Assembly: GCA_965242865.1 (NCBI GenBank)
Contig: CBDETK010000013.1
Span: 928,001-992,000 of the forward strand
Length of the DNA stretch: 64,000 bases
Origin: Candidatus Latescibacterota bacterium
GTDB taxonomy: Bacteria > Latescibacterota > UBA2968 > UBA8231
Direction: 5' to 3'
Within the stretch, counting starts at the first letter, position 1; the number at the start of each line of letters is the position of its first letter. Made by a program: the position numbers and the translations under genes. Under the pieces are notes generated by a model that was not told where the DNA came from, did no database searches, and saw only the letters and a list, made by a program, of their open reading frames with translations. Positions 1 to 64,000 of this stretch are shown piece after piece.

Positions 1-2
1 AA

Positions 3-467
3 GTGGCGGGCGTCGCTTGGGAGGATATATCCTTGGAAGGCGTCTTTCACATTCTGCGCCTGCCCGATACGAAATCGGGCGTGACGCAGGAGATCAAACT
101 GCAAAACATCGTCTTACATCATCTCGAACTATACAAACAACAGCTACAGAACGCGGGTTGGCCGACGACCGGCAAGGTCTTTATCAGCCTGTCGCGCAAC
201 CAGTCTCGCGGCCAGCCCCTGACCGACCAGTCGGTAAATCACATCGTCAAGAAGTACGCCCGGCGCACCGGCCTCCCCCAAAACGTCACCGCGCACATGT
301 TTCGCCATACATGCTGCACCCTAGCGATTGAAGGCGGCGCCAAGCCCCAGCAAGTGCAGGCCCACCTGCGCCACAAGGACCTAAAGACGACCATGCGCTA
401 CTACGAAAACCGCGAAAAGCTGCTCGACAATGCGTCGGATTATATTAGGATGGGTATGGGTAGTTGA
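3..467 (+). CDS. Tyrosine recombinase (Xer/integrase family), C-terminal catalytic part, 5'-truncated by the window edge
   Basis: Catalytic motifs DTKSG (K), HMFRH (HxxR) and HLRHKDLKTTMRY (H...Y). Confidence 0.9.
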   Translation: MAGVAWEDISLEGVFHILRLPDTKSGVTQEIKLQNIVLHHLELYKQQLQNAGWPTTGKVFISLSRNQSRGQPLTDQSVNHIVKKYARRTGLPQNVTAHMFRHTCCTLAIEGGAKPQQVQAHLRHKDLKTTMRYYENREKLLDNASDYIRMGMGS

Positions 468-545
468 GCTACCCGGATACACCCCCCGCTATCAGCTTTA
501 GAACTCCCGCAACAGCCGCCTTATTTGTGTTTTGCTTTATTTTTT

Positions 546-573
546 TGTTTACATAATATATTTTATAAGACAT
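546..573 (-). other. dif-like XerCD recombination site 1 (candidate chromosomal dif)
   Basis: Minus strand ATGTCTTATAA-AATATA-TTATGTAAACA, an 11-6-11 layout; right arm nearly identical to the B. subtilis dif arm TTATGTAAACT; intergenic, 78 bp after the recombinase stop. Confidence 0.8.
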
Positions 574-618
574 CATATTACGGATATTGCAGATTGAGGT
601 GTGTTGTGACCTCTCGTG

Positions 619-1560
619 TCACTCGGCGATATCCAAGTGCCGCTGAAAGGTCGCCAGATCGGCTGCTTGCACTGCCATGCGATGCAACTGCTTGAGCCGG
701 TGCAAATCGTGAATCGCGGCAATGCGGGCGGCCAACGAATGGGCGGAGGCCGCCCCAAAGCGAATCTCCAACACGTCGAGAATATCTTCAATGGCGCGGT
801 TGCGGCCCCCCTGCTCAATGCCCTGCTCAATGCCCTGCTCAATGCCCTGCTCAATGCCCTGCTCAATGCCCTGTTGGGTGAGGTGTTGAGCAAAGGATGA
901 TTCGCGCATGATTGCGTCCATAAGACCCTCCTGGGAAATAATACGCTGAATGGTGGTCCACTCGTAAGCCAACCCACTCAGTATCGCCAAGCCGCCCAAA
1001 AAGTCAACCTTGACGGCCGGATCCAATGGCATCGCCTGGGTTGCCTGAATGCACTGGCGCAACCACGCTTCCGAGGCCATGCCGGCCGGCGGTTTCATCA
1101 AGGGCGTGAAAGGAAGCAAACCCGACGGACCGGCGCGGACAACCGCTTGTCCCTCGATTTCGCTCAACCGAATGACCTTGTATTGCACCAAGATGCAGTG
1201 GCCGGGCAGGTCTTGGGCGTAGTAGCCCGGATCGCGCCGCCCGGCTTGGGGCCGTAGGTAAATCACGCTGGAATAGACCGGCTGGCGATGTTGTTCAATG
1301 GCGCGGATGATATAGCTGGCCATGCGGAGCGGCATGGGCGGGTCGGTGCGGTCGGTGGTTTGAAACTCGTGATGGACCAACGCCTCTTCACCGGCGATTT
1401 GGGCGCGCATGAGGCTATCGGTTTGGTGGGTTTCGACGGTGGATTGCTCTGGGTTGATGACTTCGCAGGCCGCCACATCGTCTCGTTGGAGGGCGAAGCG
1501 GACGAAGTCGGCGGGATAGGCTTGGATCAGGTGTTTGGAAATGGTATCGTATTCGGCCAT
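619..1560 (-). CDS. Rpn/YhgA-like PD-(D/E)XK nuclease / putative transposase family protein
   Basis: YD...K N-terminus, TDSL...HHEFQT motif, RMASY, PVYSSVIYL, C-terminal EQGI repeats and LEIRFG tail. Confidence 0.8.
   Translation of the reverse strand: MAEYDTISKHLIQAYPADFVRFALQRDDVAACEVINPEQSTVETHQTDSLMRAQIAGEEALVHHEFQTTDRTDPPMPLRMASYIIRAIEQHRQPVYSSVIYLRPQAGRRDPGYYAQDLPGHCILVQYKVIRLSEIEGQAVVRAGPSGLLPFTPLMKPPAGMASEAWLRQCIQATQAMPLDPAVKVDFLGGLAILSGLAYEWTTIQRIISQEGLMDAIMRESSFAQHLTQQGIEQGIEQGIEQGIEQGIEQGGRNRAIEDILDVLEIRFGAASAHSLAARIAAIHDLHRLKQLHRMAVQAADLATFQRHLDIAE
809..873. repeat. 12-bp tandem repeat CCCTGCTCAATG x5 (encodes QGIE repeats)
   Basis: Five perfect units plus a partial unit, inside the Rpn gene. 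Confidence 0.95.
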
Positions 1561-1568
1561 AACAATTC

Positions 1569-4493
1569 CTACACCACAATATTGACGATCTTATTCGGCA
1601 CCCAGATAAATCGCTTTATCGCCGCTTCATCGGCCACGTACCGCTGGATGCTCTCCATGGCGAGCACCAAGGATTTTATCTCTTCCTCGCCGGTGTGGAC
1701 CGGCACTTCGACTTGTCCGCGCATTTTGCCATTGACCTGAATGGGTACTACGATCAAGTCCTCGGCGGCCTTTGCTGCATCCCACCGCGGCCAACTCTGA
1801 CGACTGAGGCCCTCCGCCTCCTCTGCCCCCAAGCCGGCCAACTCCCATAGCTCCTCGGCAAGGTGCGGCGCAAAGGGCGCGAGCAAGAGCAAGAAGGGCT
1901 TGGCGACGGCCTGCGGCACCTCGTCTAAGGACACCAACAAGTTGTTTAGCTCGATCAAGGCGGCAATGGCCGTGTTAAACCGCAGCCCCTCTATGTCCTC
2001 GGTCACCTTTTGGATGGTTTGGTGCAGCTTTCTTTCCAAGTCCGGGGTCAGTGCCGTGCTCGTCCCTATTTTTATGCGTCGCTCTGAATCGACGAAGTTG
2101 CGCCAAACCCGCTGCAAAAAACGCTGCATCCCGCGGATGCCTTCCATGCTCCACGGCGCACTCGCTTCGAGCGGCCCCATGTACATTTCGTACAGCCGCA
2201 GGGTATCCACGCCAAATTCCTCGCCGACTTCTTCGGGTGGCAACCCGTTTTTATAGCGTTTGCCCATCTTGCCGAAGGACCGGTGCAGCCGCTTCCCCGT
2301 CCCCTTCTCAACAGGCTCCCCGTCGTGGAACTCGACCTCGCGGATGTCGATATACACGCCGCGATCGTCTTGGAAAGCATCGGCCGTCATCATGCCTTGA
2401 TTGAACAGCTTCTTAAACGGCTCGGGCGTAGATACGTGGCCCAAGTCGTAGAGGGCCTTGTGCCAAAACCGGGCGTAGAGCAAGTGCAACACCGCGTGTT
2501 CAGCACCGCCGATGTACAGATCGACCGGCATGAAGTAGCCTTCCTTGGCCGGGTCGCAGAAGGCTTCTTCGTTGTGTGGGTCGATAAAGCGGAGATAGTA
2601 CCAGCACGAACCAGCCCATTGGGGCATGACGTTGAGTTCGCGCTGGCAGGCCACCCCGTCAATTGCTACAGTCGTCCATTCCGCGCCAGCCCGGTGCAGC
2701 GGCGGCGACACGGGTTGCGCGGGATCGTCCGAGGTCTCCGGCCTGAAATCCTTTAGGTCCGGCAGCACCACCGGAGGGCCGGCCGCGACCGAATATCCGT
2801 CGGGATGCGTGGCCAGTGGAAAGGGTTCGCCCCAATAGCGCTGCCGCGCAAAGGTCCAGTCGCGCAGCTTGTAGTGTACCGCGGCTTGGCCGCGCCTGTG
2901 GGCTTCTAGAGCGGCGACAATTTGGGCTTTGGCCGCGGCGGATGCCAAGCCGTTAATGGCATAAAAATTATCGCCGGCCGCTGGAACAGGAGGCGAATGG
3001 ATCGCGGTTCCCTCGCCAGCATACCACCCGGTCTGGCCAGCACCAGCCAGCGGAAGCACGGCCCCGCCTTCCTCTTCGGCCACCACGCGCACGATGTCCA
3101 AGCTATACGCGGTGGCAAAGGCAAAGTCGCGCTCGTCGTGGGCCGGCACGGCCATGATGGCCCCCGCGCCGTAGTCCATGCTGACGTAGTCCGCGACAAA
3201 GATGGGGATTTTTTGCTCATTGACTGGATTGCGGGCGTAGATGCCGGAGAAAATCCCGGTTTTTTCCTTGGTCTCATCGGCGGTGGCGACGGCAGCCTGA
3301 GCTACGTACTCGGCGACGGCTTCCCGGATGGAGGCTCCGCTCCCCTTCCACTGCGCCGGCGTCCCCTCGGGCCAAGCACTCGGAACCAAGTAGGATTCTG
3401 ACGCGGGATCGACCAGCGGATGCAGCGGAGCAATGGCCATAAAGGTCGCGCCAAAGAGCGTGTCGGGCCGGGTCGTGAACACGGGCAACGGCTCGACGAC
3501 CGCGTCGCTTTGCGAATCGAGGACATCGAAATGCACTTCCGCCCCTTCGCTGCGGCCGATCCAATTGCGCTGCATCCGCTTGATGGGTTCGGGCCAATCG
3601 AGGCAAAAGGGCGCGCCGTGGCGGTCCTCCAGCTCGGCGTCCAAATCCGCCAAGAGCCGCTCGGCGTAGGCTGTGATGCGCATCGTCCACTGCCGCAATG
3701 GCTTGCGATAGACCGGGAAATCGCCCCGCTCGCTGCGGCCTTCGTTGGTCACCTCCTCGTTGGCCAACACAGTGCCCAAGCGAGGGCACCAGTTGACGAC
3801 GGCCTCTTGCTGGTACGCCAAGCGGTAGTTGTTCAACACGGCTTGCCGTTCCACCGCGGTGAGGGCCGCCCAGTCGGCCTCCGAGTGGAGCGTTTGGCGG
3901 TCGGCGGGCGACAAGGCCCGGCCGGCCGCAAATTGGGCCTCTAAGTCGGCGAGAGGCTTGGCCCGCCCCTGTATGAGGCGTCCTTGGCTGTCTTCCCAAG
4001 TATCGTCTTCGTCGAAATAGCTATTGAAGAGTTGGGCAAAAATCCACTGGGTCCAGCGGTAGTACGACACCTGCGAGGTGACCACTTCGCGCTCCCAGTC
4101 AAACGACAGCCCGAGAAACTGCAACTGGCCGCGCATGGCCGCGATATTCTGCTCGGTAACGGTCGCGGGATGGATGTTGTGTTCGATGGCGTATTGCTCG
4201 GCCGGCAACCCAAAACTGTCGAACCCCATCGGGTGCAGGACGTTAAAGCCCTGCATCCTTTTGTAGCGGCTGTAGATGTCGCTGGCGATGTACCCTTTGG
4301 GATGGCCGATGTGCAACCCCGCGCCGCTGGGATAGGGAAACATATCGAGGATGTAGCACTTGGGTTTGCTGCCGTCAAACCCGGGATCGCCCGGTCCCCG
4401 CGTTTGATAGGTCTGCTCCCGCTGCCAATGGGACCGCCATTTGGCCTCGATGGTTTGGAAGTTGTACTGGTTTGTTTTCTCTTTGGTTGACAT
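1569..4493 (-). CDS. leuS: Leucine--tRNA ligase
   Basis: MFPYPSGAGLHIGH (HIGH), KMGKR (KMSKS variant), editing domain TTRPDT; start moved to ATG 4493 behind AAGGAG. Confidence 0.97.
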   Translation of the reverse strand: MSTKEKTNQYNFQTIEAKWRSHWQREQTYQTRGPGDPGFDGSKPKCYILDMFPYPSGAGLHIGHPKGYIASDIYSRYKRMQGFNVLHPMGFDSFGLPAEQYAIEHNIHPATVTEQNIAAMRGQLQFLGLSFDWEREVVTSQVSYYRWTQWIFAQLFNSYFDEDDTWEDSQGRLIQGRAKPLADLEAQFAAGRALSPADRQTLHSEADWAALTAVERQAVLNNYRLAYQQEAVVNWCPRLGTVLANEEVTNEGRSERGDFPVYRKPLRQWTMRITAYAERLLADLDAELEDRHGAPFCLDWPEPIKRMQRNWIGRSEGAEVHFDVLDSQSDAVVEPLPVFTTRPDTLFGATFMAIAPLHPLVDPASESYLVPSAWPEGTPAQWKGSGASIREAVAEYVAQAAVATADETKEKTGIFSGIYARNPVNEQKIPIFVADYVSMDYGAGAIMAVPAHDERDFAFATAYSLDIVRVVAEEEGGAVLPLAGAGQTGWYAGEGTAIHSPPVPAAGDNFYAINGLASAAAKAQIVAALEAHRRGQAAVHYKLRDWTFARQRYWGEPFPLATHPDGYSVAAGPPVVLPDLKDFRPETSDDPAQPVSPPLHRAGAEWTTVAIDGVACQRELNVMPQWAGSCWYYLRFIDPHNEEAFCDPAKEGYFMPVDLYIGGAEHAVLHLLYARFWHKALYDLGHVSTPEPFKKLFNQGMMTADAFQDDRGVYIDIREVEFHDGEPVEKGTGKRLHRSFGKMGKRYKNGLPPEEVGEEFGVDTLRLYEMYMGPLEASAPWSMEGIRGMQRFLQRVWRNFVDSERRIKIGTSTALTPDLERKLHQTIQKVTEDIEGLRFNTAIAALIELNNLLVSLDEVPQAVAKPFLLLLAPFAPHLAEELWELAGLGAEEAEGLSRQSWPRWDAAKAAEDLIVVPIQVNGKMRGQVEVPVHTGEEEIKSLVLAMESIQRYVADEAAIKRFIWVPNKIVNIVV

Positions 4494-4512
4494 AAAACTC
4501 CTTATAAGACAT
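4485..4512 (-). other. dif-like site 2, overlapping the leuS RBS and start codon
   Basis: ATGTCTTATAA-GGAGTT-TTATGTCAACC; arms match site 1 at 20/22 positions. Confidence 0.75.
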
Positions 4513-5805
4513 TTATGGATAGAGACGCTGCATGGTGCGCGGAAATGGAACGGCCTCGCGCACATGCTTGAGACCGCACACCCAAGCGACCACCCGCTCA
4601 ATGCCCATGCCAAAGCCGGCATGTTCGACCGAACCATAGCGCCGCAAGTCGAGATACCAGTTAAAGGCCGCTGGGGGCAGCTGATGCGCGGCTATTTTGT
4701 GCTGCAAGACCGCGAGATCGTCTTCGCGTTGCCCCCCGCCGACGATTTCCCCGTACCCTTCGGGCGCCAGCAGGTCCATGCACAGAGCCAAGCGGCGGTC
4801 TTGGGCATCTTCCTTCATGTAGAACGCTTTGACCGCCCGGGGATAGCGGTGGACGAAAACCGGCGACTCAAACTCGGAGGCGAGGAGCGTTTCGTCGTCT
4901 CCCCCCAGATCGTGCCCCCAAGCAATGTCGCTGCCCAAGGCGGTCAAGCGGTCGACCGCTTCGTCGTAGGTGATGCGCGGAAAGGGCCGGCGGACCTGCT
5001 CCAGCTTGGCGGAATCTCGGTCGAGCACCGTTAGCTCGGCGCGGCAGCGGTCGAGGACGCGGTCGAGCGCGTACAGGACCAGGTCTTCGGCCAAGGCCAT
5101 GGCCCCCGCTAGATCGCAATAGGCCATCTCCGGCTCAATCATCCAAAACTCGGTTAGGTGCCGGCGGGTCTTGGACTTTTCTGCGCGGAACGTCGGCCCA
5201 AAGCAATAGACCTGCCCCAAAGCCATGGCGGCCGCTTCCATATAGAGCTGGCCGCTCTGGGTCAAATAAGCCGTGTCGTCGAAATACGCGGTCTCAAACA
5301 GGGTTGAGGTGCCCTCGCAGGCCGCGGGCGTAAAAATCGGCGCATCCACGAGCACAAAGCGGCGCTCTTCCATGAAGTCGCGGCACGCTTGGCAGACTGT
5401 GCTGCGGATTTTGAGAATGGCCCGAGGCCGCATCGACCGCAGCCACAAGTGGCGGTGGTCGAGGAGAAAGGACACCCCGTGTTCCTTGGGCGCGATGGGA
5501 TACGGCTCGGCCTCCTGCACGACATCGAGGTGGCTAACCCCCACCTCATAGCCGATGGGGGCGCGAGCCTCTCGCCGCACTTGGCCGCGGACGACGAGCG
5601 AAGACTCTTGCGGCAAGCGAGCGCAGTGCTCGAATAGTTCGGGCGCGACATCGCCCTTAAACACGACGCATTGCACCACGCCACTGCCGTCGCGCAATTG
5701 CAGGAAGTGCAGCTTGCCACTAGAGCGCCTGTTGTACAACCAACCGCGCAACGCAACTTCTCGCCCCTCGTAGCGGCCAATATCAGCGACCTGAATCGAC
5801 TCCAT
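4513..5805 (-). CDS. asnS: Asparagine--tRNA ligase
   Basis: OB-fold GW..NRRSSGK..F..LRDGSG, YLTQSGQL, FRAEKSKTRRHLTEFWMIEPE, GFGMGIER; start at MESIQ (the upstream extension is REP-derived). Confidence 0.96.
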   Translation of the reverse strand: MESIQVADIGRYEGREVALRGWLYNRRSSGKLHFLQLRDGSGVVQCVVFKGDVAPELFEHCARLPQESSLVVRGQVRREARAPIGYEVGVSHLDVVQEAEPYPIAPKEHGVSFLLDHRHLWLRSMRPRAILKIRSTVCQACRDFMEERRFVLVDAPIFTPAACEGTSTLFETAYFDDTAYLTQSGQLYMEAAAMALGQVYCFGPTFRAEKSKTRRHLTEFWMIEPEMAYCDLAGAMALAEDLVLYALDRVLDRCRAELTVLDRDSAKLEQVRRPFPRITYDEAVDRLTALGSDIAWGHDLGGDDETLLASEFESPVFVHRYPRAVKAFYMKEDAQDRRLALCMDLLAPEGYGEIVGGGQREDDLAVLQHKIAAHQLPPAAFNWYLDLRRYGSVEHAGFGMGIERVVAWVCGLKHVREAVPFPRTMQRLYP

Positions 5806-5819
5806 TTTCTCATCCGTAG

Positions 5820-5887
5820 CGTCATGCCCGCGAACGCGGGAATCCAGATGTGGGTATTCCGTCATGCCCGCGAACGCGGGAATCCAG
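5820..5887. repeat. Two direct copies of a 28-bp palindromic REP/dRS3-like element
   Basis: CGTCATGCCCGCGAACGCGGGAATCCAG at 5820-5847 and 5860-5887; internal hairpin CCCGCG-AA-CGCGGG. Confidence 0.85.
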
Positions 5888-5906
5888 TCTTGCTATAACA
5901 TAAAGA

Positions 5907-5937
5907 GAAGGCTATCGAGATAGACTCGATAGCCTTC
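5907..5937 (-). terminator. Intrinsic terminator after pnp
   Basis: 13-bp perfect stem GAAGGCTATCGAG/CTCGATAGCCTTC followed by TCTTT on the minus strand. Confidence 0.75.
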
Positions 5938-5960
5938 CCATCCTAGCCGAGACCAGCCCC

Positions 5961-8030
5961 CTACTTCTTTAACAGGGCCTTGTGGCTGAGTCGCATCTTG
6001 CCGCCGGTGTCAATTTCGAGGACCTTGACGGCGATTCGGTCCCCTTGCCCGACGACGTCCTCGACCTTGTCCACGCGCCGATGGGCCAGCTCGGAGATGT
6101 GCAACAGGCCCTCCTTGCCGGGCAAAATCTCGACGAAGGCCCCAAAGGGCATGACCCGCTTGACGACCCCGTCGTACTCCCGGCCCACCTCGGCGTCGGC
6201 CGTGATTCCCTCGATCATGCGCCGCGCCTCTTCGGCCGGGCCGGCTTCAACCGAGGCAATAGTAATCGTGCCGTCTTCATCGACATTGACCGTGGCCCCG
6301 GTCTTTTCGATCTCGCGGATGGTCTTGCCGCCCGGGCCGATGACCGCGCCGATTTTGCTCTGGTCAATTTTGACGAATTCAATGCGCGGCGCCCAGCGCG
6401 AAAGCTCGGACCGCGCCGCGCTCAGGCATTCGTTCATAAGGGCCAAGACCTGCTCGCGCCCCTGTTTGGCGCGGTCGAGGGCCTCCTTGAACACGCTGAG
6501 CGACAAGCCCTGGATTTTAATGTCCATCTGAATCGCGGTAATCCCGTCCTCGGTGCCAGCGACCTTGAGGTCCATGTCGCCGAGAAAATCTTCGGCGTCG
6601 CGGATGTCGGTCAGCAGCTCGTACTCGTCCCCTTCCTTGACCAAGCCCACGCCCGTCCCGCACACCGCGGTTTTGACCGGAATGCCGGCGTCCATCAAGG
6701 CGAGGGAGCAGCCGCACACCGTGGCCATGGAGCTGGAGCTGCTCGACTCAGTAATATCGGACACCAACCGAATCGTGTAGGGAAAGGACTCGACCGCTGG
6801 GATGACCGGCTCTAGGGCGCGCTCGGCCAGATGGCCATGGCCGATGTCCCGACGCCCCGGACCGCGCTCAAAGCGCACTTCCCCGACCGAATACGGGGGA
6901 AAGTTGTAATCCAAGTAGTAGGACTTAAACCGCTTGCCCTGCAGGTCGTCGGCCATGCGCTCGTCAAGCTTGGTCCCCAGCGTTGCCACGCACAGGGCTT
7001 GGGTCTGCCCGCGCGTAAAAAGCGCTGAGCCGTGCGCCCGCGGCAGCACCGCGCTTTCGCAGGTGACGTCGCGCACCGCGTCGAGCGCCCGGCCGTCAAT
7101 GCGCCGCTTCTCTTGGAGAATCATGGCGCGCATGTCGGCCTTGAGCAGCACCTCCAGCTCGTCCTTGATGAGCCTTTCGGCGTCGGGGAAACGCTCGGCC
7201 AAGCGCGCCAAGACATCGGCGTTGATCGCGTCGATGCGCGCTTGGCGCTCTTCTTTGACCGGGCTTCGGTTGGCCTCGGCAATGCGGTCGCCAGCCAACT
7301 CGGCCACGGCTTGGACCAGCGCGGGATCGGCCTCTTCGGTCTCGATGACGATTTTCTCCTGGCCGACTTCCGCGCTGAGTTGCTTTTGCAGCTCGACCAA
7401 TTCGACGATGCACTCGTGGCCAAAGGCCAACGCATCCACGAGGGCTTGCTCGGCAATCTCGTGGGCCCCGCCTTCGACGCTGACGATGGAATCGGCCGTG
7501 CCGCAGACCATGATCTCGAGATCGGAATCATCGAGCTCGGCCGGGGTCGGATTGGCCACGAACTCGCCGTTGATGCGCCCGACCCGCACGGCCCCGATCG
7601 GGCCGGCAAAGGGAATGTCCGAGATGCTCAGGGCGGCCGAGGCCCCGATTAAACCCAAGACGTCGGCGTCGTTTTCGCCGTCGTACGACAGCACCGAAAC
7701 ATAGACTTGGAGCTCGTAGGGGAACTTCTTGGGGAACATGGGCCGGATGGGGTGGTCGATCAACCGCGCACTCAGGGTCTCCTTTTCCGAGGGACGCCCT
7801 TCGCGCTTGAAGATGTTGCCCGGTATCTTGCCCCCAGCGTAGGCCTTTTCCCGATAATCTACGATCAAGGGCAAAAAGCCGCGGTCCTCCGGGGTGTTGG
7901 TGCGGCAGGCCGTGACCAGCACGACGGTCTCCCCGTATTGCACCCACACGGCCCCGTTGGCTTGCTTGGCGATGCGGCCGGTTTCGATCGACAGGCTCCG
8001 CCCGCCTATTTCGCGTTCTAGTTTAGTCAT
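5961..8030 (-). CDS. pnp: Polyribonucleotide nucleotidyltransferase
   Basis: Two RNase PH domains, KH (IGPGGKTI) and S1 domains. Confidence 0.97.
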   Translation of the reverse strand: MTKLEREIGGRSLSIETGRIAKQANGAVWVQYGETVVLVTACRTNTPEDRGFLPLIVDYREKAYAGGKIPGNIFKREGRPSEKETLSARLIDHPIRPMFPKKFPYELQVYVSVLSYDGENDADVLGLIGASAALSISDIPFAGPIGAVRVGRINGEFVANPTPAELDDSDLEIMVCGTADSIVSVEGGAHEIAEQALVDALAFGHECIVELVELQKQLSAEVGQEKIVIETEEADPALVQAVAELAGDRIAEANRSPVKEERQARIDAINADVLARLAERFPDAERLIKDELEVLLKADMRAMILQEKRRIDGRALDAVRDVTCESAVLPRAHGSALFTRGQTQALCVATLGTKLDERMADDLQGKRFKSYYLDYNFPPYSVGEVRFERGPGRRDIGHGHLAERALEPVIPAVESFPYTIRLVSDITESSSSSSMATVCGCSLALMDAGIPVKTAVCGTGVGLVKEGDEYELLTDIRDAEDFLGDMDLKVAGTEDGITAIQMDIKIQGLSLSVFKEALDRAKQGREQVLALMNECLSAARSELSRWAPRIEFVKIDQSKIGAVIGPGGKTIREIEKTGATVNVDEDGTITIASVEAGPAEEARRMIEGITADAEVGREYDGVVKRVMPFGAFVEILPGKEGLLHISELAHRRVDKVEDVVGQGDRIAVKVLEIDTGGKMRLSHKALLKK

Positions 8031-8092
8031 TGGATATATCTTTTGCTCTTTCCTTTGAGGTGAGGTTTGAAATCAACGAGCACCGCTACGAG

Positions 8093-8359
8093 CTAGCGGC
8101 GCAATCCAAGCTCGCGGATCAATGCCGCGTACGCCTGCGGGTTTTTCTTTTGGTAGTAGCTCTGCAATCGCCTCCTTTTGCCTATGAGTACGAGTAACCC
8201 TCGCCGCGTGGCAAAGTCCTTTTGCTGGTCCTTGAGATGTTCGGTCAGGTTCCGGATCCGCTCGGTGAGAATCGCGATCTGCACCGGGGTGGAACCCGGG
8301 CCGCCCTCTGGGCCAAACTTTTCAATCAGTTCCTTCTTGCGTTCGCTGGTTATGGACAC
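8093..8359 (-). CDS. rpsO: 30S ribosomal protein S15
   Basis: GST.VQIAILT.RI..LTEHL...KD..TRRGL, LGLRR end; GTG start behind GGAGG. Confidence 0.95.
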   Translation of the reverse strand: MSITSERKKELIEKFGPEGGPGSTPVQIAILTERIRNLTEHLKDQQKDFATRRGLLVLIGKRRRLQSYYQKKNPQAYAALIRELGLRR

Positions 8360-8786
8360 TTCCAACCTCCGTATTTCGTTTCGCACCGCGCTGTTGGCCA
8401 CGGGCGGCAAACAAGGCGCGTGCTCGATGAATGTCTCTGCGGATTTGCCCTACCAACTCAGCGGGGCAGGCAAATGCGCGTGGGTCGCGCAGCTTCTCTA
8501 GGAGGACGACCTGTAAGGTCTGGCCGTAGAGGTCGCCGGCAAAATCGAGGATGTGCAACTCGATGACGAGCGCTGCTTCGGCGAATGTGGGCCGAGGGCC
8601 GATATGCGCCACGGCCGGCAAAACCCCACTTTGGCGGTATTGCACTGCGGCGGCAAAGACCCCTTGGGGCAAGGGCGCATCGCTTGGGGGCTGCAAATTC
8701 GCCGTGGGAAACCCCAGTGTTCGGCCCCGGCCTTGGCCCTTGGTGACGCGGCCGGAAAAACGCACGCCAGCGCATTCCCATTCCAT
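8322..8786 (-). CDS. Stand-alone riboflavin kinase (RibF C-terminal domain only)
   Basis: G..RGRTLGFPTANL, GVFAA, IGPRPTF, ELHILDF.GDLYG; no FAD synthetase domain. Confidence 0.88.
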   Translation of the reverse strand: MEWECAGVRFSGRVTKGQGRGRTLGFPTANLQPPSDAPLPQGVFAAAVQYRQSGVLPAVAHIGPRPTFAEAALVIELHILDFAGDLYGQTLQVVLLEKLRDPRAFACPAELVGQIRRDIHRARALFAARGQQRGAKRNTEVGSVHNQRTQEGTD

Positions 8787-9677
8787 TTAAGGTTGGCGCA
8801 AAACGCACACCGGCCGCAACGCCCCCTGCTCCCACCGGGCGAGGCCAACCAAGGTTTCCGCCGCGTCAAAAACCGCGCAGACCGCGTGCGGCCCCGCCGG
8901 GTACTCGATTGGCTTGCCATGGGCGAAATCGGCTAGCTTGCCTTCGTTCAGCTCGACGACCGCTAGCCCACTCAGTGCCTGCCGCGGGTGGACCAGGGCC
9001 TCTTCAAGGCGACCCGCTCTACTCAGGCTCGCGACCTGCTCCAACGTCCGCGCTTGGGCCAAGCCGAGGTCACCGGATCGCAGCCGGCGCAATGTTGCCA
9101 AATAGGCACCCGTCCCCAAGACGCGCCCTAGATCCGCGGCCAGCGAGCGAATGTACGTCCCCGCCGAGCAACGGATTTTTACGCTTAGTCTGGGAAAATC
9201 GTACCCGAGCAATTCTAGGGTGTGGATGTGGACGCGGCGAGGTTTGAGGACGACCTGGTCCCCGCGCCGCGCCCGCTTGTACGAGCGCACCCCGGCCACT
9301 TTTACCGCTGAATGCGGCGGCGGCACTTGGTCTAGTGCCCCCGTAAAGGCGCGCAAGGCTCGGGCCACGCTTGGGACGTCGGGCGGCATGCCGTGCGCTT
9401 GGGGGCGAATCGGCCCCTCGGCGTCGCCCGTAGCACTGACCGCCCCCAGACAAATCTCGGCCTCGTATTCCTTGTCCGCGCCACTGAGCCATCGGTTGAG
9501 CCGAGTATAGCGCCCCAGACAGACGACTAAGACGCCGCTGGCCAAAGGGTCGAGCGTACCGCAGTGCCCAATGCGCCGCAACTGCAATAGACGCCGGAGC
9601 GAGGCGATTACGTCGTGGGAAGTGGGGCCTGTGGCTTTGTCGATGACCAACACCCCGGTCAAGGCCGAATCAGTCAT
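8787..9677 (-). CDS. truB: tRNA pseudouridine(55) synthase
   Basis: DK..G.TSHD, GHCGTLDPLASGVL, CSAGTYIRSLA. Confidence 0.95.
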   Translation of the reverse strand: MTDSALTGVLVIDKATGPTSHDVIASLRRLLQLRRIGHCGTLDPLASGVLVVCLGRYTRLNRWLSGADKEYEAEICLGAVSATGDAEGPIRPQAHGMPPDVPSVARALRAFTGALDQVPPPHSAVKVAGVRSYKRARRGDQVVLKPRRVHIHTLELLGYDFPRLSVKIRCSAGTYIRSLAADLGRVLGTGAYLATLRRLRSGDLGLAQARTLEQVASLSRAGRLEEALVHPRQALSGLAVVELNEGKLADFAHGKPIEYPAGPHAVCAVFDAAETLVGLARWEQGALRPVCVLRQP

Positions 9678-10029
9678 GCGGGGCTCCACCGAGACCGAGA
9701 CCATCGATCAGGGCCGTAACGCGCACGGCGCGCTCGGTGGTGTCGTCGTACACCACCCGCAACTGGGGCGCGTAGCGTAAGCGCAGGCGCTGGGCCATTG
9801 CTCGGCGTATAAAACCCAAGCCTCGGTGCATTCCTTGCAGCACCTGCTTTTTGTCGTCGTCGTCGCCGAGGGTGTTGACAAAGATCGTGGCATGGCTCAT
9901 GTCGGAGGAGAGTTCCACATCGGCGATTTGAACGAGCTGTAGCCGCGGATCGTTCATCCGACCTACAATGTCGGTCAACTCGCGCAGCAACTGCTCGCGC
10001 ACTCGGCTAATTCGTTGTGGGGAAGCCAC
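9670..10029 (-). CDS. rbfA: Ribosome-binding factor A
   Basis: DPRL, LRYAPQL..YD; position between infB and truB. Confidence 0.92.
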   Translation of the reverse strand: MASPQRISRVREQLLRELTDIVGRMNDPRLQLVQIADVELSSDMSHATIFVNTLGDDDDKKQVLQGMHRGLGFIRRAMAQRLRLRYAPQLRVVYDDTTERAVRVTALIDGLGLGGAPHD

Positions 10030-10035
10030 CGGCGC

Positions 10036-10317
10036 TCAGTGTATTTCCATTTGGTAGTCGAGGATATGCACTCGGGGATCGCCTTCGACGAAGTTGACGA
10101 TTTTGGTCAACATCTCGTCGCAGTGTTCAACGGCCGAACTCACCACCGCAATCCCCAGCACCGACCGCTGCCACAGCGCGTGGTCATCTACTTCGGCTAC
10201 GGCCGCGTTAAAGCGGTTGCGGATGCGTCTCTTGAGGCTGTTGAGGACCTGCCGCTTGTTTTTGAGCGAATGGCTATCGCCGATGTAGATTTGCACCGCA
10301 CAACTCATGACGATCAA
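10036..10317 (-). CDS. DUF503 (YlxP-like) protein
   Basis: SLKNKR, FNAAVAEV..H..WQR; conserved position after infB. Confidence 0.88.
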   Translation of the reverse strand: MIVMSCAVQIYIGDSHSLKNKRQVLNSLKRRIRNRFNAAVAEVDDHALWQRSVLGIAVVSSAVEHCDEMLTKIVNFVEGDPRVHILDYQMEIH

Positions 10318-10340
10318 AACGGGTCAACAGCCCCCAACCC

Positions 10341-12692
10341 CTAGAGCGTCCGCTCCGTCTCGACCACAACCAGCGACTCGACGATGTCCCCTTCTGCGAT
10401 GTCGTCGAAGGCTGCAAACCCCATGCCGCACTCGAATCCCTCGGCGACCTCGCGCACATCGTCCTTGAACCGCCGCAACGAGGTAAGCTCCCCGGTAAAG
10501 ACGACTTGACCGTCGCGCAAAATCCGCACCTGATTGCTGCGGGTGATGGTGCCGTCTTGCACCAAACAACCCCCGATCGTCCCCATGCGGGACGAGGTAA
10601 AGATCTGGCGGATTTCGGCCCGGCCCACCACCTGCTCTTCGGTCGTCGGGGCCAAAAGGCCGGCCAAGGCCGCGCGCACATCCTCAATGACTTCGTAGAT
10701 GATGCGGTAGTTGCGAATTTCCACGCCTTCTTGGACCGCGAGGTCGCGCGCAGAAGGTTGGGTGGTTACGTGGAAACCGAGCAAAATGGCGTTGGAGGCC
10801 GCGGCCAACAGCACGTCCGATTCCGAGATGGCCCCCACCGCGCTGTGAATGACGTTGACCCGCACTTCTTCGTGCGCGATGCGGCCCAACTCTTCGGCGA
10901 TGGCCTCGACCGATCCATCGACATCGCCTTTGACCACCACCCGCAGCTCTTGGATGTGGCCCTGCTGGATTTGATCGTGTAAATCGCTGAGTGTGACCGT
11001 GCGCAGCTTGCGGTGATCTTGCTCGCGCTTGATGAGCTGCCGCCGCTGGCTCAGGTCCTTGGCCTCGCGCTCGGAGTTGGCAACGGCAAACACATCCCCC
11101 GCTTGCGGGACCCCGGGCAATCCAAGCACTTGGACGGGCACGGAGGGCTTTGCTTGGGAGACGCGCTGGCCGTGTTCGTCGAGCAGGGCGCGCACCCGGC
11201 CGCTGTGGACGCCGGTAATAAAAGGCTCGCCAATGCGCAACGTCCCCTCTTGCACCAAGACCGTAGCCACAGGCCCCCGTCCCTTGTCGAGGTGGGCTTC
11301 GACGATCGTCCCGCGGGCTTTTTTGTAGGGGTTGGCCTGCAACTCGAGCAACTCGGCCACGATGAGGAGCACTTCGAGCAAGTGGTCTAGGCCCTGCCCG
11401 GTCTTGGCCGAGATTTCGGCGCAAGGAATCTGCCCGCCCCACTCTTCGACTAAGACCCCCTTTTCTGCTAATTCCCGCTTGATCTTGTCTGGGTCGGCCG
11501 TAGGGAGGTCGATTTTGTTGATCGCCACGACTAAGGGGACCTGCGCGGCCTTGGCGTGGTCGATCGCTTCGATGGTTTGGGGCATGACGCTGTCGTCGGC
11601 CGCCACGACTAGGATCACGATGTCGGTGACCCGCGAACCGCGCGCCCGCATCGCCGTAAACGCCGCATGCCCTGGGGTATCGAGAAACGTCACGCCGCGC
11701 CCGTCTTCGACGCTGATCACGTACGCCCCGATGTGCTGGGTAATGCCTCCGGACTCGCCTTCGACCACCTTGCTTTCGCGCAAGTGGTCGAGCAACGAGG
11801 TTTTGCCGTGGTCGACATGGCCCATCACGGTGATGACCGGAGGCCGCGGCTCGGGCTCGCCGACTTCTTCCTCCTCGACGATGTCGTCCAACTCGGCTTC
11901 TTCGGCCTCCAGCGGCACCACTTCAAAGCCCAATTCGTCGGCCAGCGTCTGCATGGTGTCCATATCGAGGCGCTGATTGATGGTCGCCATGGTGCCCATC
12001 TGCAGACACAGGGCGATTACTTCGCTGGCCTTGACCCCGAGTTGTTCGGCAAATTCGCCGAGCGTGATAAACTCGCTAACCTTGATCTGGGGGGTCGGAC
12101 CATCTTCGCCGGCCCCGTCTTCGTGCGGGCCGCGATCGTAGCGGCGGCGCACCCGGCCTTCGTTGAGCTGACTCAAGGTCCGCCGGACGCTTTCTTGCAC
12201 CGCCTTGGCATCGGGCACCCCTTTGCGCCGCCGCCCCCGCCGGCGCTTGGGCGGCGCCCCCGGCAAATTGGCCTGGGCCGTTACCTCCCGCTTCTCGCCC
12301 AATTCGCGGATGCTTTCTAGGCCGTTTTGGCCCTTGCCGCGGCGGCGCCGACGGCGGCCTCCTTCGGGCTTGTCCGGCAGCGGCGCGGTGCGCTCGGTGG
12401 CTGGCCCCGCCGTGCCCGGCTTGCGAGTTGCCGAGCCCTTGTCGCGGCGGCGCTCGGACCGCGAGCGACCGGCCTGTTTGCGACTGTCCTCTTTGGCCTT
12501 CTGCCGCTTTACTTCCTCTATCGAGCTCTTCTTCTCTTCATCTAGTTTGCGGTTGATGGCCTCCAGCATTTCGGGCGTAACTACGCTCATGTGGCTTCTT
12601 ACTTCCATATCCATGCCCTTCAGCATGGATATGAGCGCATCGCTGGACAACTTCTGTTCCTTGGCTACTTGATAAACCCGGCGCTTTTCCAA
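10341..12692 (-). CDS. infB: Translation initiation factor IF-2
   Basis: GHVDHGKTSLLD, DTPGHAAF, NKID, SAKTGQG. Confidence 0.98.
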   Translation of the reverse strand: MEKRRVYQVAKEQKLSSDALISMLKGMDMEVRSHMSVVTPEMLEAINRKLDEEKKSSIEEVKRQKAKEDSRKQAGRSRSERRRDKGSATRKPGTAGPATERTAPLPDKPEGGRRRRRRGKGQNGLESIRELGEKREVTAQANLPGAPPKRRRGRRRKGVPDAKAVQESVRRTLSQLNEGRVRRRYDRGPHEDGAGEDGPTPQIKVSEFITLGEFAEQLGVKASEVIALCLQMGTMATINQRLDMDTMQTLADELGFEVVPLEAEEAELDDIVEEEEVGEPEPRPPVITVMGHVDHGKTSLLDHLRESKVVEGESGGITQHIGAYVISVEDGRGVTFLDTPGHAAFTAMRARGSRVTDIVILVVAADDSVMPQTIEAIDHAKAAQVPLVVAINKIDLPTADPDKIKRELAEKGVLVEEWGGQIPCAEISAKTGQGLDHLLEVLLIVAELLELQANPYKKARGTIVEAHLDKGRGPVATVLVQEGTLRIGEPFITGVHSGRVRALLDEHGQRVSQAKPSVPVQVLGLPGVPQAGDVFAVANSEREAKDLSQRRQLIKREQDHRKLRTVTLSDLHDQIQQGHIQELRVVVKGDVDGSVEAIAEELGRIAHEEVRVNVIHSAVGAISESDVLLAAASNAILLGFHVTTQPSARDLAVQEGVEIRNYRIIYEVIEDVRAALAGLLAPTTEEQVVGRAEIRQIFTSSRMGTIGGCLVQDGTITRSNQVRILRDGQVVFTGELTSLRRFKDDVREVAEGFECGMGFAAFDDIAEGDIVESLVVVETERTL

Positions 12693-12706
12693 AACGACTC
12701 CCTCAG

Positions 12707-14059
12707 CTACTCAACCCTTGGGTCTGCCTCATCGCCCGCAGCAGGCGCGGCGAGCGCCTCTTCCCCCTCAGCCTCAGCAGCGGTCAATGACTCGATATCG
12801 ACCTCGCCGTGCTCGGCAAGGTACGCGGCGGCGGCCGCCTTTACTCCGTGGGCGGCTTCGGCTGGCTCTAGGCCTGGCACGGTCTGCAATAGCTCCAACT
12901 CGGCCTCGGCAACCGAGGTAATGGAGTCGAAACCGGACGTGGTCAAACTCAGGGCAATCAGTTCGCTAATGCCATCTATCTGGCGGAATACTTGCTGGTA
13001 CTGCTCCTGTTTGGCTCGGCGCTCTTGGTATTGCTCATCGGTGATAATATCGAGGCCCCAACCTGTGAGTTGGCTCGCGAGTTTGGTGTTTTGCCCCCCC
13101 TTGCCAATGGCCAGCGACAGCTGCTCCTCTTCGACGAGCACGACGGCGTGCCGACGGCGCGAATCCGTGATGCAGCGCATTACATTGGCGGGGCTTAGGG
13201 CCCGACTTATGAATATATCCGGCTCGTCGATCCAAGGAACGATGTCTATGCGCTCGCCGCTCAATTCTCGGACGACGGCTTGGACCCGCGACCCTTTCAC
13301 GCCGACACAGGCTCCCACGGGGTCCACGCGCTCGTCGCTGCTGCTGACCGCGATTTTTGCCCGCTCGCCCGGGTCGCGGGCTACGCCGTGAATTTCGACG
13401 GTGCCCTCGGCTATCTCGGGCACTTCCGTAGCAAAGAGCTTTCTGAGGAATTCGGGCCGCGTGCGGGAGAGCAAAACCTGAGGCCCCCGGCTCGACTTGA
13501 GCACCTCGTATATATAGCCTCGCACTGCATCGCCTTGGCGATAGCGCTCGCGGCGGATTTGCTCTTTGTATGGAACGGCCGCTTCGGCCCGGCCGAGGTT
13601 GAGGATGATGTCGCCGTGGCTGATCTGCTGCACAGAACCGGACTCGACGAGGCCGACCCGGCCGATAAATTCGTCGTATATTCGCTCGCGCTCGGCTTCG
13701 CGGACCCGCTGAATGAGAATTTGCTTTGCGGTTTGGATGGCATTGCGGCCAAAGTCGGCAAAATTGAGCTGTTGCACCAGCACGGAACCCAACTGGACAT
13801 GCGGGTCTAGGTCCTGCGCGTCGGCGAGGAGGATTTCCATGGACGGCTCGACCACTTCTTCGACGACGGTCTTGCGGGCGTACACGGCCATTTTGCCTTG
13901 GGCCGCGTCGATGTCAACTTCGTAGTTTTCAGTATTGCCGTAGTGCCTTTTGGCGGCTGAAATCAGGGCGTCGGCCAAGGTCTGCACCACCAATTCCCGG
14001 TCGACGTTTTTTTCGCGGGCAATCTGTCCCAAAGCTTCAACAATATTGGCGTTGTTCAT
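12707..14059 (-). CDS. nusA: Transcription termination/antitermination factor NusA
   Basis: FGRNAIQTAKQ, ARDPGERAKIAV, AIGKGGQN; C-terminal HhH repeat. Confidence 0.96.
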   Translation of the reverse strand: MNNANIVEALGQIAREKNVDRELVVQTLADALISAAKRHYGNTENYEVDIDAAQGKMAVYARKTVVEEVVEPSMEILLADAQDLDPHVQLGSVLVQQLNFADFGRNAIQTAKQILIQRVREAERERIYDEFIGRVGLVESGSVQQISHGDIILNLGRAEAAVPYKEQIRRERYRQGDAVRGYIYEVLKSSRGPQVLLSRTRPEFLRKLFATEVPEIAEGTVEIHGVARDPGERAKIAVSSSDERVDPVGACVGVKGSRVQAVVRELSGERIDIVPWIDEPDIFISRALSPANVMRCITDSRRRHAVVLVEEEQLSLAIGKGGQNTKLASQLTGWGLDIITDEQYQERRAKQEQYQQVFRQIDGISELIALSLTTSGFDSITSVAEAELELLQTVPGLEPAEAAHGVKAAAAAYLAEHGEVDIESLTAAEAEGEEALAAPAAGDEADPRVE

Positions 14060-14082
14060 GTTTTTTGCTCGACCTTTGACGC

Positions 14083-14535
14083 TTACAATTCTGGTTCGAT
14101 GTTGGCTCTAGCAATGTCGGCCCGCGCTACGAACCCCGCGGGGCTATCGAGTTGAATTCGGTCGGCTTCCCAAGCGACCAACCGGCCTTTAACTACTTGG
14201 CCGGACGCGAGAACGACTTTTAGCAACCGGCCCCGGGCGCGGCTGAAATCCCCTTCGGTCTCTAGGGGTCGGTCCAATCCTGGGGAGGTAACTTCGAGCC
14301 GATACCGTCCGGCAATCGGGTCTTCTATGTCGAAAAGATCGGCCACTTCGCGGCTGATTGACTCGCAGGTGGCCAAGGTTACGCCGCACTTTTTGTGAAC
14401 CAATAATCGAACTAGCGGATTGCCGTGGCCGCCGCTGAGTTCAATATCGACCAGTTCGGCCTCGTGCTCGCGGATAATGGGTTCGGCCAGAGCGACTAAA
14501 TGGGCCTTTAGTGCGAATGTATCGACAGCGGAAAT
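14083..14535 (-). CDS. rimP: Ribosome maturation factor RimP (start uncertain; ATT at 14535 proposed)
   Basis: C..ISRE, YRLEVTSPGLDRPL; homology (AEPII...ELVDIE) continues upstream of the TTG at 14403. Confidence 0.88.
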   Translation of the reverse strand: MSAVDTFALKAHLVALAEPIIREHEAELVDIELSGGHGNPLVRLLVHKKCGVTLATCESISREVADLFDIEDPIAGRYRLEVTSPGLDRPLETEGDFSRARGRLLKVVLASGQVVKGRLVAWEADRIQLDSPAGFVARADIARANIEPEL

Positions 14536-14564
14536 ACGCGCTTTTCCCCATTTTCCCCAGTAAG

Positions 14565-14590
14565 AAAAAAGTGGGCTATGATGCCCACTT
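14565..14590 (-). promoter_or_regulatory. rimP leader hairpin/attenuator
   Basis: AAGTGGGC-ATCATA-GCCCACTT plus T-tract upstream of rimP, matching the known GGGC/GCCC rimP leader. Confidence 0.75.
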
Positions 14591-14658
14591 GGGATTATAA
14601 AATATGGGATTGTATTGATTTAGGCAAGACGACTTAACAGCCCTCGCCAAATGCCCAG

Positions 14659-15054
14659 TCAGAGGAGGCGCAAAATCTCGCGCAGCTCCTTTTGGGCCTC
14701 TTTGAGCATTCTGAATGCGGCCTCTCGCTCTGGTGCGGGATCCGGCGGCCGCCGCTCCCCAACCGAAACGAGCGGGACTTGCTCGCCAGCTTGGCGCAGG
14801 AGCTCGGGCTCGTCTTTGAGCTTCTTCTTTACGCCCTGCGTCGTATAACGCTCCTCGTAGAGGAGGCGTTTGAGCAACAAGATGATCCCTATGTCGCGCT
14901 CCCGATAGGCCCTGTTTTTACCACCGCGTGCGCGCCGCGGCCGCAAACAGGCAAACTCCTTCTCCCACGCCCTGAGCGTATAGGGTTGCAGTTGAGTAAG
15001 TTCGGCAACCTCGCTGATGCTGTAATACAGCTTGTTTTGCAATGGGTTTTTCAC
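14659..15054 (-). CDS. MerR-family HTH regulator
   Basis: KLYYSISEVAE...LRAWEKEF..L.P...R.Y...DI. Confidence 0.88.
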   Translation of the reverse strand: MKNPLQNKLYYSISEVAELTQLQPYTLRAWEKEFACLRPRRARGGKNRAYRERDIGIILLLKRLLYEERYTTQGVKKKLKDEPELLRQAGEQVPLVSVGERRPPDPAPEREAAFRMLKEAQKELREILRLL

Positions 15055-16406
15055 GATCGCCCTTCCCTCGAACTCTTGCGCCGACGCCAGACGATGCGCA
15101 GGGGCGTTCCCTCGAAATCAAACTCCGACCGCAGCCGATTTTCAATGTGGCGTCGATAATTTTCTGGCACGGAGCGGGACCGATTCGTAAAGATCGTAAA
15201 CGCCGGCGGGTTGATCGCGTGTTGGGTGGCGTAGAGCAGGCGGATGTCTCGGCCTGCTTGGGCCGCCAAGTACTCGCCGGAGAGTTGCTGAATGATCTTG
15301 TTCAAGCGCGGGGTGGGAATCCGCGTCCGGCGCTTGTTGCCCACAGCGGCCACCACTTCGAGACACTTATGGACCCGCCGCCCGGTCAAGCCCGACAGGC
15401 ACAGCACCGGATAGTCGCGCAAAAAGGGATAGCGGTCGCGCAACGCCCGGCGGTACTCGGCCGCGGTGCCCTCGGCGACTAAATCCCATTTGTTGATCGC
15501 CACCACCAAGCCGCCGCCAGATTTTATCACTTGCTCCATGATGCGGACATCTTGCATAACCCACCCCTCGGCGCCGTCTAGCAGCACGACCGCCACATCG
15601 GCTTGGGCAATGCTGTTGGCCGCCCGGCGCGTACTGTAGAATTCCACCGGATCATCCACCTTAGACCGCCGCCGCAACCCGGCCGTATCCACGAACAGTA
15701 AGCGGCTATCTTGCCAAGTCAAGCGCAGTTGCGTTGGGTCCCGGGTGGTCCCGGGCTGAGGGTGGACGATGGAAACCTGATGGCCGGCGAGGCGGTTGAT
15801 CAGCGTGGACTTGCCCACGTTGGGCCGCCCGACTAAAGCGACCCGGATCGCCTCGTCATCCCATTCCGGCCCATGCCCCCCAGCCTCGTCAAAGAGCGCG
15901 ATCAGCGCGTCGAGCACCGCGCCGGAACGCCGCCCGGTAACGGCCGAGAGCGGCAGGGGGTCTCCCAAGCCGAGCCGGTAAAATTCGTCGAGCGCAGCGA
16001 CCGGCCCCACCTCGTCGATCTTGTTGACGGCCAGCAAGCACTTCCCGCCCCGGCTGCGCAGCATGGCCCCCAATTCTTGGTCGAGATCGGTCAAACCCGT
16101 GGTCCCGTCGCAGAGAAAAATCGCGATATCCGCCTCGGCCAGTGCCCGGGCCGCTTGCGCGCGCACGGCCGCCGCGAGCGCGTCTTGGGCACCGGGCATA
16201 TAGCCTCCGGTATCGACCAGCGTGAAAGACCGGCCTCCCCACTCGGCCGCGGCAAAAATCGGATCGCGCGTGACCCCGGGCTGGCCGTCGGTTATGGCCC
16301 ACCGGGTGCCCAAGATGCGGTTGAAAAGCGTGGACTTGCCCACGTTGGGCCGCCCGACAATCGCCACGATGGGCCGGCGTTGATTCTCGATGGTTTGGGT
16401 GCTCAC
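15051..16406 (-). CDS. der: Ribosome biogenesis GTPase Der
   Basis: Two GRPNVGKSTL G-domains; F.FEGTP C-terminus; GTG start overlapping the upstream stop. Confidence 0.96.
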   Translation of the reverse strand: MSTQTIENQRRPIVAIVGRPNVGKSTLFNRILGTRWAITDGQPGVTRDPIFAAAEWGGRSFTLVDTGGYMPGAQDALAAAVRAQAARALAEADIAIFLCDGTTGLTDLDQELGAMLRSRGGKCLLAVNKIDEVGPVAALDEFYRLGLGDPLPLSAVTGRRSGAVLDALIALFDEAGGHGPEWDDEAIRVALVGRPNVGKSTLINRLAGHQVSIVHPQPGTTRDPTQLRLTWQDSRLLFVDTAGLRRRSKVDDPVEFYSTRRAANSIAQADVAVVLLDGAEGWVMQDVRIMEQVIKSGGGLVVAINKWDLVAEGTAAEYRRALRDRYPFLRDYPVLCLSGLTGRRVHKCLEVVAAVGNKRRTRIPTPRLNKIIQQLSGEYLAAQAGRDIRLLYATQHAINPPAFTIFTNRSRSVPENYRRHIENRLRSEFDFEGTPLRIVWRRRKSSREGRS

Positions 16407-17761
16407 TTTGCGCGCCCTATGTAATAGCCCAGCTCGGTTAGCTGCCGCCCTTCCCCTTGGACCTTCACCCGCTGATCGGCCCAAAGGCCCTCGAGCGATT
16501 CGACCAAGTCGTACCCCCCTACCGCGAGGGGGACGCCGACCTCGTCCGCAAGCTGCGGCACGGTCCGGTCGTCCAGCGTCAGGCCCTCGCCATTGATGCA
16601 GTTGGGCGGCAACAAGACCCAATCCCGCTGAACTCCGTCGCACGCCCTCGCGGCCATGTCGCGGCCGGTCAGCAGGCCCGATACCGTGATGCCGTGGCCG
16701 AAAAAGTCGTTGTCTATCGGCAGGAGATCAATCTGCACGTTTTCAATGGCGTTCAGCCTCGCCATTAGGGGCGCGAGGATGGGCTCGGCCAAGCGGCCGG
16801 TCAGCAGGCCGATTCGGACGGCCTGGGCCACGCGCCCGGGCAGCCGCTGGCTCGCCGCGTCCCAAGTGTCGAGGAAGGAGCGGGACATGCCGATGCCGTT
16901 TTCTAGCTGGGGAAACGCATCGTAATAGGATGCCTCGGGCAGGGGCCGCCCCATCAGCAGAAAGATCTCGTCCGCCGCATAGACAAACCGCTCGCCAAAG
17001 CGCGCCTTGAATTGCAAGCCCCACGCTTCGGCCGCGGCCGCGTACTCAGCGGCCTTGGCCGGAGTCACCGGCTCGAGCGCGACGAGCTGGTGCCGATGAT
17101 CGGTCAGCCCCACGGGCACCAGGGCCACCGAGCGCACCGCGGGATAGTACGCCGCCAGGTCGGCCACTGTGCGCGCTAGGTGCGGCCCGTCGTTCCAGCC
17201 CGGGCAGAGCACGACTTGGGTGTGCATCTCAATGCCGTTGGCCGCTAGTTTGCGCAAGCGCTCGGTGATATCGACCGTCGCTTTGGTGCGCCCGAGCATG
17301 ACTTGCCGCAACTCGGGGTCGGTGGCATGGACCGAGATGTATTGCGGCGTCAGCCCTTGTTCAATGATGCGGTCAATATCGCTTTCGCGGACGTTGGTCA
17401 AGGTCACGTACGAGCCGTGGAGAAAGGAGAGCCGAAAATCGTCGTCCTCAAAATACAGGCTGCGCCGCATGCCCTTGGGCATTTGGTGGATGAAGCAGAA
17501 GACGCATTGGTTGTTGCAGCTCCGCAAGCGCATGTCTTCAAAGACGAGCCCCAAGGGCTCGCCGCTTTGGCGCTCGATTTCGGCCTCGTACCGGTCTGGG
17601 CCGCGCTCAATTTCTACGCAGATCACGTCCTCGGCGCTGTTGACCTGAACATCGATCAAATCGCGCACTTCTTCGCCATTGATGCGCAAAATGCGATCGC
17701 CAATGCAAAATCCCGCCCGCGCCCCGAGGCTGTTGGGTTCGATGTTTTTTACGACGACCAT
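16403..17761 (-). CDS. PDZ + DUF512 Fe-S oxidoreductase (radical SAM-like)
   Basis: N-terminal PDZ, CNNQCVFCFIHQMP, DDDFRLSFL.G, QLENGIG. Confidence 0.88.
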   Translation of the reverse strand: MVVVKNIEPNSLGARAGFCIGDRILRINGEEVRDLIDVQVNSAEDVICVEIERGPDRYEAEIERQSGEPLGLVFEDMRLRSCNNQCVFCFIHQMPKGMRRSLYFEDDDFRLSFLHGSYVTLTNVRESDIDRIIEQGLTPQYISVHATDPELRQVMLGRTKATVDITERLRKLAANGIEMHTQVVLCPGWNDGPHLARTVADLAAYYPAVRSVALVPVGLTDHRHQLVALEPVTPAKAAEYAAAAEAWGLQFKARFGERFVYAADEIFLLMGRPLPEASYYDAFPQLENGIGMSRSFLDTWDAASQRLPGRVAQAVRIGLLTGRLAEPILAPLMARLNAIENVQIDLLPIDNDFFGHGITVSGLLTGRDMAARACDGVQRDWVLLPPNCINGEGLTLDDRTVPQLADEVGVPLAVGGYDLVESLEGLWADQRVKVQGEGRQLTELGYYIGRAK

Positions 17762-17870
17762 CGTGAATTAAGCAATTAATCTACGCTAGGTATCATGCTG
17801 TGGGGCAAGATGTTCTATAAAATATAAGGTATGTGGATAGTACGCTGGCGGCAATACCTGCGAAAAGAAT

Positions 17871-17907
17871 AAAAAATCCGCCCGACCAAGGTGTTGGCCG
17901 GGCGGAT
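17871..17907 (-). terminator. Terminator after tRNA-Gly
   Basis: ATCCGCCCG/CGGGCGGAT stem plus T-tract. Confidence 0.8.
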
Positions 17908-17909
17908 GC

Positions 17910-17984
17910 TGGAGCGGGAGACGGGAATCGAACCCGCGACATCAAGCTTGGGAAGCTTGCGCTCTACCCCTGAGCTACTCCCGC
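17910..17984 (-). tRNA. tRNA-Gly(CCC)
   Basis: GCGGGAGTAGCTCAG...CTTCCCAAG...GGTTCGATTCC...CCCGCTCCA cloverleaf with encoded CCA. Confidence 0.97.
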
Positions 17985-18021
17985 TGATTTTTCTTTAAGG
18001 TAGAAGAGGCCCCAACCCCTG

Positions 18022-18966
18022 TCAACCCATCCCCCAGCGATACTCCCACTCGCCGACGATGCGCTCAACGACGCCGGTCTTTCCCCATACATCGAGATCG
18101 AGTACGCGCAAGCGGCGGTCGCGGCGGCACCACGTGGTTTGTCGTTTGGCCAAGTGCCGGGTGCGCTGTTTGGTCTGCTCAATGGCTTCGCGCCAAGGGC
18201 AATGCCCGGCCAGCGCGCGGCACAATTCAAAATAGCCCAAAGTCCCCAAGGCGCTGTCGCCGCGCTCGTATCCCAAGGCGCGCAAGGCGCGCACTTCTTC
18301 GATCCATCCTCGTTCCACCATTTGCTCGACCCGCTCGTCAATCCGCTCGTAGAGCCGGCCGCGGGCCATGGTCAGGCAGATCATCTGCGGCTGCTGCACG
18401 AGCGGCTGCCCGGTGCGCTCCCGACACAGGGTGCTGAGCGTACTCTTTCCGGCCAGCGCGACCTCCAACGCCCGCAAAATCCGCTGCCCGTCGCCCGGGT
18501 GCAACCGCGCTTGCGCGACCGGATCCCGATGGCCCAACTCCTCGTATAAGGAGGCAATTCCCTCGCCGTGCAGGCGATTGCACAATTCAGCGCGGATCGG
18601 CGCGTATTCGGTGTCGTCCGCAAAGCAGCCATCCAACGCGCTCTGCCAGTACAGGCCCGTCCCGCCGACCATCACGGGCAGGCCCCCTCGGTTCCAGACC
18701 TGCCCAATGACGCGCCGCGCCGCACGAGCGTACGCGCCCGCGCTGTAGTTTTTCTCCGGCGGGAGCACATCGAGCAGGTGATGGGGGCATTGGTTTTGCT
18801 GTTCAGGGGTTGGCTTGGCCGTGCCAATATCCAGGTAGCGATAGATTTGCCGCGAGTCGGCTGAGATGATTTCCACGTTGGGCAAGCGCTGGGCTACTTC
18901 GAGGGCTATTTCCGTTTTGCCGGTGGCGGTGGGGCCGGTGATTAGGATGAGTGGTTTGCTTGACAT
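18022..18966 (-). CDS. miaA: tRNA dimethylallyltransferase
   Basis: GPTATGKT, DSRQIY..LDIGTAKP, VGGTGLY, AKRQ.TW. Confidence 0.96.
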   Translation of the reverse strand: MSSKPLILITGPTATGKTEIALEVAQRLPNVEIISADSRQIYRYLDIGTAKPTPEQQNQCPHHLLDVLPPEKNYSAGAYARAARRVIGQVWNRGGLPVMVGGTGLYWQSALDGCFADDTEYAPIRAELCNRLHGEGIASLYEELGHRDPVAQARLHPGDGQRILRALEVALAGKSTLSTLCRERTGQPLVQQPQMICLTMARGRLYERIDERVEQMVERGWIEEVRALRALGYERGDSALGTLGYFELCRALAGHCPWREAIEQTKQRTRHLAKRQTTWCRRDRRLRVLDLDVWGKTGVVERIVGEWEYRWGMG

Positions 18967-18985
18967 AATTACAATTATGGGAACT
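18958..18985 (-). other. dif-like site 3, overlapping the rqcH stop and miaA start
   Basis: AGTTCCCATAA-TTGTAA-TTATGTCAAGC; 11-6-11 dif layout, same orientation as sites 1 and 2. Confidence 0.7.
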
Positions 18986-20654
18986 ATTCAACCGCTTCCT
19001 CTTTTTTTAACAAAGCCGGCTCCACGACGATCGTTTTCTCGCGGCGCAACAGGGCCTGCCCGGGCGCGCCGCCTCGCGGCTTAGTGACGTGTTTGACCAA
19101 GGTGTACGCCACCGAGACCTTTTTCGCTGTTTTGCCCTTGCTCCAATACGCGGCTAAGGCCGCCGCCTCGGCAATCGTCTGCTTGCTGGGGGCTTCCTTG
19201 CGGCCTTCGCTCCGCAGGACGACGTGCGATCCCGAATACCCTCGGGCGTGAAACCAGCGATCGTTTTGGGCGGCCATTTTGTGCGTTAGCACGTCGTTTT
19301 CCTTGTTGTTGCGCCCGGCCCACACCGACCACCCGGTGGAGGTCCTATAACGCCGGGGATGGGCTTGGGGCTGCCTGCGCGCCGGTTTGTCGCGGTGGGT
19401 CACCTTGCTCTCCAACCAGTTTTGCAGCGCGCCATTGGCTTCCCAAGTACCGGCATCCACCGCACGCACCCAATGCTCGTATTGGGTGCATTGCCGCCCG
19501 AGCGCGGCTAGGTGCTGCGGCAGGACTCGTTGGCGGCGCTCGTATTTTTGCGCGGTCTTTAGATAGAACGCGGCGTTTTCCACCCAGTTGCGGTTTACGT
19601 CCAAATCAATTCGCAGCGTCGAGTGCCCCTCCGCATCGAAGAAGTCCGCGAGCTCGACCTGCGCGGGCCGCCCGGATAGCTGCCCTAGGTTGGCCCACAG
19701 CGCGTGGCCTTTTCGCTTGTATTCCTCGGCGCGGGCCGCCTCATCGAGCTCGACCTGCATGGCGGCCAACCGGCGCCGGGCGTTTTTCAAGGCTTGGTTC
19801 AGCCGCCGGCGGAGCTGTTGCTGGGTCTGCTGCGCCCGGCCGCGCGCCCGCTCCTTTTGGTACGCCGCCCAGATCCCGGTGCTGACCGCGTCAAACGGCT
19901 CGTACGCCCCTTGCAACCGGCGCGGCTCAAGGGCGGAACAGTGAAACCGGCCCCCCTCTTCCCACACGTAGCTGCGGCCCGATGGCGCGCTGGTGTACGC
20001 CGCTGTGGCCGCGGCCCATAGAGCGGCCGGTTCGCCGGTCCCAGCCGGCTCGCGGCGGAAGATCAGCTCGCGCACCACCGTGCGGTCCGCGCCGGCCAAC
20101 CAGCGGCTCGCGGCCTTTTCTAAGGGAACATCCGCGCTCGCCAGCCGGTCGCACCACGTGCTAAGCGCGTCCGCGCCGGGCAGCAGGCGGCCCGACGGCT
20201 CGGGCGGCTGGTACGGCGTCCCCACGAGCGGCTTGCCCTTGGCCGGGCCCCAGTAGCCCAAAATCGCGCCATTGGCTTGGCGATGGAGGACAAAGCGCAC
20301 CTTGTTGGGAATGAGTTCACATACCAAGACGCCATAGCTGGCCCGGCCAGCGCGGTCCCGGCGCTCTAGGCGCAAGCGCAAGACGCGCTCGCGGCCCTCG
20401 GCTTCGACGGCCGCAATCCGCGCACGCACCAAGTACTTTTCCGGGCCATCGCCCGCCCGCCAAGGCCGCGGCCACGCCTCCCGCCGCAGGCAGAGCAAGC
20501 CCTCCCTGCCACCCGCGCCGTACAGCCACTCGCCCGCGTCCACCGCCAAGGCGAGCTCGGTCGGCTGGGCATAGGCCCGCTCGATGAGTGCCCCTTGCAG
20601 GCGCGCCCGCAACTCCTGCGCGAGGGCCTGAATGGTGAAGTAATCAAACGCCAT
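18984..20654 (-). CDS. rqcH: NFACT family protein RqcH/Rqc2 (FbpA-like)
   Basis: MAFD N-terminus, coiled coil, GRNNKEND.L, WFHA....GSHVV, AAYWSK. Confidence 0.85.
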   Translation of the reverse strand: MAFDYFTIQALAQELRARLQGALIERAYAQPTELALAVDAGEWLYGAGGREGLLCLRREAWPRPWRAGDGPEKYLVRARIAAVEAEGRERVLRLRLERRDRAGRASYGVLVCELIPNKVRFVLHRQANGAILGYWGPAKGKPLVGTPYQPPEPSGRLLPGADALSTWCDRLASADVPLEKAASRWLAGADRTVVRELIFRREPAGTGEPAALWAAATAAYTSAPSGRSYVWEEGGRFHCSALEPRRLQGAYEPFDAVSTGIWAAYQKERARGRAQQTQQQLRRRLNQALKNARRRLAAMQVELDEAARAEEYKRKGHALWANLGQLSGRPAQVELADFFDAEGHSTLRIDLDVNRNWVENAAFYLKTAQKYERRQRVLPQHLAALGRQCTQYEHWVRAVDAGTWEANGALQNWLESKVTHRDKPARRQPQAHPRRYRTSTGWSVWAGRNNKENDVLTHKMAAQNDRWFHARGYSGSHVVLRSEGRKEAPSKQTIAEAAALAAYWSKGKTAKKVSVAYTLVKHVTKPRGGAPGQALLRREKTIVVEPALLKKEEAVE

Positions 20655-23414
20655 CTAGGCTTCGACGCGCTCAAGGCTGGCGGTTAGCTTTTCCCGAGTG
20701 GCGCGGTATTCGGCTTGGCGTTGGCGCTCTTGCGCGACGATTTTGGGCGGCGCTTTGGCGAGGAAGCGTTCATTAGCCAGTTTGGCGTCTAGGCCTTTGA
20801 GCAAGCTGTCCATCTTTTGGATTTCTCGTTTGAGCCGCTGCCGCTCGGCCCCTAGGTCGATCAACCCCGCTAAGGGCACGAAAATCTCGGCCGCGGCCGT
20901 CATCGCGCTCCCGGCCGCCGGCGGCCGGACCAGCCCCTGCCCGACTTGCACGGAGGCGGCCCGGCTCAACAGCGCGATGTAAGGGACGGCTCGGCGCAGG
21001 GTCTGCTCCACCTCGTCCGAGGCGGCCGAAATCAAGACCTCGACTTGACGACCGGGCGGGACATTCCGCTCGCCGCGAATGATCCGCACGCCGGTCACCA
21101 CCTCTTGCAGGCACTGCATGCGCGCTTCGGCCTCTGGGTCTATTAGCTCGTCATCGCAGGTCGGCCAAGCCGCGACCATGATGCTGTTGGCCGACGCGCC
21201 GTGCGGCAGCGCCTGCCACAAGGTCTCGGTGATAAAGGGCATAATGGGGTGCAACAGCCGCAGAGCGGTTTCGAGCACCTGCACGAGGTGCGCTTGGGCG
21301 GTGCGCCGTGCTTGGCGATCTCCTTCCTGCAAGCGCGCTTTGGCCAATTCGAGATACCAATCGCAATAGTCGCGCCAGACAAAGTCGTAAATGGCTCGCG
21401 TCAGGTCGCTGAAGCGGTGGGATTGCAGGGCCGCGGTCATCTCGCGCACGGTTCCCTGCAACCGACTCCAGATCCAGCGGTCAACCCATTCGCTCCGCTC
21501 GCCCGGGCCTCGCTCGTATCCGTCGATGTTCATCAGCACGAAGCGGGTCGCATTCCACAGCTTGTTGCCAAAGTTGCGGCCGGCCTCCGCGCTGGCCGAA
21601 GCCTGTACTTGGTTGTCGGCCACCACGGCATCAAAGCGCACATCTTGGACAGCCCCGGCCTGCGCCAACAGACAGTACCGGGTCGCATCCGCGCCGTAGC
21701 GCGCCACCAAGTCAAGCGGATTGAGGCCCGTGCCCAAGCTCTTGCTCATGCGGCGGCCGTCGCGCGTCAGGATAGTCGGGTGAACCAGCACGGTCTTAAA
21801 GGGAATTTGCTCTACGCACTCTAGCGAGGTCATGGCCATCCGCAACACCCACAAATAGAGAATGTCGCGGGCCGTGATGAGCAAATCCGTGGGATAAAAG
21901 TACGTTAGCGCGTCGCTGCGCTGGGGCCAGCCGAGCGTGGCAAAGGGCCACAGGGCGGAAGAAAACCACGTGTCGAGCACGTCTGGGTCCTGTACCCAAG
22001 CCCGGCCCCCGCAGTCGGCGCAGGCGGCCGGCTCGGTCGCGCTGACCACCGGCTTGGCCCCGGCCGCCACCGAGACCCTAAAGTTGCCCTCGCGCAGGGC
22101 TTCCTCCCGGTTCAAGTCGAACATGGGGATCAGCGCGTCCCCGCTGCACTGGGTGCAATACCAAGCGGGAATGCGATGCCCCCACCAGATCTGCCGCGAC
22201 AAGGGCCAGTCGCGTATTTGGTCCAACCACTCAATGGCATAGTGGCGGAAGCGGTCGGGCGCGTATTGGATGTCCCCCTGCACGAGCGCGGGCCGCGCCT
22301 TGGCCGCCAACTCCTTCATGTTCATAAACCACTGCTCCATCGGCAGGGGTTCGACGACCGTGCCGCACTTGTCGTGGTGCGGCACCGCGTGTTCGTGCTC
22401 TTCTATTTTTGCCAGCAGCCCCTCGGCTTCCAGCGCAGCCACGACCGCTTTGCGGGCCGCGTGGCGATCCAACCCGGTAAAACGACCCGCCGCCTCGGTC
22501 ATGACCCCGTCAAAGCCGATGACTTGGATTTGCGCCAGCTCGTGCCGCCGGCCCAGCGCGTAGTCGTTGGGATCGTGGGCCGGCGTGACCTTGACGGCGC
22601 CGCTGCCCAACTCGGGATCGGCGTATTCGTCGGCGACGATGGGAATGGCTCGATCCGTCAGCGGCAACTCGACTTGCTGGCCAATGGCCTCGCGCCAGCG
22701 GTCGTCGGTCGGGTGGACGGCCACGGCCGTGTCCCCGAGCATGGTCTCCGGCCGCGTAGTCGCGACCACGACTTGCAGCCCGCCCGCTCGGGCCGGGTAG
22801 CGAATGTGCCACAAGTGGCCGGCCACCTCGCGCTCTTCGGTCTCTAGGTCGGAAATGACCGTGCGGCACTGCGGGCACCAGTTGATCATGCGGGTGCCGC
22901 GGTAAATCCACCCTTGCGTGGCAAAATGGGTGAAGGCCTGCAAGACAGCCTCGACGTAGTCCTCGTCGAGCGTGAACCGCTCCCGACGCCAATCGTAGCT
23001 GGCGCCGAGTTGGCGCAGTTGGCGGTAGATGGCGTCGCCGTATTTTTCCTTCCACTGCCAAATCCGGTCGATCATGGCGGCCCGCCCCAAGTCGTAGCGA
23101 GTCTTGCCTTCGACCTGCAACAGCTCTTGCTCGACCTTCAGATGGGTGGCAATGCCCGCGTGGTCCGTGCCCGGCAGGCAGAGCGTCTCAAAGCCCTGCA
23201 TCCGCTTCCACCGGACGACTAAGTCGTGGATGGCGTGTTGAATCGCGTGGCCCATGTGCAACTCGCCGGTGACGTTGGGCGGGGGAATGGCGATGCAGTA
23301 CGGGGGCTTGTCCGGGTTGATCTCCGCATTAAAGAGGCCATTTTCCTCCCAGAAATCGCCCCATTTTTTTTCTATGGCCCCAGGATCATACGTCTTGGCC
23401 AATTCTTCGGTCAT
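20655..23414 (-). CDS. valS: Valine--tRNA ligase
   Basis: PPPNVTGELHMGHA, DVLDTWFSS, RMSKSLG, C-terminal coiled coil. Confidence 0.98.
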   Translation of the reverse strand: MTEELAKTYDPGAIEKKWGDFWEENGLFNAEINPDKPPYCIAIPPPNVTGELHMGHAIQHAIHDLVVRWKRMQGFETLCLPGTDHAGIATHLKVEQELLQVEGKTRYDLGRAAMIDRIWQWKEKYGDAIYRQLRQLGASYDWRRERFTLDEDYVEAVLQAFTHFATQGWIYRGTRMINWCPQCRTVISDLETEEREVAGHLWHIRYPARAGGLQVVVATTRPETMLGDTAVAVHPTDDRWREAIGQQVELPLTDRAIPIVADEYADPELGSGAVKVTPAHDPNDYALGRRHELAQIQVIGFDGVMTEAAGRFTGLDRHAARKAVVAALEAEGLLAKIEEHEHAVPHHDKCGTVVEPLPMEQWFMNMKELAAKARPALVQGDIQYAPDRFRHYAIEWLDQIRDWPLSRQIWWGHRIPAWYCTQCSGDALIPMFDLNREEALREGNFRVSVAAGAKPVVSATEPAACADCGGRAWVQDPDVLDTWFSSALWPFATLGWPQRSDALTYFYPTDLLITARDILYLWVLRMAMTSLECVEQIPFKTVLVHPTILTRDGRRMSKSLGTGLNPLDLVARYGADATRYCLLAQAGAVQDVRFDAVVADNQVQASASAEAGRNFGNKLWNATRFVLMNIDGYERGPGERSEWVDRWIWSRLQGTVREMTAALQSHRFSDLTRAIYDFVWRDYCDWYLELAKARLQEGDRQARRTAQAHLVQVLETALRLLHPIMPFITETLWQALPHGASANSIMVAAWPTCDDELIDPEAEARMQCLQEVVTGVRIIRGERNVPPGRQVEVLISAASDEVEQTLRRAVPYIALLSRAASVQVGQGLVRPPAAGSAMTAAAEIFVPLAGLIDLGAERQRLKREIQKMDSLLKGLDAKLANERFLAKAPPKIVAQERQRQAEYRATREKLTASLERVEA

Positions 23415-23565
23415 GCCGCGTCCTTATCCTTGTGTTTAATGAAGGTTAAATGAAAATACGCACTTATACGCACTTTCGTAGATTAAGGATCGAGGGCTAG
23501 ACGCACTAGCCCACGCTTTTTTAGAGGGGTTGCGTTTGAAAATTAGCGAGTGAGATAAGGCTAAA

Positions 23566-23703
23566 TCAGGATGGCCAAAATCTCAAAATAGCTACGGCAA
23601 TAGTTACGGCGGTACCAGCGGCAAGAATCATTCCAGCAATAACGCCAGAGAGACACCAAATTTTTATATCCTTCAAATCCGATTTGGTTGCGACGTACTT
23701 CAT
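23566..23703 (-). CDS. 45-aa membrane peptide (ATKSDL...IKIW plus TM helix)
   Basis: ATG behind GGAG, 1 nt after the stop of the upstream ORF; hydrophobic C-terminus. Confidence 0.45.
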   Translation of the reverse strand: MKYVATKSDLKDIKIWCLSGVIAGMILAAGTAVTIAVAILRFWPS

Positions 23704-23704
23704 G

Positions 23705-23842
23705 TCAGTCTCCAATGTCGTCTTGGACGAAGAAGATATTTTCCGAAAACTCGAATGACTTAGGCTCAGGATAGAAGTTTTCAACCCTTTCCCGCAGCTT
23801 GGGACTAGCGTTGTCGTCTAAGGTAATAACGAAAATAGACAT
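23705..23842 (-). CDS. 45-aa hypothetical protein MSIFVITLDDNASPKLRERVENFYPEPKSFEFSENIFFVQDDIGD (not in ORF track)
   Basis: AGGAGG 8 nt upstream of ATG; promoter-like TTGTCA-N16-TATATT at 24015-23988. Confidence 0.5.
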   Translation of the reverse strand: MSIFVITLDDNASPKLRERVENFYPEPKSFEFSENIFFVQDDIGD

Positions 23843-24083
23843 AGGGAGAACCTCCTGTGTTTGAGTACGCATTTTCTGGCGTTCCCGCTACATCCGGGAT
23901 CGAGGGCGTCTCGCCCTCGACAAGGGCAAGATGTCCTCGACCCTTGGAAGGTGGGGTTGGTGTCGTGTACTTAGCTGACACACTAAAAATATAACCCTTT
24001 CCCCGGCCCTGACAATTTTGCTCGCCGCGCCCTGCTCGCTATTTTGTATCCCCTTTACTTCACCTGTACTAGGCGATTCAATC

Positions 24084-25010
24084 ATGGGCAATTGGTCCGC
24101 TCTACAAACCGAACAGCGCAATCCGGCCACTGAGCGCATCGACGAGGTCTCGACGCTGGAGATGCTGGCGCTCATCAATCGAGAAGACGCCCTCGTGCCG
24201 GCCACGGTCGCCACGCAATTGACGCCCATTGCCGACGCGGTTGACTTGGTGGCCAGCCAACTCGGAAACGGAGGTCGCCTGTTCTACCTCGGCGCGGGGA
24301 CCAGCGGGCGGCTCGGCGTGCTAGACGCCGCTGAATGCCCCCCCACCTTTGGCACCCCCCCCCAGTGGGTGCAGGGCCTGATCGCCGGCGGGCCAACGGC
24401 CTTGGGCCAAGCCGTAGAAGGCGCGGAGGACGACTGGGAGGCCGCGCCCCGTGCATTATCGCAGCGGGGCTTGGCGCCGGCCGACGTGGTCATGGGCATT
24501 GCCGCTAGCGGCGTAACCCCTTTTGTTATCAGCGGCCTACAACACGCCATCCAGCGGCCGTGCCCGACGATCTTTTTTACGTGTAATCCCACAGCCGCCG
24601 AAGCCGTGGCCGCCTCGATCAAGATCGTCCCCGAGGTCGGCCCGGAAGTCATCACCGGATCAACGCGGATGAAGGCCGGGACCGCGACTAAGCTGGTCCT
24701 CAACATGATCAGCACCGGCGTCATGGTGAAATTGGGCAAGACTTATGGCAACCTCATGGTCGATCTCCAACCCACCAATGCCAAGTTGCGCGACCGCGCC
24801 GAGCGCATCTTGGCGACCCTGACCGAGGCCTCGCCGCAAGCGGCCGCGGCCCGGCTGCACGCGGCCCAAGGCAGCCTGAAGCTGGCACTGGTCATGGAGT
24901 GGTGCCACCTAGAGTACCCCCAAGCCCAACGCCTCCTCGACGCCTGCGGCGGAAGCGTCAAGGCCGCCACCCTCGCCACTGGAGCAGCCCCTTGCAAAAC
25001 GCAACCCTAG
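24084..25010 (+). CDS. murQ: N-acetylmuramic acid 6-phosphate etherase
   Basis: TEQRNP, GAGTSGRLGVLDAAECPPTF, GSTRMKAGTATKLVLNM. Confidence 0.95.
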   Translation: MGNWSALQTEQRNPATERIDEVSTLEMLALINREDALVPATVATQLTPIADAVDLVASQLGNGGRLFYLGAGTSGRLGVLDAAECPPTFGTPPQWVQGLIAGGPTALGQAVEGAEDDWEAAPRALSQRGLAPADVVMGIAASGVTPFVISGLQHAIQRPCPTIFFTCNPTAAEAVAASIKIVPEVGPEVITGSTRMKAGTATKLVLNMISTGVMVKLGKTYGNLMVDLQPTNAKLRDRAERILATLTEASPQAAAARLHAAQGSLKLALVMEWCHLEYPQAQRLLDACGGSVKAATLATGAAPCKTQP

Positions 25011-26110
25011 GCCACCTCATACCCACCCCCGGCCAAGCCGTGGGCGATTTAGAGACCCCGGTGCTGCTGCTCGATCTCGAGCGCTTTGAAGCCAATGTGC
25101 GGCACTTGGCCGCGTATTGCCGCGACCACGGTAAGGCGTGGCGGCCCCACAGCAAGGCGCACAAATCGCCGGCCATCGCCCACATCGAACTGGCCAACGG
25201 GGCCTGTGGCATCACCTGCGCCAAACTGAGCGAAGCCGAGTGGATGGTCGCGCATGGCGTCCCTTCCATCTTGCTGGCCAACCAGATCGTCACCCCGGGG
25301 AAATTCGCCGCCCTAGCTCGCCTGCAGCACCAAGCCCAAGTCATTGCCGCCGTGGACAATATCGCGGTCGTCGAACCTATGGCCGTGGCGGCCGAGGCCG
25401 AGGGGGCCTGCATCCCGGTGGTCGTGGAGATCGACATTGGCATGAAGCGGGTCGGCGCGGTGCCGGGGGCTCCGGTCCTCGCTTTGTCCCGGGCCATCAG
25501 CGACCAACCTCGGCTGGCGTTCAAGGGGCTGATGGGCTACGAGGGGCACGCGCTCGACTGCTGGCCGCACTCGGCCAAGCAAAGGGCCTGTTACCAAGCA
25601 CTCGATCTATTAGTAGAGGCGCGCAATGGGCTCGAAGACAACGGGATCCCAGTGGAGATCGTCAGCGCGGGCGGCACGGGTTCATACGAGATCAGCGCCC
25701 TCCACGACGGAATCACCGAAATTCAAGCCGGCGGCGGCGTGTTCATGGACGCCATGTATCGCCGGACCTGTCACGTCGAACCCCTCGCCCCGGCCCTCAC
25801 GGTGCTCACCACGGTTACGAGCCGCGCGGCCGACCGGGTCGTCGTCGATGCCGGCTTTAAGACCCTGTCCTCCGACCACCAGCCGCCGGAGGTGCTCGGG
25901 CGCGACGATCTGCATTTGCGCTACTTGTCTGCTGAACACGGAGTGTTCGACATCGCCCAAGGCCGAGCCGGGCCGGCCTTGGGCGAGCGCCTTGAACTGC
26001 TCGTCGGCTATTCGGATTCGACGACTTTCCTCCACAATTACTTCGTCGCCGTCCGCCAGGGGCGCGTGGAGAAAATATGGGACATCTCGGCGCGGGGCCT
26101 TTTGCTCTGA
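24992..26110 (+). CDS. DSD1 / D-threonine aldolase-like PLP enzyme (fold III)
   Basis: LETP.L..D, RPHSKAHK, GLMGYEGH, SAGGTG, SAEHG. Confidence 0.88.
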   Translation: MQNATLGHLIPTPGQAVGDLETPVLLLDLERFEANVRHLAAYCRDHGKAWRPHSKAHKSPAIAHIELANGACGITCAKLSEAEWMVAHGVPSILLANQIVTPGKFAALARLQHQAQVIAAVDNIAVVEPMAVAAEAEGACIPVVVEIDIGMKRVGAVPGAPVLALSRAISDQPRLAFKGLMGYEGHALDCWPHSAKQRACYQALDLLVEARNGLEDNGIPVEIVSAGGTGSYEISALHDGITEIQAGGGVFMDAMYRRTCHVEPLAPALTVLTTVTSRAADRVVVDAGFKTLSSDHQPPEVLGRDDLHLRYLSAEHGVFDIAQGRAGPALGERLELLVGYSDSTTFLHNYFVAVRQGRVEKIWDISARGLLL

Positions 26111-26145
26111 CGCCGATTCACCGCAACGGACAACGGAGAACGCAG

Positions 26146-26430
26146 ATGACTAAAGCCGAGATCGCCCAGCAGCTAGCCCACAGTACTGGGCTTTGCCAAG
26201 TGGATACCGCGGCCGTTATCGAAGGCTTCATCGAAGCCATAGCCCAAGCCCTAGCCGAGGGCGACCGCGTCGAACTGCGCGGCTTTGGCACCTTCAAGGT
26301 CGTGGACCGCGCCCCGCGCACCGGCCGCAACCCCAAAGCCGGCGCGACCATTGCAATCCCCAAGCGCAAGGCCCCGACCTTTAAGCCTTCCGACGCCGTC
26401 AAGAGCCGAATCGTCCAGCGCACCCCATGA
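26146..26430 (+). CDS. HU/IHF family DNA-binding protein
   Basis: MTKAE, VELRGFGTF, GRNPK, FKPS. Confidence 0.93.
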   Translation: MTKAEIAQQLAHSTGLCQVDTAAVIEGFIEAIAQALAEGDRVELRGFGTFKVVDRAPRTGRNPKAGATIAIPKRKAPTFKPSDAVKSRIVQRTP

Positions 26431-27536
26431 ACCTGCTGTTGATTTCGGTCGATAGCTTGCGCTTGGATTTTGCCCCGGGAGTTAGTGCAACCGTGCGCAC
26501 GCCCCGATTTTCCGACTTGACGCGCGATTTTCACCTCTGCCCGCACTGCTTTTCGGTTTCTTCGGCAACTCGCCCGGTCCACACCTCGCTTTTTACCGGG
26601 CTGTACCCGTTTGAACACGGCATCGAAGGCCAGCAGTCGCCCGCGATGCGGCAGGGCGTTGCCGATCTCTTCGACCTTTGCCAACACGCCGGCTATGCCG
26701 TCGGCGCGTTCTCAGAGGCTCCAGACATTTTCACCGGTCTGAGCTACGCCGACCGCATCGCCCCCTTGCCCGGCGACGAGCCGCTTGCCGGTTGGTTACA
26801 ACGCCGCGCACCGACCGTGGTCTTTGTTCACTACTGGAGCGTTCATCCCCCGTACGGCGCCGCAGACGGGCGGGCCTTTGGGGAGGTGGGCCGGTTGCTA
26901 GCGGCGGGGCGCATCGACTTGGTGCAGACGCGCTATCGCGCTGCCATTGAACAGCTCTTTGAGCGGCACATCGCCCGGTTGCTGGCGGCTTTGGACCGGA
27001 GCGCGTGGGCCGTTTTCATCATCAGCGATCACGGCCAGAGTTGGCGGGCCGACGAACCCTATCACGGCCAGACCCTGTGCAACGACGTGTTGCGGGTGCC
27101 TTTGTACTACCGCCTGCCCGGCGCGGACAACCCCGCCCCGGGACGCGGGTTAATTTCCCTCGTCGATCTGTTCCCTACCTTCCTGTCGCTCTTGGAGTTA
27201 GAGCATCCCTACCGCGGCTTTGCCCGCGACATTCGCTCCCCGCTCTCGCCCCAGTACTACCTCGCTGAAATCGACCCCGGCCCAACGGCCCCTCACTATG
27301 GTCGCCAGTGGTCGCTGTTTGACGCGGACGCCAAATTCAGCTACGACGAAGCGACTCAACGCGAGAGCTTGGTCTCCACCTTCAGCGAAACGCCGCGCTC
27401 GGCCTTGGGCCACCAGTACCACGCGGCTTATGCCGCGCTCAAGGCCGCGTCGAACTACGGGCACGCGGATTGGGGACCGGCCGTCGATCGCACGGTGTTG
27501 GAGCAGCGGCTGCGGCAGTTGGGCTATCTAGAGTGA
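26427..27536 (+). CDS. Sulfatase-like hydrolase (alkaline phosphatase superfamily)
   Basis: SVDSLR.D, TRPVHTSLFTGLYP..HG, H.PY, SDHG, RL..LGYLE end. Confidence 0.82.
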   Translation: MNLLLISVDSLRLDFAPGVSATVRTPRFSDLTRDFHLCPHCFSVSSATRPVHTSLFTGLYPFEHGIEGQQSPAMRQGVADLFDLCQHAGYAVGAFSEAPDIFTGLSYADRIAPLPGDEPLAGWLQRRAPTVVFVHYWSVHPPYGAADGRAFGEVGRLLAAGRIDLVQTRYRAAIEQLFERHIARLLAALDRSAWAVFIISDHGQSWRADEPYHGQTLCNDVLRVPLYYRLPGADNPAPGRGLISLVDLFPTFLSLLELEHPYRGFARDIRSPLSPQYYLAEIDPGPTAPHYGRQWSLFDADAKFSYDEATQRESLVSTFSETPRSALGHQYHAAYAALKAASNYGHADWGPAVDRTVLEQRLRQLGYLE

Positions 27537-27576
27537 GTCACGGTGGTGTATTCGTTTGAAATGAAAGGAGACAGGT

Positions 27577-27912
27577 ATGGATGTCAGAAATGAGGTCTGC
27601 TACAGGGTGCAGCAGTCGCGCCGGCAGGCGGGAATAACCCAAGAGAAGCTAGCAGAGCTTACGGGACTTAGCGTGGATGGGATCAGGAAAATCGAGGGCC
27701 GGCGAGCGACGCCGAGCCTAGAAACGCTCTATAAAATTGCAAAAGCGTTGCGGATACAGCTCGTGGATTTGATGCGATATGAAGAGGAAATGCAAACGGA
27801 AAAGGGCCGAGAGCTCCAAGAGTTTCGCATGTATTTATCGACGAAAAAGCTGGAGGAGATTAGGCTGGCTAAGCGGATAACAAAAGCAGTGATGGAAGAA
27901 CTGGACGAATAA
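27577..27912 (+). CDS. XRE-family HTH regulator
   Basis: GITQEKLAE..GLS...IE.....PSLETL..IA.AL; AAGGAG RBS. Confidence 0.88.
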   Translation: MDVRNEVCYRVQQSRRQAGITQEKLAELTGLSVDGIRKIEGRRATPSLETLYKIAKALRIQLVDLMRYEEEMQTEKGRELQEFRMYLSTKKLEEIRLAKRITKAVMEELDE

Positions 27913-27942
27913 CGAGCAGTCCGAAACGAGCCCGTATAGACT

Positions 27943-29520
27943 TCACGCCTGTTCCATCTCAAAGGCGACCACAGTGCGCGTCTGCGGGCTAAACTCCACG
28001 CCCACAAGGTAAATCGCCGCCCCGCGCCCGCGATACTTGGCCGCGTAGTCCCGCGCCTGCAACTGACCCAACGCCGACCCCGACGGAGACCGTTCCACCA
28101 CCTTGAACTCGAACAGATACACGTTCTCATTGAACGCCACCGCCATGTCCAACCGTCCCTCCCGGCTGCTGTCCTCCACCGTAATCGAAAGCCCCAGCGA
28201 CGCAAAGTACGAGTAAAACACGCTGGCGTAATAGCCCTCGTAGTGAGCAATCTCATTATTCGTATGCCACTGATAGGGAATGCTGGCAAAGAACGCCTTG
28301 AATAGGGCTTCCAAACCCGCGAAGTCGTTGACCAGCAGCAGATCGTACAGCCGCGCACTGTGCTCAACTCGGCGCGCCGGGTTGCCCGTCAGGTGGCTCA
28401 GCAAGCTCTTGTTCAGGCTCTGCTGCACCTCCCGATTGGGATAGCCCAGCCGATAGTAGGGCTCCCCGCCGCGCACCTCGGCGCGGCGAATAGTCAGGTA
28501 GCCGGTCTGGAACAGCAACGCCTCCGTCGCAATGTGATCCACGTCAAACGACGACAGCAACTCCTCGCTGCCCAGCAGATCCTCCAACGCCAAGGAGCTA
28601 ATCCCCCGCTCCAACAACATCTCCAGCAGAAACGTCGGCGTTCCCGTCTCAAACCAATAGGGCGCGAACTGGCGGCGGTCGAACAGCAGGAGGACATCAA
28701 AGGGGTTGTACACTTGTTCCTCCCCCAGCCAGTTGTAGCCATTGTACCACGTGCGGATGGCTTCGCGGTCCAAGCCGGGCAGTTCCGCGGCAAACACCGC
28801 GTCCAAGTCCGCCTCCGTGTAGCCGCAAATCGCCGAGTAGCGCGGGTCTAAGGTAATGTCTTTGAGGTTGTTGAGGCCGGAGAATAGGCTGACCTTGGAA
28901 AACTTGCTCACCCCAGTGAGAAAGCTAAACGCGATGTGCGCGTCGCAGTCCTTGATCGTCGAATACAATCCGCGCAGGAAGTCGCGGTTCGCCCGCGCCA
29001 CCTCCGGCACCTCTAGCGCGTCTAAGATCGGCTTGTCGTACTCGTCAATCAGCACCACCACCCGGCGACCAGTCTGTTGATGCAGCATCTTCAGCACATG
29101 CCGGAAACGCCCCCGTGCCGTGTCGTAGCTGGCCTCCACCGAAACCGCACGCTCCACCTCGTCCAACTGCTCCAGCACGTCTTGGTGCAGGTCGCCCGGA
29201 TCCTTGAAATGGCCGCTGCCAAAGCTCAGCCGCACCACCGGATGGCGCACCGACCAGTCCCACTGCGGGTGGATGGCCAATCCCGCAAACAGCGGCTCGT
29301 TGCCCGCGAACAATTCCTTCAGCGTATCCAGAAACAGGCTCTTGCCAAACCGACGAGGACGAGACAGAAAATAGTGCTTGCCCTCGGCCACTAACCCACC
29401 GATGTAGCCAGTCTTATCGACGTAGTAGCAGTTATCCTCGCGGATCTCGCGGAAGGTCTGAATGCCAATGGGCAATTTGCGACGAGCCGACGGACCCGCG
29501 TCAGGTTTTATCAGTAGCAT
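27943..29520 (-). CDS. AAA-ATPase-like protein with C-terminal PD-(D/E)XK nuclease domain (start uncertain)
   Basis: LPIGIQTF, YVDKT, RPRRFGKSL, IDEYDKP, GRLD...FEFK..ALGQ...Y. Confidence 0.9.
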   Translation of the reverse strand: MLLIKPDAGPSARRKLPIGIQTFREIREDNCYYVDKTGYIGGLVAEGKHYFLSRPRRFGKSLFLDTLKELFAGNEPLFAGLAIHPQWDWSVRHPVVRLSFGSGHFKDPGDLHQDVLEQLDEVERAVSVEASYDTARGRFRHVLKMLHQQTGRRVVVLIDEYDKPILDALEVPEVARANRDFLRGLYSTIKDCDAHIAFSFLTGVSKFSKVSLFSGLNNLKDITLDPRYSAICGYTEADLDAVFAAELPGLDREAIRTWYNGYNWLGEEQVYNPFDVLLLFDRRQFAPYWFETGTPTFLLEMLLERGISSLALEDLLGSEELLSSFDVDHIATEALLFQTGYLTIRRAEVRGGEPYYRLGYPNREVQQSLNKSLLSHLTGNPARRVEHSARLYDLLLVNDFAGLEALFKAFFASIPYQWHTNNEIAHYEGYYASVFYSYFASLGLSITVEDSSREGRLDMAVAFNENVYLFEFKVVERSPSGSALGQLQARDYAAKYRGRGAAIYLVGVEFSPQTRTVVAFEMEQA

Positions 29521-29661
29521 AGCTTGATCCACCTCAACGTGTAGCTTGGGCAGGTACGGACCTAGTACCGACAAGATAGACGACCGGGACAACCCATGCA
29601 AAGAGGAATTGGCTACCGAGCGCCGACTGTACGCGCTTGCAACAGCGGCTGAGACTTTGGC

Positions 29662-30222
29662 TTATCTCGACCGCTCGGAGGCGACGAACTCGGGTTTTAG
29701 GGCCTGATAATCGGCCCCCAAGCGGGCAAAGATGTCGGCCCAGCGGCGCGGGTAGGACGGATGGCTGCTATTGGGCGCGAAGCCCAACTTGAGATAGCAG
29801 CGCAGGGCCGGAAGGCGGAAGTCGTCGGTCAGCAGGTATATGGGCCGTGGTCCCAACGACTTGGCTTGGGCCACCGCCGCCCCGACGATCAACTTGCTCA
29901 AGCCGCGCCCCTGAAAGGCCGGATGGACCGCAACCCAACCGATTTCCCAACAAGGCCGCAGCTCGCGGGTGCGGTCGTTGCAACCCGTACAGGCGACGAT
30001 CTGCCCCTCGCACTCAACAAAGAGCTGGACCCGAGTTTCTTTTAGGACGCTCTCTAGCCGCGGCCGGTCCCAACGGCCCAATTCGCCGTTGGCTTGCAAT
30101 AGGGCCAACCAGCCCTCCTCGTCGCCCGGGCGATACGTCCGCAGCCGATAGCCGGCCCTTTCCGACCAGTCCGGGGCCGCCTCGCGTCCATACCAGAGGA
30201 TGAGTTGGGGTGCGGGATTCAA
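29662..30222 (-). CDS. GNAT acetyltransferase
   Basis: VAVHPAFQGRGL, A...YLKLGF. Confidence 0.88.
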   Translation of the reverse strand: MNPAPQLILWYGREAAPDWSERAGYRLRTYRPGDEEGWLALLQANGELGRWDRPRLESVLKETRVQLFVECEGQIVACTGCNDRTRELRPCWEIGWVAVHPAFQGRGLSKLIVGAAVAQAKSLGPRPIYLLTDDFRLPALRCYLKLGFAPNSSHPSYPRRWADIFARLGADYQALKPEFVASERSR

Positions 30223-30629
30223 GGGCGGCTTTCCCGACGCCGAAAGAGAGACGACTTAAACTGCTCGGGGCGATGGGGTTGGAGAACGACGATTTCGCAC
30301 TGGGGGAAGGCTTCGGCCAAGCCGGCGGGCCTCCTTTGATCGTAGCCGAGGGCAATGATGTGGGGAGCAACCTCGCCGACGACGCGCAAAAAGTTACACC
30401 CCTCGTGGCCGAGGCGGACTTCGGCGACTTCGGGCAGCTTTGCCAGCGCGGCTTTGCGCTCCTCTTGGGATTGGTCTGGATAGTACCCCTTGATGCGCCG
30501 GACGTTTTCGTCGCGAGCTACCACCACGAACAGTTCGTCGCCCAGCGCAGCCGCCTGCGCGATGAAGGAGCGATGCCCCGGATGCAGGTAATCAAAAGTG
30601 CCGCAGCACAATACGCGCGTTTTATTCAT
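30219..30629 (-). CDS. Cytidylyltransferase-family nucleotidyltransferase, likely RibL-type FAD synthase
   Basis: GTFDYLHPGH, VVVARDENVRRIKG, EER, IALGYDQ, KSS. Confidence 0.75.
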   Translation of the reverse strand: MNKTRVLCCGTFDYLHPGHRSFIAQAAALGDELFVVVARDENVRRIKGYYPDQSQEERKAALAKLPEVAEVRLGHEGCNFLRVVGEVAPHIIALGYDQRRPAGLAEAFPQCEIVVLQPHRPEQFKSSLFRRRESRP

Positions 30630-31077
30630 CGGTGCGTCGGTCTATCCAATACTCGACACTGTGGTCCTTGGCAAAAATGCGGCCAAAACGGTCGGCGTCG
30701 GCGTGCGTGGCAAAATAGCCGATCCGCACCCGCGCTCCGGCAGCGCTGTGGACGCTATAGGCCGGATAGCCCTCGTCCTTCAATTGGCGCACCCTCCGAC
30801 CGGCGCGCTGAGCGTCCCGATAGACGCCGACTTGAATGGTGAATTGGCCATCGGGATCAAAAAACACTGGGCTGGGAGCGCTGGGAGCGCTGGGAGCGGC
30901 TGCGGCTGGAGCGGCCTCAGCCCCAGAGTCAGCCGGCGTTAAGACTACGATCTCGCGGCGACTAGCCGGTTCGGGTTTGGGTTCGGGTTCGGGGGCCCCG
31001 TTGTCGGCACATCCCCCGGCCCAGAGGGCGGCCCCAGTGAGCATCCACAACAGCCGATTGAAATTCGCCGCGCTCAA
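30622..31077 (-). CDS. SPOR-domain lipoprotein
   Basis: Lipobox-like AGGC, Pro/Ala linker, FTIQVGVY...RVRIGYF; TTG start overlapping the hemL stop. Confidence 0.78.
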   Translation of the reverse strand: MSAANFNRLLWMLTGAALWAGGCADNGAPEPEPKPEPASRREIVVLTPADSGAEAAPAAAAPSAPSAPSPVFFDPDGQFTIQVGVYRDAQRAGRRVRQLKDEGYPAYSVHSAAGARVRIGYFATHADADRFGRIFAKDHSVEYWIDRRTDE

Positions 31078-32360
31078 TGCACGGCCTTGAGGGCGGCAAA
31101 GTGAATGCGGAGCGTTTCTTCGATATCCCCTTCCCCGTGGGCGAGCGAGGGAAACATACATTCGTATTGAGAGGGAGCCAGATAAAGGCCCCGCTCTAGA
31201 CAGGCCCAGAAGTAGTGCTTAAAGCGCACCAGATCCACCGTGCCGACGCTGGCAAAATCCACCACCGGGCACGCGGTAAAAAACAGGCAGAGCATGGCGC
31301 CAACCCGGTTTATCGCGTAGTTCAAGCCCAGTTTTTGCAGGTTGTCGGCCATGCCGGCCGCCAAGTCCGCGCAACGCCTCTCCAGCGTTTCGTACGTCCC
31401 GGGTTCGGACAGCATGTTCAATTGCGCCAAGCCAGCGGCCATGGCGAGCGGGTTGCCCGATAAGGTGCCGGCCTGCGAGACCTTGATGCCCAGCGGCGAC
31501 GCGTTTTCCATGATCTCTCGCTTGCCGCCGTATGCGGCCGCCGGCAAGCCGCCGCCGACGATCTTGCCCAAACACGTCAAATCGGGCATCACGCCATATC
31601 GCTCTTGCGCCCCGCCCGGGCCAATTCGGAACCCCGTGATGACCTCGTCGAAGATGAGGACGATGCCCTCTTCGTCGGCTATTTGGCGCAGCGCGGGAAG
31701 AAACCCCTCGCCCGGAAGCACGGTTCCCATGTTACCCGCCACGGGCTCGACGATGATGGCCGCGATTTGGCCGCTGTTTTCTCGCGCGGCCGCCCGCACG
31801 GCAGCCGCGTCGTTGTACGGCAGGGTCAGGGTTGAATCAACCACGCTTTGCGGCACCCCGGGACTCGTGGGAACGCCCAAGGTCAGGGCCGACGACCCGG
31901 CCTCGCTCAAGAAGCTGTCCCCGTGCCCGTGCCAGCAGCCCTCGAATTTGGCGATTTTGTCCCGGCCGGTATGGCCGCGGGCTAGACGCACCGCCGCCAT
32001 GGTAGCCTCGGTTCCCGAACTCACCATCCGCACCATTTCGATGGAGGGGACCATCGCCACAATGCGCTCGGCCAGCGCGGTTTCCAGCTCGGTCGGGGCA
32101 CCAAAACTAGTGCCTTTTGCACAGACTTCCTGCACGGCTTTGACGACCCGGGGATGGGCATGGCCGAAAATGAGCGGCCCCCAAGAACACACGTAGTCGA
32201 TGTATTCGCGGCCATCGACATCAAAAATCCGCGAACCAGCCCCCCGCTCGATAAAGCGAGGGCCACCACCCACCGCGCCAAAAGCCCGCGCCGGGCTGTT
32301 CACGCCCCCGGGAATGACCTGCTGCGCTTGGGCGAAGGCTGTTGCCGAAAGAGAGACCAT
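31074..32360 (-). CDS. hemL: Glutamate-1-semialdehyde 2,1-aminomutase
   Basis: PGGVNSP, SGTEATM, FDEVITGFR, GKIVGGGLP, GTLSGNP. Confidence 0.96.
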   Translation of the reverse strand: MVSLSATAFAQAQQVIPGGVNSPARAFGAVGGGPRFIERGAGSRIFDVDGREYIDYVCSWGPLIFGHAHPRVVKAVQEVCAKGTSFGAPTELETALAERIVAMVPSIEMVRMVSSGTEATMAAVRLARGHTGRDKIAKFEGCWHGHGDSFLSEAGSSALTLGVPTSPGVPQSVVDSTLTLPYNDAAAVRAAARENSGQIAAIIVEPVAGNMGTVLPGEGFLPALRQIADEEGIVLIFDEVITGFRIGPGGAQERYGVMPDLTCLGKIVGGGLPAAAYGGKREIMENASPLGIKVSQAGTLSGNPLAMAAGLAQLNMLSEPGTYETLERRCADLAAGMADNLQKLGLNYAINRVGAMLCLFFTACPVVDFASVGTVDLVRFKHYFWACLERGLYLAPSQYECMFPSLAHGEGDIEETLRIHFAALKAVH

Positions 32361-32363
32361 GAG

Positions 32364-32807
32364 TTATCCCTTTTTTTCGTAGCGGAGTTCTAGGTCAGCG
32401 TTAACAGTCTTGGCTGTCAGCCAAGAAAAGCGGTTACTCAAGATAAAGTAGTAGGCTTCGTCGCTACGTAGGGCAACGGAGAAGCGATCCGTCGTAACCC
32501 TGTGAACCGAAAAGAGTGAGCGAAAGTTGTTGTCGTTGCGAAAGTTAGTGTAACCAATTTCATCCACTACGTAGGCGTTGATGTCCCGACTCCCCCCGGA
32601 TGTTACCTTAAATGTTCCACTAAGCACAAAATTGCGTCCAGACTCAACGTCTCTTGGATCAATCTTCACCCGCAAAAAGGTACCCGCAGCGATCCGGGTA
32701 GATACTACGTTATAGGGAGTAGATCGAGGCTCCCAAGTTGGTCCCAGCAGCCCATCGCCACAAGCGGACAACAAGAGCAAAAGCGGGAAGAAGAGTAGAA
32801 TTTTCAC
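32364..32807 (-). CDS. Hypothetical beta-rich lipoprotein
   Basis: LLLLSAC lipobox, AGGAG RBS, lower GC than its neighbours. Confidence 0.7.
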   Translation of the reverse strand: MKILLFFPLLLLLSACGDGLLGPTWEPRSTPYNVVSTRIAAGTFLRVKIDPRDVESGRNFVLSGTFKVTSGGSRDINAYVVDEIGYTNFRNDNNFRSLFSVHRVTTDRFSVALRSDEAYYFILSNRFSWLTAKTVNADLELRYEKKG

Positions 32808-32901
32808 AGGTCGTTCTCCTTGGTGGCTTCTTTGATCTTTCTTTTCTGATCCTTGCGCTCAAAATAATACATAGTCATTAAGAATCAAGCTCTTAGAGCG
32901 T

Positions 32902-33876
32902 TCACAATATCTGTAAAAGATCAGCCTCTTCCTCTGCTAAACGCTCTAGCACGACCAGTCGCTGCGCCCGTCCGCGCTCGGGCCTCTCCAAGTCGGCCAA
33001 GACTTCCAAAGGATAGTCCCCGGCTTCCAACGGAGCGATGAAGGAGGCGAAATCAGCGACTTGGACCACGGCGATTCCACCCGCTCGCAACACCCGCGCC
33101 AATTCGGCCAGTTCCGCGGCGGGGTTTGCTCCGGCCAAGCTGAATGCGTAATCGAGACGCCCCCCCACGAAGGGCAGCTGGTCCAGCGCGGCGCGTAGGT
33201 GCGCTCGGATACCCACCAGCAGGCGCGGTGCAAACGCCTCCCGCAGCGCGGCCAACTCGCCCGGGTCGCGGCGCGCCCAGAGGACGCATGCCCCCGGCTG
33301 CATGGCCACCAAGCGGGCCAAGCAATACGCCACGGCCGCATTCGGCGCGACGCCCGGTCCCAGCCGCAGCCCCAACAACGCCCGTCGGCCGGTCAGTTGT
33401 ACGTGAAACCGCAAAAGGTGCGGCCCTGTGCCGTGGCGCAACCCGTGCTCGTCGCGCAAAACCGCTGCCACGGCCGCGATCAACTCGGCCGCGCTGAACC
33501 GATAGCGGCCCTGTAGGGTCGCGCTCAGAGCAAAAGCACCGGGATCAACGGGCGCGGATTGGGCCTGCGCGAGGCTTTTGACGGGCGTCAAATCGCAACG
33601 CGCAATGCGGTTGCAGATGTATTCAAGGCCCGGACGCCCCACCGTAACCCCGTGCAACTGGCGGATTAAACCGGCGCACTGCACGGCCGAGCGTAGCCGC
33701 AGCAGCCGCTCCGGGCTGCGCTGGTACGTGAAGAAAATCCGGCCCACGCGCCCGCCCGGTTCGACCGCGACCTGTTGGACCTCAGGCGCGTACTCGCGCA
33801 ACTCGTCGAGGGCGACCGCCTCCAACCCGCTCGGCACCGCCAGCCAATAGCGATAGATCTTGTCGTTGGCGGCCAT
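32902..33876 (-). CDS. THUMP/methyltransferase-like protein (degenerate)
   Basis: VPSGLE.VA..EL, LLRLRSA; ELARVLRAGG methyltransferase-type tail. Confidence 0.55.
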   Translation of the reverse strand: MAANDKIYRYWLAVPSGLEAVALDELREYAPEVQQVAVEPGGRVGRIFFTYQRSPERLLRLRSAVQCAGLIRQLHGVTVGRPGLEYICNRIARCDLTPVKSLAQAQSAPVDPGAFALSATLQGRYRFSAAELIAAVAAVLRDEHGLRHGTGPHLLRFHVQLTGRRALLGLRLGPGVAPNAAVAYCLARLVAMQPGACVLWARRDPGELAALREAFAPRLLVGIRAHLRAALDQLPFVGGRLDYAFSLAGANPAAELAELARVLRAGGIAVVQVADFASFIAPLEAGDYPLEVLADLERPERGRAQRLVVLERLAEEEADLLQIL

Positions 33877-35159
33877 TACTCGGCGCGTCTCGGGGGTACA
33901 ATCTGCATCGCGCTCAAGTGTGCTGGCGACAGGCAGCTATCGAGCACTTCGAGGATGTCGCCGACCGCAATCTGCTCGTGGACAGCAAAATAGAGGCTGG
34001 GGGTAGCTTGGCTGGCCGCGGCCGAGCAAAGCAGATCGGCCACATCCTCGGCTTGCTCCCACGCCCGCAGCAGCAGGCCGTAGGCTTTGCGCTTGGCGCG
34101 GTCCAAATCCGCGGCCACGACGCGCTCGTCGAGGCCGGCCAAGGCAGCCCCTATTTCCTCGCCCAATCGCTCGCTCTGTTGGGTATATCCCCCCACCGCG
34201 CAAAAGCAGAACGTCGGCTCGGCATAGACCTCGGCCCCAAAGGCATCGCCGTCGATGAGGCCGTCTTCGTAGTGGGTGGCAAAAAAATCGCTCGCCGGCC
34301 CCAAGGCGATATCCAAGGCCAGCTCTAAGGCCAGTTCCCGCAACAGCAAGTCGCGCCCCGACCGGCCCGCAAGAGAGTCGCCAAAAAGCAGCACGGTATA
34401 GGGCCGGCTCACCGGCAGGACTAGGGCTTCGAGCGGCTGCGGCTGCGGCAAAACCACTGGCCGCTCCACCCGGTCCCAAGCGGAAGGCGGCCGGCTGTAT
34501 TTCAGCAAGCTGGACTCGACGACCGCGCAAGTGGCCTCGATGTCGAAATCCCCGCACAGGTACAGCCCCATGTACTCGGGGCGGTAAAAGGCTTGGTGGC
34601 AACGGGTTAGCACGGCCGCGTCAATCTGCCCAAGGCTCGCCCGCGTACCGGCCATATCCCAGGCCAAGGGGCCATCCCCATACAGCCCCGCAAGCCCGTG
34701 CAAAAACCCGATCCACTCCGGGTCGTCGCAGCTGATCTGGAGTTCGCGCTCGATGATTTCGCGCTCCTGAGCCACGCCGGCCGGGCGGATGTGCAGGTCC
34801 AACGCCAGTTCCAAGAGCAACGCTAGGTGCGCGGCAAAATGCTCAATGCACGTCAGAGAAAAAACAGTGGAAGTAAAACTGGTGCTGGCGTTTACGTCGC
34901 CGCCGAGGCGGCTGATTTGCTCGGTGATGTCGCCGTGGGGTTTGGCAAACAGGCCGTGTTCGAGAAAGTGCGCGGTTCCAACCGGCGCGGTCAGGACCTG
35001 CCCAGCGTCGCGGCCGCGCACCTGCAGATCGACCGAACCGTAGTCTATGGACAGCACGGCGGCTTTTTGCCGACTGCCCGGGCGCGGGACCGCCCACACC
35101 TCGAGGCCGCCTAAGCCCCTGCGGTACACGACTTCGCCCAATACGGTCTCACGTCCCAT
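33876..35159 (-). CDS. M16 peptidase, YmfH-like
   Basis: GTAHFLEH, NASTSF, E.II..E. Confidence 0.88.
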   Translation of the reverse strand: MGRETVLGEVVYRRGLGGLEVWAVPRPGSRQKAAVLSIDYGSVDLQVRGRDAGQVLTAPVGTAHFLEHGLFAKPHGDITEQISRLGGDVNASTSFTSTVFSLTCIEHFAAHLALLLELALDLHIRPAGVAQEREIIERELQISCDDPEWIGFLHGLAGLYGDGPLAWDMAGTRASLGQIDAAVLTRCHQAFYRPEYMGLYLCGDFDIEATCAVVESSLLKYSRPPSAWDRVERPVVLPQPQPLEALVLPVSRPYTVLLFGDSLAGRSGRDLLLRELALELALDIALGPASDFFATHYEDGLIDGDAFGAEVYAEPTFCFCAVGGYTQQSERLGEEIGAALAGLDERVVAADLDRAKRKAYGLLLRAWEQAEDVADLLCSAAASQATPSLYFAVHEQIAVGDILEVLDSCLSPAHLSAMQIVPPRRAE

Positions 35160-36414
35160 GTAGGAGAAAGGCCGTGTCTGCTGTGATGCCCCCGGCCACG
35201 CGGGTTAGGTCCTCGACGCCGACTTGCTCGACGCGCTGCCACAGCACCTGCGGGGACTGGCTGCCTCCGGCCAGCCCCTCCCGCAGTTGGTAGCGAAAAA
35301 AGCCCTCGCGGTCTTCGGCCAACCCCAACAGCCGCGCCCTCAGCCAGCACCGGGCGGCTTCGATCTCTTGGGGAGTAAAGGCCCCGGTTCGCAGCACTTG
35401 GAGCTCCTGTTCCACCGCCGCTCGGGCTTGGGGGTACGCGGCCGCTTCAATGCCCGCGGCCACAAACAGCAGTCCGCTCAAGGCCTCAAGGTGCGATGCC
35501 ACGTAGTAGCACAACCCGGCTTCTTCGCGCAGGTGTTTGAACAGCCGCGAAGGGCCGTCGCCGCCCAGCATCAGGTTTAGGAGCACCAACGCCGGATAGT
35601 CGTCGGTGCCGTCCGCGCCATACGCAACGTGCGTGCGATAGCCCAGCACCATGTTGGCCTCGCGCACTGCTTGGCATTCAAAAATCGTGCGCGGCCGCCC
35701 CGCAATGCACGGGCGCGGCCGCGGAGGCTGGCTCGCGGTGCGCTGCCAAGTAAAAAGCGACTCCATCAAGGGCCGCACCTGCTCCAAGCACACAGCGCCG
35801 CTCACGAACAGGTCTAGGCGGTCGGTCGCCATCCGCTCGCGGTGGAAAGCCCACAACTCGTCCGCCTGCACCGCGGCAAAGTCGGCCGGGTTGCCCAGCG
35901 CGGACAAGCCCATGGGTTCGCCCCGGCACATCTCCTCGCGGCATCGCCTTTGGGCGTAGCTTAATTTGTCGTTGAAGCCATCGGCGATTTGCCGCGCGAG
36001 GCGGCTTTTTTCGCGCGCTAAATGAGCATCCTGAAAGCCGTGGCCATCGCGCAGGACATCGCGCAGGAAGGTCAGGCCGCGTTCCAGTATTCCTTTCTCC
36101 CCAAGGAAGTTCTCGTCGATGATCTCTAGGCACAAATGAATGAACTGATGCGCCCCTACCCGATCGACTTGGACCGAGTAATGCGCTCCATAGAGATCGT
36201 CGATAAAGCGGTTGAGGCTCTGGACATCGGGCAGCTTGTGGGTGCCCCGCGCCAGCAGGCGGCTGCTCAGGGCCACGAGCGAATGGCGCGGCGCACCCAG
36301 CGGCGTACTCAGACACGCATCCACTCGGATCGTCTTGTACAACCCGATGCGATGCACGTGCAAATAAACGCCGTCCGCGAGTTGGACGCGGGTGAATTCA
36401 CCGGCTGCGCGCAT
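35149..36414 (-). CDS. M16 peptidase inactive partner, YmfF-like
   Basis: LYGA, NDK..YA, GG...SRLF..LRE..GLCYY; no HXXEH. Confidence 0.82.
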   Translation of the reverse strand: MRAAGEFTRVQLADGVYLHVHRIGLYKTIRVDACLSTPLGAPRHSLVALSSRLLARGTHKLPDVQSLNRFIDDLYGAHYSVQVDRVGAHQFIHLCLEIIDENFLGEKGILERGLTFLRDVLRDGHGFQDAHLAREKSRLARQIADGFNDKLSYAQRRCREEMCRGEPMGLSALGNPADFAAVQADELWAFHRERMATDRLDLFVSGAVCLEQVRPLMESLFTWQRTASQPPRPRPCIAGRPRTIFECQAVREANMVLGYRTHVAYGADGTDDYPALVLLNLMLGGDGPSRLFKHLREEAGLCYYVASHLEALSGLLFVAAGIEAAAYPQARAAVEQELQVLRTGAFTPQEIEAARCWLRARLLGLAEDREGFFRYQLREGLAGGSQSPQVLWQRVEQVGVEDLTRVAGGITADTAFLLHGT

Positions 36415-36457
36415 TGACGCCCAGCACCCTTCTTGGTTTAGTTTTCGCATGGTCCGC

Positions 36458-37195
36458 ATGAATCCGCTCGACAACATCCGCGTCGTGCTCGTTGAGCCGG
36501 CCACGCCCGGCAATATCGGCGCTACGGCCCGCGTGCTCAAAACCACGGGCATCCGTCAGTTGGCCTTGGTCAATCCCGGGGCGTGGGATACGCCCCAAGC
36601 GCGCACCTTTGCCCACGGCGCGGGCGATGTTCTCGACGGCAGCCAAGTGTTCCCTAGCCTAGCCGCGGCCGTAGCCGATTGCCACCTCGTCGTCGGTACG
36701 ACCCATCGGCAGGGCCGCTTCCGCACGGTTACCTCCGCGCCGCCGGCCCTGATCGACCAACTCGCCGCCCAAGTACACCACCGCCGGATCGCGCTCGTGT
36801 TCGGCCGCGAACGGGACGGCTTGTGGCACGAGGAACTCGCGCTCTGCCACCAAGTGCTGAGGTTCCCCACGGCCGTGGCCTATCCCTCCCTCAACCTCTC
36901 CCACGCCGTGCTCCTGCTGACCTATGGCCTGTACAGCGCGGTGGGCGAAGCACCACCGGCCCCCTCCGCCCAACCCGCAACGACCGGCGAGCGCGAGCGC
37001 ATGTTGGCCCAGCTTTTGCACGCCTTAGCCGAGATAGAGTTTACCCCGTACAACAACGAGCCAGAGCACTTTGGCCGCGTGCTGCGCCGCTTCTTCAACA
37101 AGGTCGATTTGGAAGTGCGGGATGTGCGGGCGATTCAGACGATATGCGGCCAGATCCGCAAGTTCAGCCGCCGCTATCGCGGCCGGGCCGACTGA
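36458..37195 (+). CDS. trmJ: SPOUT RNA methyltransferase, TrmJ/LasT family
   Basis: [33 protein letters not shown]. Confidence 0.85.
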
Positions 37196-38157
37196 TGGGC
37201 CACCTGCTCCAAGTCCGAGTCGACCATCTGCTGGACCATTTCTTCAAAGCCGACCTCGGGGTGCCAACCGAGTTTTCCCCGCGCCTTCGCTGCATCGCCC
37301 AACAGGGTATGTACCTCGGCGGGACGCAAAAAGCGCTCATCCACAACCACGTATTGCCGCCAGTCTAAGCCCGCGTGGGCAAAGGCGACCTCGCAGAATT
37401 CGCCAATGGTGTGCGAGACGCCCGTGGCGACGACGTAATCGTCCGGGGCGTCCTGCTGGAGCATCATCCACATGGCGCGGACAAAGTCGCTCGCATGGCC
37501 CCAATCGCGGCGGGCCTCCAGATTGCCGAGGCGCAGCTCTGAGTCGAGTCCGCATTTGATGCGAGCCACGCCGTGCGTGATTTTGCGGGTGACGAATTCG
37601 CGCCCGCGGCGCGGGGACTCGTGATTGAACAGAATGCCCGTGCAGGCAAACAAACCGTAGCTTTCGCGGTAGTTGATGGTGATCCAATGCGCGTAGAGCT
37701 TGGATACTCCGTAGGGCGAGCGCGGATAAAAGGCCGTTTGCTCGTTTTGCGGCGTTTCTTGGGCCTTGCCGAACAACTCGCTGGTGCTGGCTTGGTAAAA
37801 GCGGATATTCTCGCCGCAGGCGCGGATGGCTTCCAAAATCCGCGTCACCCCCAAGCCGGTCACTTCGCCGGTCAACATGGGCTGCTCCCAAGAGACCGGC
37901 ACAAAGGACTGGGCCCCTAGGTTGTACACTTCCTGCGGCCGCGCGGCCTGCAACGCCGAAACCAGCGACTTCTGGTCCAGCAGATCGCCGGAGATCAGCT
38001 CGATTTGGTCCTGCAAGTGGCCGATCCGCTCGAAGTTGACCGTGCTGCTGCGGCGCACCAGCCCGAACACCTCATAGCCCTTTTCGAGCAGCCATTCGGC
38101 CAAGTACGAACCGTCTTGCCCGGTGATGCCGGTGATTACGGCGCGCTTTGGACTCAT
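37174..38157 (-). CDS. gmd: GDP-mannose 4,6-dehydratase
   Basis: [37 protein letters not shown]. Confidence 0.95.
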
Positions 38158-38165
38158 CTCACTCC

Positions 38166-41000
38166 TCACTCCTCTCGGGCGTACGTTTCTACCGGCGGAC
38201 AGGAACAGATCAGGTTGCGATCGCCCTGCGCGTCGTTCAGCCGCCCTACGGCCGGCCAGAACTTGCGCTCCAACAGCCAAGGCGCGGGCAACGCGGCCAC
38301 AGTCCTGGAATAGGGCCGGTCCCAGTCGTCGGCCAGCACAACGTCCACCGGGTGGGGCGCGTGGACCAGCGGGTTGTTGGCGCGGTCCATTGCTCCAGCG
38401 GCTACTTGCTGGATTTCGCCGCCAATGGCGATCAGGGCCGCGCAAAATCGGTCCAACTCGGCTTTGGACTCGCTCTCGGTCGGTTCGACCATCAACGTCC
38501 CGGCCACCGGAAAGGATACCGTGGGCGCGTGGAACCCGTAGTCCATCAACCGCTTGGCTACGTCTTCGACGCCAATGCCGTGTTCTCGCGCCCAGCGCAG
38601 GTCGAGGATGCACTCGTGCGCGACGCGCCCGTTGCGCCCCTTGTACAGCACGGGAAAGGAATCCGCCAAGCGGGTGCTTAGGTAATTGGCATTGAGGATC
38701 GCCACCTGCGTCGCCTTGGCCAAGCCCGCGCCGCCCATCAGCCGCAAGTACGCCCAAGATATGAGCAAAATTGAGGCACTGCCCCAGGGCGCGGCCGCAA
38801 TCGGGCCAATTGATTCGACCCCGCCGGTGGCGACGAGGGGATGGGAAGGCAAAAACTCCACCAAGTGCTCGGCCACGGCAATGGGACCCATCCCCGGGCC
38901 GCCTCCGCCGTGGGGAATGCAAAAGGTCTTGTGCAAGTTCAGATGGCACACGTCAATGCCGATTTCTCCGGGCCGGCACCAGCCCACCAAGGCGTTCATG
39001 TTGGCGCCGTCCATATAGACTTGACCGCCGGCTTGGTGGACGACCGCGCAGATTTCGGCGATGGCCTCTTCAAAGACCCCGTGGGTTGAGGGGTACGTCA
39101 CCATGAGGGCGGCGAGCCGCTCGCGGTGGGCCGCGGCCTGCGCCCGCAGGTCCGCCACGTCGATATTGCCCTCGGCGTCGCAGGCAACCACGACCACGTC
39201 CAACCCGGCCATGGCCGCGCTCGCGGGATTCGTTCCATGGGCCGAGGCTGGGATGAGGCAAATGTTCCGCTGGGCCTGCCCGCGCATCCGGTGGTATTGG
39301 CGCACGATGAGGAGGCCGGCGTACTCGCCCTGCGAACCCGCGTTGGGTTGCAGGGAAATGCCCGGGAGGCCGGTGATCGCGCGCAGCATGTCCTCCATTT
39401 CGGCGAAAATCGCCGCGTACCCCCGGGCTTGCTCTAGTGGCGCAAACGGGTGCAGCGCAGCAAATTCTGGCCAAGTAATCGCCATCATTTCCGCGGTCGC
39501 ATTGAGCTTCATGGTACACGAGCCGAGCGGAATCATCGCGTGGACTAAGGACAGGTCCTTGGCTTCAAGCCGGCGCATGTAGCGCATCATTTCGGTCTCG
39601 GAGTGGTGCGCCGCAAAAACGGGATGTTCCATGAAGCGCGAGCAGCGCTCGTGGACCGGCCCCCAAGCCGGCTCGGCCTCCACTTGGGCCGGGAGCTGGC
39701 CGCCCAGCAAGGCGAGGATGGCTTGCAAATCGGCCTGTTGGGTTGTTTCGTCGAGGGCAATGCCCCAGTGCCCTTCCCCTAGATCGCGGAAGTTCATCCC
39801 CTCGGCCCGCGCCTGCGCCAACAGCTCGTCGCCCTGCGCTCCCACTTCAACGCGCAGCGCGTCAAAGTAGTGGTCGTGGACTATTCGGTAGCCGGCGTCC
39901 TCCAGCCCGCGGGCGAGGGCCCGCGCTTGGCGGTGGATGCGACCGGCCAAGCGCCGCAACCCGTCTGGTCCGTGATAGACCGCGTACATGCTCGCCACCA
40001 CGGCCGGCAAGACCTCGGCCGTGCAGATGTTGCTCGTGGCTCGCTCGCGTTTGATGTGCTGTTCGCGGGTTTGCAAGGCCATGCGCAGGGCGGGCTGGCC
40101 GCGGACATCCTCTGAGACGCCGATGATGCGCCCGGGCACCTGCCGCTGAAACTCGGGGCGCGTCGCCAAAAAGGCCGCGTGCGGGCCGCCGTATCCCATG
40201 GGCATGCCAAAGCGCTGCGCACTCCCAATGGCCGCATCGGCCCCAAACTCCCCGGGGGGCCGCAGCAAACACAGGGCGAGCAGGTCAACGGCCACGCACA
40301 CGAGGGTCTGATGGGCGTGTGCCTGAGCGCAGAACTCGGCGTAGTCGTACAGTGCCCCATCGGAGGCCGGATATTGGAGCAAGGCGGCAAAGGCCCCGGC
40401 AGCAAAATCCCAGTCTCGATGATCGCCTACGACCACCTCCCACCCCCGCGACTCGGCCCGGACCTCGACCACCGCTATGGTTTGCGGATGGCAGGCCGAC
40501 GAGACAAAGACGCGCTCGCTGGCGTTTTTCTTTTGCACGGCCCGCAACATGGCTACGGCCTCGGCCGCGGCCGTAGCTTCGTCCAATAAGGAGGCATTGG
40601 CCAAGGCAAAACCCGTCAGGTCGCCGACCATGGTTTGGAAGTTGAGCAGGGCCTCTAGCCGACCTTGGGCGATTTCGGACTGGTAGGGCGTGTACTGGGT
40701 GTACCAGCCTGGGTTTTCCAAGATGTTGCGCTGAATCACCGGAGGGGTTATGCAGTCTGAGTAGCCCAAGCCGATAAAGCTGCGGGCTAGGCGATTTTGG
40801 CCGGCCAAGGCCCGCAACCTGCCCAGCAACTCGTACTCGCTGATGCCTTCGCCGAGCGCTAGCGGGTGTTGCGCCCGAATGGCCGCCGGTAGAGTCTCAT
40901 CCATGAGGCTGTCCAAACTGTCGGCCCCCACGGCCGCGAGCATGGCGGCTAGGTCGGCGGCCGTAGGGCCGATGTGTCGGCGGACAAACTCGTCGCTCAT
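38166..41000 (-). CDS. gcvP: Glycine dehydrogenase (P protein)
   Basis: [41 protein letters not shown]. Confidence 0.97.
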
Positions 41001-41002
41001 GC

Positions 41003-42118
41003 TCAGTCCTTTTTAAGTCCCGACAGCACAAAGGGCCGTGCGACCACCACGGCCGGCTGCTGCTTGCCCTTTATGCCGATGGACACTTGGGTTCCCATTT
41101 TTTGTGCGCTACGCGGTAAAAAGGCCAGCCCAATGCCCTCGTTGAGCACCGGCGAGTGCGTCCCACTGGTCACGGTCCCCACCTGCTCTCCGCGCCGGTC
41201 GAAAACCGGATAATCCGGCCGGGGAATGCCCCTTTCCAACATGCGGAAGCCGCGCAAGCGGCGATAGCCGCCCGCCGCCCGCTGCACTCGCAGGGCCTCG
41301 GCACCGACAAAATCCGCCTCTTTTTCGAGGTCGAGCGTCCAAGCCAACCCCGCTTCTAAGGGGGTCGTCTGTTCGTTCAATTCGCGGCCATACAGGCAAA
41401 ACCCCATCTCCAAGCGCAAGGTGTCGCGGGCACCGAGCCCACACGGCTGGGCCCCGGCCGCGCGGAGCTTGGCCCACAGCGCGGCGACTTGGTCGGCCGG
41501 GCACATAATCTCAAACCCGTCTTCGCCGGTGTAGCCATTGCGGCTGAGCACCCCGCGGATTCCGGCGATTTCCATAGCCGCGCAGCGATAGTACCCGAGG
41601 GCCACGCTAGTCGGGCCAGCGAGTGCTTCGACTAAGGCGGCCGCCTTTGGCCCTTGTACCGCTACCATGCCCAGTTCGTCGCTCAAGTCCTCAATTTGCA
41701 CCTCCGCACAACCCGCGACCGCGGCCTGTGCGGTAATCCACTGCCAGTCCGCCGCCTTCCGGCTCGCGTTGACCACCAAGCGGTACTCCTGCTCGGCGAG
41801 CCGATAGAGTACCAGATCGTCCACGCATCCGCCCTGTTCATTGCACAGGGGCGCGTAGAGCATCTGGCCGATGGCCAAGGCGCGGACCCGCGCCGGCAAG
41901 AGGCGGTCGAGGAAGGCCACTGCGTCCGCCCCGGCAACGGCCATGCGCCCCATGTGCGAGATGTCGAACAGGCCGACCGCTCGACGCACCGCCCCATGTT
42001 CGCGGCGGATGCCCTCGAACTGGACCGGCATTTCCCACCCGCCAAAGGGCACCATGCGCCCGCCTTCGGCGACAGCTACCTCATAGAGCGGCGTCCGCCG
42101 CAAGCGTTCATGGGGCAT
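41003..42118 (-). CDS. gcvT: Glycine cleavage aminomethyltransferase T
   Basis: [27 protein letters not shown]. Confidence 0.96.
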
Positions 42119-42737
42119 GGCGATTCAACTCGGCCCACAGGGCTTTGGCCTGCGCGGCGAGCGCGGCCAAGTCCGCGTTGTTGTCGATGACAACGTCGGC
42201 GCGGGCCTTTTTTTGGTGCGGATCCAGCTGGCGGGCCATCCGCTGCCTAATCTCGCCCACCGGCAAGCCGCTGCGCTGCTGCACCCTCGACACGCATCGT
42301 TCCTCCTCAGCATCAACGACCGCAATGCGGTCGAAGTTCCCCTCGCTTCCCCACTCGTATATCAGGGGCGCGTCAAACACCACGATCCCCCCGTTGGCTT
42401 CCGCCACGGCCTGCGCCAGCCGGCGTTGGATGGCCGCTTCGAGCGGCGGCCGCATAATCGCCTCTAACCGCTGGCTCGCCTCGGCCGATTGCAGGGCGCG
42501 ACGCCCTAACTCCGGGCGATTCAAGCTCCCGTCTGGGCGGAGCACATCGCGGCCAAACGCCGCTTGCAGGTTTTCTAGTACCGCTGGAATGGTCGCCACT
42601 TCGTGCGCTACCTCGTCGGCATCGACCCGCAGGGCACCCAACTCGGCGAGCATTCGCGCCAGTGTGGACTTGCCCGCGCCCATGCCGCCGGTAATGCCTA
42701 CGAGCATCGGGCCCTGGGGCCGGCTGGGGTCGAGCAA
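42108..42737 (-). CDS. coaE: Dephospho-CoA kinase
   Basis: GITGGMGAGKST, DAPL..E, ADVVIDN. Confidence 0.93.
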   Translation of the reverse strand: MLDPSRPQGPMLVGITGGMGAGKSTLARMLAELGALRVDADEVAHEVATIPAVLENLQAAFGRDVLRPDGSLNRPELGRRALQSAEASQRLEAIMRPPLEAAIQRRLAQAVAEANGGIVVFDAPLIYEWGSEGNFDRIAVVDAEEERCVSRVQQRSGLPVGEIRQRMARQLDPHQKKARADVVIDNNADLAALAAQAKALWAELNRHAP

Positions 42738-42843
42738 CAGAATTCAAAAAATCGCACCACTTTGCCTTGCAATGAAGGTGGACGGAACCGGGCAAAATGT
42801 ACCGCGCCGACCCTACGTGGTCAACCGACCGGAGCGACGCCCA

Positions 42844-42872
42844 TTGACACTATATGGGGCATCGCCTATAGT
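42844..42872 (+). promoter_or_regulatory. Sigma70-type promoter of clpP
   Basis: TTGACA-N17-TATAGT. Confidence 0.75.
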
Positions 42873-42915
42873 CCATTGGTTGGCGACTGGACCCTCTTCA
42901 AACGACAAATAGCAA

Positions 42916-43521
42916 ATGGCCATCGTACCCGTAGTAATCGAACAGACCGGCCGCGGCGAGCGCGCCTACGACATCTTCTCCCGCCTCCTCAAGGAGCGGA
43001 TCATTTTCATCAGCACCCCGATTGACGACCGCGAAGCCAACCTCGTCATCGCCCAGCTGCTCTTTTTAATCTCGGAAGATCCCCAAAAAGACATTTCGCT
43101 TTACATCAACAGCCCTGGCGGCAGCCTCACGGCTGGCTTGGCCATCTACGACACCATGCAGTACGTCCCCTGCGACGTAGCGACGCTGTGCATCGGCCAA
43201 GCGTATAGCATGAGCGCGATCCTCCTCGCCGGCGGGGCCAAAGGCAAGCGCCACGCTCTGGCTCATTCTCGGCTCATGCTGCACCAGCCCTGGGGAGGGG
43301 TCCGCGGCCAAGCGGCCGATATTGAAATCCACGCCCGCGAAATCGTCGAGTGGCGCGACCGGCTCAACCAGATCTTAGTCCGAGATACCGGCCAGCCGCT
43401 CGAGCGCATCGAACTGGTCACCGAGCGCGATTACTTTCTTTCGCCGGCCGAGGCGATTGACTTCGGCCTAATCGACGGCCTTCTGACGTCCGAACAAGAG
43501 CTGGCCGCTCTCGCTGGCTAA
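42916..43521 (+). CDS. clpP: ATP-dependent Clp protease proteolytic subunit
   Basis: [19 protein letters not shown], Ser (AYSM), His (HQP), Asp (ERD). Confidence 0.96.
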
Positions 43522-44801
43522 TGCCTTAGCGGGAAGGCAATTACCTCGTCTAAGCAAGTTGCACCGGCAACGATCATGACCAGCCGGTCCAACCCCAAGG
43601 CCACGCCCCCCGCCGGTGGAATACCCCGCTCCATGGCCGCGAGAAACGCCTCGTCGGCCGGTGCGCCCCCCGGCTGTGCCCCCTGTGCAAAGCGCACGCG
43701 CTGCTGGACTGGGTCGTTCAGTTCGGTATAACCGTTTGACAACTCCACTCCGCCCAAATACGCCTCCGTTCTCTCGGCTACGGCCGGGTCGCCTTCTTTG
43801 AGTTTGGCCAAGGCGGCCAACGGCCGAGGATAATCAAAGAGGTGGACCGCCCCTAGTTTAGCCAATTCTGGCTCGACTTTTTCCAGCAGAATTTTGTGGA
43901 ATAGGTCCTCCCAACGATCCCCGCGTCTAGCGCTGCCATAGCCTAGGGCGCGAGTGCGGCGAAACAGCACTTCCGCGCTGGCACAGGAATCCAAATCGAC
44001 CGCCGCCCAGCGCGCAAAGGCCGCGCGGACGCTGAGCCGCTGCCACGGCGGCTGCACATCGATCGCCCGCCCTTGTCGGACGACGCTCGGCCGTCCTAAG
44101 ACGCTTTCCGCCACATAAGCTACCAAGTTTTCGACATCGGCCATGATTTCTTCGTAACTAGCGTACGCTCGATACCATTCGATTAGGGTAAATTCGGGGT
44201 TGTGTTGCGGCCCGCTCTCCCCATTGCGGTACGAGCGGCTGATCTGGTAAATCCGCTCAAAGCCCACTCCTAGCAATCGCTTCATGTACAGCTCGGGCGA
44301 GGGGGCGAGGTACAGGGGCTCGCGCTCCTTATCCCCTTGGTATTCTGTGGCGAATAGCTGGATGGATTCCTCTTGCGCCGAGGCGCGCACCAACGTGGGC
44401 GTCTCCACAGCAAGGAAGTCCGCATCGCGAAAAAAGCTGCGGACAGCGTCTAACACGGCGGCCCGCACTCGCATGTTCGCCCACAGCCCGTTGGCGTGGA
44501 ACCGCGCCCAATCCCCCTGCGGCCATGCCGCGTCGCTAGGGGCTAATAGGCGGATTTGGGAAACAACGATAACTCCTTCCGCAGCAATCCCATACAACTC
44601 AACTATATCTCCGGCTGTTACCCCTTCTGCCTGTGGCTGCACGACCAGATCAACCGCTCCGCTCTCGTCTGCGAGCCGGCCGCGACCGGCCGCGAAGTGG
44701 AGGAGCCGTCCCCGCACCGCCACTTCTCCCACCGCGGTGGCTGCGGTGGCCGCCGGCTGGTGCCGCCACCGCACCCGCGCTGGATAGTGTCTAGATTGCA
44801 T
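43518..44801 (-). CDS. epmA: EF-P lysine aminoacylase EpmA/GenX with N-terminal extension (start uncertain)
   Basis: [35 protein letters not shown]. Confidence 0.85.
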
Positions 44802-44894
44802 GGCGCTTTTGCCAAAAAAAACCCTTCTGGCCGGCGCGTTCGCCAGCCGAGAAGGGATCGTAGTTAGTGGAAAGCTCAAGGCCCGGGGTGGAAA

Positions 44895-46121
44895 TCAAGC
44901 CCGCTTCTTGTTGTACACGAAGGTGGGCGGGGCCTTGTTTTCGATGAACTCCTTGGTAATGACGCATTCGGCGACATCGTCGCGGGCCGGGAGATCGAAC
45001 ATGATTTCAAACATGACGGTTTCCAAGACCGCCCGCAGGCCGCGCGCCCCCATCTCCTTTTCTTGGGTCAATTCGACGACCTTCTCCAAGGCCTCCTCTT
45101 CAAACCGCAGGGCAATGCCGTCCATCTCAAACAGCTTCTGGTACTGCTTGACGAGCGCATTCCGCGGCTTGAGCAGGATGTCCATTAGTGCCTGATCGCT
45201 CAAGGGGTGCAAGATACCCGCCACGGGCAAGCGGCCAATCAACTCGGGAATTAGGCCGTACTGAATCAGTTCTTCGGGCTCGACGTGCGCCAGCAGATTG
45301 GCCCCGTCCATTTCCTCGCGGTCGTCGAGTGGACTGCCAAAGCCGATGGACTGCGTTCCGATGCGCTGGCTGATAATTTTGTCTAGCCCATCGAAAGCCC
45401 CGCCGCAAATAAAGAGAATGTTCTTGGTATTTATTTGGACCAAAGGCTGTTCGGGGTGCTTGCGCCCGCCCTTGGGAGGCACTCCCGACACCGTCCCCTC
45501 TAAAATTTTGAGGAGCTCCTGTTGGACGCCTTCGCCGGAAACATCGCGGGTTATGGAGGGATTGCCGGATTTGCGGGCGACTTTGTCCAGCTCGTCGATA
45601 AACAAGATCCCACGCTCGGCTTGTTTGACATCGTACTCCGCGGCTTGGAGAAGCCGCACGAGGATGTTTTCCACGTCCTCGCCCACGTACCCAGCTTCGG
45701 TGAGGACGGTGGCATCGACGATGGCAAAGGGCACTTGTAATACGCGCGCCAACGTCTCCGCCAAAAGCGTCTTGCCCACTCCGGTGGGGCCGATGAGCAG
45801 GATATTGCTCTTGCTGAGCTGGACATCCGCCACGCCAGAATGCACCCGCTTGTAGTGATTGTACACGGCAACCGAGAGGGCTTTTTTGGCGCGTTCTTGG
45901 CCGATGATGTGGGCGTCGAGGTGGGCCTTGATTTCAGCCGGCTTGGGCAAGGGCCGACCGTTGAGACTGGGCTCGTGTTTGCCGTCCTCGGCCAGCACCT
46001 CGTTGCACAAGCCAATGCACTCACTGCATATATACACCGAAGGCCCCTGAATAACCTTCTCGACTTGCTCGCCCCCCTTGCCGCAGAACGAACAGGCTAT
46101 ATCGGGCGTTTTTTTGCCCAT
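44895..46121 (-). CDS. clpX: ClpX ATPase
   Basis: CSFCGK zinc finger, [25 protein letters not shown]. Confidence 0.97.
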
Positions 46122-46126
46122 CGTCC

Positions 46127-46747
46127 CTACGACTGACCGTCTTCGTCTAGAGAATTCGGAGGGCTGTCTTCGCCATCCGCGGCGGCACTGCTGGCGTTTT
46201 CAGCCTCCCCGGTTGCGTCGAGGGCCTCGGGCTCGGTTGCGGCCTCCGCTTCGGCGTTGTCTTGGCTGGCCTTCATTACGTTGATGGCCTGAAATCCCTT
46301 GGCAGTGCGGGTCACCATGAACTCAACTTCGTCGTCTTGGTTTAAGCTCTGTCCCCAATTGGACGAAATGTCGCGCCAGTGGACGAAGACATCGACATGG
46401 CTATCTGTAGAGATGAAACCATATCCCTTATCGTTGTTAAACCACTTGACTACGCCTCGAGTCCAAGTGTTTTCCGCGAGGGTGCGGCGCTCGTGCGTCG
46501 GGGGGCTACTCTCCGCAGGGCCGGGGAGCACACGAGGCGGCTGTTTCTTGCCCTCGCTCTCCAGAACGCGGGCCAGTAAGTCTTGCTTGAGACCTTGGCC
46601 TCCCTCGGCTCCTTGGGCTATCCACTCAACGGCCGTCATCATACCTATGACGTAAGGGCTATCGTTGCCATAGAGCCGGCGGGCATCTCCTATGCGTTGA
46701 GCCAATTCGCCCACCGCTGTGCTTTCTAAATGTATTGAACTACCCAA
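46127..46747 (-). CDS. Cold-shock-domain protein with N- and C-terminal extensions
   Basis: [20 protein letters not shown]; TTG start behind AGGAG. Confidence 0.85.
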
Positions 46748-46841
46748 TTAATCCACTCCTCCTACCCCTTAAAGGGCCTTATGCCGCTTAGCGAAATTTG
46801 GGATATGAGACGATGTAGTTAAGCACATATATATAGGTTTG

Positions 46842-48233
46842 TCAACCTACTCTAAATCGGTATTGCTTGATCCCTTGGTAGATGGTTTGGACGCTCACTT
46901 TTGCGATGCCCGTGAGCGGTACGGCGATCAGCATTCCGACGATGCCCATTAACTGGCTTCCCACCATGACGACAAAGAGGACGACTAAAGGGTGCAATTC
47001 GACGCTTTTGGCCACCATGGTGGGTTGAATGAGCACGTTGTCGATCAGTTGAATGACCAAGAACATGACGATCACTTTGGCCACCATCGCCAAGCCACCG
47101 CCGGTAGCCAAGGCCACAATCGACGAGCAGACGATCCCGATCAACGGCCCGAGATATGGGATTGCATTGGCCAACCCGGCGAGCACCCCCAGCGGCAGGG
47201 CATAATAGACGCCGATAATAGACAAGCCGCTAACGGAGAGCACCGATACGAAGAGGACCGCCAAAAGCTGGCCGCGGATGTAGTTCCCGATCTGTTTATT
47301 GGCTTGGTACAGTAGGTTTAAGCACAATTCAAAATAGGCGTTGGGAACCAAGGCCATCAGGCACCGCGTCAACCGCCGCCCCTCTTTGAGGAAGAAGAAC
47401 GCCACAAACGGCACGAGCACCGCAAAAGTAAGGCCCGAGATCACGCCCTCGATAAACATGGTAGTGCCCCCCAGCATGGTCTTTAGCAGCCGCTCGCCGT
47501 GTTCCCGGATCAACGCAGCGAGCCGGAAATCACTCCCCAAGTAAGGCTGTAGCATGGGCTCAATTTTTGAAGCTCTAGTGCTGGTTTCCGTCACGATCCG
47601 ATCGCCGATTTCCACCAAAACATTGGGCGCAGCCTCGCCAAAGCCAATATCGGTGCGCGAAAACACAACGGCTCCCGGGCGGCCACCGGCCACTTGGCTG
47701 CCGGCGGCCAAATCGCTGTTGCCGTGAACGCTAATGCGCTGGCTGTATTCGTCGGTTCCCTGCGAGTACGCGATCAAGAGCGCGTTTGCCGCCGGGGCAT
47801 GGTCTTTGGGAACAAAGCGCAGGTGAACTGCCAACTCCTCCAGGGGCGCGAGCGCGAACGGCCAGCGGTATTCCCCTCTTAGACTAAACGGCTGGTCCCG
47901 CGAGTCGTCTTCCCAAGCGATCCCTTGGATACTTAGGAGGGTGTCGTCCGGGTTGGCGATGGTAAAAACCCTATCGACCGTTTCGCCGGTCAGCTTGTCT
48001 CCAACCTTGAACGCACCGAGCCCCAATCCGGCGAAGACGAGCGAAAAGACGAGGAGGGTGCTCCAAACCCGCCCCAACCCCTTTCTCTCCAGCCGATCGA
48101 CGATTGGGTGGAGGACATAGGCCAAGACGAACGCTAGAACAAAAGGCGTGAGAATGCCGCGAATCTCGTAGAGAAACCACCCGACCGCCGCTAGGGCCAC
48201 CAAGCCGACTGCGACTTTAACTTGCCAATTCAT
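46842..48233 (-). CDS. AI-2E (PerM) family transporter with an inserted soluble domain
   Basis: YVLHPIVD.L, YIRGQ, IPYLGP, LHP..V, LIAVP. Confidence 0.88.
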   Translation of the reverse strand: MNWQVKVAVGLVALAAVGWFLYEIRGILTPFVLAFVLAYVLHPIVDRLERKGLGRVWSTLLVFSLVFAGLGLGAFKVGDKLTGETVDRVFTIANPDDTLLSIQGIAWEDDSRDQPFSLRGEYRWPFALAPLEELAVHLRFVPKDHAPAANALLIAYSQGTDEYSQRISVHGNSDLAAGSQVAGGRPGAVVFSRTDIGFGEAAPNVLVEIGDRIVTETSTRASKIEPMLQPYLGSDFRLAALIREHGERLLKTMLGGTTMFIEGVISGLTFAVLVPFVAFFFLKEGRRLTRCLMALVPNAYFELCLNLLYQANKQIGNYIRGQLLAVLFVSVLSVSGLSIIGVYYALPLGVLAGLANAIPYLGPLIGIVCSSIVALATGGGLAMVAKVIVMFLVIQLIDNVLIQPTMVAKSVELHPLVVLFVVMVGSQLMGIVGMLIAVPLTGIAKVSVQTIYQGIKQYRFRVG

Positions 48234-48265
48234 TGGATAGTACCTGCGCTGCTCGGGGGCCGCCG

Positions 48266-48787
48266 CTATGCCGAGAGCTTCTTTAGTAGTTCGGGTGCGT
48301 CGGCCGAGACCGCTCGCGCCAAGCCTTCGACCACCTTCGCGGCAAGTGGGGGGTTGCCCTCTAGGAGCTCGAGTAAGTCGGGGCGACAAAACACGAGGAG
48401 GCTACAAGGCTGGACGGCGTAGGCCGAAGCGGGGCGCGGCGATTGGTCTATGAGGGCCTGTTCGCCAAAAAAATCCCCCCGGGTCAAGGTGGCTAGCGGC
48501 TGCTCAACCCCATCGTCGCCCAGCTGGGCGACTCGCACTTGGCCGGAGACGACGATGTACATCCCCAGCCCGGGATCCCCTTGGTTGATGATCGTCTCGC
48601 GAGCGCGCCAGTCGCGCGGGCCGTAGAGCCTTTCCTCTATCTTGTGCAGCTCGCGCCCGCTCAACTGCCGAAAAATGGGCACGTTTTGCAAGAGCTTGTA
48701 GGTGGCGGTCTCTTCCTCGGCGCGGCCGCTCCGCACGCGCTCTTGCAGGCGGCGAAAGACCTGCCGCCAGAGAGGATTAGCCGGCAT
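48266..48787 (-). CDS. Cyclic nucleotide-binding domain protein
   Basis: VPIF..LS, QGDPG..MYIV.SG.V, GDFFGE.AL...PR.ASA. Confidence 0.88.
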   Translation of the reverse strand: MPANPLWRQVFRRLQERVRSGRAEEETATYKLLQNVPIFRQLSGRELHKIEERLYGPRDWRARETIINQGDPGLGMYIVVSGQVRVAQLGDDGVEQPLATLTRGDFFGEQALIDQSPRPASAYAVQPCSLLVFCRPDLLELLEGNPPLAAKVVEGLARAVSADAPELLKKLSA

Positions 48788-48813
48788 GGTTGGCACCCCC
48801 GCCTCGGCCGCAT

Positions 48814-49140
48814 TTAGGCCAATGCGGCTTCCAGCTTTGCGGTGATTTGCCCTTTGGCGACGACGCCAATGATCTGGTCTGCGACTTTGCCCTCTTTGAA
48901 GATGAGCAAGGTGGGAATGCTGCGAATGCCAAATTCGGCCGCGGTTTTCTCGGCCGCGTCGACGTCCAGTTTGCACACTTTGGCCCGGCCCTCGTATTCA
49001 CGGCTCAATTCTTGGACAATCGGCGCAATCGCGCGGCACGGACCGCACCACGTCGCCCAGAAATCCACGAGCACGGGCAGGCTCGCTTTGAGGACTTCAG
49101 CACTGAAATTGTCATCGGTTAAGGCAATAGGTTCGCTCAC
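48814..49140 (-). CDS. trxA: Thioredoxin
   Basis: WCGPC, IRSIPTL. Confidence 0.96.
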   Translation of the reverse strand: MSEPIALTDDNFSAEVLKASLPVLVDFWATWCGPCRAIAPIVQELSREYEGRAKVCKLDVDAAEKTAAEFGIRSIPTLLIFKEGKVADQIIGVVAKGQITAKLEAALA

Positions 49141-49233
49141 GATAGGTCCTTTGCTTGTTGGTTATACTCATACTTTTCAACAGGTTACAACACAATACCT
49201 TGTGCTTCAATTTAGGCTTGACACCATCCATTG

Positions 49234-50280
49234 TCAAGCTGAGGGCTTCTTGCACAACTTGGCCACCAGCAGCTCCAAAACCAAGCGCTCTTGGCGTCGC
49301 CCCTGCGATTTTAGCCGCCAATCGGCCTCCTTTAAGGCACTCAACCCGGCCCACAGCCACGCGGCGGAGCGCCGCTGGGCCTGCTCTAAATACCCGGACA
49401 AAAAAAACGGCGCGACTCCCAATTCAGCGGCCATCTTGTCGCGCGGCAGCGATTGGCCCCTCAGTGCCTTGGCCTTGAGCAAAAGCTGGAAGTGGCGAGC
49501 GACCATGACGACAGCGCGGGTCGGCTCTTCGCCCTCGTCGAGCAGTTTTCGCATCAACTCTTGCGCTCGCTTGCCCTGCCCTTTGCCGAGGGCATCGGCG
49601 AGGTCGAACACGCTGGCCCCGCGCGTGATGCCCGCGACTTGTTCGACCGCAGAGGCGGTGATCGGCCGGCCCACGCCGGCAAAACTGACCAACTTTTCTA
49701 GCTCGCTGACCAGCTCGCGCGGCTTAGCCCCCACGTACTGGCTGAGCAGTTGGACGGCCCCGGGCTCGATCGGGATCCCCTGACGCTTGGCGTGCCGCTG
49801 GATCCACTGTGGAACTTGGTTGTCGTAGGGCGGCCTAAATTCTAGCGCCCGGCCCTGGCGCGAAAGCTCGCGAAAGAACTTCCGACGCATATCGACCTTG
49901 CGGCCGCCCACGACCAGCAGCCGACTCGTCGCCACGGGCGTTGTAAATACGCGCTCCAAGCCCCGGCACTGGTCGCCCTCTAGGGCCTCGGCATCGCGCA
50001 ATACGATCAATCGGCTCTCGGCCATCATGGGATAGGTCTCGTAGGCTTGAAAAAAATCCAGTATCTCCAAGCGATCGCGGCCGCGTTCGCGTTTGGCCCT
50101 TAGGACATCGAGGTTGAAATCCCGCGTCTGGGCTGGCACCAAGGCTTCGATCATAGACGCGACCACCGCTTCGCGCTCGTACTCTTCATCGCCGTGCAGC
50201 AAATAAAAGGGCCGAATATCCCCCTGAGTAATTTCGGCCAGCAACTCTTCGGGACTGAGTCCTTTTGCTCTCTTAGCCAC
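49234..50280 (-). CDS. holA: DNA polymerase III delta subunit
   Basis: YLLHGDEEY, DFN, PMMAE.RL, ELEKL, VFDL, D..LKS. Confidence 0.88.
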   Translation of the reverse strand: MAKRAKGLSPEELLAEITQGDIRPFYLLHGDEEYEREAVVASMIEALVPAQTRDFNLDVLRAKRERGRDRLEILDFFQAYETYPMMAESRLIVLRDAEALEGDQCRGLERVFTTPVATSRLLVVGGRKVDMRRKFFRELSRQGRALEFRPPYDNQVPQWIQRHAKRQGIPIEPGAVQLLSQYVGAKPRELVSELEKLVSFAGVGRPITASAVEQVAGITRGASVFDLADALGKGQGKRAQELMRKLLDEGEEPTRAVVMVARHFQLLLKAKALRGQSLPRDKMAAELGVAPFFLSGYLEQAQRRSAAWLWAGLSALKEADWRLKSQGRRQERLVLELLVAKLCKKPSA

Positions 50281-50476
50281 GATCTTTTCGTTTGACCTCC
50301 TCTTCGTCCAATATGCTGTACTCGGCCTCGGCGACTCGGCTCGGATCAATGGTATCGCGCTTGTTGGACGCGCCACGGCGCGAACCGCCCCTTAGCTGCC
50401 GATACGCAGCCGCACACAGCAACGCGACCGCCGTCGCCAACAGCAGGATGAACAACATGAACAACATGAATTTCAT
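50273..50476 (-). CDS. Small membrane protein
   Basis: N-terminal TM helix, ID....EAEY tail; overlaps the holA start. Confidence 0.6.
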   Translation of the reverse strand: MKFMLFMLFILLLATAVALLCAAAYRQLRGGSRRGASNKRDTIDPSRVAEAEYSILDEEEVKRKDRG

Positions 50477-50520
50477 GGTTTACTCGTCCCTTCTTTGTGC
50501 GCTAGCTCTAGATTTAACGC

Positions 50521-50549
50521 AAAAAGCTCCCCCTGTTACCGGGGGAGCT
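50521..50549 (-). terminator. Intrinsic terminator
   Basis: AGCTCCCCC/GGGGGAGCT stem plus T-tract. Confidence 0.8.
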
Positions 50550-50587
50550 CTGCGTAGTGCTGCAGGCGGCGGACTCGGCGGACTCAA

Positions 50588-51043
50588 CTATTCTGCGGCT
50601 TGCCACTTGAGCGGGAAGGGGTCGGTCTTACCGGCATCCTCCCATATTTTCTTTAGGTTGGCATACACGGTGACAAATTCTCCTTCGACGACCGAAATGC
50701 TCTTTTGGGCGTTGGGCACAAACGTCGGGAAGTCCGGCTCGACCAGCTTGCGCATCGCCGCCTTCAAGGCCCGCTTCATTTTGTTGTTCAAGGCCCGGAG
50801 GTACTTGTCCTCCAGCTCGATCTTCTCCAATTCGTCGTGCAAGGTCTGCATGACCTGTTCGACATCGTTGGCCTGAGAGGTCATCCCCTCGGTCGTTAGG
50901 TACACCTGATAGCGCATTAGCTGTTGGCTATGGGTATCCAAGCCCTGCAAGGTCTGGATATAAGGGGTTAGTTCGTCTTTCTTGCCGCCTCCGCAGGCCA
51001 AAAGCCCGCCGACGAGCGCGCATAAGAGCAAATTTTTGTGCAT
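50588..51043 (-). CDS. Hypothetical helical lipoprotein
   Basis: LLAC lipobox, GGAGG RBS. Confidence 0.75.
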   Translation of the reverse strand: MHKNLLLCALVGGLLACGGGKKDELTPYIQTLQGLDTHSQQLMRYQVYLTTEGMTSQANDVEQVMQTLHDELEKIELEDKYLRALNNKMKRALKAAMRKLVEPDFPTFVPNAQKSISVVEGEFVTVYANLKKIWEDAGKTDPFPLKWQAAE

Positions 51044-51087
51044 TGGTTCCTCCATTTCCCAAGGGCATTGCCACGCGAAGCCCCAAC

Positions 51088-51936
51088 CTAATAATCCGTT
51101 GGGGGCACGTCAAATGGCCGGCCACGGCGATAGAGCACCGCGTTCAACTCGCCGCCCAACAGCAGAGTAAAAGCCAGCAAATACGCGGACAGCAAGAGGA
51201 TGATGGCAGCCCCGAGCACGCCATAGATAATGTTGTAATAGCTGAATCGCTCGATGTACTCCAAGGCCGAGGCAATGACCCCGGCTAGCCCAGAAGCCAC
51301 CACACTCCCCGGCAATACGTCCAACCAACGCAGGCGCACGGCGGGCATGATGCAGTAAATACAAGTGGTAGTGGCGATCATGCCCACCACGACCACCGCC
51401 TGCCTCAACCAAGCCACCAGCGGAGAAAAGTGCGAGGAAATCCAATAGTCCCGCAGCCAACGCTCGACGTGTTCGCCGAATACGATGAGGTTAAAGAAAA
51501 AAACGAAAGAAACCCCCAAGACCACGACTAGGGCCAGCGAGAGGACGCGCCGCCTGTAAAAGGACCGATGCTCTCGTACGCCATAAGCACGGTTGAGCGC
51601 CATCATCGTAGCGGACATGCTCGCCGACGCCGGCCAGACGACGCCCAAGACCCCGATGACGAACAAACTTTGCGACGAGAGAACGTGGATGTTGTTTTCG
51701 ATGGTCTCTAGCAGCGGGACGGGGATGACAATGCCCAAAATTTCGAGGACTTGGATGAAGTCCTCGGGCGATATGCCCAAGAGGCCCAATAAGGCCGTCA
51801 GGACGAGAATGCCCGGGAAAATGGCAAATATAAAGTCAAAGGCCATGGCGGCCGCCGAGATCGTGCAATTGTGGCAGTACGTCTTCACCGCGACCGTGCG
51901 ACCGACCGCTAGCCAGCCTCTAAGCGCGCCTATCAC
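51088..51936 (-). CDS. YihY/virulence factor BrkB family membrane protein
   Basis: AAAMAF...FAIFP, ALN.AY, YG.LG..I.L, LLGGELNA. Confidence 0.88.
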   Translation of the reverse strand: MIGALRGWLAVGRTVAVKTYCHNCTISAAAMAFDFIFAIFPGILVLTALLGLLGISPEDFIQVLEILGIVIPVPLLETIENNIHVLSSQSLFVIGVLGVVWPASASMSATMMALNRAYGVREHRSFYRRRVLSLALVVVLGVSFVFFFNLIVFGEHVERWLRDYWISSHFSPLVAWLRQAVVVVGMIATTTCIYCIMPAVRLRWLDVLPGSVVASGLAGVIASALEYIERFSYYNIIYGVLGAAIILLLSAYLLAFTLLLGGELNAVLYRRGRPFDVPPTDY

Positions 51937-52709
51937 GGCGGCCGGCCCAGACACTCCACGATGGACGCAAAGAGATGACCGTTGGAAGAGAAAGCGTTTT
52001 GGCCGTATATCGTCGGCGTCCCCCGCCAATCGGTAAAGGTGCCGCCGGCTTCCTGTAGAATCGGCAGCAAGGGGCCGCAATCCCACGGATTCATAATGGG
52101 GTCAAAGCTGGCCTCGGCTCGGCCCGTGGCCACGAGTAGGTGGCCGTAACAATCGCCCCACCCCCGGTGTAGCCGCGTGCGAGCGACGAGCTGTTGCCAC
52201 CCTGGTTCGCGGCCCTGTTCGGCAAAGCTCGGCCACGACGTATAGCAAATACAGGCCTGGCCCAACTCGGCTACGGCAGACACGGCCGCCCGCCGGCCAT
52301 TCCACCAACAGCCCTCGCCTCTGGCGGCCCATACCATCTCGTCGAGGGCCGGCATATAGCAACAGCCTACGTCCACTCCAGCGGGGCCTTCCCGGGCGAT
52401 GAGCACTCCGTAGAGCGGCACCCCTTGGACAAACGATTGCGTACCGTCGATGGGGTCGATAATCCAGCGCGTACCGGAGCTTCCCTCAACCCGGCCAAAT
52501 TCCTCGCCGACGATCCCATCGTCGGGATAGGCTTTGGCCAACAAGTCCCGAATTTTGGCTTCGGCTTCGCGGTCCGCCACGGTCACCGGCGATCGGTCTT
52601 CCTTCCACTCGGGGTGGATGCCCGACTGGAAGTAGCGCAAGGTGATCTTGCCCGCTTGCCAAGCCGCCTCTACGGCAAAATCCAAACAATTCCGCAGCGG
52701 CGAACTCAA
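51933..52709 (-). CDS. hisN: Inositol monophosphatase family protein, likely histidinol-phosphatase HisN
   Basis: K.D.SPVT.AD, GEEFG, WIIDPIDGT.SF, WGDCYG, PWD. Confidence 0.8.
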   Translation of the reverse strand: MSSPLRNCLDFAVEAAWQAGKITLRYFQSGIHPEWKEDRSPVTVADREAEAKIRDLLAKAYPDDGIVGEEFGRVEGSSGTRWIIDPIDGTQSFVQGVPLYGVLIAREGPAGVDVGCCYMPALDEMVWAARGEGCWWNGRRAAVSAVAELGQACICYTSWPSFAEQGREPGWQQLVARTRLHRGWGDCYGHLLVATGRAEASFDPIMNPWDCGPLLPILQEAGGTFTDWRGTPTIYGQNAFSSNGHLFASIVECLGRPP

Positions 52710-53539
52710 CCCAAAATCTCTCGGCGCAGGTCGGTGAGTAATTGTAGGGCCGCGCGAATATCCCCGACTTGGTCCGGGGAAAATTCGCGCTCAATGGTCA
52801 GCGGCCCCTCGTACCCCAGCTCCCGCAGCTTCAAGAGGAAGGCCCGAATATCGACATCGCCTTGGCCCAGCGGCGCATCCTCGTACCACGGCTGACCCGG
52901 GCGGCGCGCAATGGCGGCGTCTTTGCAGTGTACGCTGCGGACCAAGTGCCCCACCCGATCTAATGCCGCTAGCGGCTGGCCAGCTTGGTAGAGGATCATG
53001 TTGGCCGGATCGAAATTGACTGCGAGGTTTTCGCGGCCTACGGCACCGACAAAAGCGAGCAGTTCGTCGGCGGTCTCTTGCCCGGTTTCTAAGTGAAAGT
53101 ACTGGCCGTGCCCCCGGCAGTGATCGCACACGGTGCGCGCAACTTCGACGACCGCGGCAAAATCCGGGTCCGACGCCGCCGGCACAAAGCCCAAGTGCAT
53201 GCCGACCGCATCTACGCCGAGCGCCGCGGCAAAGTCCGCGATGGCCAAGGTCTCTTCGAGCCGACGCTCCCGGCTCGCTAACGGCACCAGCCCGACCGTT
53301 TGCTGGGCGATTTCCGGCGTGGTGTAATCTTCGTCGGGAAAACCGGCGAAAACCACGCTGATTTCGATCCCCGCCGCAGCGAACTGCTCCTTGATTGCCG
53401 CGGCGTTCTCGGCCGTGCGAAAATCGCGGCCCGGGGCGTGTAGATGCACGGTGGTAGCCCCTAACTCCTTCACCGCATCCAAGCCAGCCCCCAAGCCCTC
53501 GTCAATCGAGGTAAATATACCTGTTGCCCATGGGTCCAT
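52706..53539 (-). CDS. Sugar phosphate isomerase/epimerase (TIM barrel)
   Basis: LETGQE, NFDPANM, HCKD, TIERE. Confidence 0.87.
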   Translation of the reverse strand: MDPWATGIFTSIDEGLGAGLDAVKELGATTVHLHAPGRDFRTAENAAAIKEQFAAAGIEISVVFAGFPDEDYTTPEIAQQTVGLVPLASRERRLEETLAIADFAAALGVDAVGMHLGFVPAASDPDFAAVVEVARTVCDHCRGHGQYFHLETGQETADELLAFVGAVGRENLAVNFDPANMILYQAGQPLAALDRVGHLVRSVHCKDAAIARRPGQPWYEDAPLGQGDVDIRAFLLKLRELGYEGPLTIEREFSPDQVGDIRAALQLLTDLRREILG

Positions 53540-53587
53540 TTTGGTTCTCTCCGTTATGGTTGTGGTTGCTATGGTTGCAGACAAATT

Positions 53588-53617
53588 AAAAGAGGGGACA
53601 GCCAAGCCATCCCCTCT
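53588..53617 (-). terminator. Probable terminator
   Basis: AGAGGGGA/TCCCCTCT stem plus T-tract. Confidence 0.6.
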
Positions 53618-53637
53618 CTGGTAAATCCACGCGCCGC

Positions 53638-53793
53638 TTACCTCCTCGCACTCCCTTCCTTTTCGTTGCGCCGCGTTCCCTCGGCCTGGGCAGCGTCTAA
53701 AATAGCCCGCACCCGCTGGCGAAAATTTTTGATCTGGTTGTCGACTTCGTCTATGGAATTCAGCAGATCCTCCTCAACGGCATCTTCTGGCAT
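53638..53793 (-). CDS. 51-aa hypothetical coiled-coil protein
   Basis: CAGGAG RBS before MPEDAVEE. Confidence 0.55.
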   Translation of the reverse strand: MPEDAVEEDLLNSIDEVDNQIKNFRQRVRAILDAAQAEGTRRNEKEGSARR

Positions 53794-53854
53794 GGTGTAC
53801 TCCTGCGACTGTTGGGGAGCAGGGGAGCCTGTTGGGGGTCGTCTTTCGGTGCGT

Positions 53855-54715
53855 CTAGGCGCGGCTATAGGTGCGCAGCCGATCGCAGCGGCTGGGGTGC
53901 CGCAAGCGGTGCAGTGCTTTCTCCTTGATTTGCCGAACTCGCTCGCGCGTAAGCCCAAAGCGCATACCGATCTGGTCCAAGGTCATAGGCTCTTCTCCGT
54001 TCAGCCCAAAGTAGAGGCGAAGAATTTCGGCCTCGCGCCCGGTGAGCCGACTCAGCGCCGAGTCAATCTGCCCGCGCAAACAGCCGCGTATGACTTGGTT
54101 TTCGGGAGATTCTTGGCGCTCGTCTGGCAGCACGTCGAGCAGGCTGTGGTCCTCTTCGCCGAAAAAGGCGGCATCGAGCGACCGCATGGACCGGCCGCAC
54201 AGCAAGGTCTCTTTGACCTCTTCGACCGGAACGTCGAGTTGCTCGGCGATAGCTTCCGGGGGAGGATCGCCAGTGCGCTCTTGCTGCAATAGGCGGGACG
54301 CCTTGGATATTTTGTAGAGCAAGCCAACTTTATTCAGGGGCAGGCGGACTGTGCGCGACTGCTCGGCCAGCGTCTGTAGGATGGCTTGGCGGATCCACCA
54401 AACCGCATAGGAAATGAATTTGAACCCCTTGTCTTCGTCAAAGCGCTCGGCCGCCGTGATCAAGCCCACGTTGCCGGCGCCGACCAAATCGGCGAAGGGA
54501 ACGCCGCGATTTTGGTATTCCTTGGCCACGCTGACCACAAAGCGCAAGTTCGCTTCGACTAATCTATTGCGGGCTTGCTCATCCCCTTGCTTGATTTTTC
54601 GCGCCAGATTGACCTCGTCGGCCGGGGAGAGTGGCTTGGAATGGGCAATTTCGGCCAGATAATTCCCAAGGCAATCTTCCATGTCCCAAAATGGAGCTTT
54701 AGTCATCCCCGCCAT
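53855..54715 (-). CDS. RpoD/SigA-family sigma factor lacking region 1.1
   Basis: NLRFVVSVAKEY, KFISYAVWWIRQAI, TRERVRQIKEKAL. Confidence 0.93.
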   Translation of the reverse strand: MAGMTKAPFWDMEDCLGNYLAEIAHSKPLSPADEVNLARKIKQGDEQARNRLVEANLRFVVSVAKEYQNRGVPFADLVGAGNVGLITAAERFDEDKGFKFISYAVWWIRQAILQTLAEQSRTVRLPLNKVGLLYKISKASRLLQQERTGDPPPEAIAEQLDVPVEEVKETLLCGRSMRSLDAAFFGEEDHSLLDVLPDERQESPENQVIRGCLRGQIDSALSRLTGREAEILRLYFGLNGEEPMTLDQIGMRFGLTRERVRQIKEKALHRLRHPSRCDRLRTYSRA

Positions 54716-54833
54716 GGAACCATCCTCTTCGTTTAGAGTGGGGAGGAAAAGGAAAGCTACACGTGCATTGAACTAAAGATGCGTTATAACTTAGCCGGGG
54801 CCACAAAGCCTGTCAAGCAATTTCTCCGGCCCC

Positions 54834-55547
54834 CTAAGCCCTCGTAAGTGCGCTTAAAACAGACTGTTGTACGGCCAATAGGCGCTGTATGCCCACAGCG
54901 GCCAAGTCGAGCAACTCAACCGCCTGCGCGCGGGTAAAGGGACGCCCCTCGGCCGTGCCTTGGACTTCGACGATCCCCCCCGAGCCGGTCATAACGACGT
55001 TCATATCGGTTTCGGCGCGGCTGTCTTCCTCATAGCACAGATCCAATAGGGGCTGGTCCCCGATTATCCCGACGCTAATGGCGGCCACTTGCTCGGCGAG
55101 TCCAGCGACTTGGATCGTCTGCAATGCCTCTACCAAAGCCACGTAAGCCCCTGTTATGGAGGCCGTGCGCGTTCCGCCATCGGCCTGTATGACATCGCAA
55201 TCGACATACAGCGTGCGCTCGCCGATTTGCTCCAAATTCACCACAGCGCGCAACGAGCGGCCGATCAGCCGCTGAATCTCCCGCGCCCGGCTATTGGCTC
55301 CACGAGCTACCCGGCGCGCCGAAGAGCCCGGCAGCATGCTGTACTCAGCGGTCAGCCACCCCTTGCCGGTCCCCGCCAGAAAGGGCGGCACGCTATCGAC
55401 GGGCGACACCGTGCAGAGCACCTTGGTATCGCCCAGTTCGATCAGGGCCGATCCAGCGGCCGTTTTTAGGTATTTCGGGGTGATCTGCACCGGCCGCAGT
55501 TGAGCGGGCCGGCGTCCATCGCCGCGCTTCGAGCGGGTCTCACGCAT
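54834..55547 (-). CDS. rph: Ribonuclease PH
   Basis: [41 protein letters not shown]. Confidence 0.96.
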
Positions 55548-56364
55548 TGAGATGATCCCGATAATTAGGGCCGTCCATGGGGATGGGTTGGCACATCTCT
55601 ACTAAGCGCGAGTAGATGCGGCCCTTGGCAAAGCCCTTGAGTTCGTCGAGGGGCTGATTCGTGGTAACGACCGTGAACCGCTGGTCGCCGTAACGAGTAT
55701 CGACGAGATCGTAGAGCATTTCCTCTTCCCAATCGGTCCCCCGCTGGACCCCAAAGTCGTCTAGGACGAGGTAAGGCATCTTGCACAGTTCTTCGAGCAT
55801 TGGCCAAGTGCGGCCATAGTGCTCGCTGTCGGCCGAAAAGGTGTCGCGCAACCTGTGGAACGTGCGCGACAAACTGAGAAAGCGACCCGGTTTGGTCCAG
55901 CGCAACATGAGTTCGTTGAGGGCAATACAGCCCACCAAGGTCTTGCCCGTGCCGAGACTTCCGTAGAGGAGATAGCCCCGCTCAGGCTCTTCGGCTGCTC
56001 CGAGCAGATCTTGGTGAATGCGGAGATAGACCGTATTGAATAGGTCAATGGGCGTCCCGTCTGGTGCCGCCATGCGGAAGTCGTCGATGAACTTCCACTT
56101 GAATTTCTCGGGAATCTCGGCTTGGCGAAACAAGCGGTTGGTTTCCGCAATTTTTCGGCGATAGGGACGGCAGGGGCACCACTGATTGCGCGAATCGTCG
56201 TCCCAGTACTGGTACGGTGCCTTCCCTCCACAGCGGCACTCAATGCACTCGCAAAGCCGGAGCGTGCCATAGCGGCCCACCTTGACTATTGGATCGTAGT
56301 ACAGGCCCACACTGCTGCATTTAGAACAACGCGGCGCTTCCCGGCTGGGCGCGGGCAAACTCAC
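55540..56364 (-). CDS. DnaC/IstB-like AAA+ ATPase with Cys-rich N-terminus
   Basis: [41 protein letters not shown]. Confidence 0.85.
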
Positions 56365-56840
56365 CGGTGTCGCTCCTTGAGGGCCCGGTCGACGTCGCGG
56401 GCGGCTTGGCGTTGGGCCAACGCTTGGCGCTTGTCGAACTGCTTCTTGCCGCGGACCAGCGCCAACTCCACCTTCGCTCGGCCGCGCTTAAAGTAAATTT
56501 TCAGGGGTACCAACGTAAGGCCCTGCTGTTGCGTCCTCCCGGTCAGCCGCCGGATTTCGCTGCGGTGCAAGAGCAATTTGCGCACGCGCTCTGGGTCGTG
56601 ATTGAAATTGTTGCCGCGCTCGTACTGGGCAATGTGGACGTTGTGCAGGAAAATTTCGCCCCGCTCAACTAAGGCGAAACTGTCCTTGAGGTTGGCGCGC
56701 CCAGCGCGCAGCGATTTGACTTCCGTGCCCCGCAAGACAATGCCGGTCTCATAGCGGCCCATCACCTCGTAATCGTGCCGGGCTTTGCGGTTTTGTACGG
56801 CGATTAACTCGCGCTCGGCCCCGTTTTCCGTTTTGGCCAT
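56361..56840 (-). CDS. smpB: SsrA-binding protein
   Basis: [28 protein letters not shown]. Confidence 0.96.
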
Positions 56841-56915
56841 CACTCGCCTATTTCCACGAAGAGAGCGGGCTTGACGGCTGCCAACCCGCCGCTTAGTTTG
56901 TGCTTCAAGTCAAGT

Positions 56916-57002
56916 GCCGAAGTGGCGAAATTGGTAGACGCGCATGGTTCAGGACCATGTGGGGGCAACCCCGTGGAGGTTCGAGTCCTCTCTTCGGCAC
57001 CA
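56916..57002 (+). tRNA. tRNA-Leu(CAG)
   Basis: GCCGAAGTGGCGAAATTGGTAGACGC...TTCAGGA loop, long variable arm, GGTTCGAGTCC, CCA. Confidence 0.97.
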
Positions 57003-57136
57003 CTTTTTCGCTTTTTTCGCTTTTCACTCCCTAACTGATTTAATCTACGCGCCCCGTTCCAACCCGCGCAAGGGACTGCCAGCCTCCGCAGCAGCCCTTT
57101 TCTTTCTTTATCCAACCTGCGAAAGGATGTCTGTCC

Positions 57137-57514
57137 ATGGCTCGCTTCCTGCACACCCGCATCCGCGTCGGCGATCTCGAGCGCTCTATTGAGTGGTACT
57201 GTACTCACCTTGGCTTTGAGGTCCGCAGCCGCTCCGATAAATCGCCCGCTGGCAACCAAATCGTCCATCTCGAACTGCCCGGCAATGAACACACCCTAGA
57301 GCTGACCTATTCGCCCGACTACCAGCTTGCAGTCCCCGAAGACCTCATGCACCTCGCGATCGCGGTCCCCGACTTGATCGGCTTTTGCGACGCGTTGGAA
57401 AACAACGGGATCGAAATATGGCCGGGCGATTGGCGCACGACGTTTCCCACCGGCCGCAAGATGGCCTTTATCGACGATCCCGACGGCTACGAGATCGAGC
57501 TGCTCGAAGGTTGA
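57137..57514 (+). CDS. VOC / lactoylglutathione lyase-like protein
   Basis: HTRIRVGDLERS, LELTY, HLAI, F..DPDGYEIEL. Confidence 0.88.
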   Translation: MARFLHTRIRVGDLERSIEWYCTHLGFEVRSRSDKSPAGNQIVHLELPGNEHTLELTYSPDYQLAVPEDLMHLAIAVPDLIGFCDALENNGIEIWPGDWRTTFPTGRKMAFIDDPDGYEIELLEG

Positions 57515-57515
57515 T

Positions 57516-58946
57516 TTAGCACTGGGGCAAGTACGCGTCGATGAAGTCCCGAGCGGTCCGGCCGCCAACTACATCGTGGTTGTGGCGCAGCCGCCAAACC
57601 TCGAAAGCGGCCAATACGTCTTCTTCCGGCCGGTCGATCCCCGCCCTTCGCGCATAAGACAAGACCATGGCGCGGTATTGCTGCCTACTCGGCAAATCGA
57701 GGAAAATTTTGAGGGCAAAACGGTCGTCGAGGGCCCGCTCTTGATCGAGGCGTTGTAGTTGTTGGGGGTCGTAGAATTCGGCCTGAATGCCTTGGTTGAC
57801 TCGGGTGGGTCGCTCGTCGTCTAGCGGCATCTGGCCCAGCCCTTGCGGGCGCTCGCCCTCCCGGTCGACTAGGTCTTTGTAGTTGGAGGTCGCATAGAAG
57901 ACCAAATTGTCTGGACGCGCTTCCAACCCCCCGTCGAGTACCCGCGAGAGCTCGTGTAAGTTGTCGTCGCCCCGGCCTAGGGACACATTGTCCAAGACCC
58001 CCACAAAGTGCTGGCGACGCCCCCGGACGAGGGTAAAGAGCTCGGGCAAGAGCGGGTAGCAAGACGGGGCGATCTCAATGGCGCGCAGGCCGCGCTCAAA
58101 AAACTGGCCTACTAAAGCGCGTATCAGCGTCGATTTACCGCCGCCTCGCGGCCCCCAGATCAGGGCGTTGTGCGCCCGATACCCGGCGAGAAAATGGCGC
58201 GTATTGTCCTCGAGGACTTGGATTCTCGCTTCGTTGCCCTCCAGCCAGCCGAGGGGAAATTCCGCAAAGTGGCGGATCGGCTCCAAGGTGGGCTCGGCCC
58301 CCCTAGCGACCAAGCGAAAGGCTGGAAATCGGCGCAGCGCACCCCGCCCGTGCTGGTGGATCAAGCAGCCGAGTTCCCCAGCCAGCCCAACCCAATCCTC
58401 GCGGCCGACAAAACGCTCTTTTAGGCGCCCAACGGCTGCGGGTTCCACCCCATCCTCCGGCATGGGGGCCAAAGGCTCTGCAACGCCCCCGATCAGCTGC
58501 AGCCACATCCCCCAAGGGGGCCGAGCCAAGGTCGCGGCACTTTGCAAGTCGCGGCACATAACCTGATGCAGCGCAGCGGGAACATCGGCGGGAGATCGCG
58601 CTTCGCAAGCGCGCAAAAACGGGTGCTCGCCATCGAGGAGCCGGTTGAGCAGCAGCCCTTGTAAATCCGGCGCACCGCCGCCCCAATCGCCGTTGAGTGC
58701 GGCCGCGAGCAGCGCGTCTGAGCAACGCCGATGGTGCGCGGCCAATTCGTCCGCCGCGCACTGCGCTTTTTTGCCGGTCCTCAGCTTAGCGGCACACGCT
58801 TGCGCCGAGTGCAGCAAGGAACGCAACGGTTCAATCTCCGCGGGCTCGAGCAGCCGACTAAAGGGCGACAGCCGGTCCAAGGCCGCGAGCATGGCCTCGA
58901 CTTGGCTGGCGATGGGTAGGGTCTCTTCACTCCTCGTCATTTCCAT
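57516..58946 (-). CDS. DUF815 family AAA ATPase
   Basis: NT..FL.G..A.N.LIWGPRGGGKS, LDGGLE, YATSN, GRTA..F. Confidence 0.82.
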   Translation of the reverse strand: MEMTRSEETLPIASQVEAMLAALDRLSPFSRLLEPAEIEPLRSLLHSAQACAAKLRTGKKAQCAADELAAHHRRCSDALLAAALNGDWGGGAPDLQGLLLNRLLDGEHPFLRACEARSPADVPAALHQVMCRDLQSAATLARPPWGMWLQLIGGVAEPLAPMPEDGVEPAAVGRLKERFVGREDWVGLAGELGCLIHQHGRGALRRFPAFRLVARGAEPTLEPIRHFAEFPLGWLEGNEARIQVLEDNTRHFLAGYRAHNALIWGPRGGGKSTLIRALVGQFFERGLRAIEIAPSCYPLLPELFTLVRGRRQHFVGVLDNVSLGRGDDNLHELSRVLDGGLEARPDNLVFYATSNYKDLVDREGERPQGLGQMPLDDERPTRVNQGIQAEFYDPQQLQRLDQERALDDRFALKIFLDLPSRQQYRAMVLSYARRAGIDRPEEDVLAAFEVWRLRHNHDVVGGRTARDFIDAYLPQC

Positions 58947-59067
58947 ACAAAACCTAAACTATTATAATTCACTGCTAGATGGGTTTCTGGGCTTTCCCGC
59001 AGGAAAGAATTTGCCACACTGCCACACGTAAACGTCGTAGCGAGCAGCCGTTGTCGAGGAAAGGAAC

Positions 59068-59141
59068 TACCCCCGGGCGGATTCGAACCGCCGACCCACA
59101 GATTAGGAATCTGTTGCTCTATCCTGCTGAGCTACGGGGGT
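59068..59141 (-). tRNA. tRNA-Arg(CCT), CCA not encoded
   Basis: ACCCCCGTAGCTCAGCAGGATAGAGC...TTCCTAA loop...GGTTCGAATCC...CGGGGGTA. Confidence 0.95.
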
Positions 59142-59309
59142 TAGTAGGAGGGACGCCATTCATACTAGGCTGCCAGAGACTCAAAGTCAAATGCCCAGGT
59201 TTTTATCGCATCTGTTGACACCAAACTAAACTGGCCTAATTTACAAGACTGTTTTGGCCAGCGATTGAAGGCCAGGCCGGCTTTTTTCAACCTCAGCTAA
59301 ACTAAAAAC

Positions 59310-59966
59310 ATGGCTCAAGTATTCCCGCGCAGCGCCAACTGGGCTTCTAAGGCCAGCATCCTCGTCGGCCTCGTCCTAGTCGGCAGTATCCTCGGTATCG
59401 TCCTCAACATCAATCGCATTTACTTCGTCAACCAAGTCAACGTGCCCGTTGACCAGCCCGTTCCCTTCAGCCACAAACACCACGTCACCGGCATGGGGAT
59501 CGACTGCCGCTATTGCCATACCACCGTCGAGGAAAGTGCTTTTGCCGGCATTCCCCCGACCGAAACCTGCATGACCTGTCACTCGCAAATCTGGACCGAA
59601 GCACCCATCCTCGAACCGGTGCGCGCCAGCTTCCGCGACGGCGTGCCCATCAAATGGAATCGCGTCCACGACTTGCCGGACTTCACCTATTTCAACCACA
59701 GCATCCACGTCAACCAAGGTATTGGCTGCCAGTCCTGTCACGGCCAAGTCGATCAAATGCCCCTGATATGGAAAGCCGAATCCCTGAATATGGAGTGGTG
59801 TCTCGATTGCCACCGCGACCCCGCCCAGTACATCCGCCCCCGCGACCAAGTCTTTAACATGAACTACCAGTATCCAGCCGACCAAGAACGCTTGGGGGCG
59901 CAACTCGTCGCCGAATACGATGTGCAGACCAGTCAACTCACCAACTGCTCTATCTGCCACCGCTAA
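59310..59966 (+). CDS. actA: Alternative complex III pentaheme cytochrome c subunit
   Basis: N-terminal TM helix, QPVPFSHKHH, five CXXCH motifs. Confidence 0.92.
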   Translation: MAQVFPRSANWASKASILVGLVLVGSILGIVLNINRIYFVNQVNVPVDQPVPFSHKHHVTGMGIDCRYCHTTVEESAFAGIPPTETCMTCHSQIWTEAPILEPVRASFRDGVPIKWNRVHDLPDFTYFNHSIHVNQGIGCQSCHGQVDQMPLIWKAESLNMEWCLDCHRDPAQYIRPRDQVFNMNYQYPADQERLGAQLVAEYDVQTSQLTNCSICHR

Positions 59967-59974
59967 CCGCTAAT

Positions 59975-62956
59975 ATGGAAACCAGAAAAAACATCGATCT
60001 CTCGGCCCTCCGCTCCCGTCTCAAAGCCGCCCAAGGCCCCGAGTACTGGCGCAGCCTAGACCAACTGGCGCAGACCGAAGAATTTGCCGCCATGGTCCAG
60101 CGCGAGTTCCCCGAGCAAGCGGCCGAGTTGAAGGATCCGGTCAGTCGGCGGAATTTTCTCAAGCTGATGAGCGCATCGCTGGCACTGGGCGGGCTTTCGG
60201 GCTGCACGATTCAACCCAGCGAAAAAATCGTCCCCCAAGTTCGGGTGCCCGAAGACGTCGTTCCCGGCAAGCCCCAGTACTTTGCCTCGGCCGCCTCGCT
60301 CGGCGGCATCGGCACGGGCATCCTAGTCGAGAGCCATCAGGGGCGACCGACCAAAATTGAGGGCAATCCCGAGCATCCCTCCGGCAGCCGAGGCTCCAAC
60401 GCGCTCGTCCAAGCTTCGATTCTCGACCTCTACGACCCGGACCGGTCGCAAACGGTCAAAAACGCCGGTCGCATCAGCACTTGGAACATCTTCCTAGCCG
60501 ATCTGACGCAGCGGCTGAGCTCACACGAGGCCAACGGCGGGGCCGGCCTGCGCCTCCTGACCCAGACGGTGACTTCCCCGACCCTCGGGCACCAGTTGCA
60601 GGCCCTGCGGGCCAAATTCCCCCAAGCCCAGTGGCACCAGTACGAACCTGTTAATCGCGACAACGCCCGCGCTGGAGCGCAAATGGCCTTTGGCCAGCCG
60701 GTGCATGCGTTTTACGACCTAGCCAACGCTAAGGTGATTCTATCGCTGGACGCGGACTTTACCTACAGCACTCCCGGCAATGTCCGCCACGCTCGGGACC
60801 TAGCGGCCGGCCGCCGCTTTCACAACAACGCCCAAGCCAGCAATCGGCTCTATGCGGTCGAGAGCAGTCCAACGGCTACGGGCAGCGTAGCCGATCACCG
60901 CTGGGCGCTGGGCACGGCGCATATCGAAGCCTTGGCCCTAAAGGTGGCGCAAGGGCTTGGCATCGGCTGGGAGGGGCCGAGCGTTCCCGCCGACTTCTCC
61001 GCGCACGACGCTTGGATTGCCGCCCTAATTGACGACCTAAAAGCCCACCGCGGTCAAAGCCTGGTGCTCGCCGGCGACCAGCAAGCTCCGGCCGTCCACG
61101 CTTTGGCCCATGCGATCAACCACGCCCTAGGCAATGCGGGTGCCACCGTCCACTACACTGACCCCGTCGAAGTCGAGTCGGTTGATCAGCGCGAGTCGCT
61201 AGCCGCTTTAGTCGCCGACATGAAGGCCGGCCAAGTCGAGTCTTTGTTCATCCTCGGCGGCAATCCAGTGTACGACGCACCCGTGGATCTCGACTTGGCG
61301 GCCGCGCTCGACCAGGTCGGCTACCGCGTCCACCTCGGCCTGTACGACAACGAAACGTCGGAACGCTGCCACTGGCACATCCCAGAATCTCACTTTCTCG
61401 AAGCGTGGAGCGACACCCGCGCCCACGACGGGCTCGCCACAATTGTCCAGCCGCTGATTCGCCCGCTCTACAAAACCAAATCAGCGCACGACTGCTTGGC
61501 GGTCCTCACCGGCCAGCCCGGGGTCCCCGATCGCGAAATCGTGCGCCAGTACTGGGCGGACCAAGGGCTCGATGCGGCGGCTTGGCGTCGCGCCCTGCAC
61601 GACGGCTTTGTCGCCGGTGCCCGCCCCCAAGCCCAAGCCGCCCCCCTAGGGCCGCTGCGGCTGCCGGCAACGACCGGACGCCTTCCCGCCGAAGAAGACC
61701 TCGAAATCCACTTTCGGCCCGATCCCATGGTGTGGGACGGCCGCTTTACCAACAACGCTTGGCTCCAAGAGACCCCCAAGCCCATCACCAAGCTCACTTG
61801 GGACAACGCCGTCCTCGTCAGCCCGGCCACGGCCGAGCACCTGCGGCTCAAGAGCGAATTCCTCGCCGAACTGCGCTTTGACGGGCGGGTGCTCAAGGCC
61901 GCGGTGTGGGTCGTGCCCGGCCAAGCCGACGGCGTCGCCACCTTGCACTTGGGCTACGGACAAAAGCGCAGCGGCCGCATCGGGCGCGACGCCGGCTTCA
62001 ACGCTTATGCCCTGCGGCCTACGGCGGCCCTGTGGAGCGGCGTCGGCCTCCAACTCAGCGGCTCCTACGACCGCTATCGCCTCGCCTGCACGCAAGACCA
62101 TCACAACATGGAAGGCCGCAACCTCGTGCGCCAAGCCTCGCTGGACTACTACCAAGCGCATCCGCACTTTGCCCACGAGGGCGTCCACGACCCGCCCGAT
62201 GACTTGACCCTGCACAACCGCACGGATCACCAGTACACAGGCTATGCTTGGGGCATGGTGATCGATCTAGGCTCCTGCATCGGCTGCAATGCGTGTGCAA
62301 CGGCCTGCCAAGCCGAAAACAACATCCCCATCGTGGGCAAGGACGAAGTCCTCAACGGCCGCGAAATGTCTTGGATTCGCGTCGATCGCTACTACAAGGG
62401 GGCGCTCGACCGCCCCGAGATCGCGCACCAGCCCGTGCCCTGCATGCAGTGCGAAAACGCCCCTTGCGAGCTGGTCTGCCCGGTCGCGGCGACGACCCAC
62501 AGCGACGAGGGCCTCAACGACATGGTGTACAATCGCTGCGTGGGCACCCGCTACTGCGCCAACAACTGCCCCTACAAGGTTCGGCGCTTCAACTTCCTCC
62601 AATACGCCGACCGCGATACCGAAAGCCTAAAATTGCAGCGCAATCCAGACGTCACCACCCGCGCCCGCGGCGTCATGGAAAAATGCACGTACTGCGTCCA
62701 GCGCATCAATCAAGCGCGCATTGAGGCCAAAAAGGCCAAGCGCCCCATCGGCGATGGCGAGATCGCCACCGCCTGCGAGCAAGCCTGTCCCACCGAGTCC
62801 ATCGTCTTCGGGGACATCAACGACCCCGAAAGCCGCGTCTCCGCGCTCAAGGCATCTCCGCTCAACTACGGCATCCTCACCGAGCTGAACACGCGCCCCC
62901 GCACCACGTACTTAGCCGGCATCAAAAACCCCAATCCAAAAATCGCCGAGGCTTAG
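59975..62956 (+). CDS. actB: Alternative complex III subunit B (molybdopterin-oxidoreductase-like plus Fe-S domains)
   Basis: YWRSL, Tat motif [38 protein letters not shown]. Confidence 0.93.
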
Positions 62957-62957
62957 C

Positions 62958-64000
62958 ATGTCCGAAACTGCGAAAACGCCTTACCGCCCCCCAGTGTCGG
63001 AACTCGGCCCGAGCCAGACTTCGTACACCTCCATCACCGACAAAATCAGCGGAATCGTCCTGACCAAAAACACGCCGCTGGCGTGGTTTCTTTGCTTTGC
63101 TTTGGGCTTTTTGCTGCTGCACGGGCTCATGATCGGCGTTCCCTACCTGCTCTTTGAGGGCGTGGGCATCTGGGGCATCAACAATCCGGTCGGCTGGGGG
63201 TGGGCCATCATCAACTTTGTCTGGTGGATCGGCATCGGCCACGCCGGCACCCTGATCTCGGCGATTCTACTGTTGTTCCGGCAGCGGTGGCGCACCTCGA
63301 TCAACCGCGCGGCCGAGGCCATGACCATCTTTGCCGTGCTCTGCGCTGCCCAGTTTCCGCTCTTTCACACCGGGCGGCCTTGGCTGGCCTGCTACTGGCT
63401 GTTGCCCTATCCCAACTCCATGGACCTCTGGCCGCAATTCCGCAGCCCCCTGATCTGGGACGTCTTCGCGGTCTCGACCTATCTGACCGTGTCGCTGGTC
63501 TTTTGGTTCGTCGGCTTAGTTCCCGACTTAGCGAGCCTGCGCGACCGCGCCAAAAACCGCCTAGCCCAAGTGCTCTACGGCGTCCTCGCGCTGGGCTGGC
63601 GCGGCTCGGCCATTCACTGGGAGCGCTACGAAATGGCGTCCCTGTTGCTGGCCGGCCTCTCCACGCCCCTGGTGCTCTCGGTCCACAGCGTCGTCAGTTT
63701 CGACTTTGCCGTCGGCCTGATACCCGGCTGGCACACGACCATATTCCCCCCCTACTTCGTCGCCGGGGCCATCTATGCGGGCTTTGCCATGGTCCTGACC
63801 TTGATGATCCCCATGCGCCTCATCTATGGATTGGACGACTTCATAACCGAGCGCCACCTCAACAACATGGCCAAAGTCATGCTGGCGTCCGGGCTGATCG
63901 TGGGATATGGCTACTTCATGGAGCAATTCATAGCCTGGTACAGCGCCAGTGTCTTTGAGGGCTATATGATGGAAAACCGCATGCACGGCCCGTACGGCCC
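62958..64000 (+). CDS. actC: Alternative complex III subunit C (NrfD/PsrC family), runs off the window
   Basis: Manual translation: [33 protein letters not shown]...[12 protein letters not shown]...HTGRPW. Confidence 0.93.

What the first reader, a model, noticed from the sequence alone, without database searches (positions are those of the whole stretch)
546..18985. Three co-oriented dif-like (XerCD) sites, two of which supply the start codons of leuS and miaA
Seen (minus strand): ATGTCTTATAA-AATATA-TTATGTAAACA (546-573), ATGTCTTATAA-GGAGTT-TTATGTCAACC (4485-4512) and AGTTCCCATAA-TTGTAA-TTATGTCAAGC (18958-18985). All share the 11-6-11 ATAA-N6-TTATGT layout in a GC-rich background and point the same way; the central hexamers all differ. 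Known: chromosomes normally carry one dif, and extra copies are described for IMEX elements and plasmid pdif modules. Here the extra sites fill operon junctions of tRNA-related core genes, and the ATG of TTATGTC is the start codon. Inference: an unrecognised Xer-based system, such as terminus gene-cassette capture or shuffling, or Xer binding that regulates translation genes. The mismatched hexamers could prevent lethal excision.
Basis: partly seen in the sequence, partly recalled or inferred. Interest (0 to 1): 0.9.

Follow-up and report, generated by a model that had tools for sequence, protein, structure and literature searches.

The report
Six polar dif-like sites at terminus
The three sites are real and are half of a conserved set of six recombinase-type sites that straddle the place where chromosome replication ends, and related species show that the DNA between such sites has been flipped several times.

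Summary
Observation confirmed; interpretation partly right, and the real feature is larger. The window starts on the GC-skew switch (terminus) of a 5.6 Mb Latescibacterota chromosome. The three sites (here D, E, F, minus strand) are mirrored by three more just left of the window on the plus strand (A, B, C). An arm-only matrix trained on relatives puts five of the six at the top of the whole 6 Mb genome. In 10 complete genomes of the genus, 54 of 56 matches to a 19-base dif-like pattern lie in this about 45 kb cluster, ordered + + + - - -, centred on the skew switch. The six junctions are the same in all 14 complete relatives examined. The inner pair C/D brackets a cassette (small membrane protein, mutL, a lineage-specific Xer-like recombinase). 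This cassette occurs in both orientations, needing at least 5 flips on a tree. One relative has the whole A-to-F block inverted, with reciprocal hybrid sites. So these are genuine tyrosine-recombinase sites used for terminus-symmetric inversions. The acting enzyme and the selected role of the outer sites at the apt, leuS and miaA start codons are inferred only; the closest precedent is B. subtilis XerD/XDS. No binding or present-day switching was shown. Cassette capture is not supported.

The parts
3..467 (+). 3' part of rec3, a 326-aa lineage-specific Xer-like tyrosine recombinase. The whole gene is C13 927487-928467 and starts left of the window.
   Evidence: Pfam Phage_integrase 97.7 bits plus the SAM-like N domain. 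It scores below the XerC and XerD cut-offs: 132.7 and 118.9 bits against 335 and 330. It aligns to E. coli XerD 1a0p with the catalytic Arg, His-x-x-Arg, His and Tyr positions kept. 304 relatives at E <= 1e-20, all with generic names.
546..573 (-). It lies 78 bases after the rec3 stop, between the convergent rec3 and o313 genes, on the GC-skew switch.
   Evidence: 44.2 bits, rank 2 in the genome. A site directly after rec3 is seen in most rec3 loci, also at 58-66% identity.
619..1560 (-). o313, an ORF of unknown function inserted between leuS and site D. Among the genomes examined it is present only in G000 and its closest relative.
   Evidence: Only weak family hits. It is absent at this place in the 10 relatives and present in L033/G042. 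Partial paralogs exist elsewhere in the genome.
1569..4493 (-). leuS
   Evidence: TIGR00396 905.8 bits
4485..4512 (-). It fills the asnS|leuS junction. The right arm holds the leuS ATG and the centre holds the ribosome-binding site.
   Evidence: 33.1 bits, rank 3. The site is present at this junction in 18 of 18 leuS loci of the genus.
4513..5865 (-). asnS
   Evidence: NF003037 546.1 bits
18022..18966 (-). miaA
   Evidence: TIGR00174 245.3 bits
18958..18985 (-). The right arm holds the miaA ATG. The left arm is partly degenerate in G000.
   Evidence: 7.8 bits. The core is present at the miaA start in 20 of 24 genus loci. It is a break point of the A x F inversion in G009.
18984..20654 (-). RqcH/FbpA-like gene upstream of site F
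   Evidence: NF038240 154.8 bits and NF041120 62.8 bits, both below their cut-offs

Best explanation
**What it is.** The three sites are genuine recognition sites of a Xer-type tyrosine recombinase. They are the right half of a conserved array of six 28-base dif-like sites (11-6-11) that straddles the replication terminus of this Latescibacterota genus.

**Layout.**
- Sites A, B and C lie on the plus strand left of the GC-skew switch, at C13 900390, 916804 and 922342.
- Sites D, E and F lie on the minus strand right of it, at window 546, 4485 and 18958.
- Every site therefore has its better-conserved right arm facing the terminus.
- The inner pair C/D brackets a cassette that encodes a small membrane protein (o177), MutL and rec3.
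- rec3 is a Xer-like recombinase found only in this lineage.

**How it works.**
- A recombinase bound to one left site and one right site synapses the two inverted sites and exchanges strands inside them. This flips everything between.
- Any left-by-right event spans the terminus, so genes keep their direction relative to replication and the skew pattern is kept.
- Same-side events would delete essential genes and are mostly barred by unlike central hexamers.
- The sites sit exactly in the gaps between a stop codon and the next start codon, and the ATG of the right arm serves as the start of leuS and miaA. The apt ATG overlaps the end of the right arm of B. A flip therefore never breaks a gene.

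**Shown.** The array, its polarity, its place on the skew switch, its conservation, and natural recombinant junctions (C x D many times, A x F once).

**Inferred.** rec3 is the acting enzyme, alone or with XerC/XerD. One of the inner sites also serves as dif for dimer resolution. The outer sites are kept by selection because a bound Xer protein does something at the terminus, in the manner of B. subtilis XerD/XDS.
For: **Place and rarity**
- The cumulative GC-skew maximum lies at C13 925-930 kb, between C and D.
- 6 of the 8 matches to the core pattern in the genome cluster there.
- The top five matrix hits in the genome all lie there.

**Genus-wide**
- The pattern ATAANNNNNNWTATGTHAA gave 56 hits in 10 complete genomes of 4.2-6.6 Mb. 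54 of them lie in the terminus cluster, always plus-strand sites followed by minus-strand sites.
- The backwards-pattern control gave 4 hits in all.
- GC skew changes sign at the middle of the cluster in 14 of 14 complete relatives.
- The same six junctions are occupied in G000 and 12 of the 14 complete relatives. In G031, F is disrupted by an insertion, and G007 lacks F.
- apt starts at the end of the right arm of B in 10 of 10 relatives.
- E is present in 18 of 18 leuS loci.
- F is present in 20 of 24 miaA loci.

**Recombination**
- The cassette lies with rec3 next to leuS in 13, and with o177 next to leuS in 10, of 23 genus-level loci.
- A tree of seven flanking proteins from 24 genomes needs at least 5 changes of configuration. 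Three sister pairs differ.
- In sister pairs the flanks swap exactly at the site.
- In G009 the whole A-to-F block is inverted. Its two hybrid sites combine an A-type left arm with an F-type right arm, and the reverse.
- The centres of C and D are identical in 5 of 20 genomes, against a shuffle mean of 1.6 (P about 0.01).

**Enzyme**
- rec3 keeps the catalytic residues when aligned to XerD.
- It sits inside the inner pair in all genus loci.
- In more distant genera an inverted pair flanks rec3 alone. In G040 these two are the only two pattern hits in the genome.
- Five genomes of other families of the class have no rec3 ortholog (best match 27-32% identity) and no array.
- G000 also encodes a canonical XerD, a second Xer, one FtsK and SMC.
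Against: - There is no biochemical or in vivo evidence of binding or of strand exchange by any protein.
- Contigs of four public runs bridge C and D only in the reference configuration. No strand-changing joint was found. Contigs drop rare variants, so this neither supports nor excludes switching.
- In G000 the centres of C and D differ at 4 of 6 places, so this genome's own cassette may be locked.
- B and E were never seen recombined in 14 complete relatives or 23 loci. They may be binding-only sites or relics held by other constraints (translation start region, N-terminal codons).
- F in G000 scores no better than background.
- The configuration count rests on a quick tree, and relatives are not independent.
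- In the L036/L042 sister pair a variant inside the left arm stays with the cassette. In G009 the start of the centre stays with the left arm. The exchange point inside the site is therefore not uniform.
- In G000, sites A, B and C share the same centre and right arm. The 'unlike centres prevent deletion' idea does not explain this.
Confidence: 0.75

Rival explanations
1. XDS-like reading. The selected function of the array, above all of the outer sites A, B, E and F, is binding rather than recombination. A Xer protein sitting on dif-like sites round the terminus unloads or stops SMC (or FtsK), as described for B. subtilis XerD/XDS. The inversions are rare side reactions. This overlaps with the best explanation and differs only in what selection acts on.
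For: - The arms are conserved while the centres drift.
- B and E were never seen recombined.
- The centre of E is taken up by a ribosome-binding site.
- The sites are confined to about 45 kb at the terminus.
- G000 has SMC at 1019.7 bits and XerD at 335.7 bits.
- XerD/XDS is described in passages of PMC11840125, PMC10945525 and PMC11894783.
Against: - The strict polarity and the rec3 cassette are not explained by what I could read about XDS.
- The original paper is not held, so the number, sequence and orientation of XDS sites are unknown to me.
- The array appears together with rec3, not with XerD, which other families of the class also have.
Confidence: 0.35
2. Programmed switch. Inversion of the C/D cassette is a regulated, frequent event. 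It moves o177-mutL-rec3 from behind the prs...hprK operon to behind the asnS-leuS operon and so changes MutL and recombinase levels. Outer inversions re-wire further operons.
For: - In both configurations the cassette is co-oriented with the operon upstream of it. In relatives only about 16 bases separate the site from o177.
- The configuration is almost random on the tree: 5 changes against a shuffle mean of 6.9.
- The two sites show concerted evolution.
Against: - No evidence of mixed orientations within a sample.
- In other genera the cassette holds rec3 alone, so mutL is not essential to the design.
- No transcription data.
Confidence: 0.2
3. Polar barrier. The two opposed groups of sites with a bound recombinase-like protein form a replication fork trap, analogous to Ter/Tus or Ter/RTP. 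The gene of the binding protein lies beside the innermost sites, as tus and rtp do (recalled).
For: - Three plus three sites in opposed orientation centred on the skew switch in all genomes examined.
- The rec3 gene lies between the inner sites.
- No Tus or RTP homolog in G000, which is 93.6% complete.
Against: - No tyrosine recombinase is known to arrest forks (recalled; I ran no literature search aimed at this question).
- The polarity is equally explained by selection against deletions.
- Nothing here tests fork arrest.
Confidence: 0.07
4. Mobile-element reading. The extra sites are scars of Xer-exploiting integrative elements or captured gene cassettes, for example leuS between D and E.
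For: - D and E are direct repeats flanking leuS.
- LeuS of this genus is only 43-46% identical to that of most genomes of other families, but 63% to that of one of them.
- o313 and an LRR gene are strain-specific insertions next to the inner sites.
Against: - Gene content and order between all six sites are the same in G000 and 14 complete relatives.
- The leuS-to-truB order is kept in distant genera.
- Integration gives direct repeats, not the opposed three plus three.
- No presence/absence polymorphism of any inter-site block.
Confidence: 0.04
5. Chance, or ordinary AT-rich translation-start sequence (stop codon, ribosome-binding site, ATG), or a -10 box of leaderless genes that happens to look like dif.
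For: - TATAA(T) plus 7 bases plus ATG at miaA in relatives could be read as a -10 box with a leaderless start.
- The centre of E is a ribosome-binding site.
- F in G000 scores at background level.
Against: - 54 of 56 pattern hits in 10 genomes lie in the terminus cluster. The motif is not a general feature of gene starts.
- A and D lie between convergent genes, with no start codon to serve.
- The arms match between sites far beyond what a start region needs. The 11-base left arm shared by C, D and E occurs only 3 times in the genome.
Confidence: 0.02

Closest known systems
XerCD/dif chromosome dimer resolution (E. coli type), and the single-recombinase systems XerS/difSL and XerH/difH
   Same: A 28-base site of two 11-base arms and a 6-base centre with an inner ATAA/TTAT palindrome, placed on the GC-skew switch. 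XerD, a second Xer and FtsK are encoded. As with xerS (abstract of PMC2731167, listing), a recombinase gene (rec3) lies directly beside its presumed site.
   Different: There are six sites instead of one, in two opposed groups. An inverted pair brackets the recombinase gene. rec3 is a third recombinase, below the XerC, XerD, XerS and XerA model cut-offs. Sites overlap start codons of housekeeping genes.
XerD/XDS of Bacillus subtilis (Karaboja et al. 2021; seen only through citing passages)
   Same: Several dif-like sites scattered in the terminus region besides dif, with a role for a bound Xer protein that is not dimer resolution. SMC is present in G000.
   Different: Here the sites are full two-arm sites, strictly polar and confined to about 45 kb. 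They are tied to a lineage-specific recombinase and are demonstrably recombined in nature. Binding and SMC unloading are untested.
Acinetobacter dif (pdif) modules (abstracts of PMC13141974, PMC6449649 and PMC12907356)
   Same: A DNA segment bounded by two inverted Xer-type sites that is found in both orientations. There are multiple Xer sites in one replicon, and the modules are shuffled.
   Different: The Acinetobacter modules are accessory and often carry resistance. They are mostly on plasmids, move between replicons, and their sites alternate in orientation along an array (the alternation is recalled, not read). Here the content is core genes at a fixed chromosomal place and the orientation is three plus three, not alternating.
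Two inverted dif sites inside the 47.5 kb inverted repeat at the terminus of Lactobacillus delbrueckii ssp. bulgaricus (PMC5345009, passages)
   Same: More than one dif-like site in opposite orientation at a terminus.
   Different: There the sites are passengers of a very large duplicated inverted repeat. Here only the 28-base sites are repeated, the state is conserved across a genus, and it comes with its own recombinase.
Invertible segments that carry their own recombinase (Hin/Gin type; recalled) and Xer-like invertases of mycoplasmas and ureaplasmas (abstract of PMC3599477, listing)
   Same: The recombinase gene lies inside or beside a segment flanked by short inverted sites, and both orientations occur.
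   Different: Those systems switch surface or flagellar genes anywhere in the genome. This one sits on the terminus, uses dif-like sites, carries mutL, and has further nested site pairs up to 46.5 kb apart.

Membership tests
dif (chromosomal Xer dimer-resolution site) | 28-base 11-6-11 layout with imperfectly palindromic arms | tested here: met
   The comparison with the E. coli consensus itself is recalled, not tested.
dif (chromosomal Xer dimer-resolution site) | Located at the GC-skew switch (replication terminus) | tested here: met
   for G000; for 14 of 14 complete relatives
dif (chromosomal Xer dimer-resolution site) | One site per chromosome | tested here: not met
   Six sites in G000. 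Four to six pattern hits in the cluster of each of 10 relatives.
dif (chromosomal Xer dimer-resolution site) | XerC/XerD (or a single Xer) and FtsK encoded | tested here: met
   XerD 335.7 bits (over the cut-off), a second Xer 282.3 bits, rec3 118.6 bits; FtsK 229.3 bits
dif (chromosomal Xer dimer-resolution site) | Resolves chromosome dimers | not testable with these tools
   Needs genetics or biochemistry.
XDS (XerD-binding, SMC-unloading sites) | Several dif-like sites in the terminus region besides dif | tested here: met
XDS (XerD-binding, SMC-unloading sites) | Bound by XerD; unloads Smc-ScpAB | not testable with these tools
   Only the presence of SMC and XerD genes was shown. The defining paper is not held.
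dif/pdif modules (Acinetobacter type) | Segment bounded by two inverted Xer sites and found in both orientations | tested here: met
   The C/D cassette: 13 and 10 of 23 loci in the two configurations; at least 5 changes on the tree
dif/pdif modules (Acinetobacter type) | Accessory cargo that moves between replicons and contexts | tested here: not met
   Core genes at the same place and with the same neighbours in G000 and 14 complete relatives
IMEX (integrative element exploiting Xer) | Element flanked by direct dif-like repeats, present in some strains and absent in others | tested here: not met
   No inter-site block is variably present. leuS between D and E is the only full-length leuS match in the genome; the other matches are weak (E 1e-5 and 2e-4).
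Ter/Tus or Ter/RTP replication fork trap | Two opposed groups of polar sites flanking the terminus | tested here: met
   + + + - - - order in all genomes with six hits
Ter/Tus or Ter/RTP replication fork trap | Tus or RTP family protein | tested here: not met
   No PF05472 or PF02334 match in G000, which is 93.6% complete
Ter/Tus or Ter/RTP replication fork trap | Orientation-dependent fork arrest | not testable with these tools
   Needs experiments.
XerC / XerD / XerS / XerA equivalogs (for rec3) | Score over the curated NCBIfam cut-off | tested here: not met
   XerC 132.7 against 335.15; XerD 118.9 against 329.6; XerA 111.7 against 220; XerS 91.8 against 267
Tyrosine recombinase superfamily (for rec3) | Phage_integrase catalytic domain with the Arg, His-x-x-Arg, His/Trp and Tyr residues | tested here: met
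   Pfam 97.7 bits; alignment to XerD 1a0p

The most novel reading that the evidence does not exclude
A dedicated Xer-family recombinase and six polar dif-like sites form a programmed organiser of the replication terminus. It would be a nested, replication-symmetric 'terminus shufflon' that re-wires housekeeping operons at their start codons. This includes moving a mutL-recombinase cassette between two operons, which could give phase-variable mismatch repair. The same protein-site complexes might also act as polar barriers, for SMC unloading or as a fork trap, in a phylum that has neither Tus nor RTP.
Probability: 0.25. Interest if true: 0.9.

Novelty: new variant of a known kind. Interest (0 to 1): 0.8.

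Why it matters
Textbook chromosomes carry one dif. Extra Xer sites are known as scars of mobile elements, as plasmid module borders, or (in B. subtilis) as XerD landing pads.

Here a whole genus of uncultured, sponge-associated Latescibacterota keeps six full dif-like sites in a strict mirror arrangement on the terminus. A private Xer-like recombinase gene and mutL lie between the inner pair. Natural genomes record site-specific flips of 3.5 kb and of 46.5 kb that leave replication polarity intact.

If the recombinase is shown to act on these sites, this would be:
- a new use of the Xer toolkit, for chromosome-scale rearrangement that is safe by design;
- a natural example of recombination sites fused to start codons, so that operons can be re-joined without scars;
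- a handle on how terminus architecture (dimer resolution, SMC unloading, termination) is organised outside the model phyla.

It also warns that programs which predict a single dif per genome will mis-annotate such genomes.

Tried and rejected
**Reads.** The look-up of sequencing runs found only runs kept as contigs. Read laying on L001:3800-11200 with four runs showed contigs bridging C and D in the reference arrangement and no strand-changing joint. This says nothing firm about switching. Skips and a 'goes back' joint in run X1 belong to a related strain with different cassette content and were not followed.

**Leaderless-promoter idea** (TATAAT, 7 bases, ATG). Considered after and rejected as the main explanation. 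A and D lie between convergent genes, and the motif is absent from other gene starts.

**IMEX or cassette capture.** Rejected on synteny.

**Tus/RTP.** No homolog found.

**Literature.** Searches found no paper on dif or Xer in Latescibacteria and none describing a polar multi-site array with an invertible recombinase cassette. One search ('Latescibacteria', 'dif', 'recombinase') gave 4 unrelated papers. The library lacks most subscription journals. The key XDS paper (PMC7897262) is not held. Supplements are closed. The XDS site list and any published note on such arrays may therefore have escaped me.

I did not fold rec3 or o177, did not run complex prediction, and did not analyse KOPS-like skewed words.

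**Rows dropped.**
- Tree: of the 50 loci, I used the 23 that were 20 kb long among L033-L055, L074, L080 and L062, plus G000. L038, L052 and L053 were too short. L056-L079 apart from L062 (other genera, several of them short contigs) were not used. L081 and L082 are unrelated recombinases at 23-26% identity.
- Centre comparison: 19 loci plus G000. L041 and L051 dropped out because one of their two sites fell under the 14-bit threshold.
- miaA table: L104 (G035, miaA with an internal stop) was left out.


Full report
**1. The observation**

The three sites are in the sequence as written, on the minus strand at 546-573, 4485-4512 and 18958-18985.

- **Site 2** fills the 19-base gap between the asnS stop (TAA, 4515-4513) and the leuS start (ATG, 4493-4491). 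Its central hexamer contains GGAG, 5 bases before the ATG.
- **Site 3** overlaps the TAG of an RqcH-like ORF (18986-18984) and supplies the miaA ATG (18966-18964).
- Family searches confirm leuS, asnS, pnp, truB, der and miaA on the minus strand. They also show the 3' end of a tyrosine recombinase on the plus strand at 3-467.

**2. Where the window lies**

The window is C13:928001-992000 of a 5,997,474-base assembly in 13 contigs, 60.6% G+C.

- The cumulative GC skew of the 5.6 Mb contig peaks at 925-930 kb and bottoms at 3.6 Mb. The window therefore begins on the replication terminus, and site 1 sits on the switch.
- Titles of related records name the organism group as Candidatus Latescibacterota. 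Some are labelled Gemmatimonadota.

**3. Six sites, not three**

The core ATAA-N6-TTATGT occurs 8 times in the genome. Six of the 8 lie within 47 kb of the skew switch.

| Site | Strand | Position (first base) | Junction |
|---|---|---|---|
| A | + | C13 900390 | end of an McrC gene, facing the 3' end of a TRAP transporter gene |
| B | + | C13 916804 | upstream gene stop / apt start; the right arm ends in the apt ATG |
| C | + | C13 922342 | after a gfo-like gene, before o177 |

- The 11-base left arm shared by C, D and E occurs only those three times in the genome.
- A, B and C share the same centre (AGATTT) and the same first ten bases of the right arm.
- I trained an arms-only matrix on 35 sites that a script picked out of relatives' loci, with G000 excluded.
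- The matrix gave six hits of 16 bits or more in the whole genome. The best five were C, D, E, A and B. The sixth (17.0 bits) lay elsewhere.
- F reached only 7.8 bits, rank 32.

**4. What lies between the sites**

The genes between the sites are mostly housekeeping genes.

- Left of the switch, on the plus strand: MreB, MreC, YchF, apt, PRPP synthetase, RsgA, HPr kinase.
- Right of the switch, on the minus strand: leuS, asnS, pnp, truB, der, miaA.

Between C and D lie o177, an LRR gene, mutL, an unknown ORF and rec3.

- o177 is a 177-aa protein. By eye its sequence has two hydrophobic stretches, which no tool tested.
- rec3 (326 aa) has the integrase catalytic domain. It scores far below the XerC, XerD, XerA and XerS cut-offs.
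- rec3 aligns to E. coli XerD with the catalytic residues kept.
- rec3 has 304 relatives at E <= 1e-20, all with generic names.

Elsewhere the genome encodes a canonical XerD, a second Xer, one FtsK and SMC. It has no Tus or RTP.

**5. Conservation of the array**

- **Site E:** a site with the same arms lies at the asnS|leuS junction in 18 of 18 leuS loci of the genus (G000 included; LeuS identity down to 71%). The centre drifts between species, and three loci have a centre with no ribosome-binding site.
- **Site F:** the core lies at the miaA start in 20 of 24 loci. The exceptions are one locus with a different upstream gene, two with insertions, and one full of N.
- **Site B:** present in 10 of 10 complete relatives tested, with the apt ATG at the end of the right arm.
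- **Synteny:** I mapped 92 G000 ORFs onto 80 kb round the terminus of 14 complete relatives. The same six junctions carry a site in 12 of the 14. G031 has F split by an insertion and G007 lacks F.
- **Genome-wide rarity:** the pattern ATAANNNNNNWTATGTHAA gave 56 hits in 10 complete genomes.
  - 54 of them lie in the terminus cluster and 2 elsewhere.
  - Plus-strand sites always precede minus-strand sites.
  - The backwards control gave 4 hits.
- **Skew:** GC skew changes sign in the middle of the cluster in all 14 relatives.
- **Outside the genus:**
  - Five genomes of other families of the class have 15 scattered hits, at most one near leuS.
  - They have no rec3 ortholog; the best match is 27-32% identical.
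  - In other genera with rec3 at 58-66% identity, a site follows the rec3 stop in most loci.
  - In those genera an inverted partner often lies upstream of rec3 or of mutL-rec3.
  - In G040 the only two hits in the genome are such a pair, 1.1 kb apart.

**6. Evidence that the sites recombine**

*The C/D cassette*
- The cassette o177-mutL-rec3 is found in two configurations among 23 genus-level loci. In 13 loci rec3 is next to leuS. In 10 loci o177 is next to leuS. A dif-like site lies on each side, in inverted order.
- On a tree of seven flanking proteins from 24 genomes, the configuration needs at least 5 changes, forced by well-supported branches. Three sister pairs differ.
- In the sister pairs L047/L048 and L039/L044/L074 the outer flanks are exchanged exactly at the site, while the centre and right arm stay with the cassette.
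- The centres of C and D are identical within a genome in 5 of 20 cases, though they differ between genomes. The shuffle mean is 1.6 and P is about 0.01; relatedness was not corrected for.
- By eye in the table, a variant in the left arm also tends to be shared by both sites of a genome.

*The A x F inversion*
- In G009 the 1.5 kb upstream of miaA is the McrC ortholog.
- The full map shows the whole A-to-F block inverted relative to its flanks.
- One hybrid site is made of an A-type left arm and an F-type right arm. The other is made of an F-type left arm and an A-type right arm.
- That is the signature of conservative site-specific recombination between two inverted sites 46.5 kb apart.
- GC skew in G009 still flips at the centre, as expected for an inversion that spans the terminus.

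**7. What was not shown**

- No protein binding was shown, and the acting enzyme was not identified.
- No present-day switching was shown. Public runs holding this strain are kept only as contigs, which bridge C and D in the reference arrangement.
- B and E were never seen recombined.
- The centres of C and D differ at 4 of 6 places in G000 itself.
- The shared centre of A, B and C in G000 is unexplained. Direct repeats with the same centre should be prone to deletion.

**8. Most likely mechanism**

A Xer-type recombinase recognises all six sites. I take this to be rec3, because it appears together with the inverted sites and sits between them. XerC or XerD may act with it.

- Recombination between a left site and a right site inverts the DNA between them.
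- The mirror arrangement makes every such event symmetric about the terminus and therefore tolerable.
- Placing each site in the gap between a stop codon and the next start codon, with the ATG inside the right arm, makes the events scar-free for genes.
- One inner site probably serves as dif.

Why the outer sites are kept is open. The best precedent is XerD/XDS of B. subtilis, where XerD bound to dif-like sites in the terminus region unloads SMC. I know it only from citing passages; the paper itself is not held.

Other readings remain possible but untested: a programmed expression switch involving mutL, and a polar barrier to forks.

**9. Comparison and novelty**

| Known system | Shared feature | Difference |
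|---|---|---|
| Classical dif | site layout and place at the terminus | one site per chromosome (listing) |
| Acinetobacter dif modules | inverted borders and both orientations | accessory, mobile cargo |
| L. bulgaricus inverted dif pair | two dif-like sites in opposite orientation at a terminus | the pair lies inside a 47.5 kb duplication |

My seven literature searches found nothing on Xer or dif in Latescibacteria and no polar multi-site array with an invertible recombinase cassette. The library has the limits stated under Tried and rejected.

I rate this a new variant of a known kind (Xer site-specific recombination), of high interest.

**10. Verdict**

Confidence that these are genuine recombinase sites used for terminus-symmetric inversion is 0.75. 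The physiological role remains inferred.

Noticed in passing
C13 927346-927373 (L001 9346-9373), 114 bases upstream of rec3, just left of the window: A perfect 11-6-11 palindrome with a GATAA-N6-TTATC core, unique in the genome. It lies about 1.1 kb beyond the 3' end of leuS in most genus loci where rec3 adjoins leuS; in G011 this is the gap between mutL and rec3 (coordinates compared by hand). Paired changes keep the palindrome. It could be an operator of rec3, another recombinase site or an RNA hairpin.
   Followed up: partly
C13 922370-922480 (after site C) and after site A (C13 about 900440): A dispersed short repeat of about 65-75 bases with a G+C-rich hairpin. It has 59 further hits in the genome and very high contig depth in the laid runs. 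In G000 it separates site C from o177, which in relatives starts about 16 bases after the site.
   Followed up: partly
window 619-1560 (-): o313 is an ORF with only weak Rpn-nuclease/transposase-like hits. It is inserted between leuS and site D in G000 and its closest relative only, and has two or three partial paralogs elsewhere.
   Followed up: partly
C13 900390, 916804 and 922342 (sites A, B, C): In G000 the three left sites share the same centre and the same first ten bases of the right arm. In G042, B and C share a centre; in G005, A and B do. This suggests gene conversion between same-side sites. It is unexplained.
   Followed up: no
window 1569-4493 (-), leuS: LeuS is 974 aa, with an insertion relative to the bacterial model: two matched stretches, residues 224-974 on model positions 143-842. 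It is 43-46% identical to LeuS of most genomes of other families of the class but 63% to that of G021. This may reflect an unusual history of the gene.
   Followed up: no
G035:C1:6397985-6398943 (locus L104): miaA of this relative is matched in two pieces with an internal TGA. The gene may be broken, or there may be an assembly error.
   Followed up: no
C13 923137-924108 (-) and 926170-927156, inside the cassette, left of the window: G000 carries an LRR-repeat gene inside the invertible cassette, and between mutL and rec3 a stretch where the long frames have no family match. Both regions are missing from the cassette of the other 14 complete genomes.
   Followed up: no

What the first reader, a model, noticed from the sequence alone, without database searches (positions are those of the whole stretch)
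546..4512. leuS plus Rpn nuclease bracketed by two dif-like sites with an identical left arm
Seen: sites 1 and 2 share the 11-bp arm ATGTCTTATAA exactly and 9/11 of the other arm. They enclose only leuS and an Rpn-like gene. In site 2 the Shine-Dalgarno AAGGAG spans the arm/hexamer boundary, so strand exchange would replace the leuS RBS. Inference: leuS may have arrived as a dif module (xenologous replacement), or the site may act as a recombinational expression switch.
Basis: partly seen in the sequence, partly recalled or inferred. Interest (0 to 1): 0.75.

Follow-up and report, generated by a model that had tools for sequence, protein, structure and literature searches.

The report
Flipping Xer segment beside resident leuS
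The two look-alike sites are real chromosome-resolution (dif-type) sites at a replication terminus, but leuS is a long-resident gene, and the piece that actually recombines is a neighbouring recombinase-plus-mutL segment that has flipped repeatedly among related bacteria.

Summary
Two 28-bp dif-type sites lie in direct orientation at 546-573 and 4485-4512. They share one 11-bp arm exactly and 9 of 11 bases of the other, and they enclose only leuS and an Rpn-like gene.

All 24 related Candidatus Latescibacterota loci keep asnS, site 2 and leuS. The leuS tree matches the tree of its flanking genes, and its next relatives carry names from the same or allied phyla. leuS is therefore a resident gene, not a mobile module, and nothing varies at its ribosome-binding site.

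Site 1 has a different partner: an inverted copy about 3.5 kb beyond the window's left edge. Together they bound a segment holding a Xer-like recombinase, mutL and a small membrane-protein gene.
- The segment lies in one orientation in 8 relatives, and in the other in 13 relatives plus the window.
- At least 6 flips are needed on a 22-genome tree.
- The breakpoints fall inside the sites.
- Gene direction and GC skew reverse here, so this is probably the replication terminus.

Site 2, and a fourth site in front of apt, are conserved but never recombine in the genomes seen. The Rpn-like gene is a lineage-specific insertion.

The parts
3..467 (+). C-terminal 154 residues of a Xer-like tyrosine recombinase. 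The gene runs off the left end of the window. It is the first gene of the invertible segment.
   Evidence: PF00589 at E = 2e-20. It is 92% identical to the full-length 324-aa gene of L003. Full-length orthologues score 129-131 bits on the XerC model, 116-120 on XerD and 109-110 on XerA, all far below the cut-offs of 335, 330 and 220. The best solved relative is E. coli XerD, 1a0p, at E = 1e-15.
546..573 (-). Site 1, called site B in this report: a 28-bp dif-type site (11-6-11) lying 78 bp after the recombinase stop codon. It is one of the two inverted sites that bound the invertible segment.
   Evidence: It is present after leuS in 21 of 22 genomes, in varying states of preservation. In the 20 copies profiled, arm conservation is 0.93 and 0.91 against 0.49 for the non-coding left flank. 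Inversion breakpoints fall at this site in 3 of 3 sister pairs.
619..1560 (-). Rpn-like (PD-(D/E)XK, putative transposase) gene containing a 12-bp tandem repeat that encodes QGIE five times. It is a lineage-specific insertion between leuS and site 1.
   Evidence: Sub-threshold matches to TIGR01784 and PF04754. It belongs to a large multi-copy family: 1811 hits, and several chromosome-sized contig lengths appear twice. Among 21 relatives that reach this region, only L011 has a copy, a 137-aa remnant at 73% identity.
1569..4493 (-). leuS, encoding leucine--tRNA ligase (974 aa). Its start codon lies inside the right arm of site 2.
   Evidence: TIGR00396 at 906 bits. Homologues begin MST or MSI. 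It is syntenic in 24 of 24 relatives.
4485..4512 (-). Site 2, called site A in this report: a conserved dif-like site that fills the 19-nt asnS-leuS spacer and covers the first codons of leuS. Its centre begins with GG, the Shine-Dalgarno-like part.
   Evidence: It is present with 2 or fewer arm mismatches in 24 of 24 relatives; the non-coding left arm has a mean top-base frequency of 0.98.
4513..5865 (-). asnS, encoding asparagine--tRNA ligase. Its stop codon abuts site 2.
   Evidence: NF003037 at 546 bits. It lies upstream of leuS in 24 of 24 relatives.
18957..18984 (-). A weak fifth dif-like sequence, called site Z: AGTTCCCATAA|TTGTAA|TTATGTCAAGC. It has the same orientation as sites 1 and 2 and sits in the 17-nt spacer before miaA, whose ATG lies in the right arm.
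   Evidence: 5 arm mismatches. TATGTMAA occurs only 3 times in the window, at sites 1, 2 and Z, all on the minus strand. Its conservation in relatives could not be checked because it lies outside the fetched flanks.

Best explanation
The window's left end lies at the probable replication terminus of a Candidatus Latescibacterota chromosome. This region carries a set of dif-type Xer sites. With leuS read left to right, the order is: asnS, A>, leuS, (Rpn-like gene in this genome only), B>, [orf174-mutL-xer], <C, [orf269-hprK-rsgA-prs-TPR-apt], <D. The arrows show site orientation.

Site 1 of the finding is B and site 2 is A. B and C are inverted copies. A tyrosine recombinase, most likely the Xer-like one encoded inside the segment, exchanges strands at them. 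This flips the 3.5-kb segment, and it has happened many times during the divergence of these species.

A and D are conserved dif-like sites in direct orientation with B and C respectively. They overlap the starts of leuS and apt and take no part in recombination in any genome seen. The probable reason is that their centres (GGAxxx and CATATA) differ from the A/T-only centres of B and C. They are probably kept as binding sites for the same protein. leuS is an old, vertically inherited resident between A and B, and the Rpn-like gene is a recent insertion.

Shown directly: the sites, their conservation, the layout, the inversions, the breakpoints at the sites, and the vertical history of leuS.
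Inferred: which enzyme acts, that the locus is the terminus and serves chromosome-dimer resolution, and what A and D do.
For: - Sites and statistics.
- The scan of relatives returned 24 close loci with LeuRS 82-93% identical.
- Site A is present in 24 of 24 loci.
- Site B, counted over 21 loci plus the window (22): 16 copies have 2 or fewer arm mismatches, 2 have 3, 1 has 4, 1 has 5, 1 has a 7-nt centre and 1 is lost.
- Site C, counted over 21 loci: 16 copies have 2 or fewer mismatches, 4 have 3, and 1 has 4.
- Site D is recognisable in all 20 loci that reach it, one of them with a 3-nt insertion.
- The segment holds orf174, mutL and a 324-aa Xer-like recombinase.
- Its orientation is '+' in 8 and '-' in 13 of 21 loci; the window is '-'.
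- At least 6 orientation changes are forced by starred branches on a 22-row flank tree. That is no fewer than shuffled labels give (mean 6.8), and three close sister pairs differ.
- In 3 of 3 such pairs, collinear and inverted alignments meet inside sites B and C.
- GC skew is +0.049 to +0.085 left of A and -0.024 to -0.054 right of C in 21 of 21 loci. It is negative across all 64 kb of the window, including a block of plus-strand genes at 24-28 kb.
- The 11-6-11 layout, the inner ATAA/TTAT and the right arms match published dif sites. Novosphingobium has the right arm TTATGTAAATA and Burkholderia mallei has TTATGTCAAAT (Carnoy & Roten, Table 1 passages; 11-6-11 architecture in passages of Castillo et al.).
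- The recombinase family is highly conserved, with many homologues at 60-78% identity, and no chromosome-sized contig length recurs among the 120 listed.
- leuS is vertically inherited.
- A x C or B x D inversions would not remove any gene, yet none is seen in the 21 and 20 loci that would show them.
Against: - Within one genome the centres of B and C are identical in only 5 of 19 genomes. Classical Xer exchange needs matching centres, so either this enzyme tolerates A/T-only mismatches, or flips happened when the centres matched, or my 6-nt register is off.
- The recombinase falls far below the XerC, XerD, XerA and XerS model cut-offs.
- Skew inside the segment follows its orientation. Part of the skew is therefore a coding-strand effect, and the terminus is inferred rather than proven.
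- Four or more sites within 12 kb is not the single-copy pattern expected of dif.
- No binding, cleavage or within-population orientation data exist.
- I could not see whole chromosomes, so further sites, or canonical xerC/xerD genes, may lie elsewhere.
Confidence: 0.72

Rival explanations
1. One reading: leuS entered as a dif-bounded module (an IMEX-like element or a pdif-like cassette) that replaced the native leuS, with sites 1 and 2 as the integration scars.
For: Direct dif-like repeats bracket leuS. The leuS start codon and its lysine-rich N-terminal extension are built from the right arm of site A and its A-rich flank, as if an ORF had been joined to a pre-existing site. More distant LeuRS homologues, at 61-66% identity, mostly lack the M-S/L-T/I start, so the overlap arose within the phylum.
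Against: 24 of 24 relatives have the same asnS-A-leuS arrangement, and no leuS was found in any other context. The leuS tree is congruent with the flank tree apart from L010. Homologue identity falls off smoothly (82-92%, 69-73%, 61-66%), and the names are from Latescibacterota and allied groups. G+C content equals that of the neighbours. 21 distant LeuRS hits share an exact contig length with a recombinase hit, 10 of them on contigs of 25.7 kb or less. This suggests, by inference, that the leuS-xer linkage is old.
Confidence: 0.1
2. Site 2 is a recombinational expression switch: strand exchange with site 1 swaps the leuS ribosome-binding site.
For: The Shine-Dalgarno-like AAGG(A/G) spans the boundary between arm and centre in site A.
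Against: Because the sites are in direct orientation, exchange would delete leuS rather than switch it. The A junction is unchanged in all 25 genomes; every centre begins with GG. No A x B, A x C or A x D product is seen.
Confidence: 0.03
3. Sites A, D and perhaps Z are not recombination substrates. They are landing sites for the Xer protein at the terminus, like the dif-like XDS sites at which Bacillus subtilis XerD unloads SMC complexes. This is compatible with the best explanation and fills in the role of A.
For: A and D are conserved and never recombine. They cluster within 12 kb of the skew switch and point towards it from both sides. There are no other right-arm cores in the remaining 59 kb except Z. 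XDS sites are described as dif-like sequences in ter that act in SMC unloading (passages of PMC11840125 citing Karaboja et al. 2021).
Against: The flanks of A and D are coding or tightly packed, so part of their conservation may come from translation-start constraints. Whether this clade has Smc-ScpAB or uses Xer in this way is unknown. I could not read the primary XDS paper.
Confidence: 0.3
4. The motif is a regulatory operator or translation-start element, and the flips are RecA-mediated exchanges between short inverted repeats unrelated to the neighbouring recombinase.
For: Four of the five site contexts sit directly at gene starts: leuS, orf174, apt and miaA.
Against: The xer-side copy of the site has no gene start. 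The 11-6-11 layout with variable centre and conserved arms, and the right arm identical to published XerD arms, fit a Xer site. 28-bp repeats with mismatched centres are poor RecA substrates (my own knowledge), yet at least 6 flips occurred exactly there. No sigma-70-like promoter of note and no stable RNA fold is present (z = -0.32), and there is no Rfam match.
Confidence: 0.07

Closest known systems
Classical XerCD/dif chromosome-dimer resolution
   Same: A 28-bp 11-6-11 site with inner ATAA...TTAT. The right arm equals published XerD arms. The centre varies between species and the outer arm ends vary most. The site lies at the switch in GC skew and gene direction.
   Different: There are at least four copies within 12 kb instead of one. 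Two inverted copies flank the recombinase gene. The enzyme does not reach the XerC or XerD model cut-offs.
Single-recombinase xer-dif modules (XerS/difSL, XerH/difH, XerL)
   Same: The recombinase gene lies immediately beside its presumed site, 78 bp away in the window, as described for xerS/difSL (passages of Castillo et al. 2017; abstract of Nicholson et al. 2022). Read inward, the two arms differ by one extra base (TGT-CTT-ATAA against TGT-TTAC-ATAA), a feature also described for difSL.
   Different: The site is of the classical dif type, not the atypical difSL or difH type. The XerS model scores 82-92 bits against a cut-off of 267. Whether this is the only Xer protein in the genome is unknown.
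IMEX elements and Acinetobacter pdif modules
   Same: Genes are bracketed by dif-like sites, and a degenerate or divergent second site keeps the insert stable.
   Different: The bracketed genes are housekeeping genes. They are fixed in every relative, inherited vertically and never found in another context.
Tyrosine-recombinase invertible segments (phase-variation invertons; Xer-family inversions in Ureaplasma)
   Same: Short inverted sites, a recombinase encoded at the locus, and both orientations found in nature (search listing and abstract of PMC3599477).
   Different: No promoter or coding sequence is visibly switched. In both orientations the segment follows a co-directional housekeeping operon. 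The sites are dif-type and lie at the terminus.
XDS sites of Bacillus subtilis (XerD-dependent SMC unloading)
   Same: Extra dif-like sequences clustered in the terminus region that are not used for recombination (a secondary citation).
   Different: Here both arms are conserved, the sites overlap gene starts, and nothing is known about binding or about SMC.

Membership tests
dif (Xer chromosome-dimer resolution site) | A 28-bp site made of two 11-bp imperfect inverted arms around a 6-bp centre, with inner ATAA/TTAT and a conserved XerD-type right arm | tested here: met
   Compared with the dif list in Carnoy & Roten, Table 1 passages, and the architecture described in Castillo et al. passages.
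dif (Xer chromosome-dimer resolution site) | Lies at the replication terminus (the GC-skew switch) | tested here: met
   The skew sign and gene direction reverse across B-C in 21 of 21 loci, and the whole window has one sign. Whole-chromosome skew curves were not available.
dif (Xer chromosome-dimer resolution site) | A single copy per chromosome | tested here: not met
   Four sites (A, B, C, D) within about 12 kb in most relatives, plus the weak site Z.
dif (Xer chromosome-dimer resolution site) | Bound and cut by cognate Xer recombinase(s), under FtsK control | not testable with these tools
   Only adjacency of a Xer-like gene is shown.
XerC / XerD / XerA / XerS protein families (NCBIfam equivalogs) | Score at or above the curated cut-off of the model | tested here: not met
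   XerC 129-131 bits against 335, XerD 116-120 against 330, XerA 109-110 against 220, XerS 82-92 against 267. The alignments are full-length, so the protein is Xer-like but not a member.
IMEX / dif-bounded mobile module (for leuS) | Flanked by direct dif and dif-like repeats | tested here: met
   Sites A and B.
IMEX / dif-bounded mobile module (for leuS) | Present in some relatives and absent in others, or found in different contexts | tested here: not met
   24 of 24 LeuRS-anchored loci have asnS-A-leuS.
IMEX / dif-bounded mobile module (for leuS) | Cargo of foreign origin (by composition or phylogeny) | tested here: not met
   G+C is 0.60-0.63, like the neighbours. The tree is congruent with the flanks. 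The next-closest homologues are named as Latescibacterota, Gemmatimonadota or Handelsmanbacteria. A deep labelled tree was not possible.
Programmed invertible segment | Inverted recombination sites at both ends, with both orientations observed and breakpoints at the sites | tested here: met
   8 '+' and 13 '-' loci, at least 6 flips, and breakpoints inside B and C in 3 of 3 pairs.
Programmed invertible segment | Both orientations coexist within one population and switch a promoter or a coding sequence | not testable with these tools
   No reads were available. No switched promoter is evident.
XDS-type Xer binding sites | dif-like sequences clustered in ter and not used for recombination | tested here: inconclusive
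   A and D fit by position and by the absence of recombination products. Binding and an SMC effect are not testable. The primary paper is not held.
Rpn family (TIGR01784 / PF04754) | Score at or above the curated cut-off | tested here: not met
   20.6 bits against 52.1, and 14.3 against 21. 2 of 120 listed homologues are named Rpn family by NCBI, so the protein is Rpn-like only.

The most novel reading that the evidence does not exclude
This clade has a terminus architecture not described before. A Xer-type recombinase sits with mutL inside a cassette bounded by two inverted dif sites and keeps flipping it. This moves the cassette between the two replichores and between two upstream operons (asnS-leuS or hprK-orf269), which could modulate mismatch repair and recombinase levels. 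Outward from the cassette, further dif-like sites point towards it from both sides and are welded to the starts of essential genes (leuS, apt, perhaps miaA). These would serve as non-recombining Xer landmarks, for example for SMC unloading or for stopping FtsK.
Probability: 0.2. Interest if true: 0.8.

Novelty: new variant of a known kind. Interest (0 to 1): 0.55.

Why it matters
Chromosome-dimer resolution is expected to use one dif site per chromosome. Here a little-studied phylum keeps several dif-type sites at its terminus. Two of them demonstrably recombine and flip the recombinase's own gene together with mutL. Others are frozen onto the starts of essential genes.

If the recombinase binds all of these sites, the locus is a natural test case for three questions: how centre sequence insulates Xer sites from one another, how extra Xer-binding sites organise a terminus, and whether orientation changes mismatch-repair expression.

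For annotation, the locus also gives a warning. dif-like repeats bracketing a gene do not by themselves make that gene mobile.

Tried and rejected
- My first two-arm pattern was mis-registered by two bases and found nothing. The corrected patterns found both sites.
- I looked for a promoter, a terminator or an RNA structure at site 2. There are no notable sigma-70-like hits, the fold z-score is -0.32, and no Rfam family matches in the finding's region.
- The only genome-contig scan went to LeuRS. Three things therefore could not be run: an asnS-anchored search for empty sites, a whole-chromosome census of the motif, and a search for canonical xerC, xerD or ftsK.
- A deep, taxon-labelled LeuRS tree was not attempted, because loci L025-L067 are a pattern-biased sample. 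I used the identity gradient and source names instead.
- The consensus string for dif is not in the text of Kono et al., so I used the site table of Carnoy & Roten.
- The primary XDS paper (PMC7897262) is not held, so XDS is cited second-hand.
- I found no paper describing inverted dif pairs around a xer-mutL segment. This rests on two full-text searches only, judged from their listings and abstracts.
- I considered Ter/Tus-like polar fork barriers because of the opposed site orientation. I dropped the idea because the fit to dif, the adjacent recombinase and the breakpoints at the sites explain more.

Full report
**1. The observation**

Read on the minus strand, window 546-573 is ATGTCTTATAA|AATATA|TTATGTAAACA, and 4485-4512 is ATGTCTTATAA|GGAGTT|TTATGTCAACC. 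The shared 11-mer occurs only at these two places in 64 kb, even with one mismatch allowed; 0 of 100 shuffles reached two matches. The two-arm pattern finds only these two sites. The second arms agree at 9 of 11 positions, and the sites are direct repeats 3939 bp apart.

Between the sites lie leuS (1569-4493, minus strand) and a 313-aa ORF (619-1560, minus strand). Just outside them lie asnS (4513-5865, minus strand) and the last 154 codons of a tyrosine recombinase (3-467, plus strand), whose gene runs off the window. AAGGAG spans the boundary between arm and centre in site 2, and the leuS ATG lies in its right arm.

**2. Whose genome this is, and what relatives show**

A LeuRS-anchored scan of one genome per species returned 24 close loci. 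LeuRS is 82-93% identical, and the records are titled Candidatus Latescibacterota or Gemmatimonadota MAGs. Many come from complete chromosomes.

With leuS drawn left to right, the same 28-bp motif recurs at fixed places:
- **Site A** lies directly before leuS in 24 of 24 loci, with 2 or fewer arm mismatches.
- **Site B** lies just after leuS. Over 21 loci plus the window (22 in all), 16 copies have 2 or fewer arm mismatches, 2 have 3, 1 has 4, 1 has 5, 1 has a 7-nt centre, and 1 is lost.
- **Site C** lies about 3.5 kb further on, in the opposite orientation. Of 21 loci, 16 have 2 or fewer mismatches, 4 have 3, and 1 has 4.
- **Site D** is a more divergent but mutually near-identical site, AAG(T/A)C(C/T)TATAA|CATATA|ATATGTAAAAT. 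It also points the opposite way and abuts the apt start codon. It is recognisable in all 20 loci that reach it, one with a 3-nt insertion.

The finding's site 2 is A and its site 1 is B. Between B and C lie a 174-aa membrane protein gene, mutL and a 324-aa tyrosine recombinase. Between C and D lie orf269, hprK, rsgA, prs, a TPR gene and apt.

**3. The segment between B and C flips**

The three genes point the same way as leuS in 8 loci (L001, L003, L005, L009, L010, L017, L019, L024). They point the other way in 13 loci and in the window, where the recombinase converges on leuS.

On a maximum-likelihood tree of pnp+asnS+hprK+prs (22 rows), well-supported branches force at least 6 changes of orientation. 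That is no fewer than shuffled labels give (mean 6.8; 176 to 178 of 500 shuffles are as low). The close pairs L004/L019, L009/L023 and L002/(L003, L005) differ.

In three such pairs the collinear alignments stop, and the inverted alignment starts, inside sites B and C. Both orientations occur among chromosome-level assemblies, so this is not an assembly artefact. At site B the arms are far better conserved (0.93 and 0.91) than the non-coding flank to their left (0.49); the centre scores 0.72. Conserved arms around a variable centre are what Carnoy & Roten describe for dif between species (passages).

**4. Probable terminus**

GC skew is positive left of A (+0.049 to +0.085) and negative right of C (-0.024 to -0.054) in 21 of 21 loci. 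The window, which continues the left side for 64 kb, has one skew sign throughout, including a block of opposite-strand genes at 24-28 kb. Nearly all genes point towards B-C from both sides.

Skew inside the segment follows its orientation, so part of the signal is a coding-strand effect. The terminus is therefore inferred, not proven.

**5. What the sites and the enzyme are**

The 11-6-11 layout, the inner ATAA...TTAT and the right arms match published dif sites. For example, Novosphingobium has the right arm TTATGTAAATA and Burkholderia mallei has TTATGTCAAAT (Table 1 passages; architecture).

The recombinase aligns end to end with the XerC, XerD and XerA models but far below their cut-offs. 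Its best solved relative is E. coli XerD. It has many homologues at 60-78% identity, named XerC, XerD or 'tyrosine-type recombinase' by their sources, and no chromosome-sized contig length recurs among the 120 listed. That is the pattern of a conserved housekeeping enzyme rather than a mobile-element integrase.

The gene lies 78 bp from site B in the window. Gene-beside-site modules are known for XerS/difSL. That this enzyme performs the flips is an inference from adjacency and family.

**6. The history of leuS**

- The leuS tree shows the same deep 10/12 split and the same sister pairs as the flank tree. Only L010 moves, and the distance correlation is 0.88.
- The wider protein search gives a smooth fall in identity: 82-92%, then 69-73%, then 61-66%. 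Where sources give names, they are Latescibacterota, Gemmatimonadota/Gemmatimonadetes, Handelsmanbacteria or just 'bacterium'.
- The G+C content of leuS matches its neighbours.
- By eye, 21 LeuRS hits below 75% identity have exactly the same longest-contig length as a recombinase hit, 10 of them on contigs of 25.7 kb or less. This suggests, as an inference, that the leuS-xer linkage is much older than the 24-genome clade.
- All 9 full-length LeuRS at 69-73% identity begin M-(S/L)-(T/I), as the right arm would encode. Most at 61-66% do not. So the overlap of site A with the start codon probably arose within the phylum but before this clade.

None of this fits a recent or mobile leuS module. An ancient capture remains possible.

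**7. What site 2 (A) does**

A never varies in the way a switch would. Every one of the 25 centres begins with GG, and there is no A x B product. There is also no A x C or B x D inversion (0 in the 21 and 20 loci that would show them), although those events would not delete any gene.

B and C have A/T-only centres, whereas A has GGAxxx and D has CATATA. Mismatched centres are known to block Xer strand exchange (VGJ-phi passage in Castillo et al.), so A and D look insulated from B and C.

Their conservation, including the non-coding left arm of A (0.98), and their inward-pointing arrangement suggest they are kept as binding sites for the same protein. The nearest precedent is the XDS sites of Bacillus subtilis, dif-like sequences in ter at which XerD unloads SMC (secondary citation). 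I could not test this.

The tight fit to gene starts and stops has a simple partial explanation: a dif-type site carries TAA in its left arm and ATG in its right arm, so neighbouring ORFs in a compact genome can end or begin in it. Examples are asnS/leuS, orf269, apt, and the weak site Z before miaA.

**8. Points against my reading**

- Within a genome the B and C centres are identical in only 5 of 19 cases.
- The site is multi-copy, unlike dif.
- There are no binding or population data.
- I saw only about 23 kb per relative.

**9. The Rpn-like gene**

Profile matches are sub-threshold. The protein belongs to a very large family (1811 hits) with several copies per chromosome, and two members are named Rpn family by NCBI. 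Among the 21 relatives that reach this region, only L011, the closest, has a 137-aa remnant at the same place. It is a lineage-specific insertion between leuS and site B, not part of a module. No second site flanks it: only 8 bp separate it from the leuS stop codon.

**10. Verdict**

The sites are real and of the dif type. The leuS-module and RBS-switch readings are not supported. What is there is a multi-site Xer locus at a probable terminus, with a repeatedly inverting xer-mutL segment. Two full-text searches (listings and abstracts only) turned up no description of such an arrangement. I rate it a new variant of a known kind.

Noticed in passing
window 18957-18984: A weak fifth dif-like sequence (5 arm mismatches) with the same orientation as sites 1 and 2. 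It fills the 17-nt spacer between an NFACT-family gene and miaA, and the miaA ATG lies in its right arm. It is the only other place in 64 kb where the right-arm core TATGTMAA occurs.
   Followed up: partly
window 807-885: Five head-to-tail 12-bp units inside the Rpn-like gene, encoding QGIE five times. Homologues differ in length (293-339 aa), which may reflect variation in copy number.
   Followed up: no
window 5820-5847 and 5860-5887: Two identical 28-nt direct repeats with an internal GC-rich palindrome, 40 nt apart, at or above the asnS start. The window's asnS ORF is 450 aa against 434 aa in relatives, so the repeats probably lie upstream of the true start. They resemble small repetitive extragenic (REP-type) elements.
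   Followed up: no
L011 14572-16262; L013 12905-13311: Extra DNA at the same hot spot in relatives: about 2 kb of small ORFs between the recombinase gene and mutL in L011, and about 400 bp between leuS and site B in L013. The surroundings of the sites accumulate insertions.
   Followed up: no
L007 about 12880-12905; L021 about 12948-12976; L018 about 22245-22275: Decay of individual sites. L007 has lost site B altogether, L021 has a 7-nt centre in B, and L018 has a 3-nt insertion in the left arm of D. In L007 the segment should now be locked in one orientation.
   Followed up: partly
L010 (leuS against its flanks): L010 groups with L015 in the leuS tree (support 99) but with L012+L016 in the flank tree (support 100). 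This is the one conflict between the trees and hints at homologous exchange of leuS between close species.
   Followed up: no
window 27943-29601 and 55540-56364: A predicted AAA-ATPase fused to a PD-(D/E)XK nuclease domain, and an IstB-like ATPase ORF next to smpB. Both are possible remnants of mobile or defence elements in an otherwise housekeeping region.
   Followed up: no
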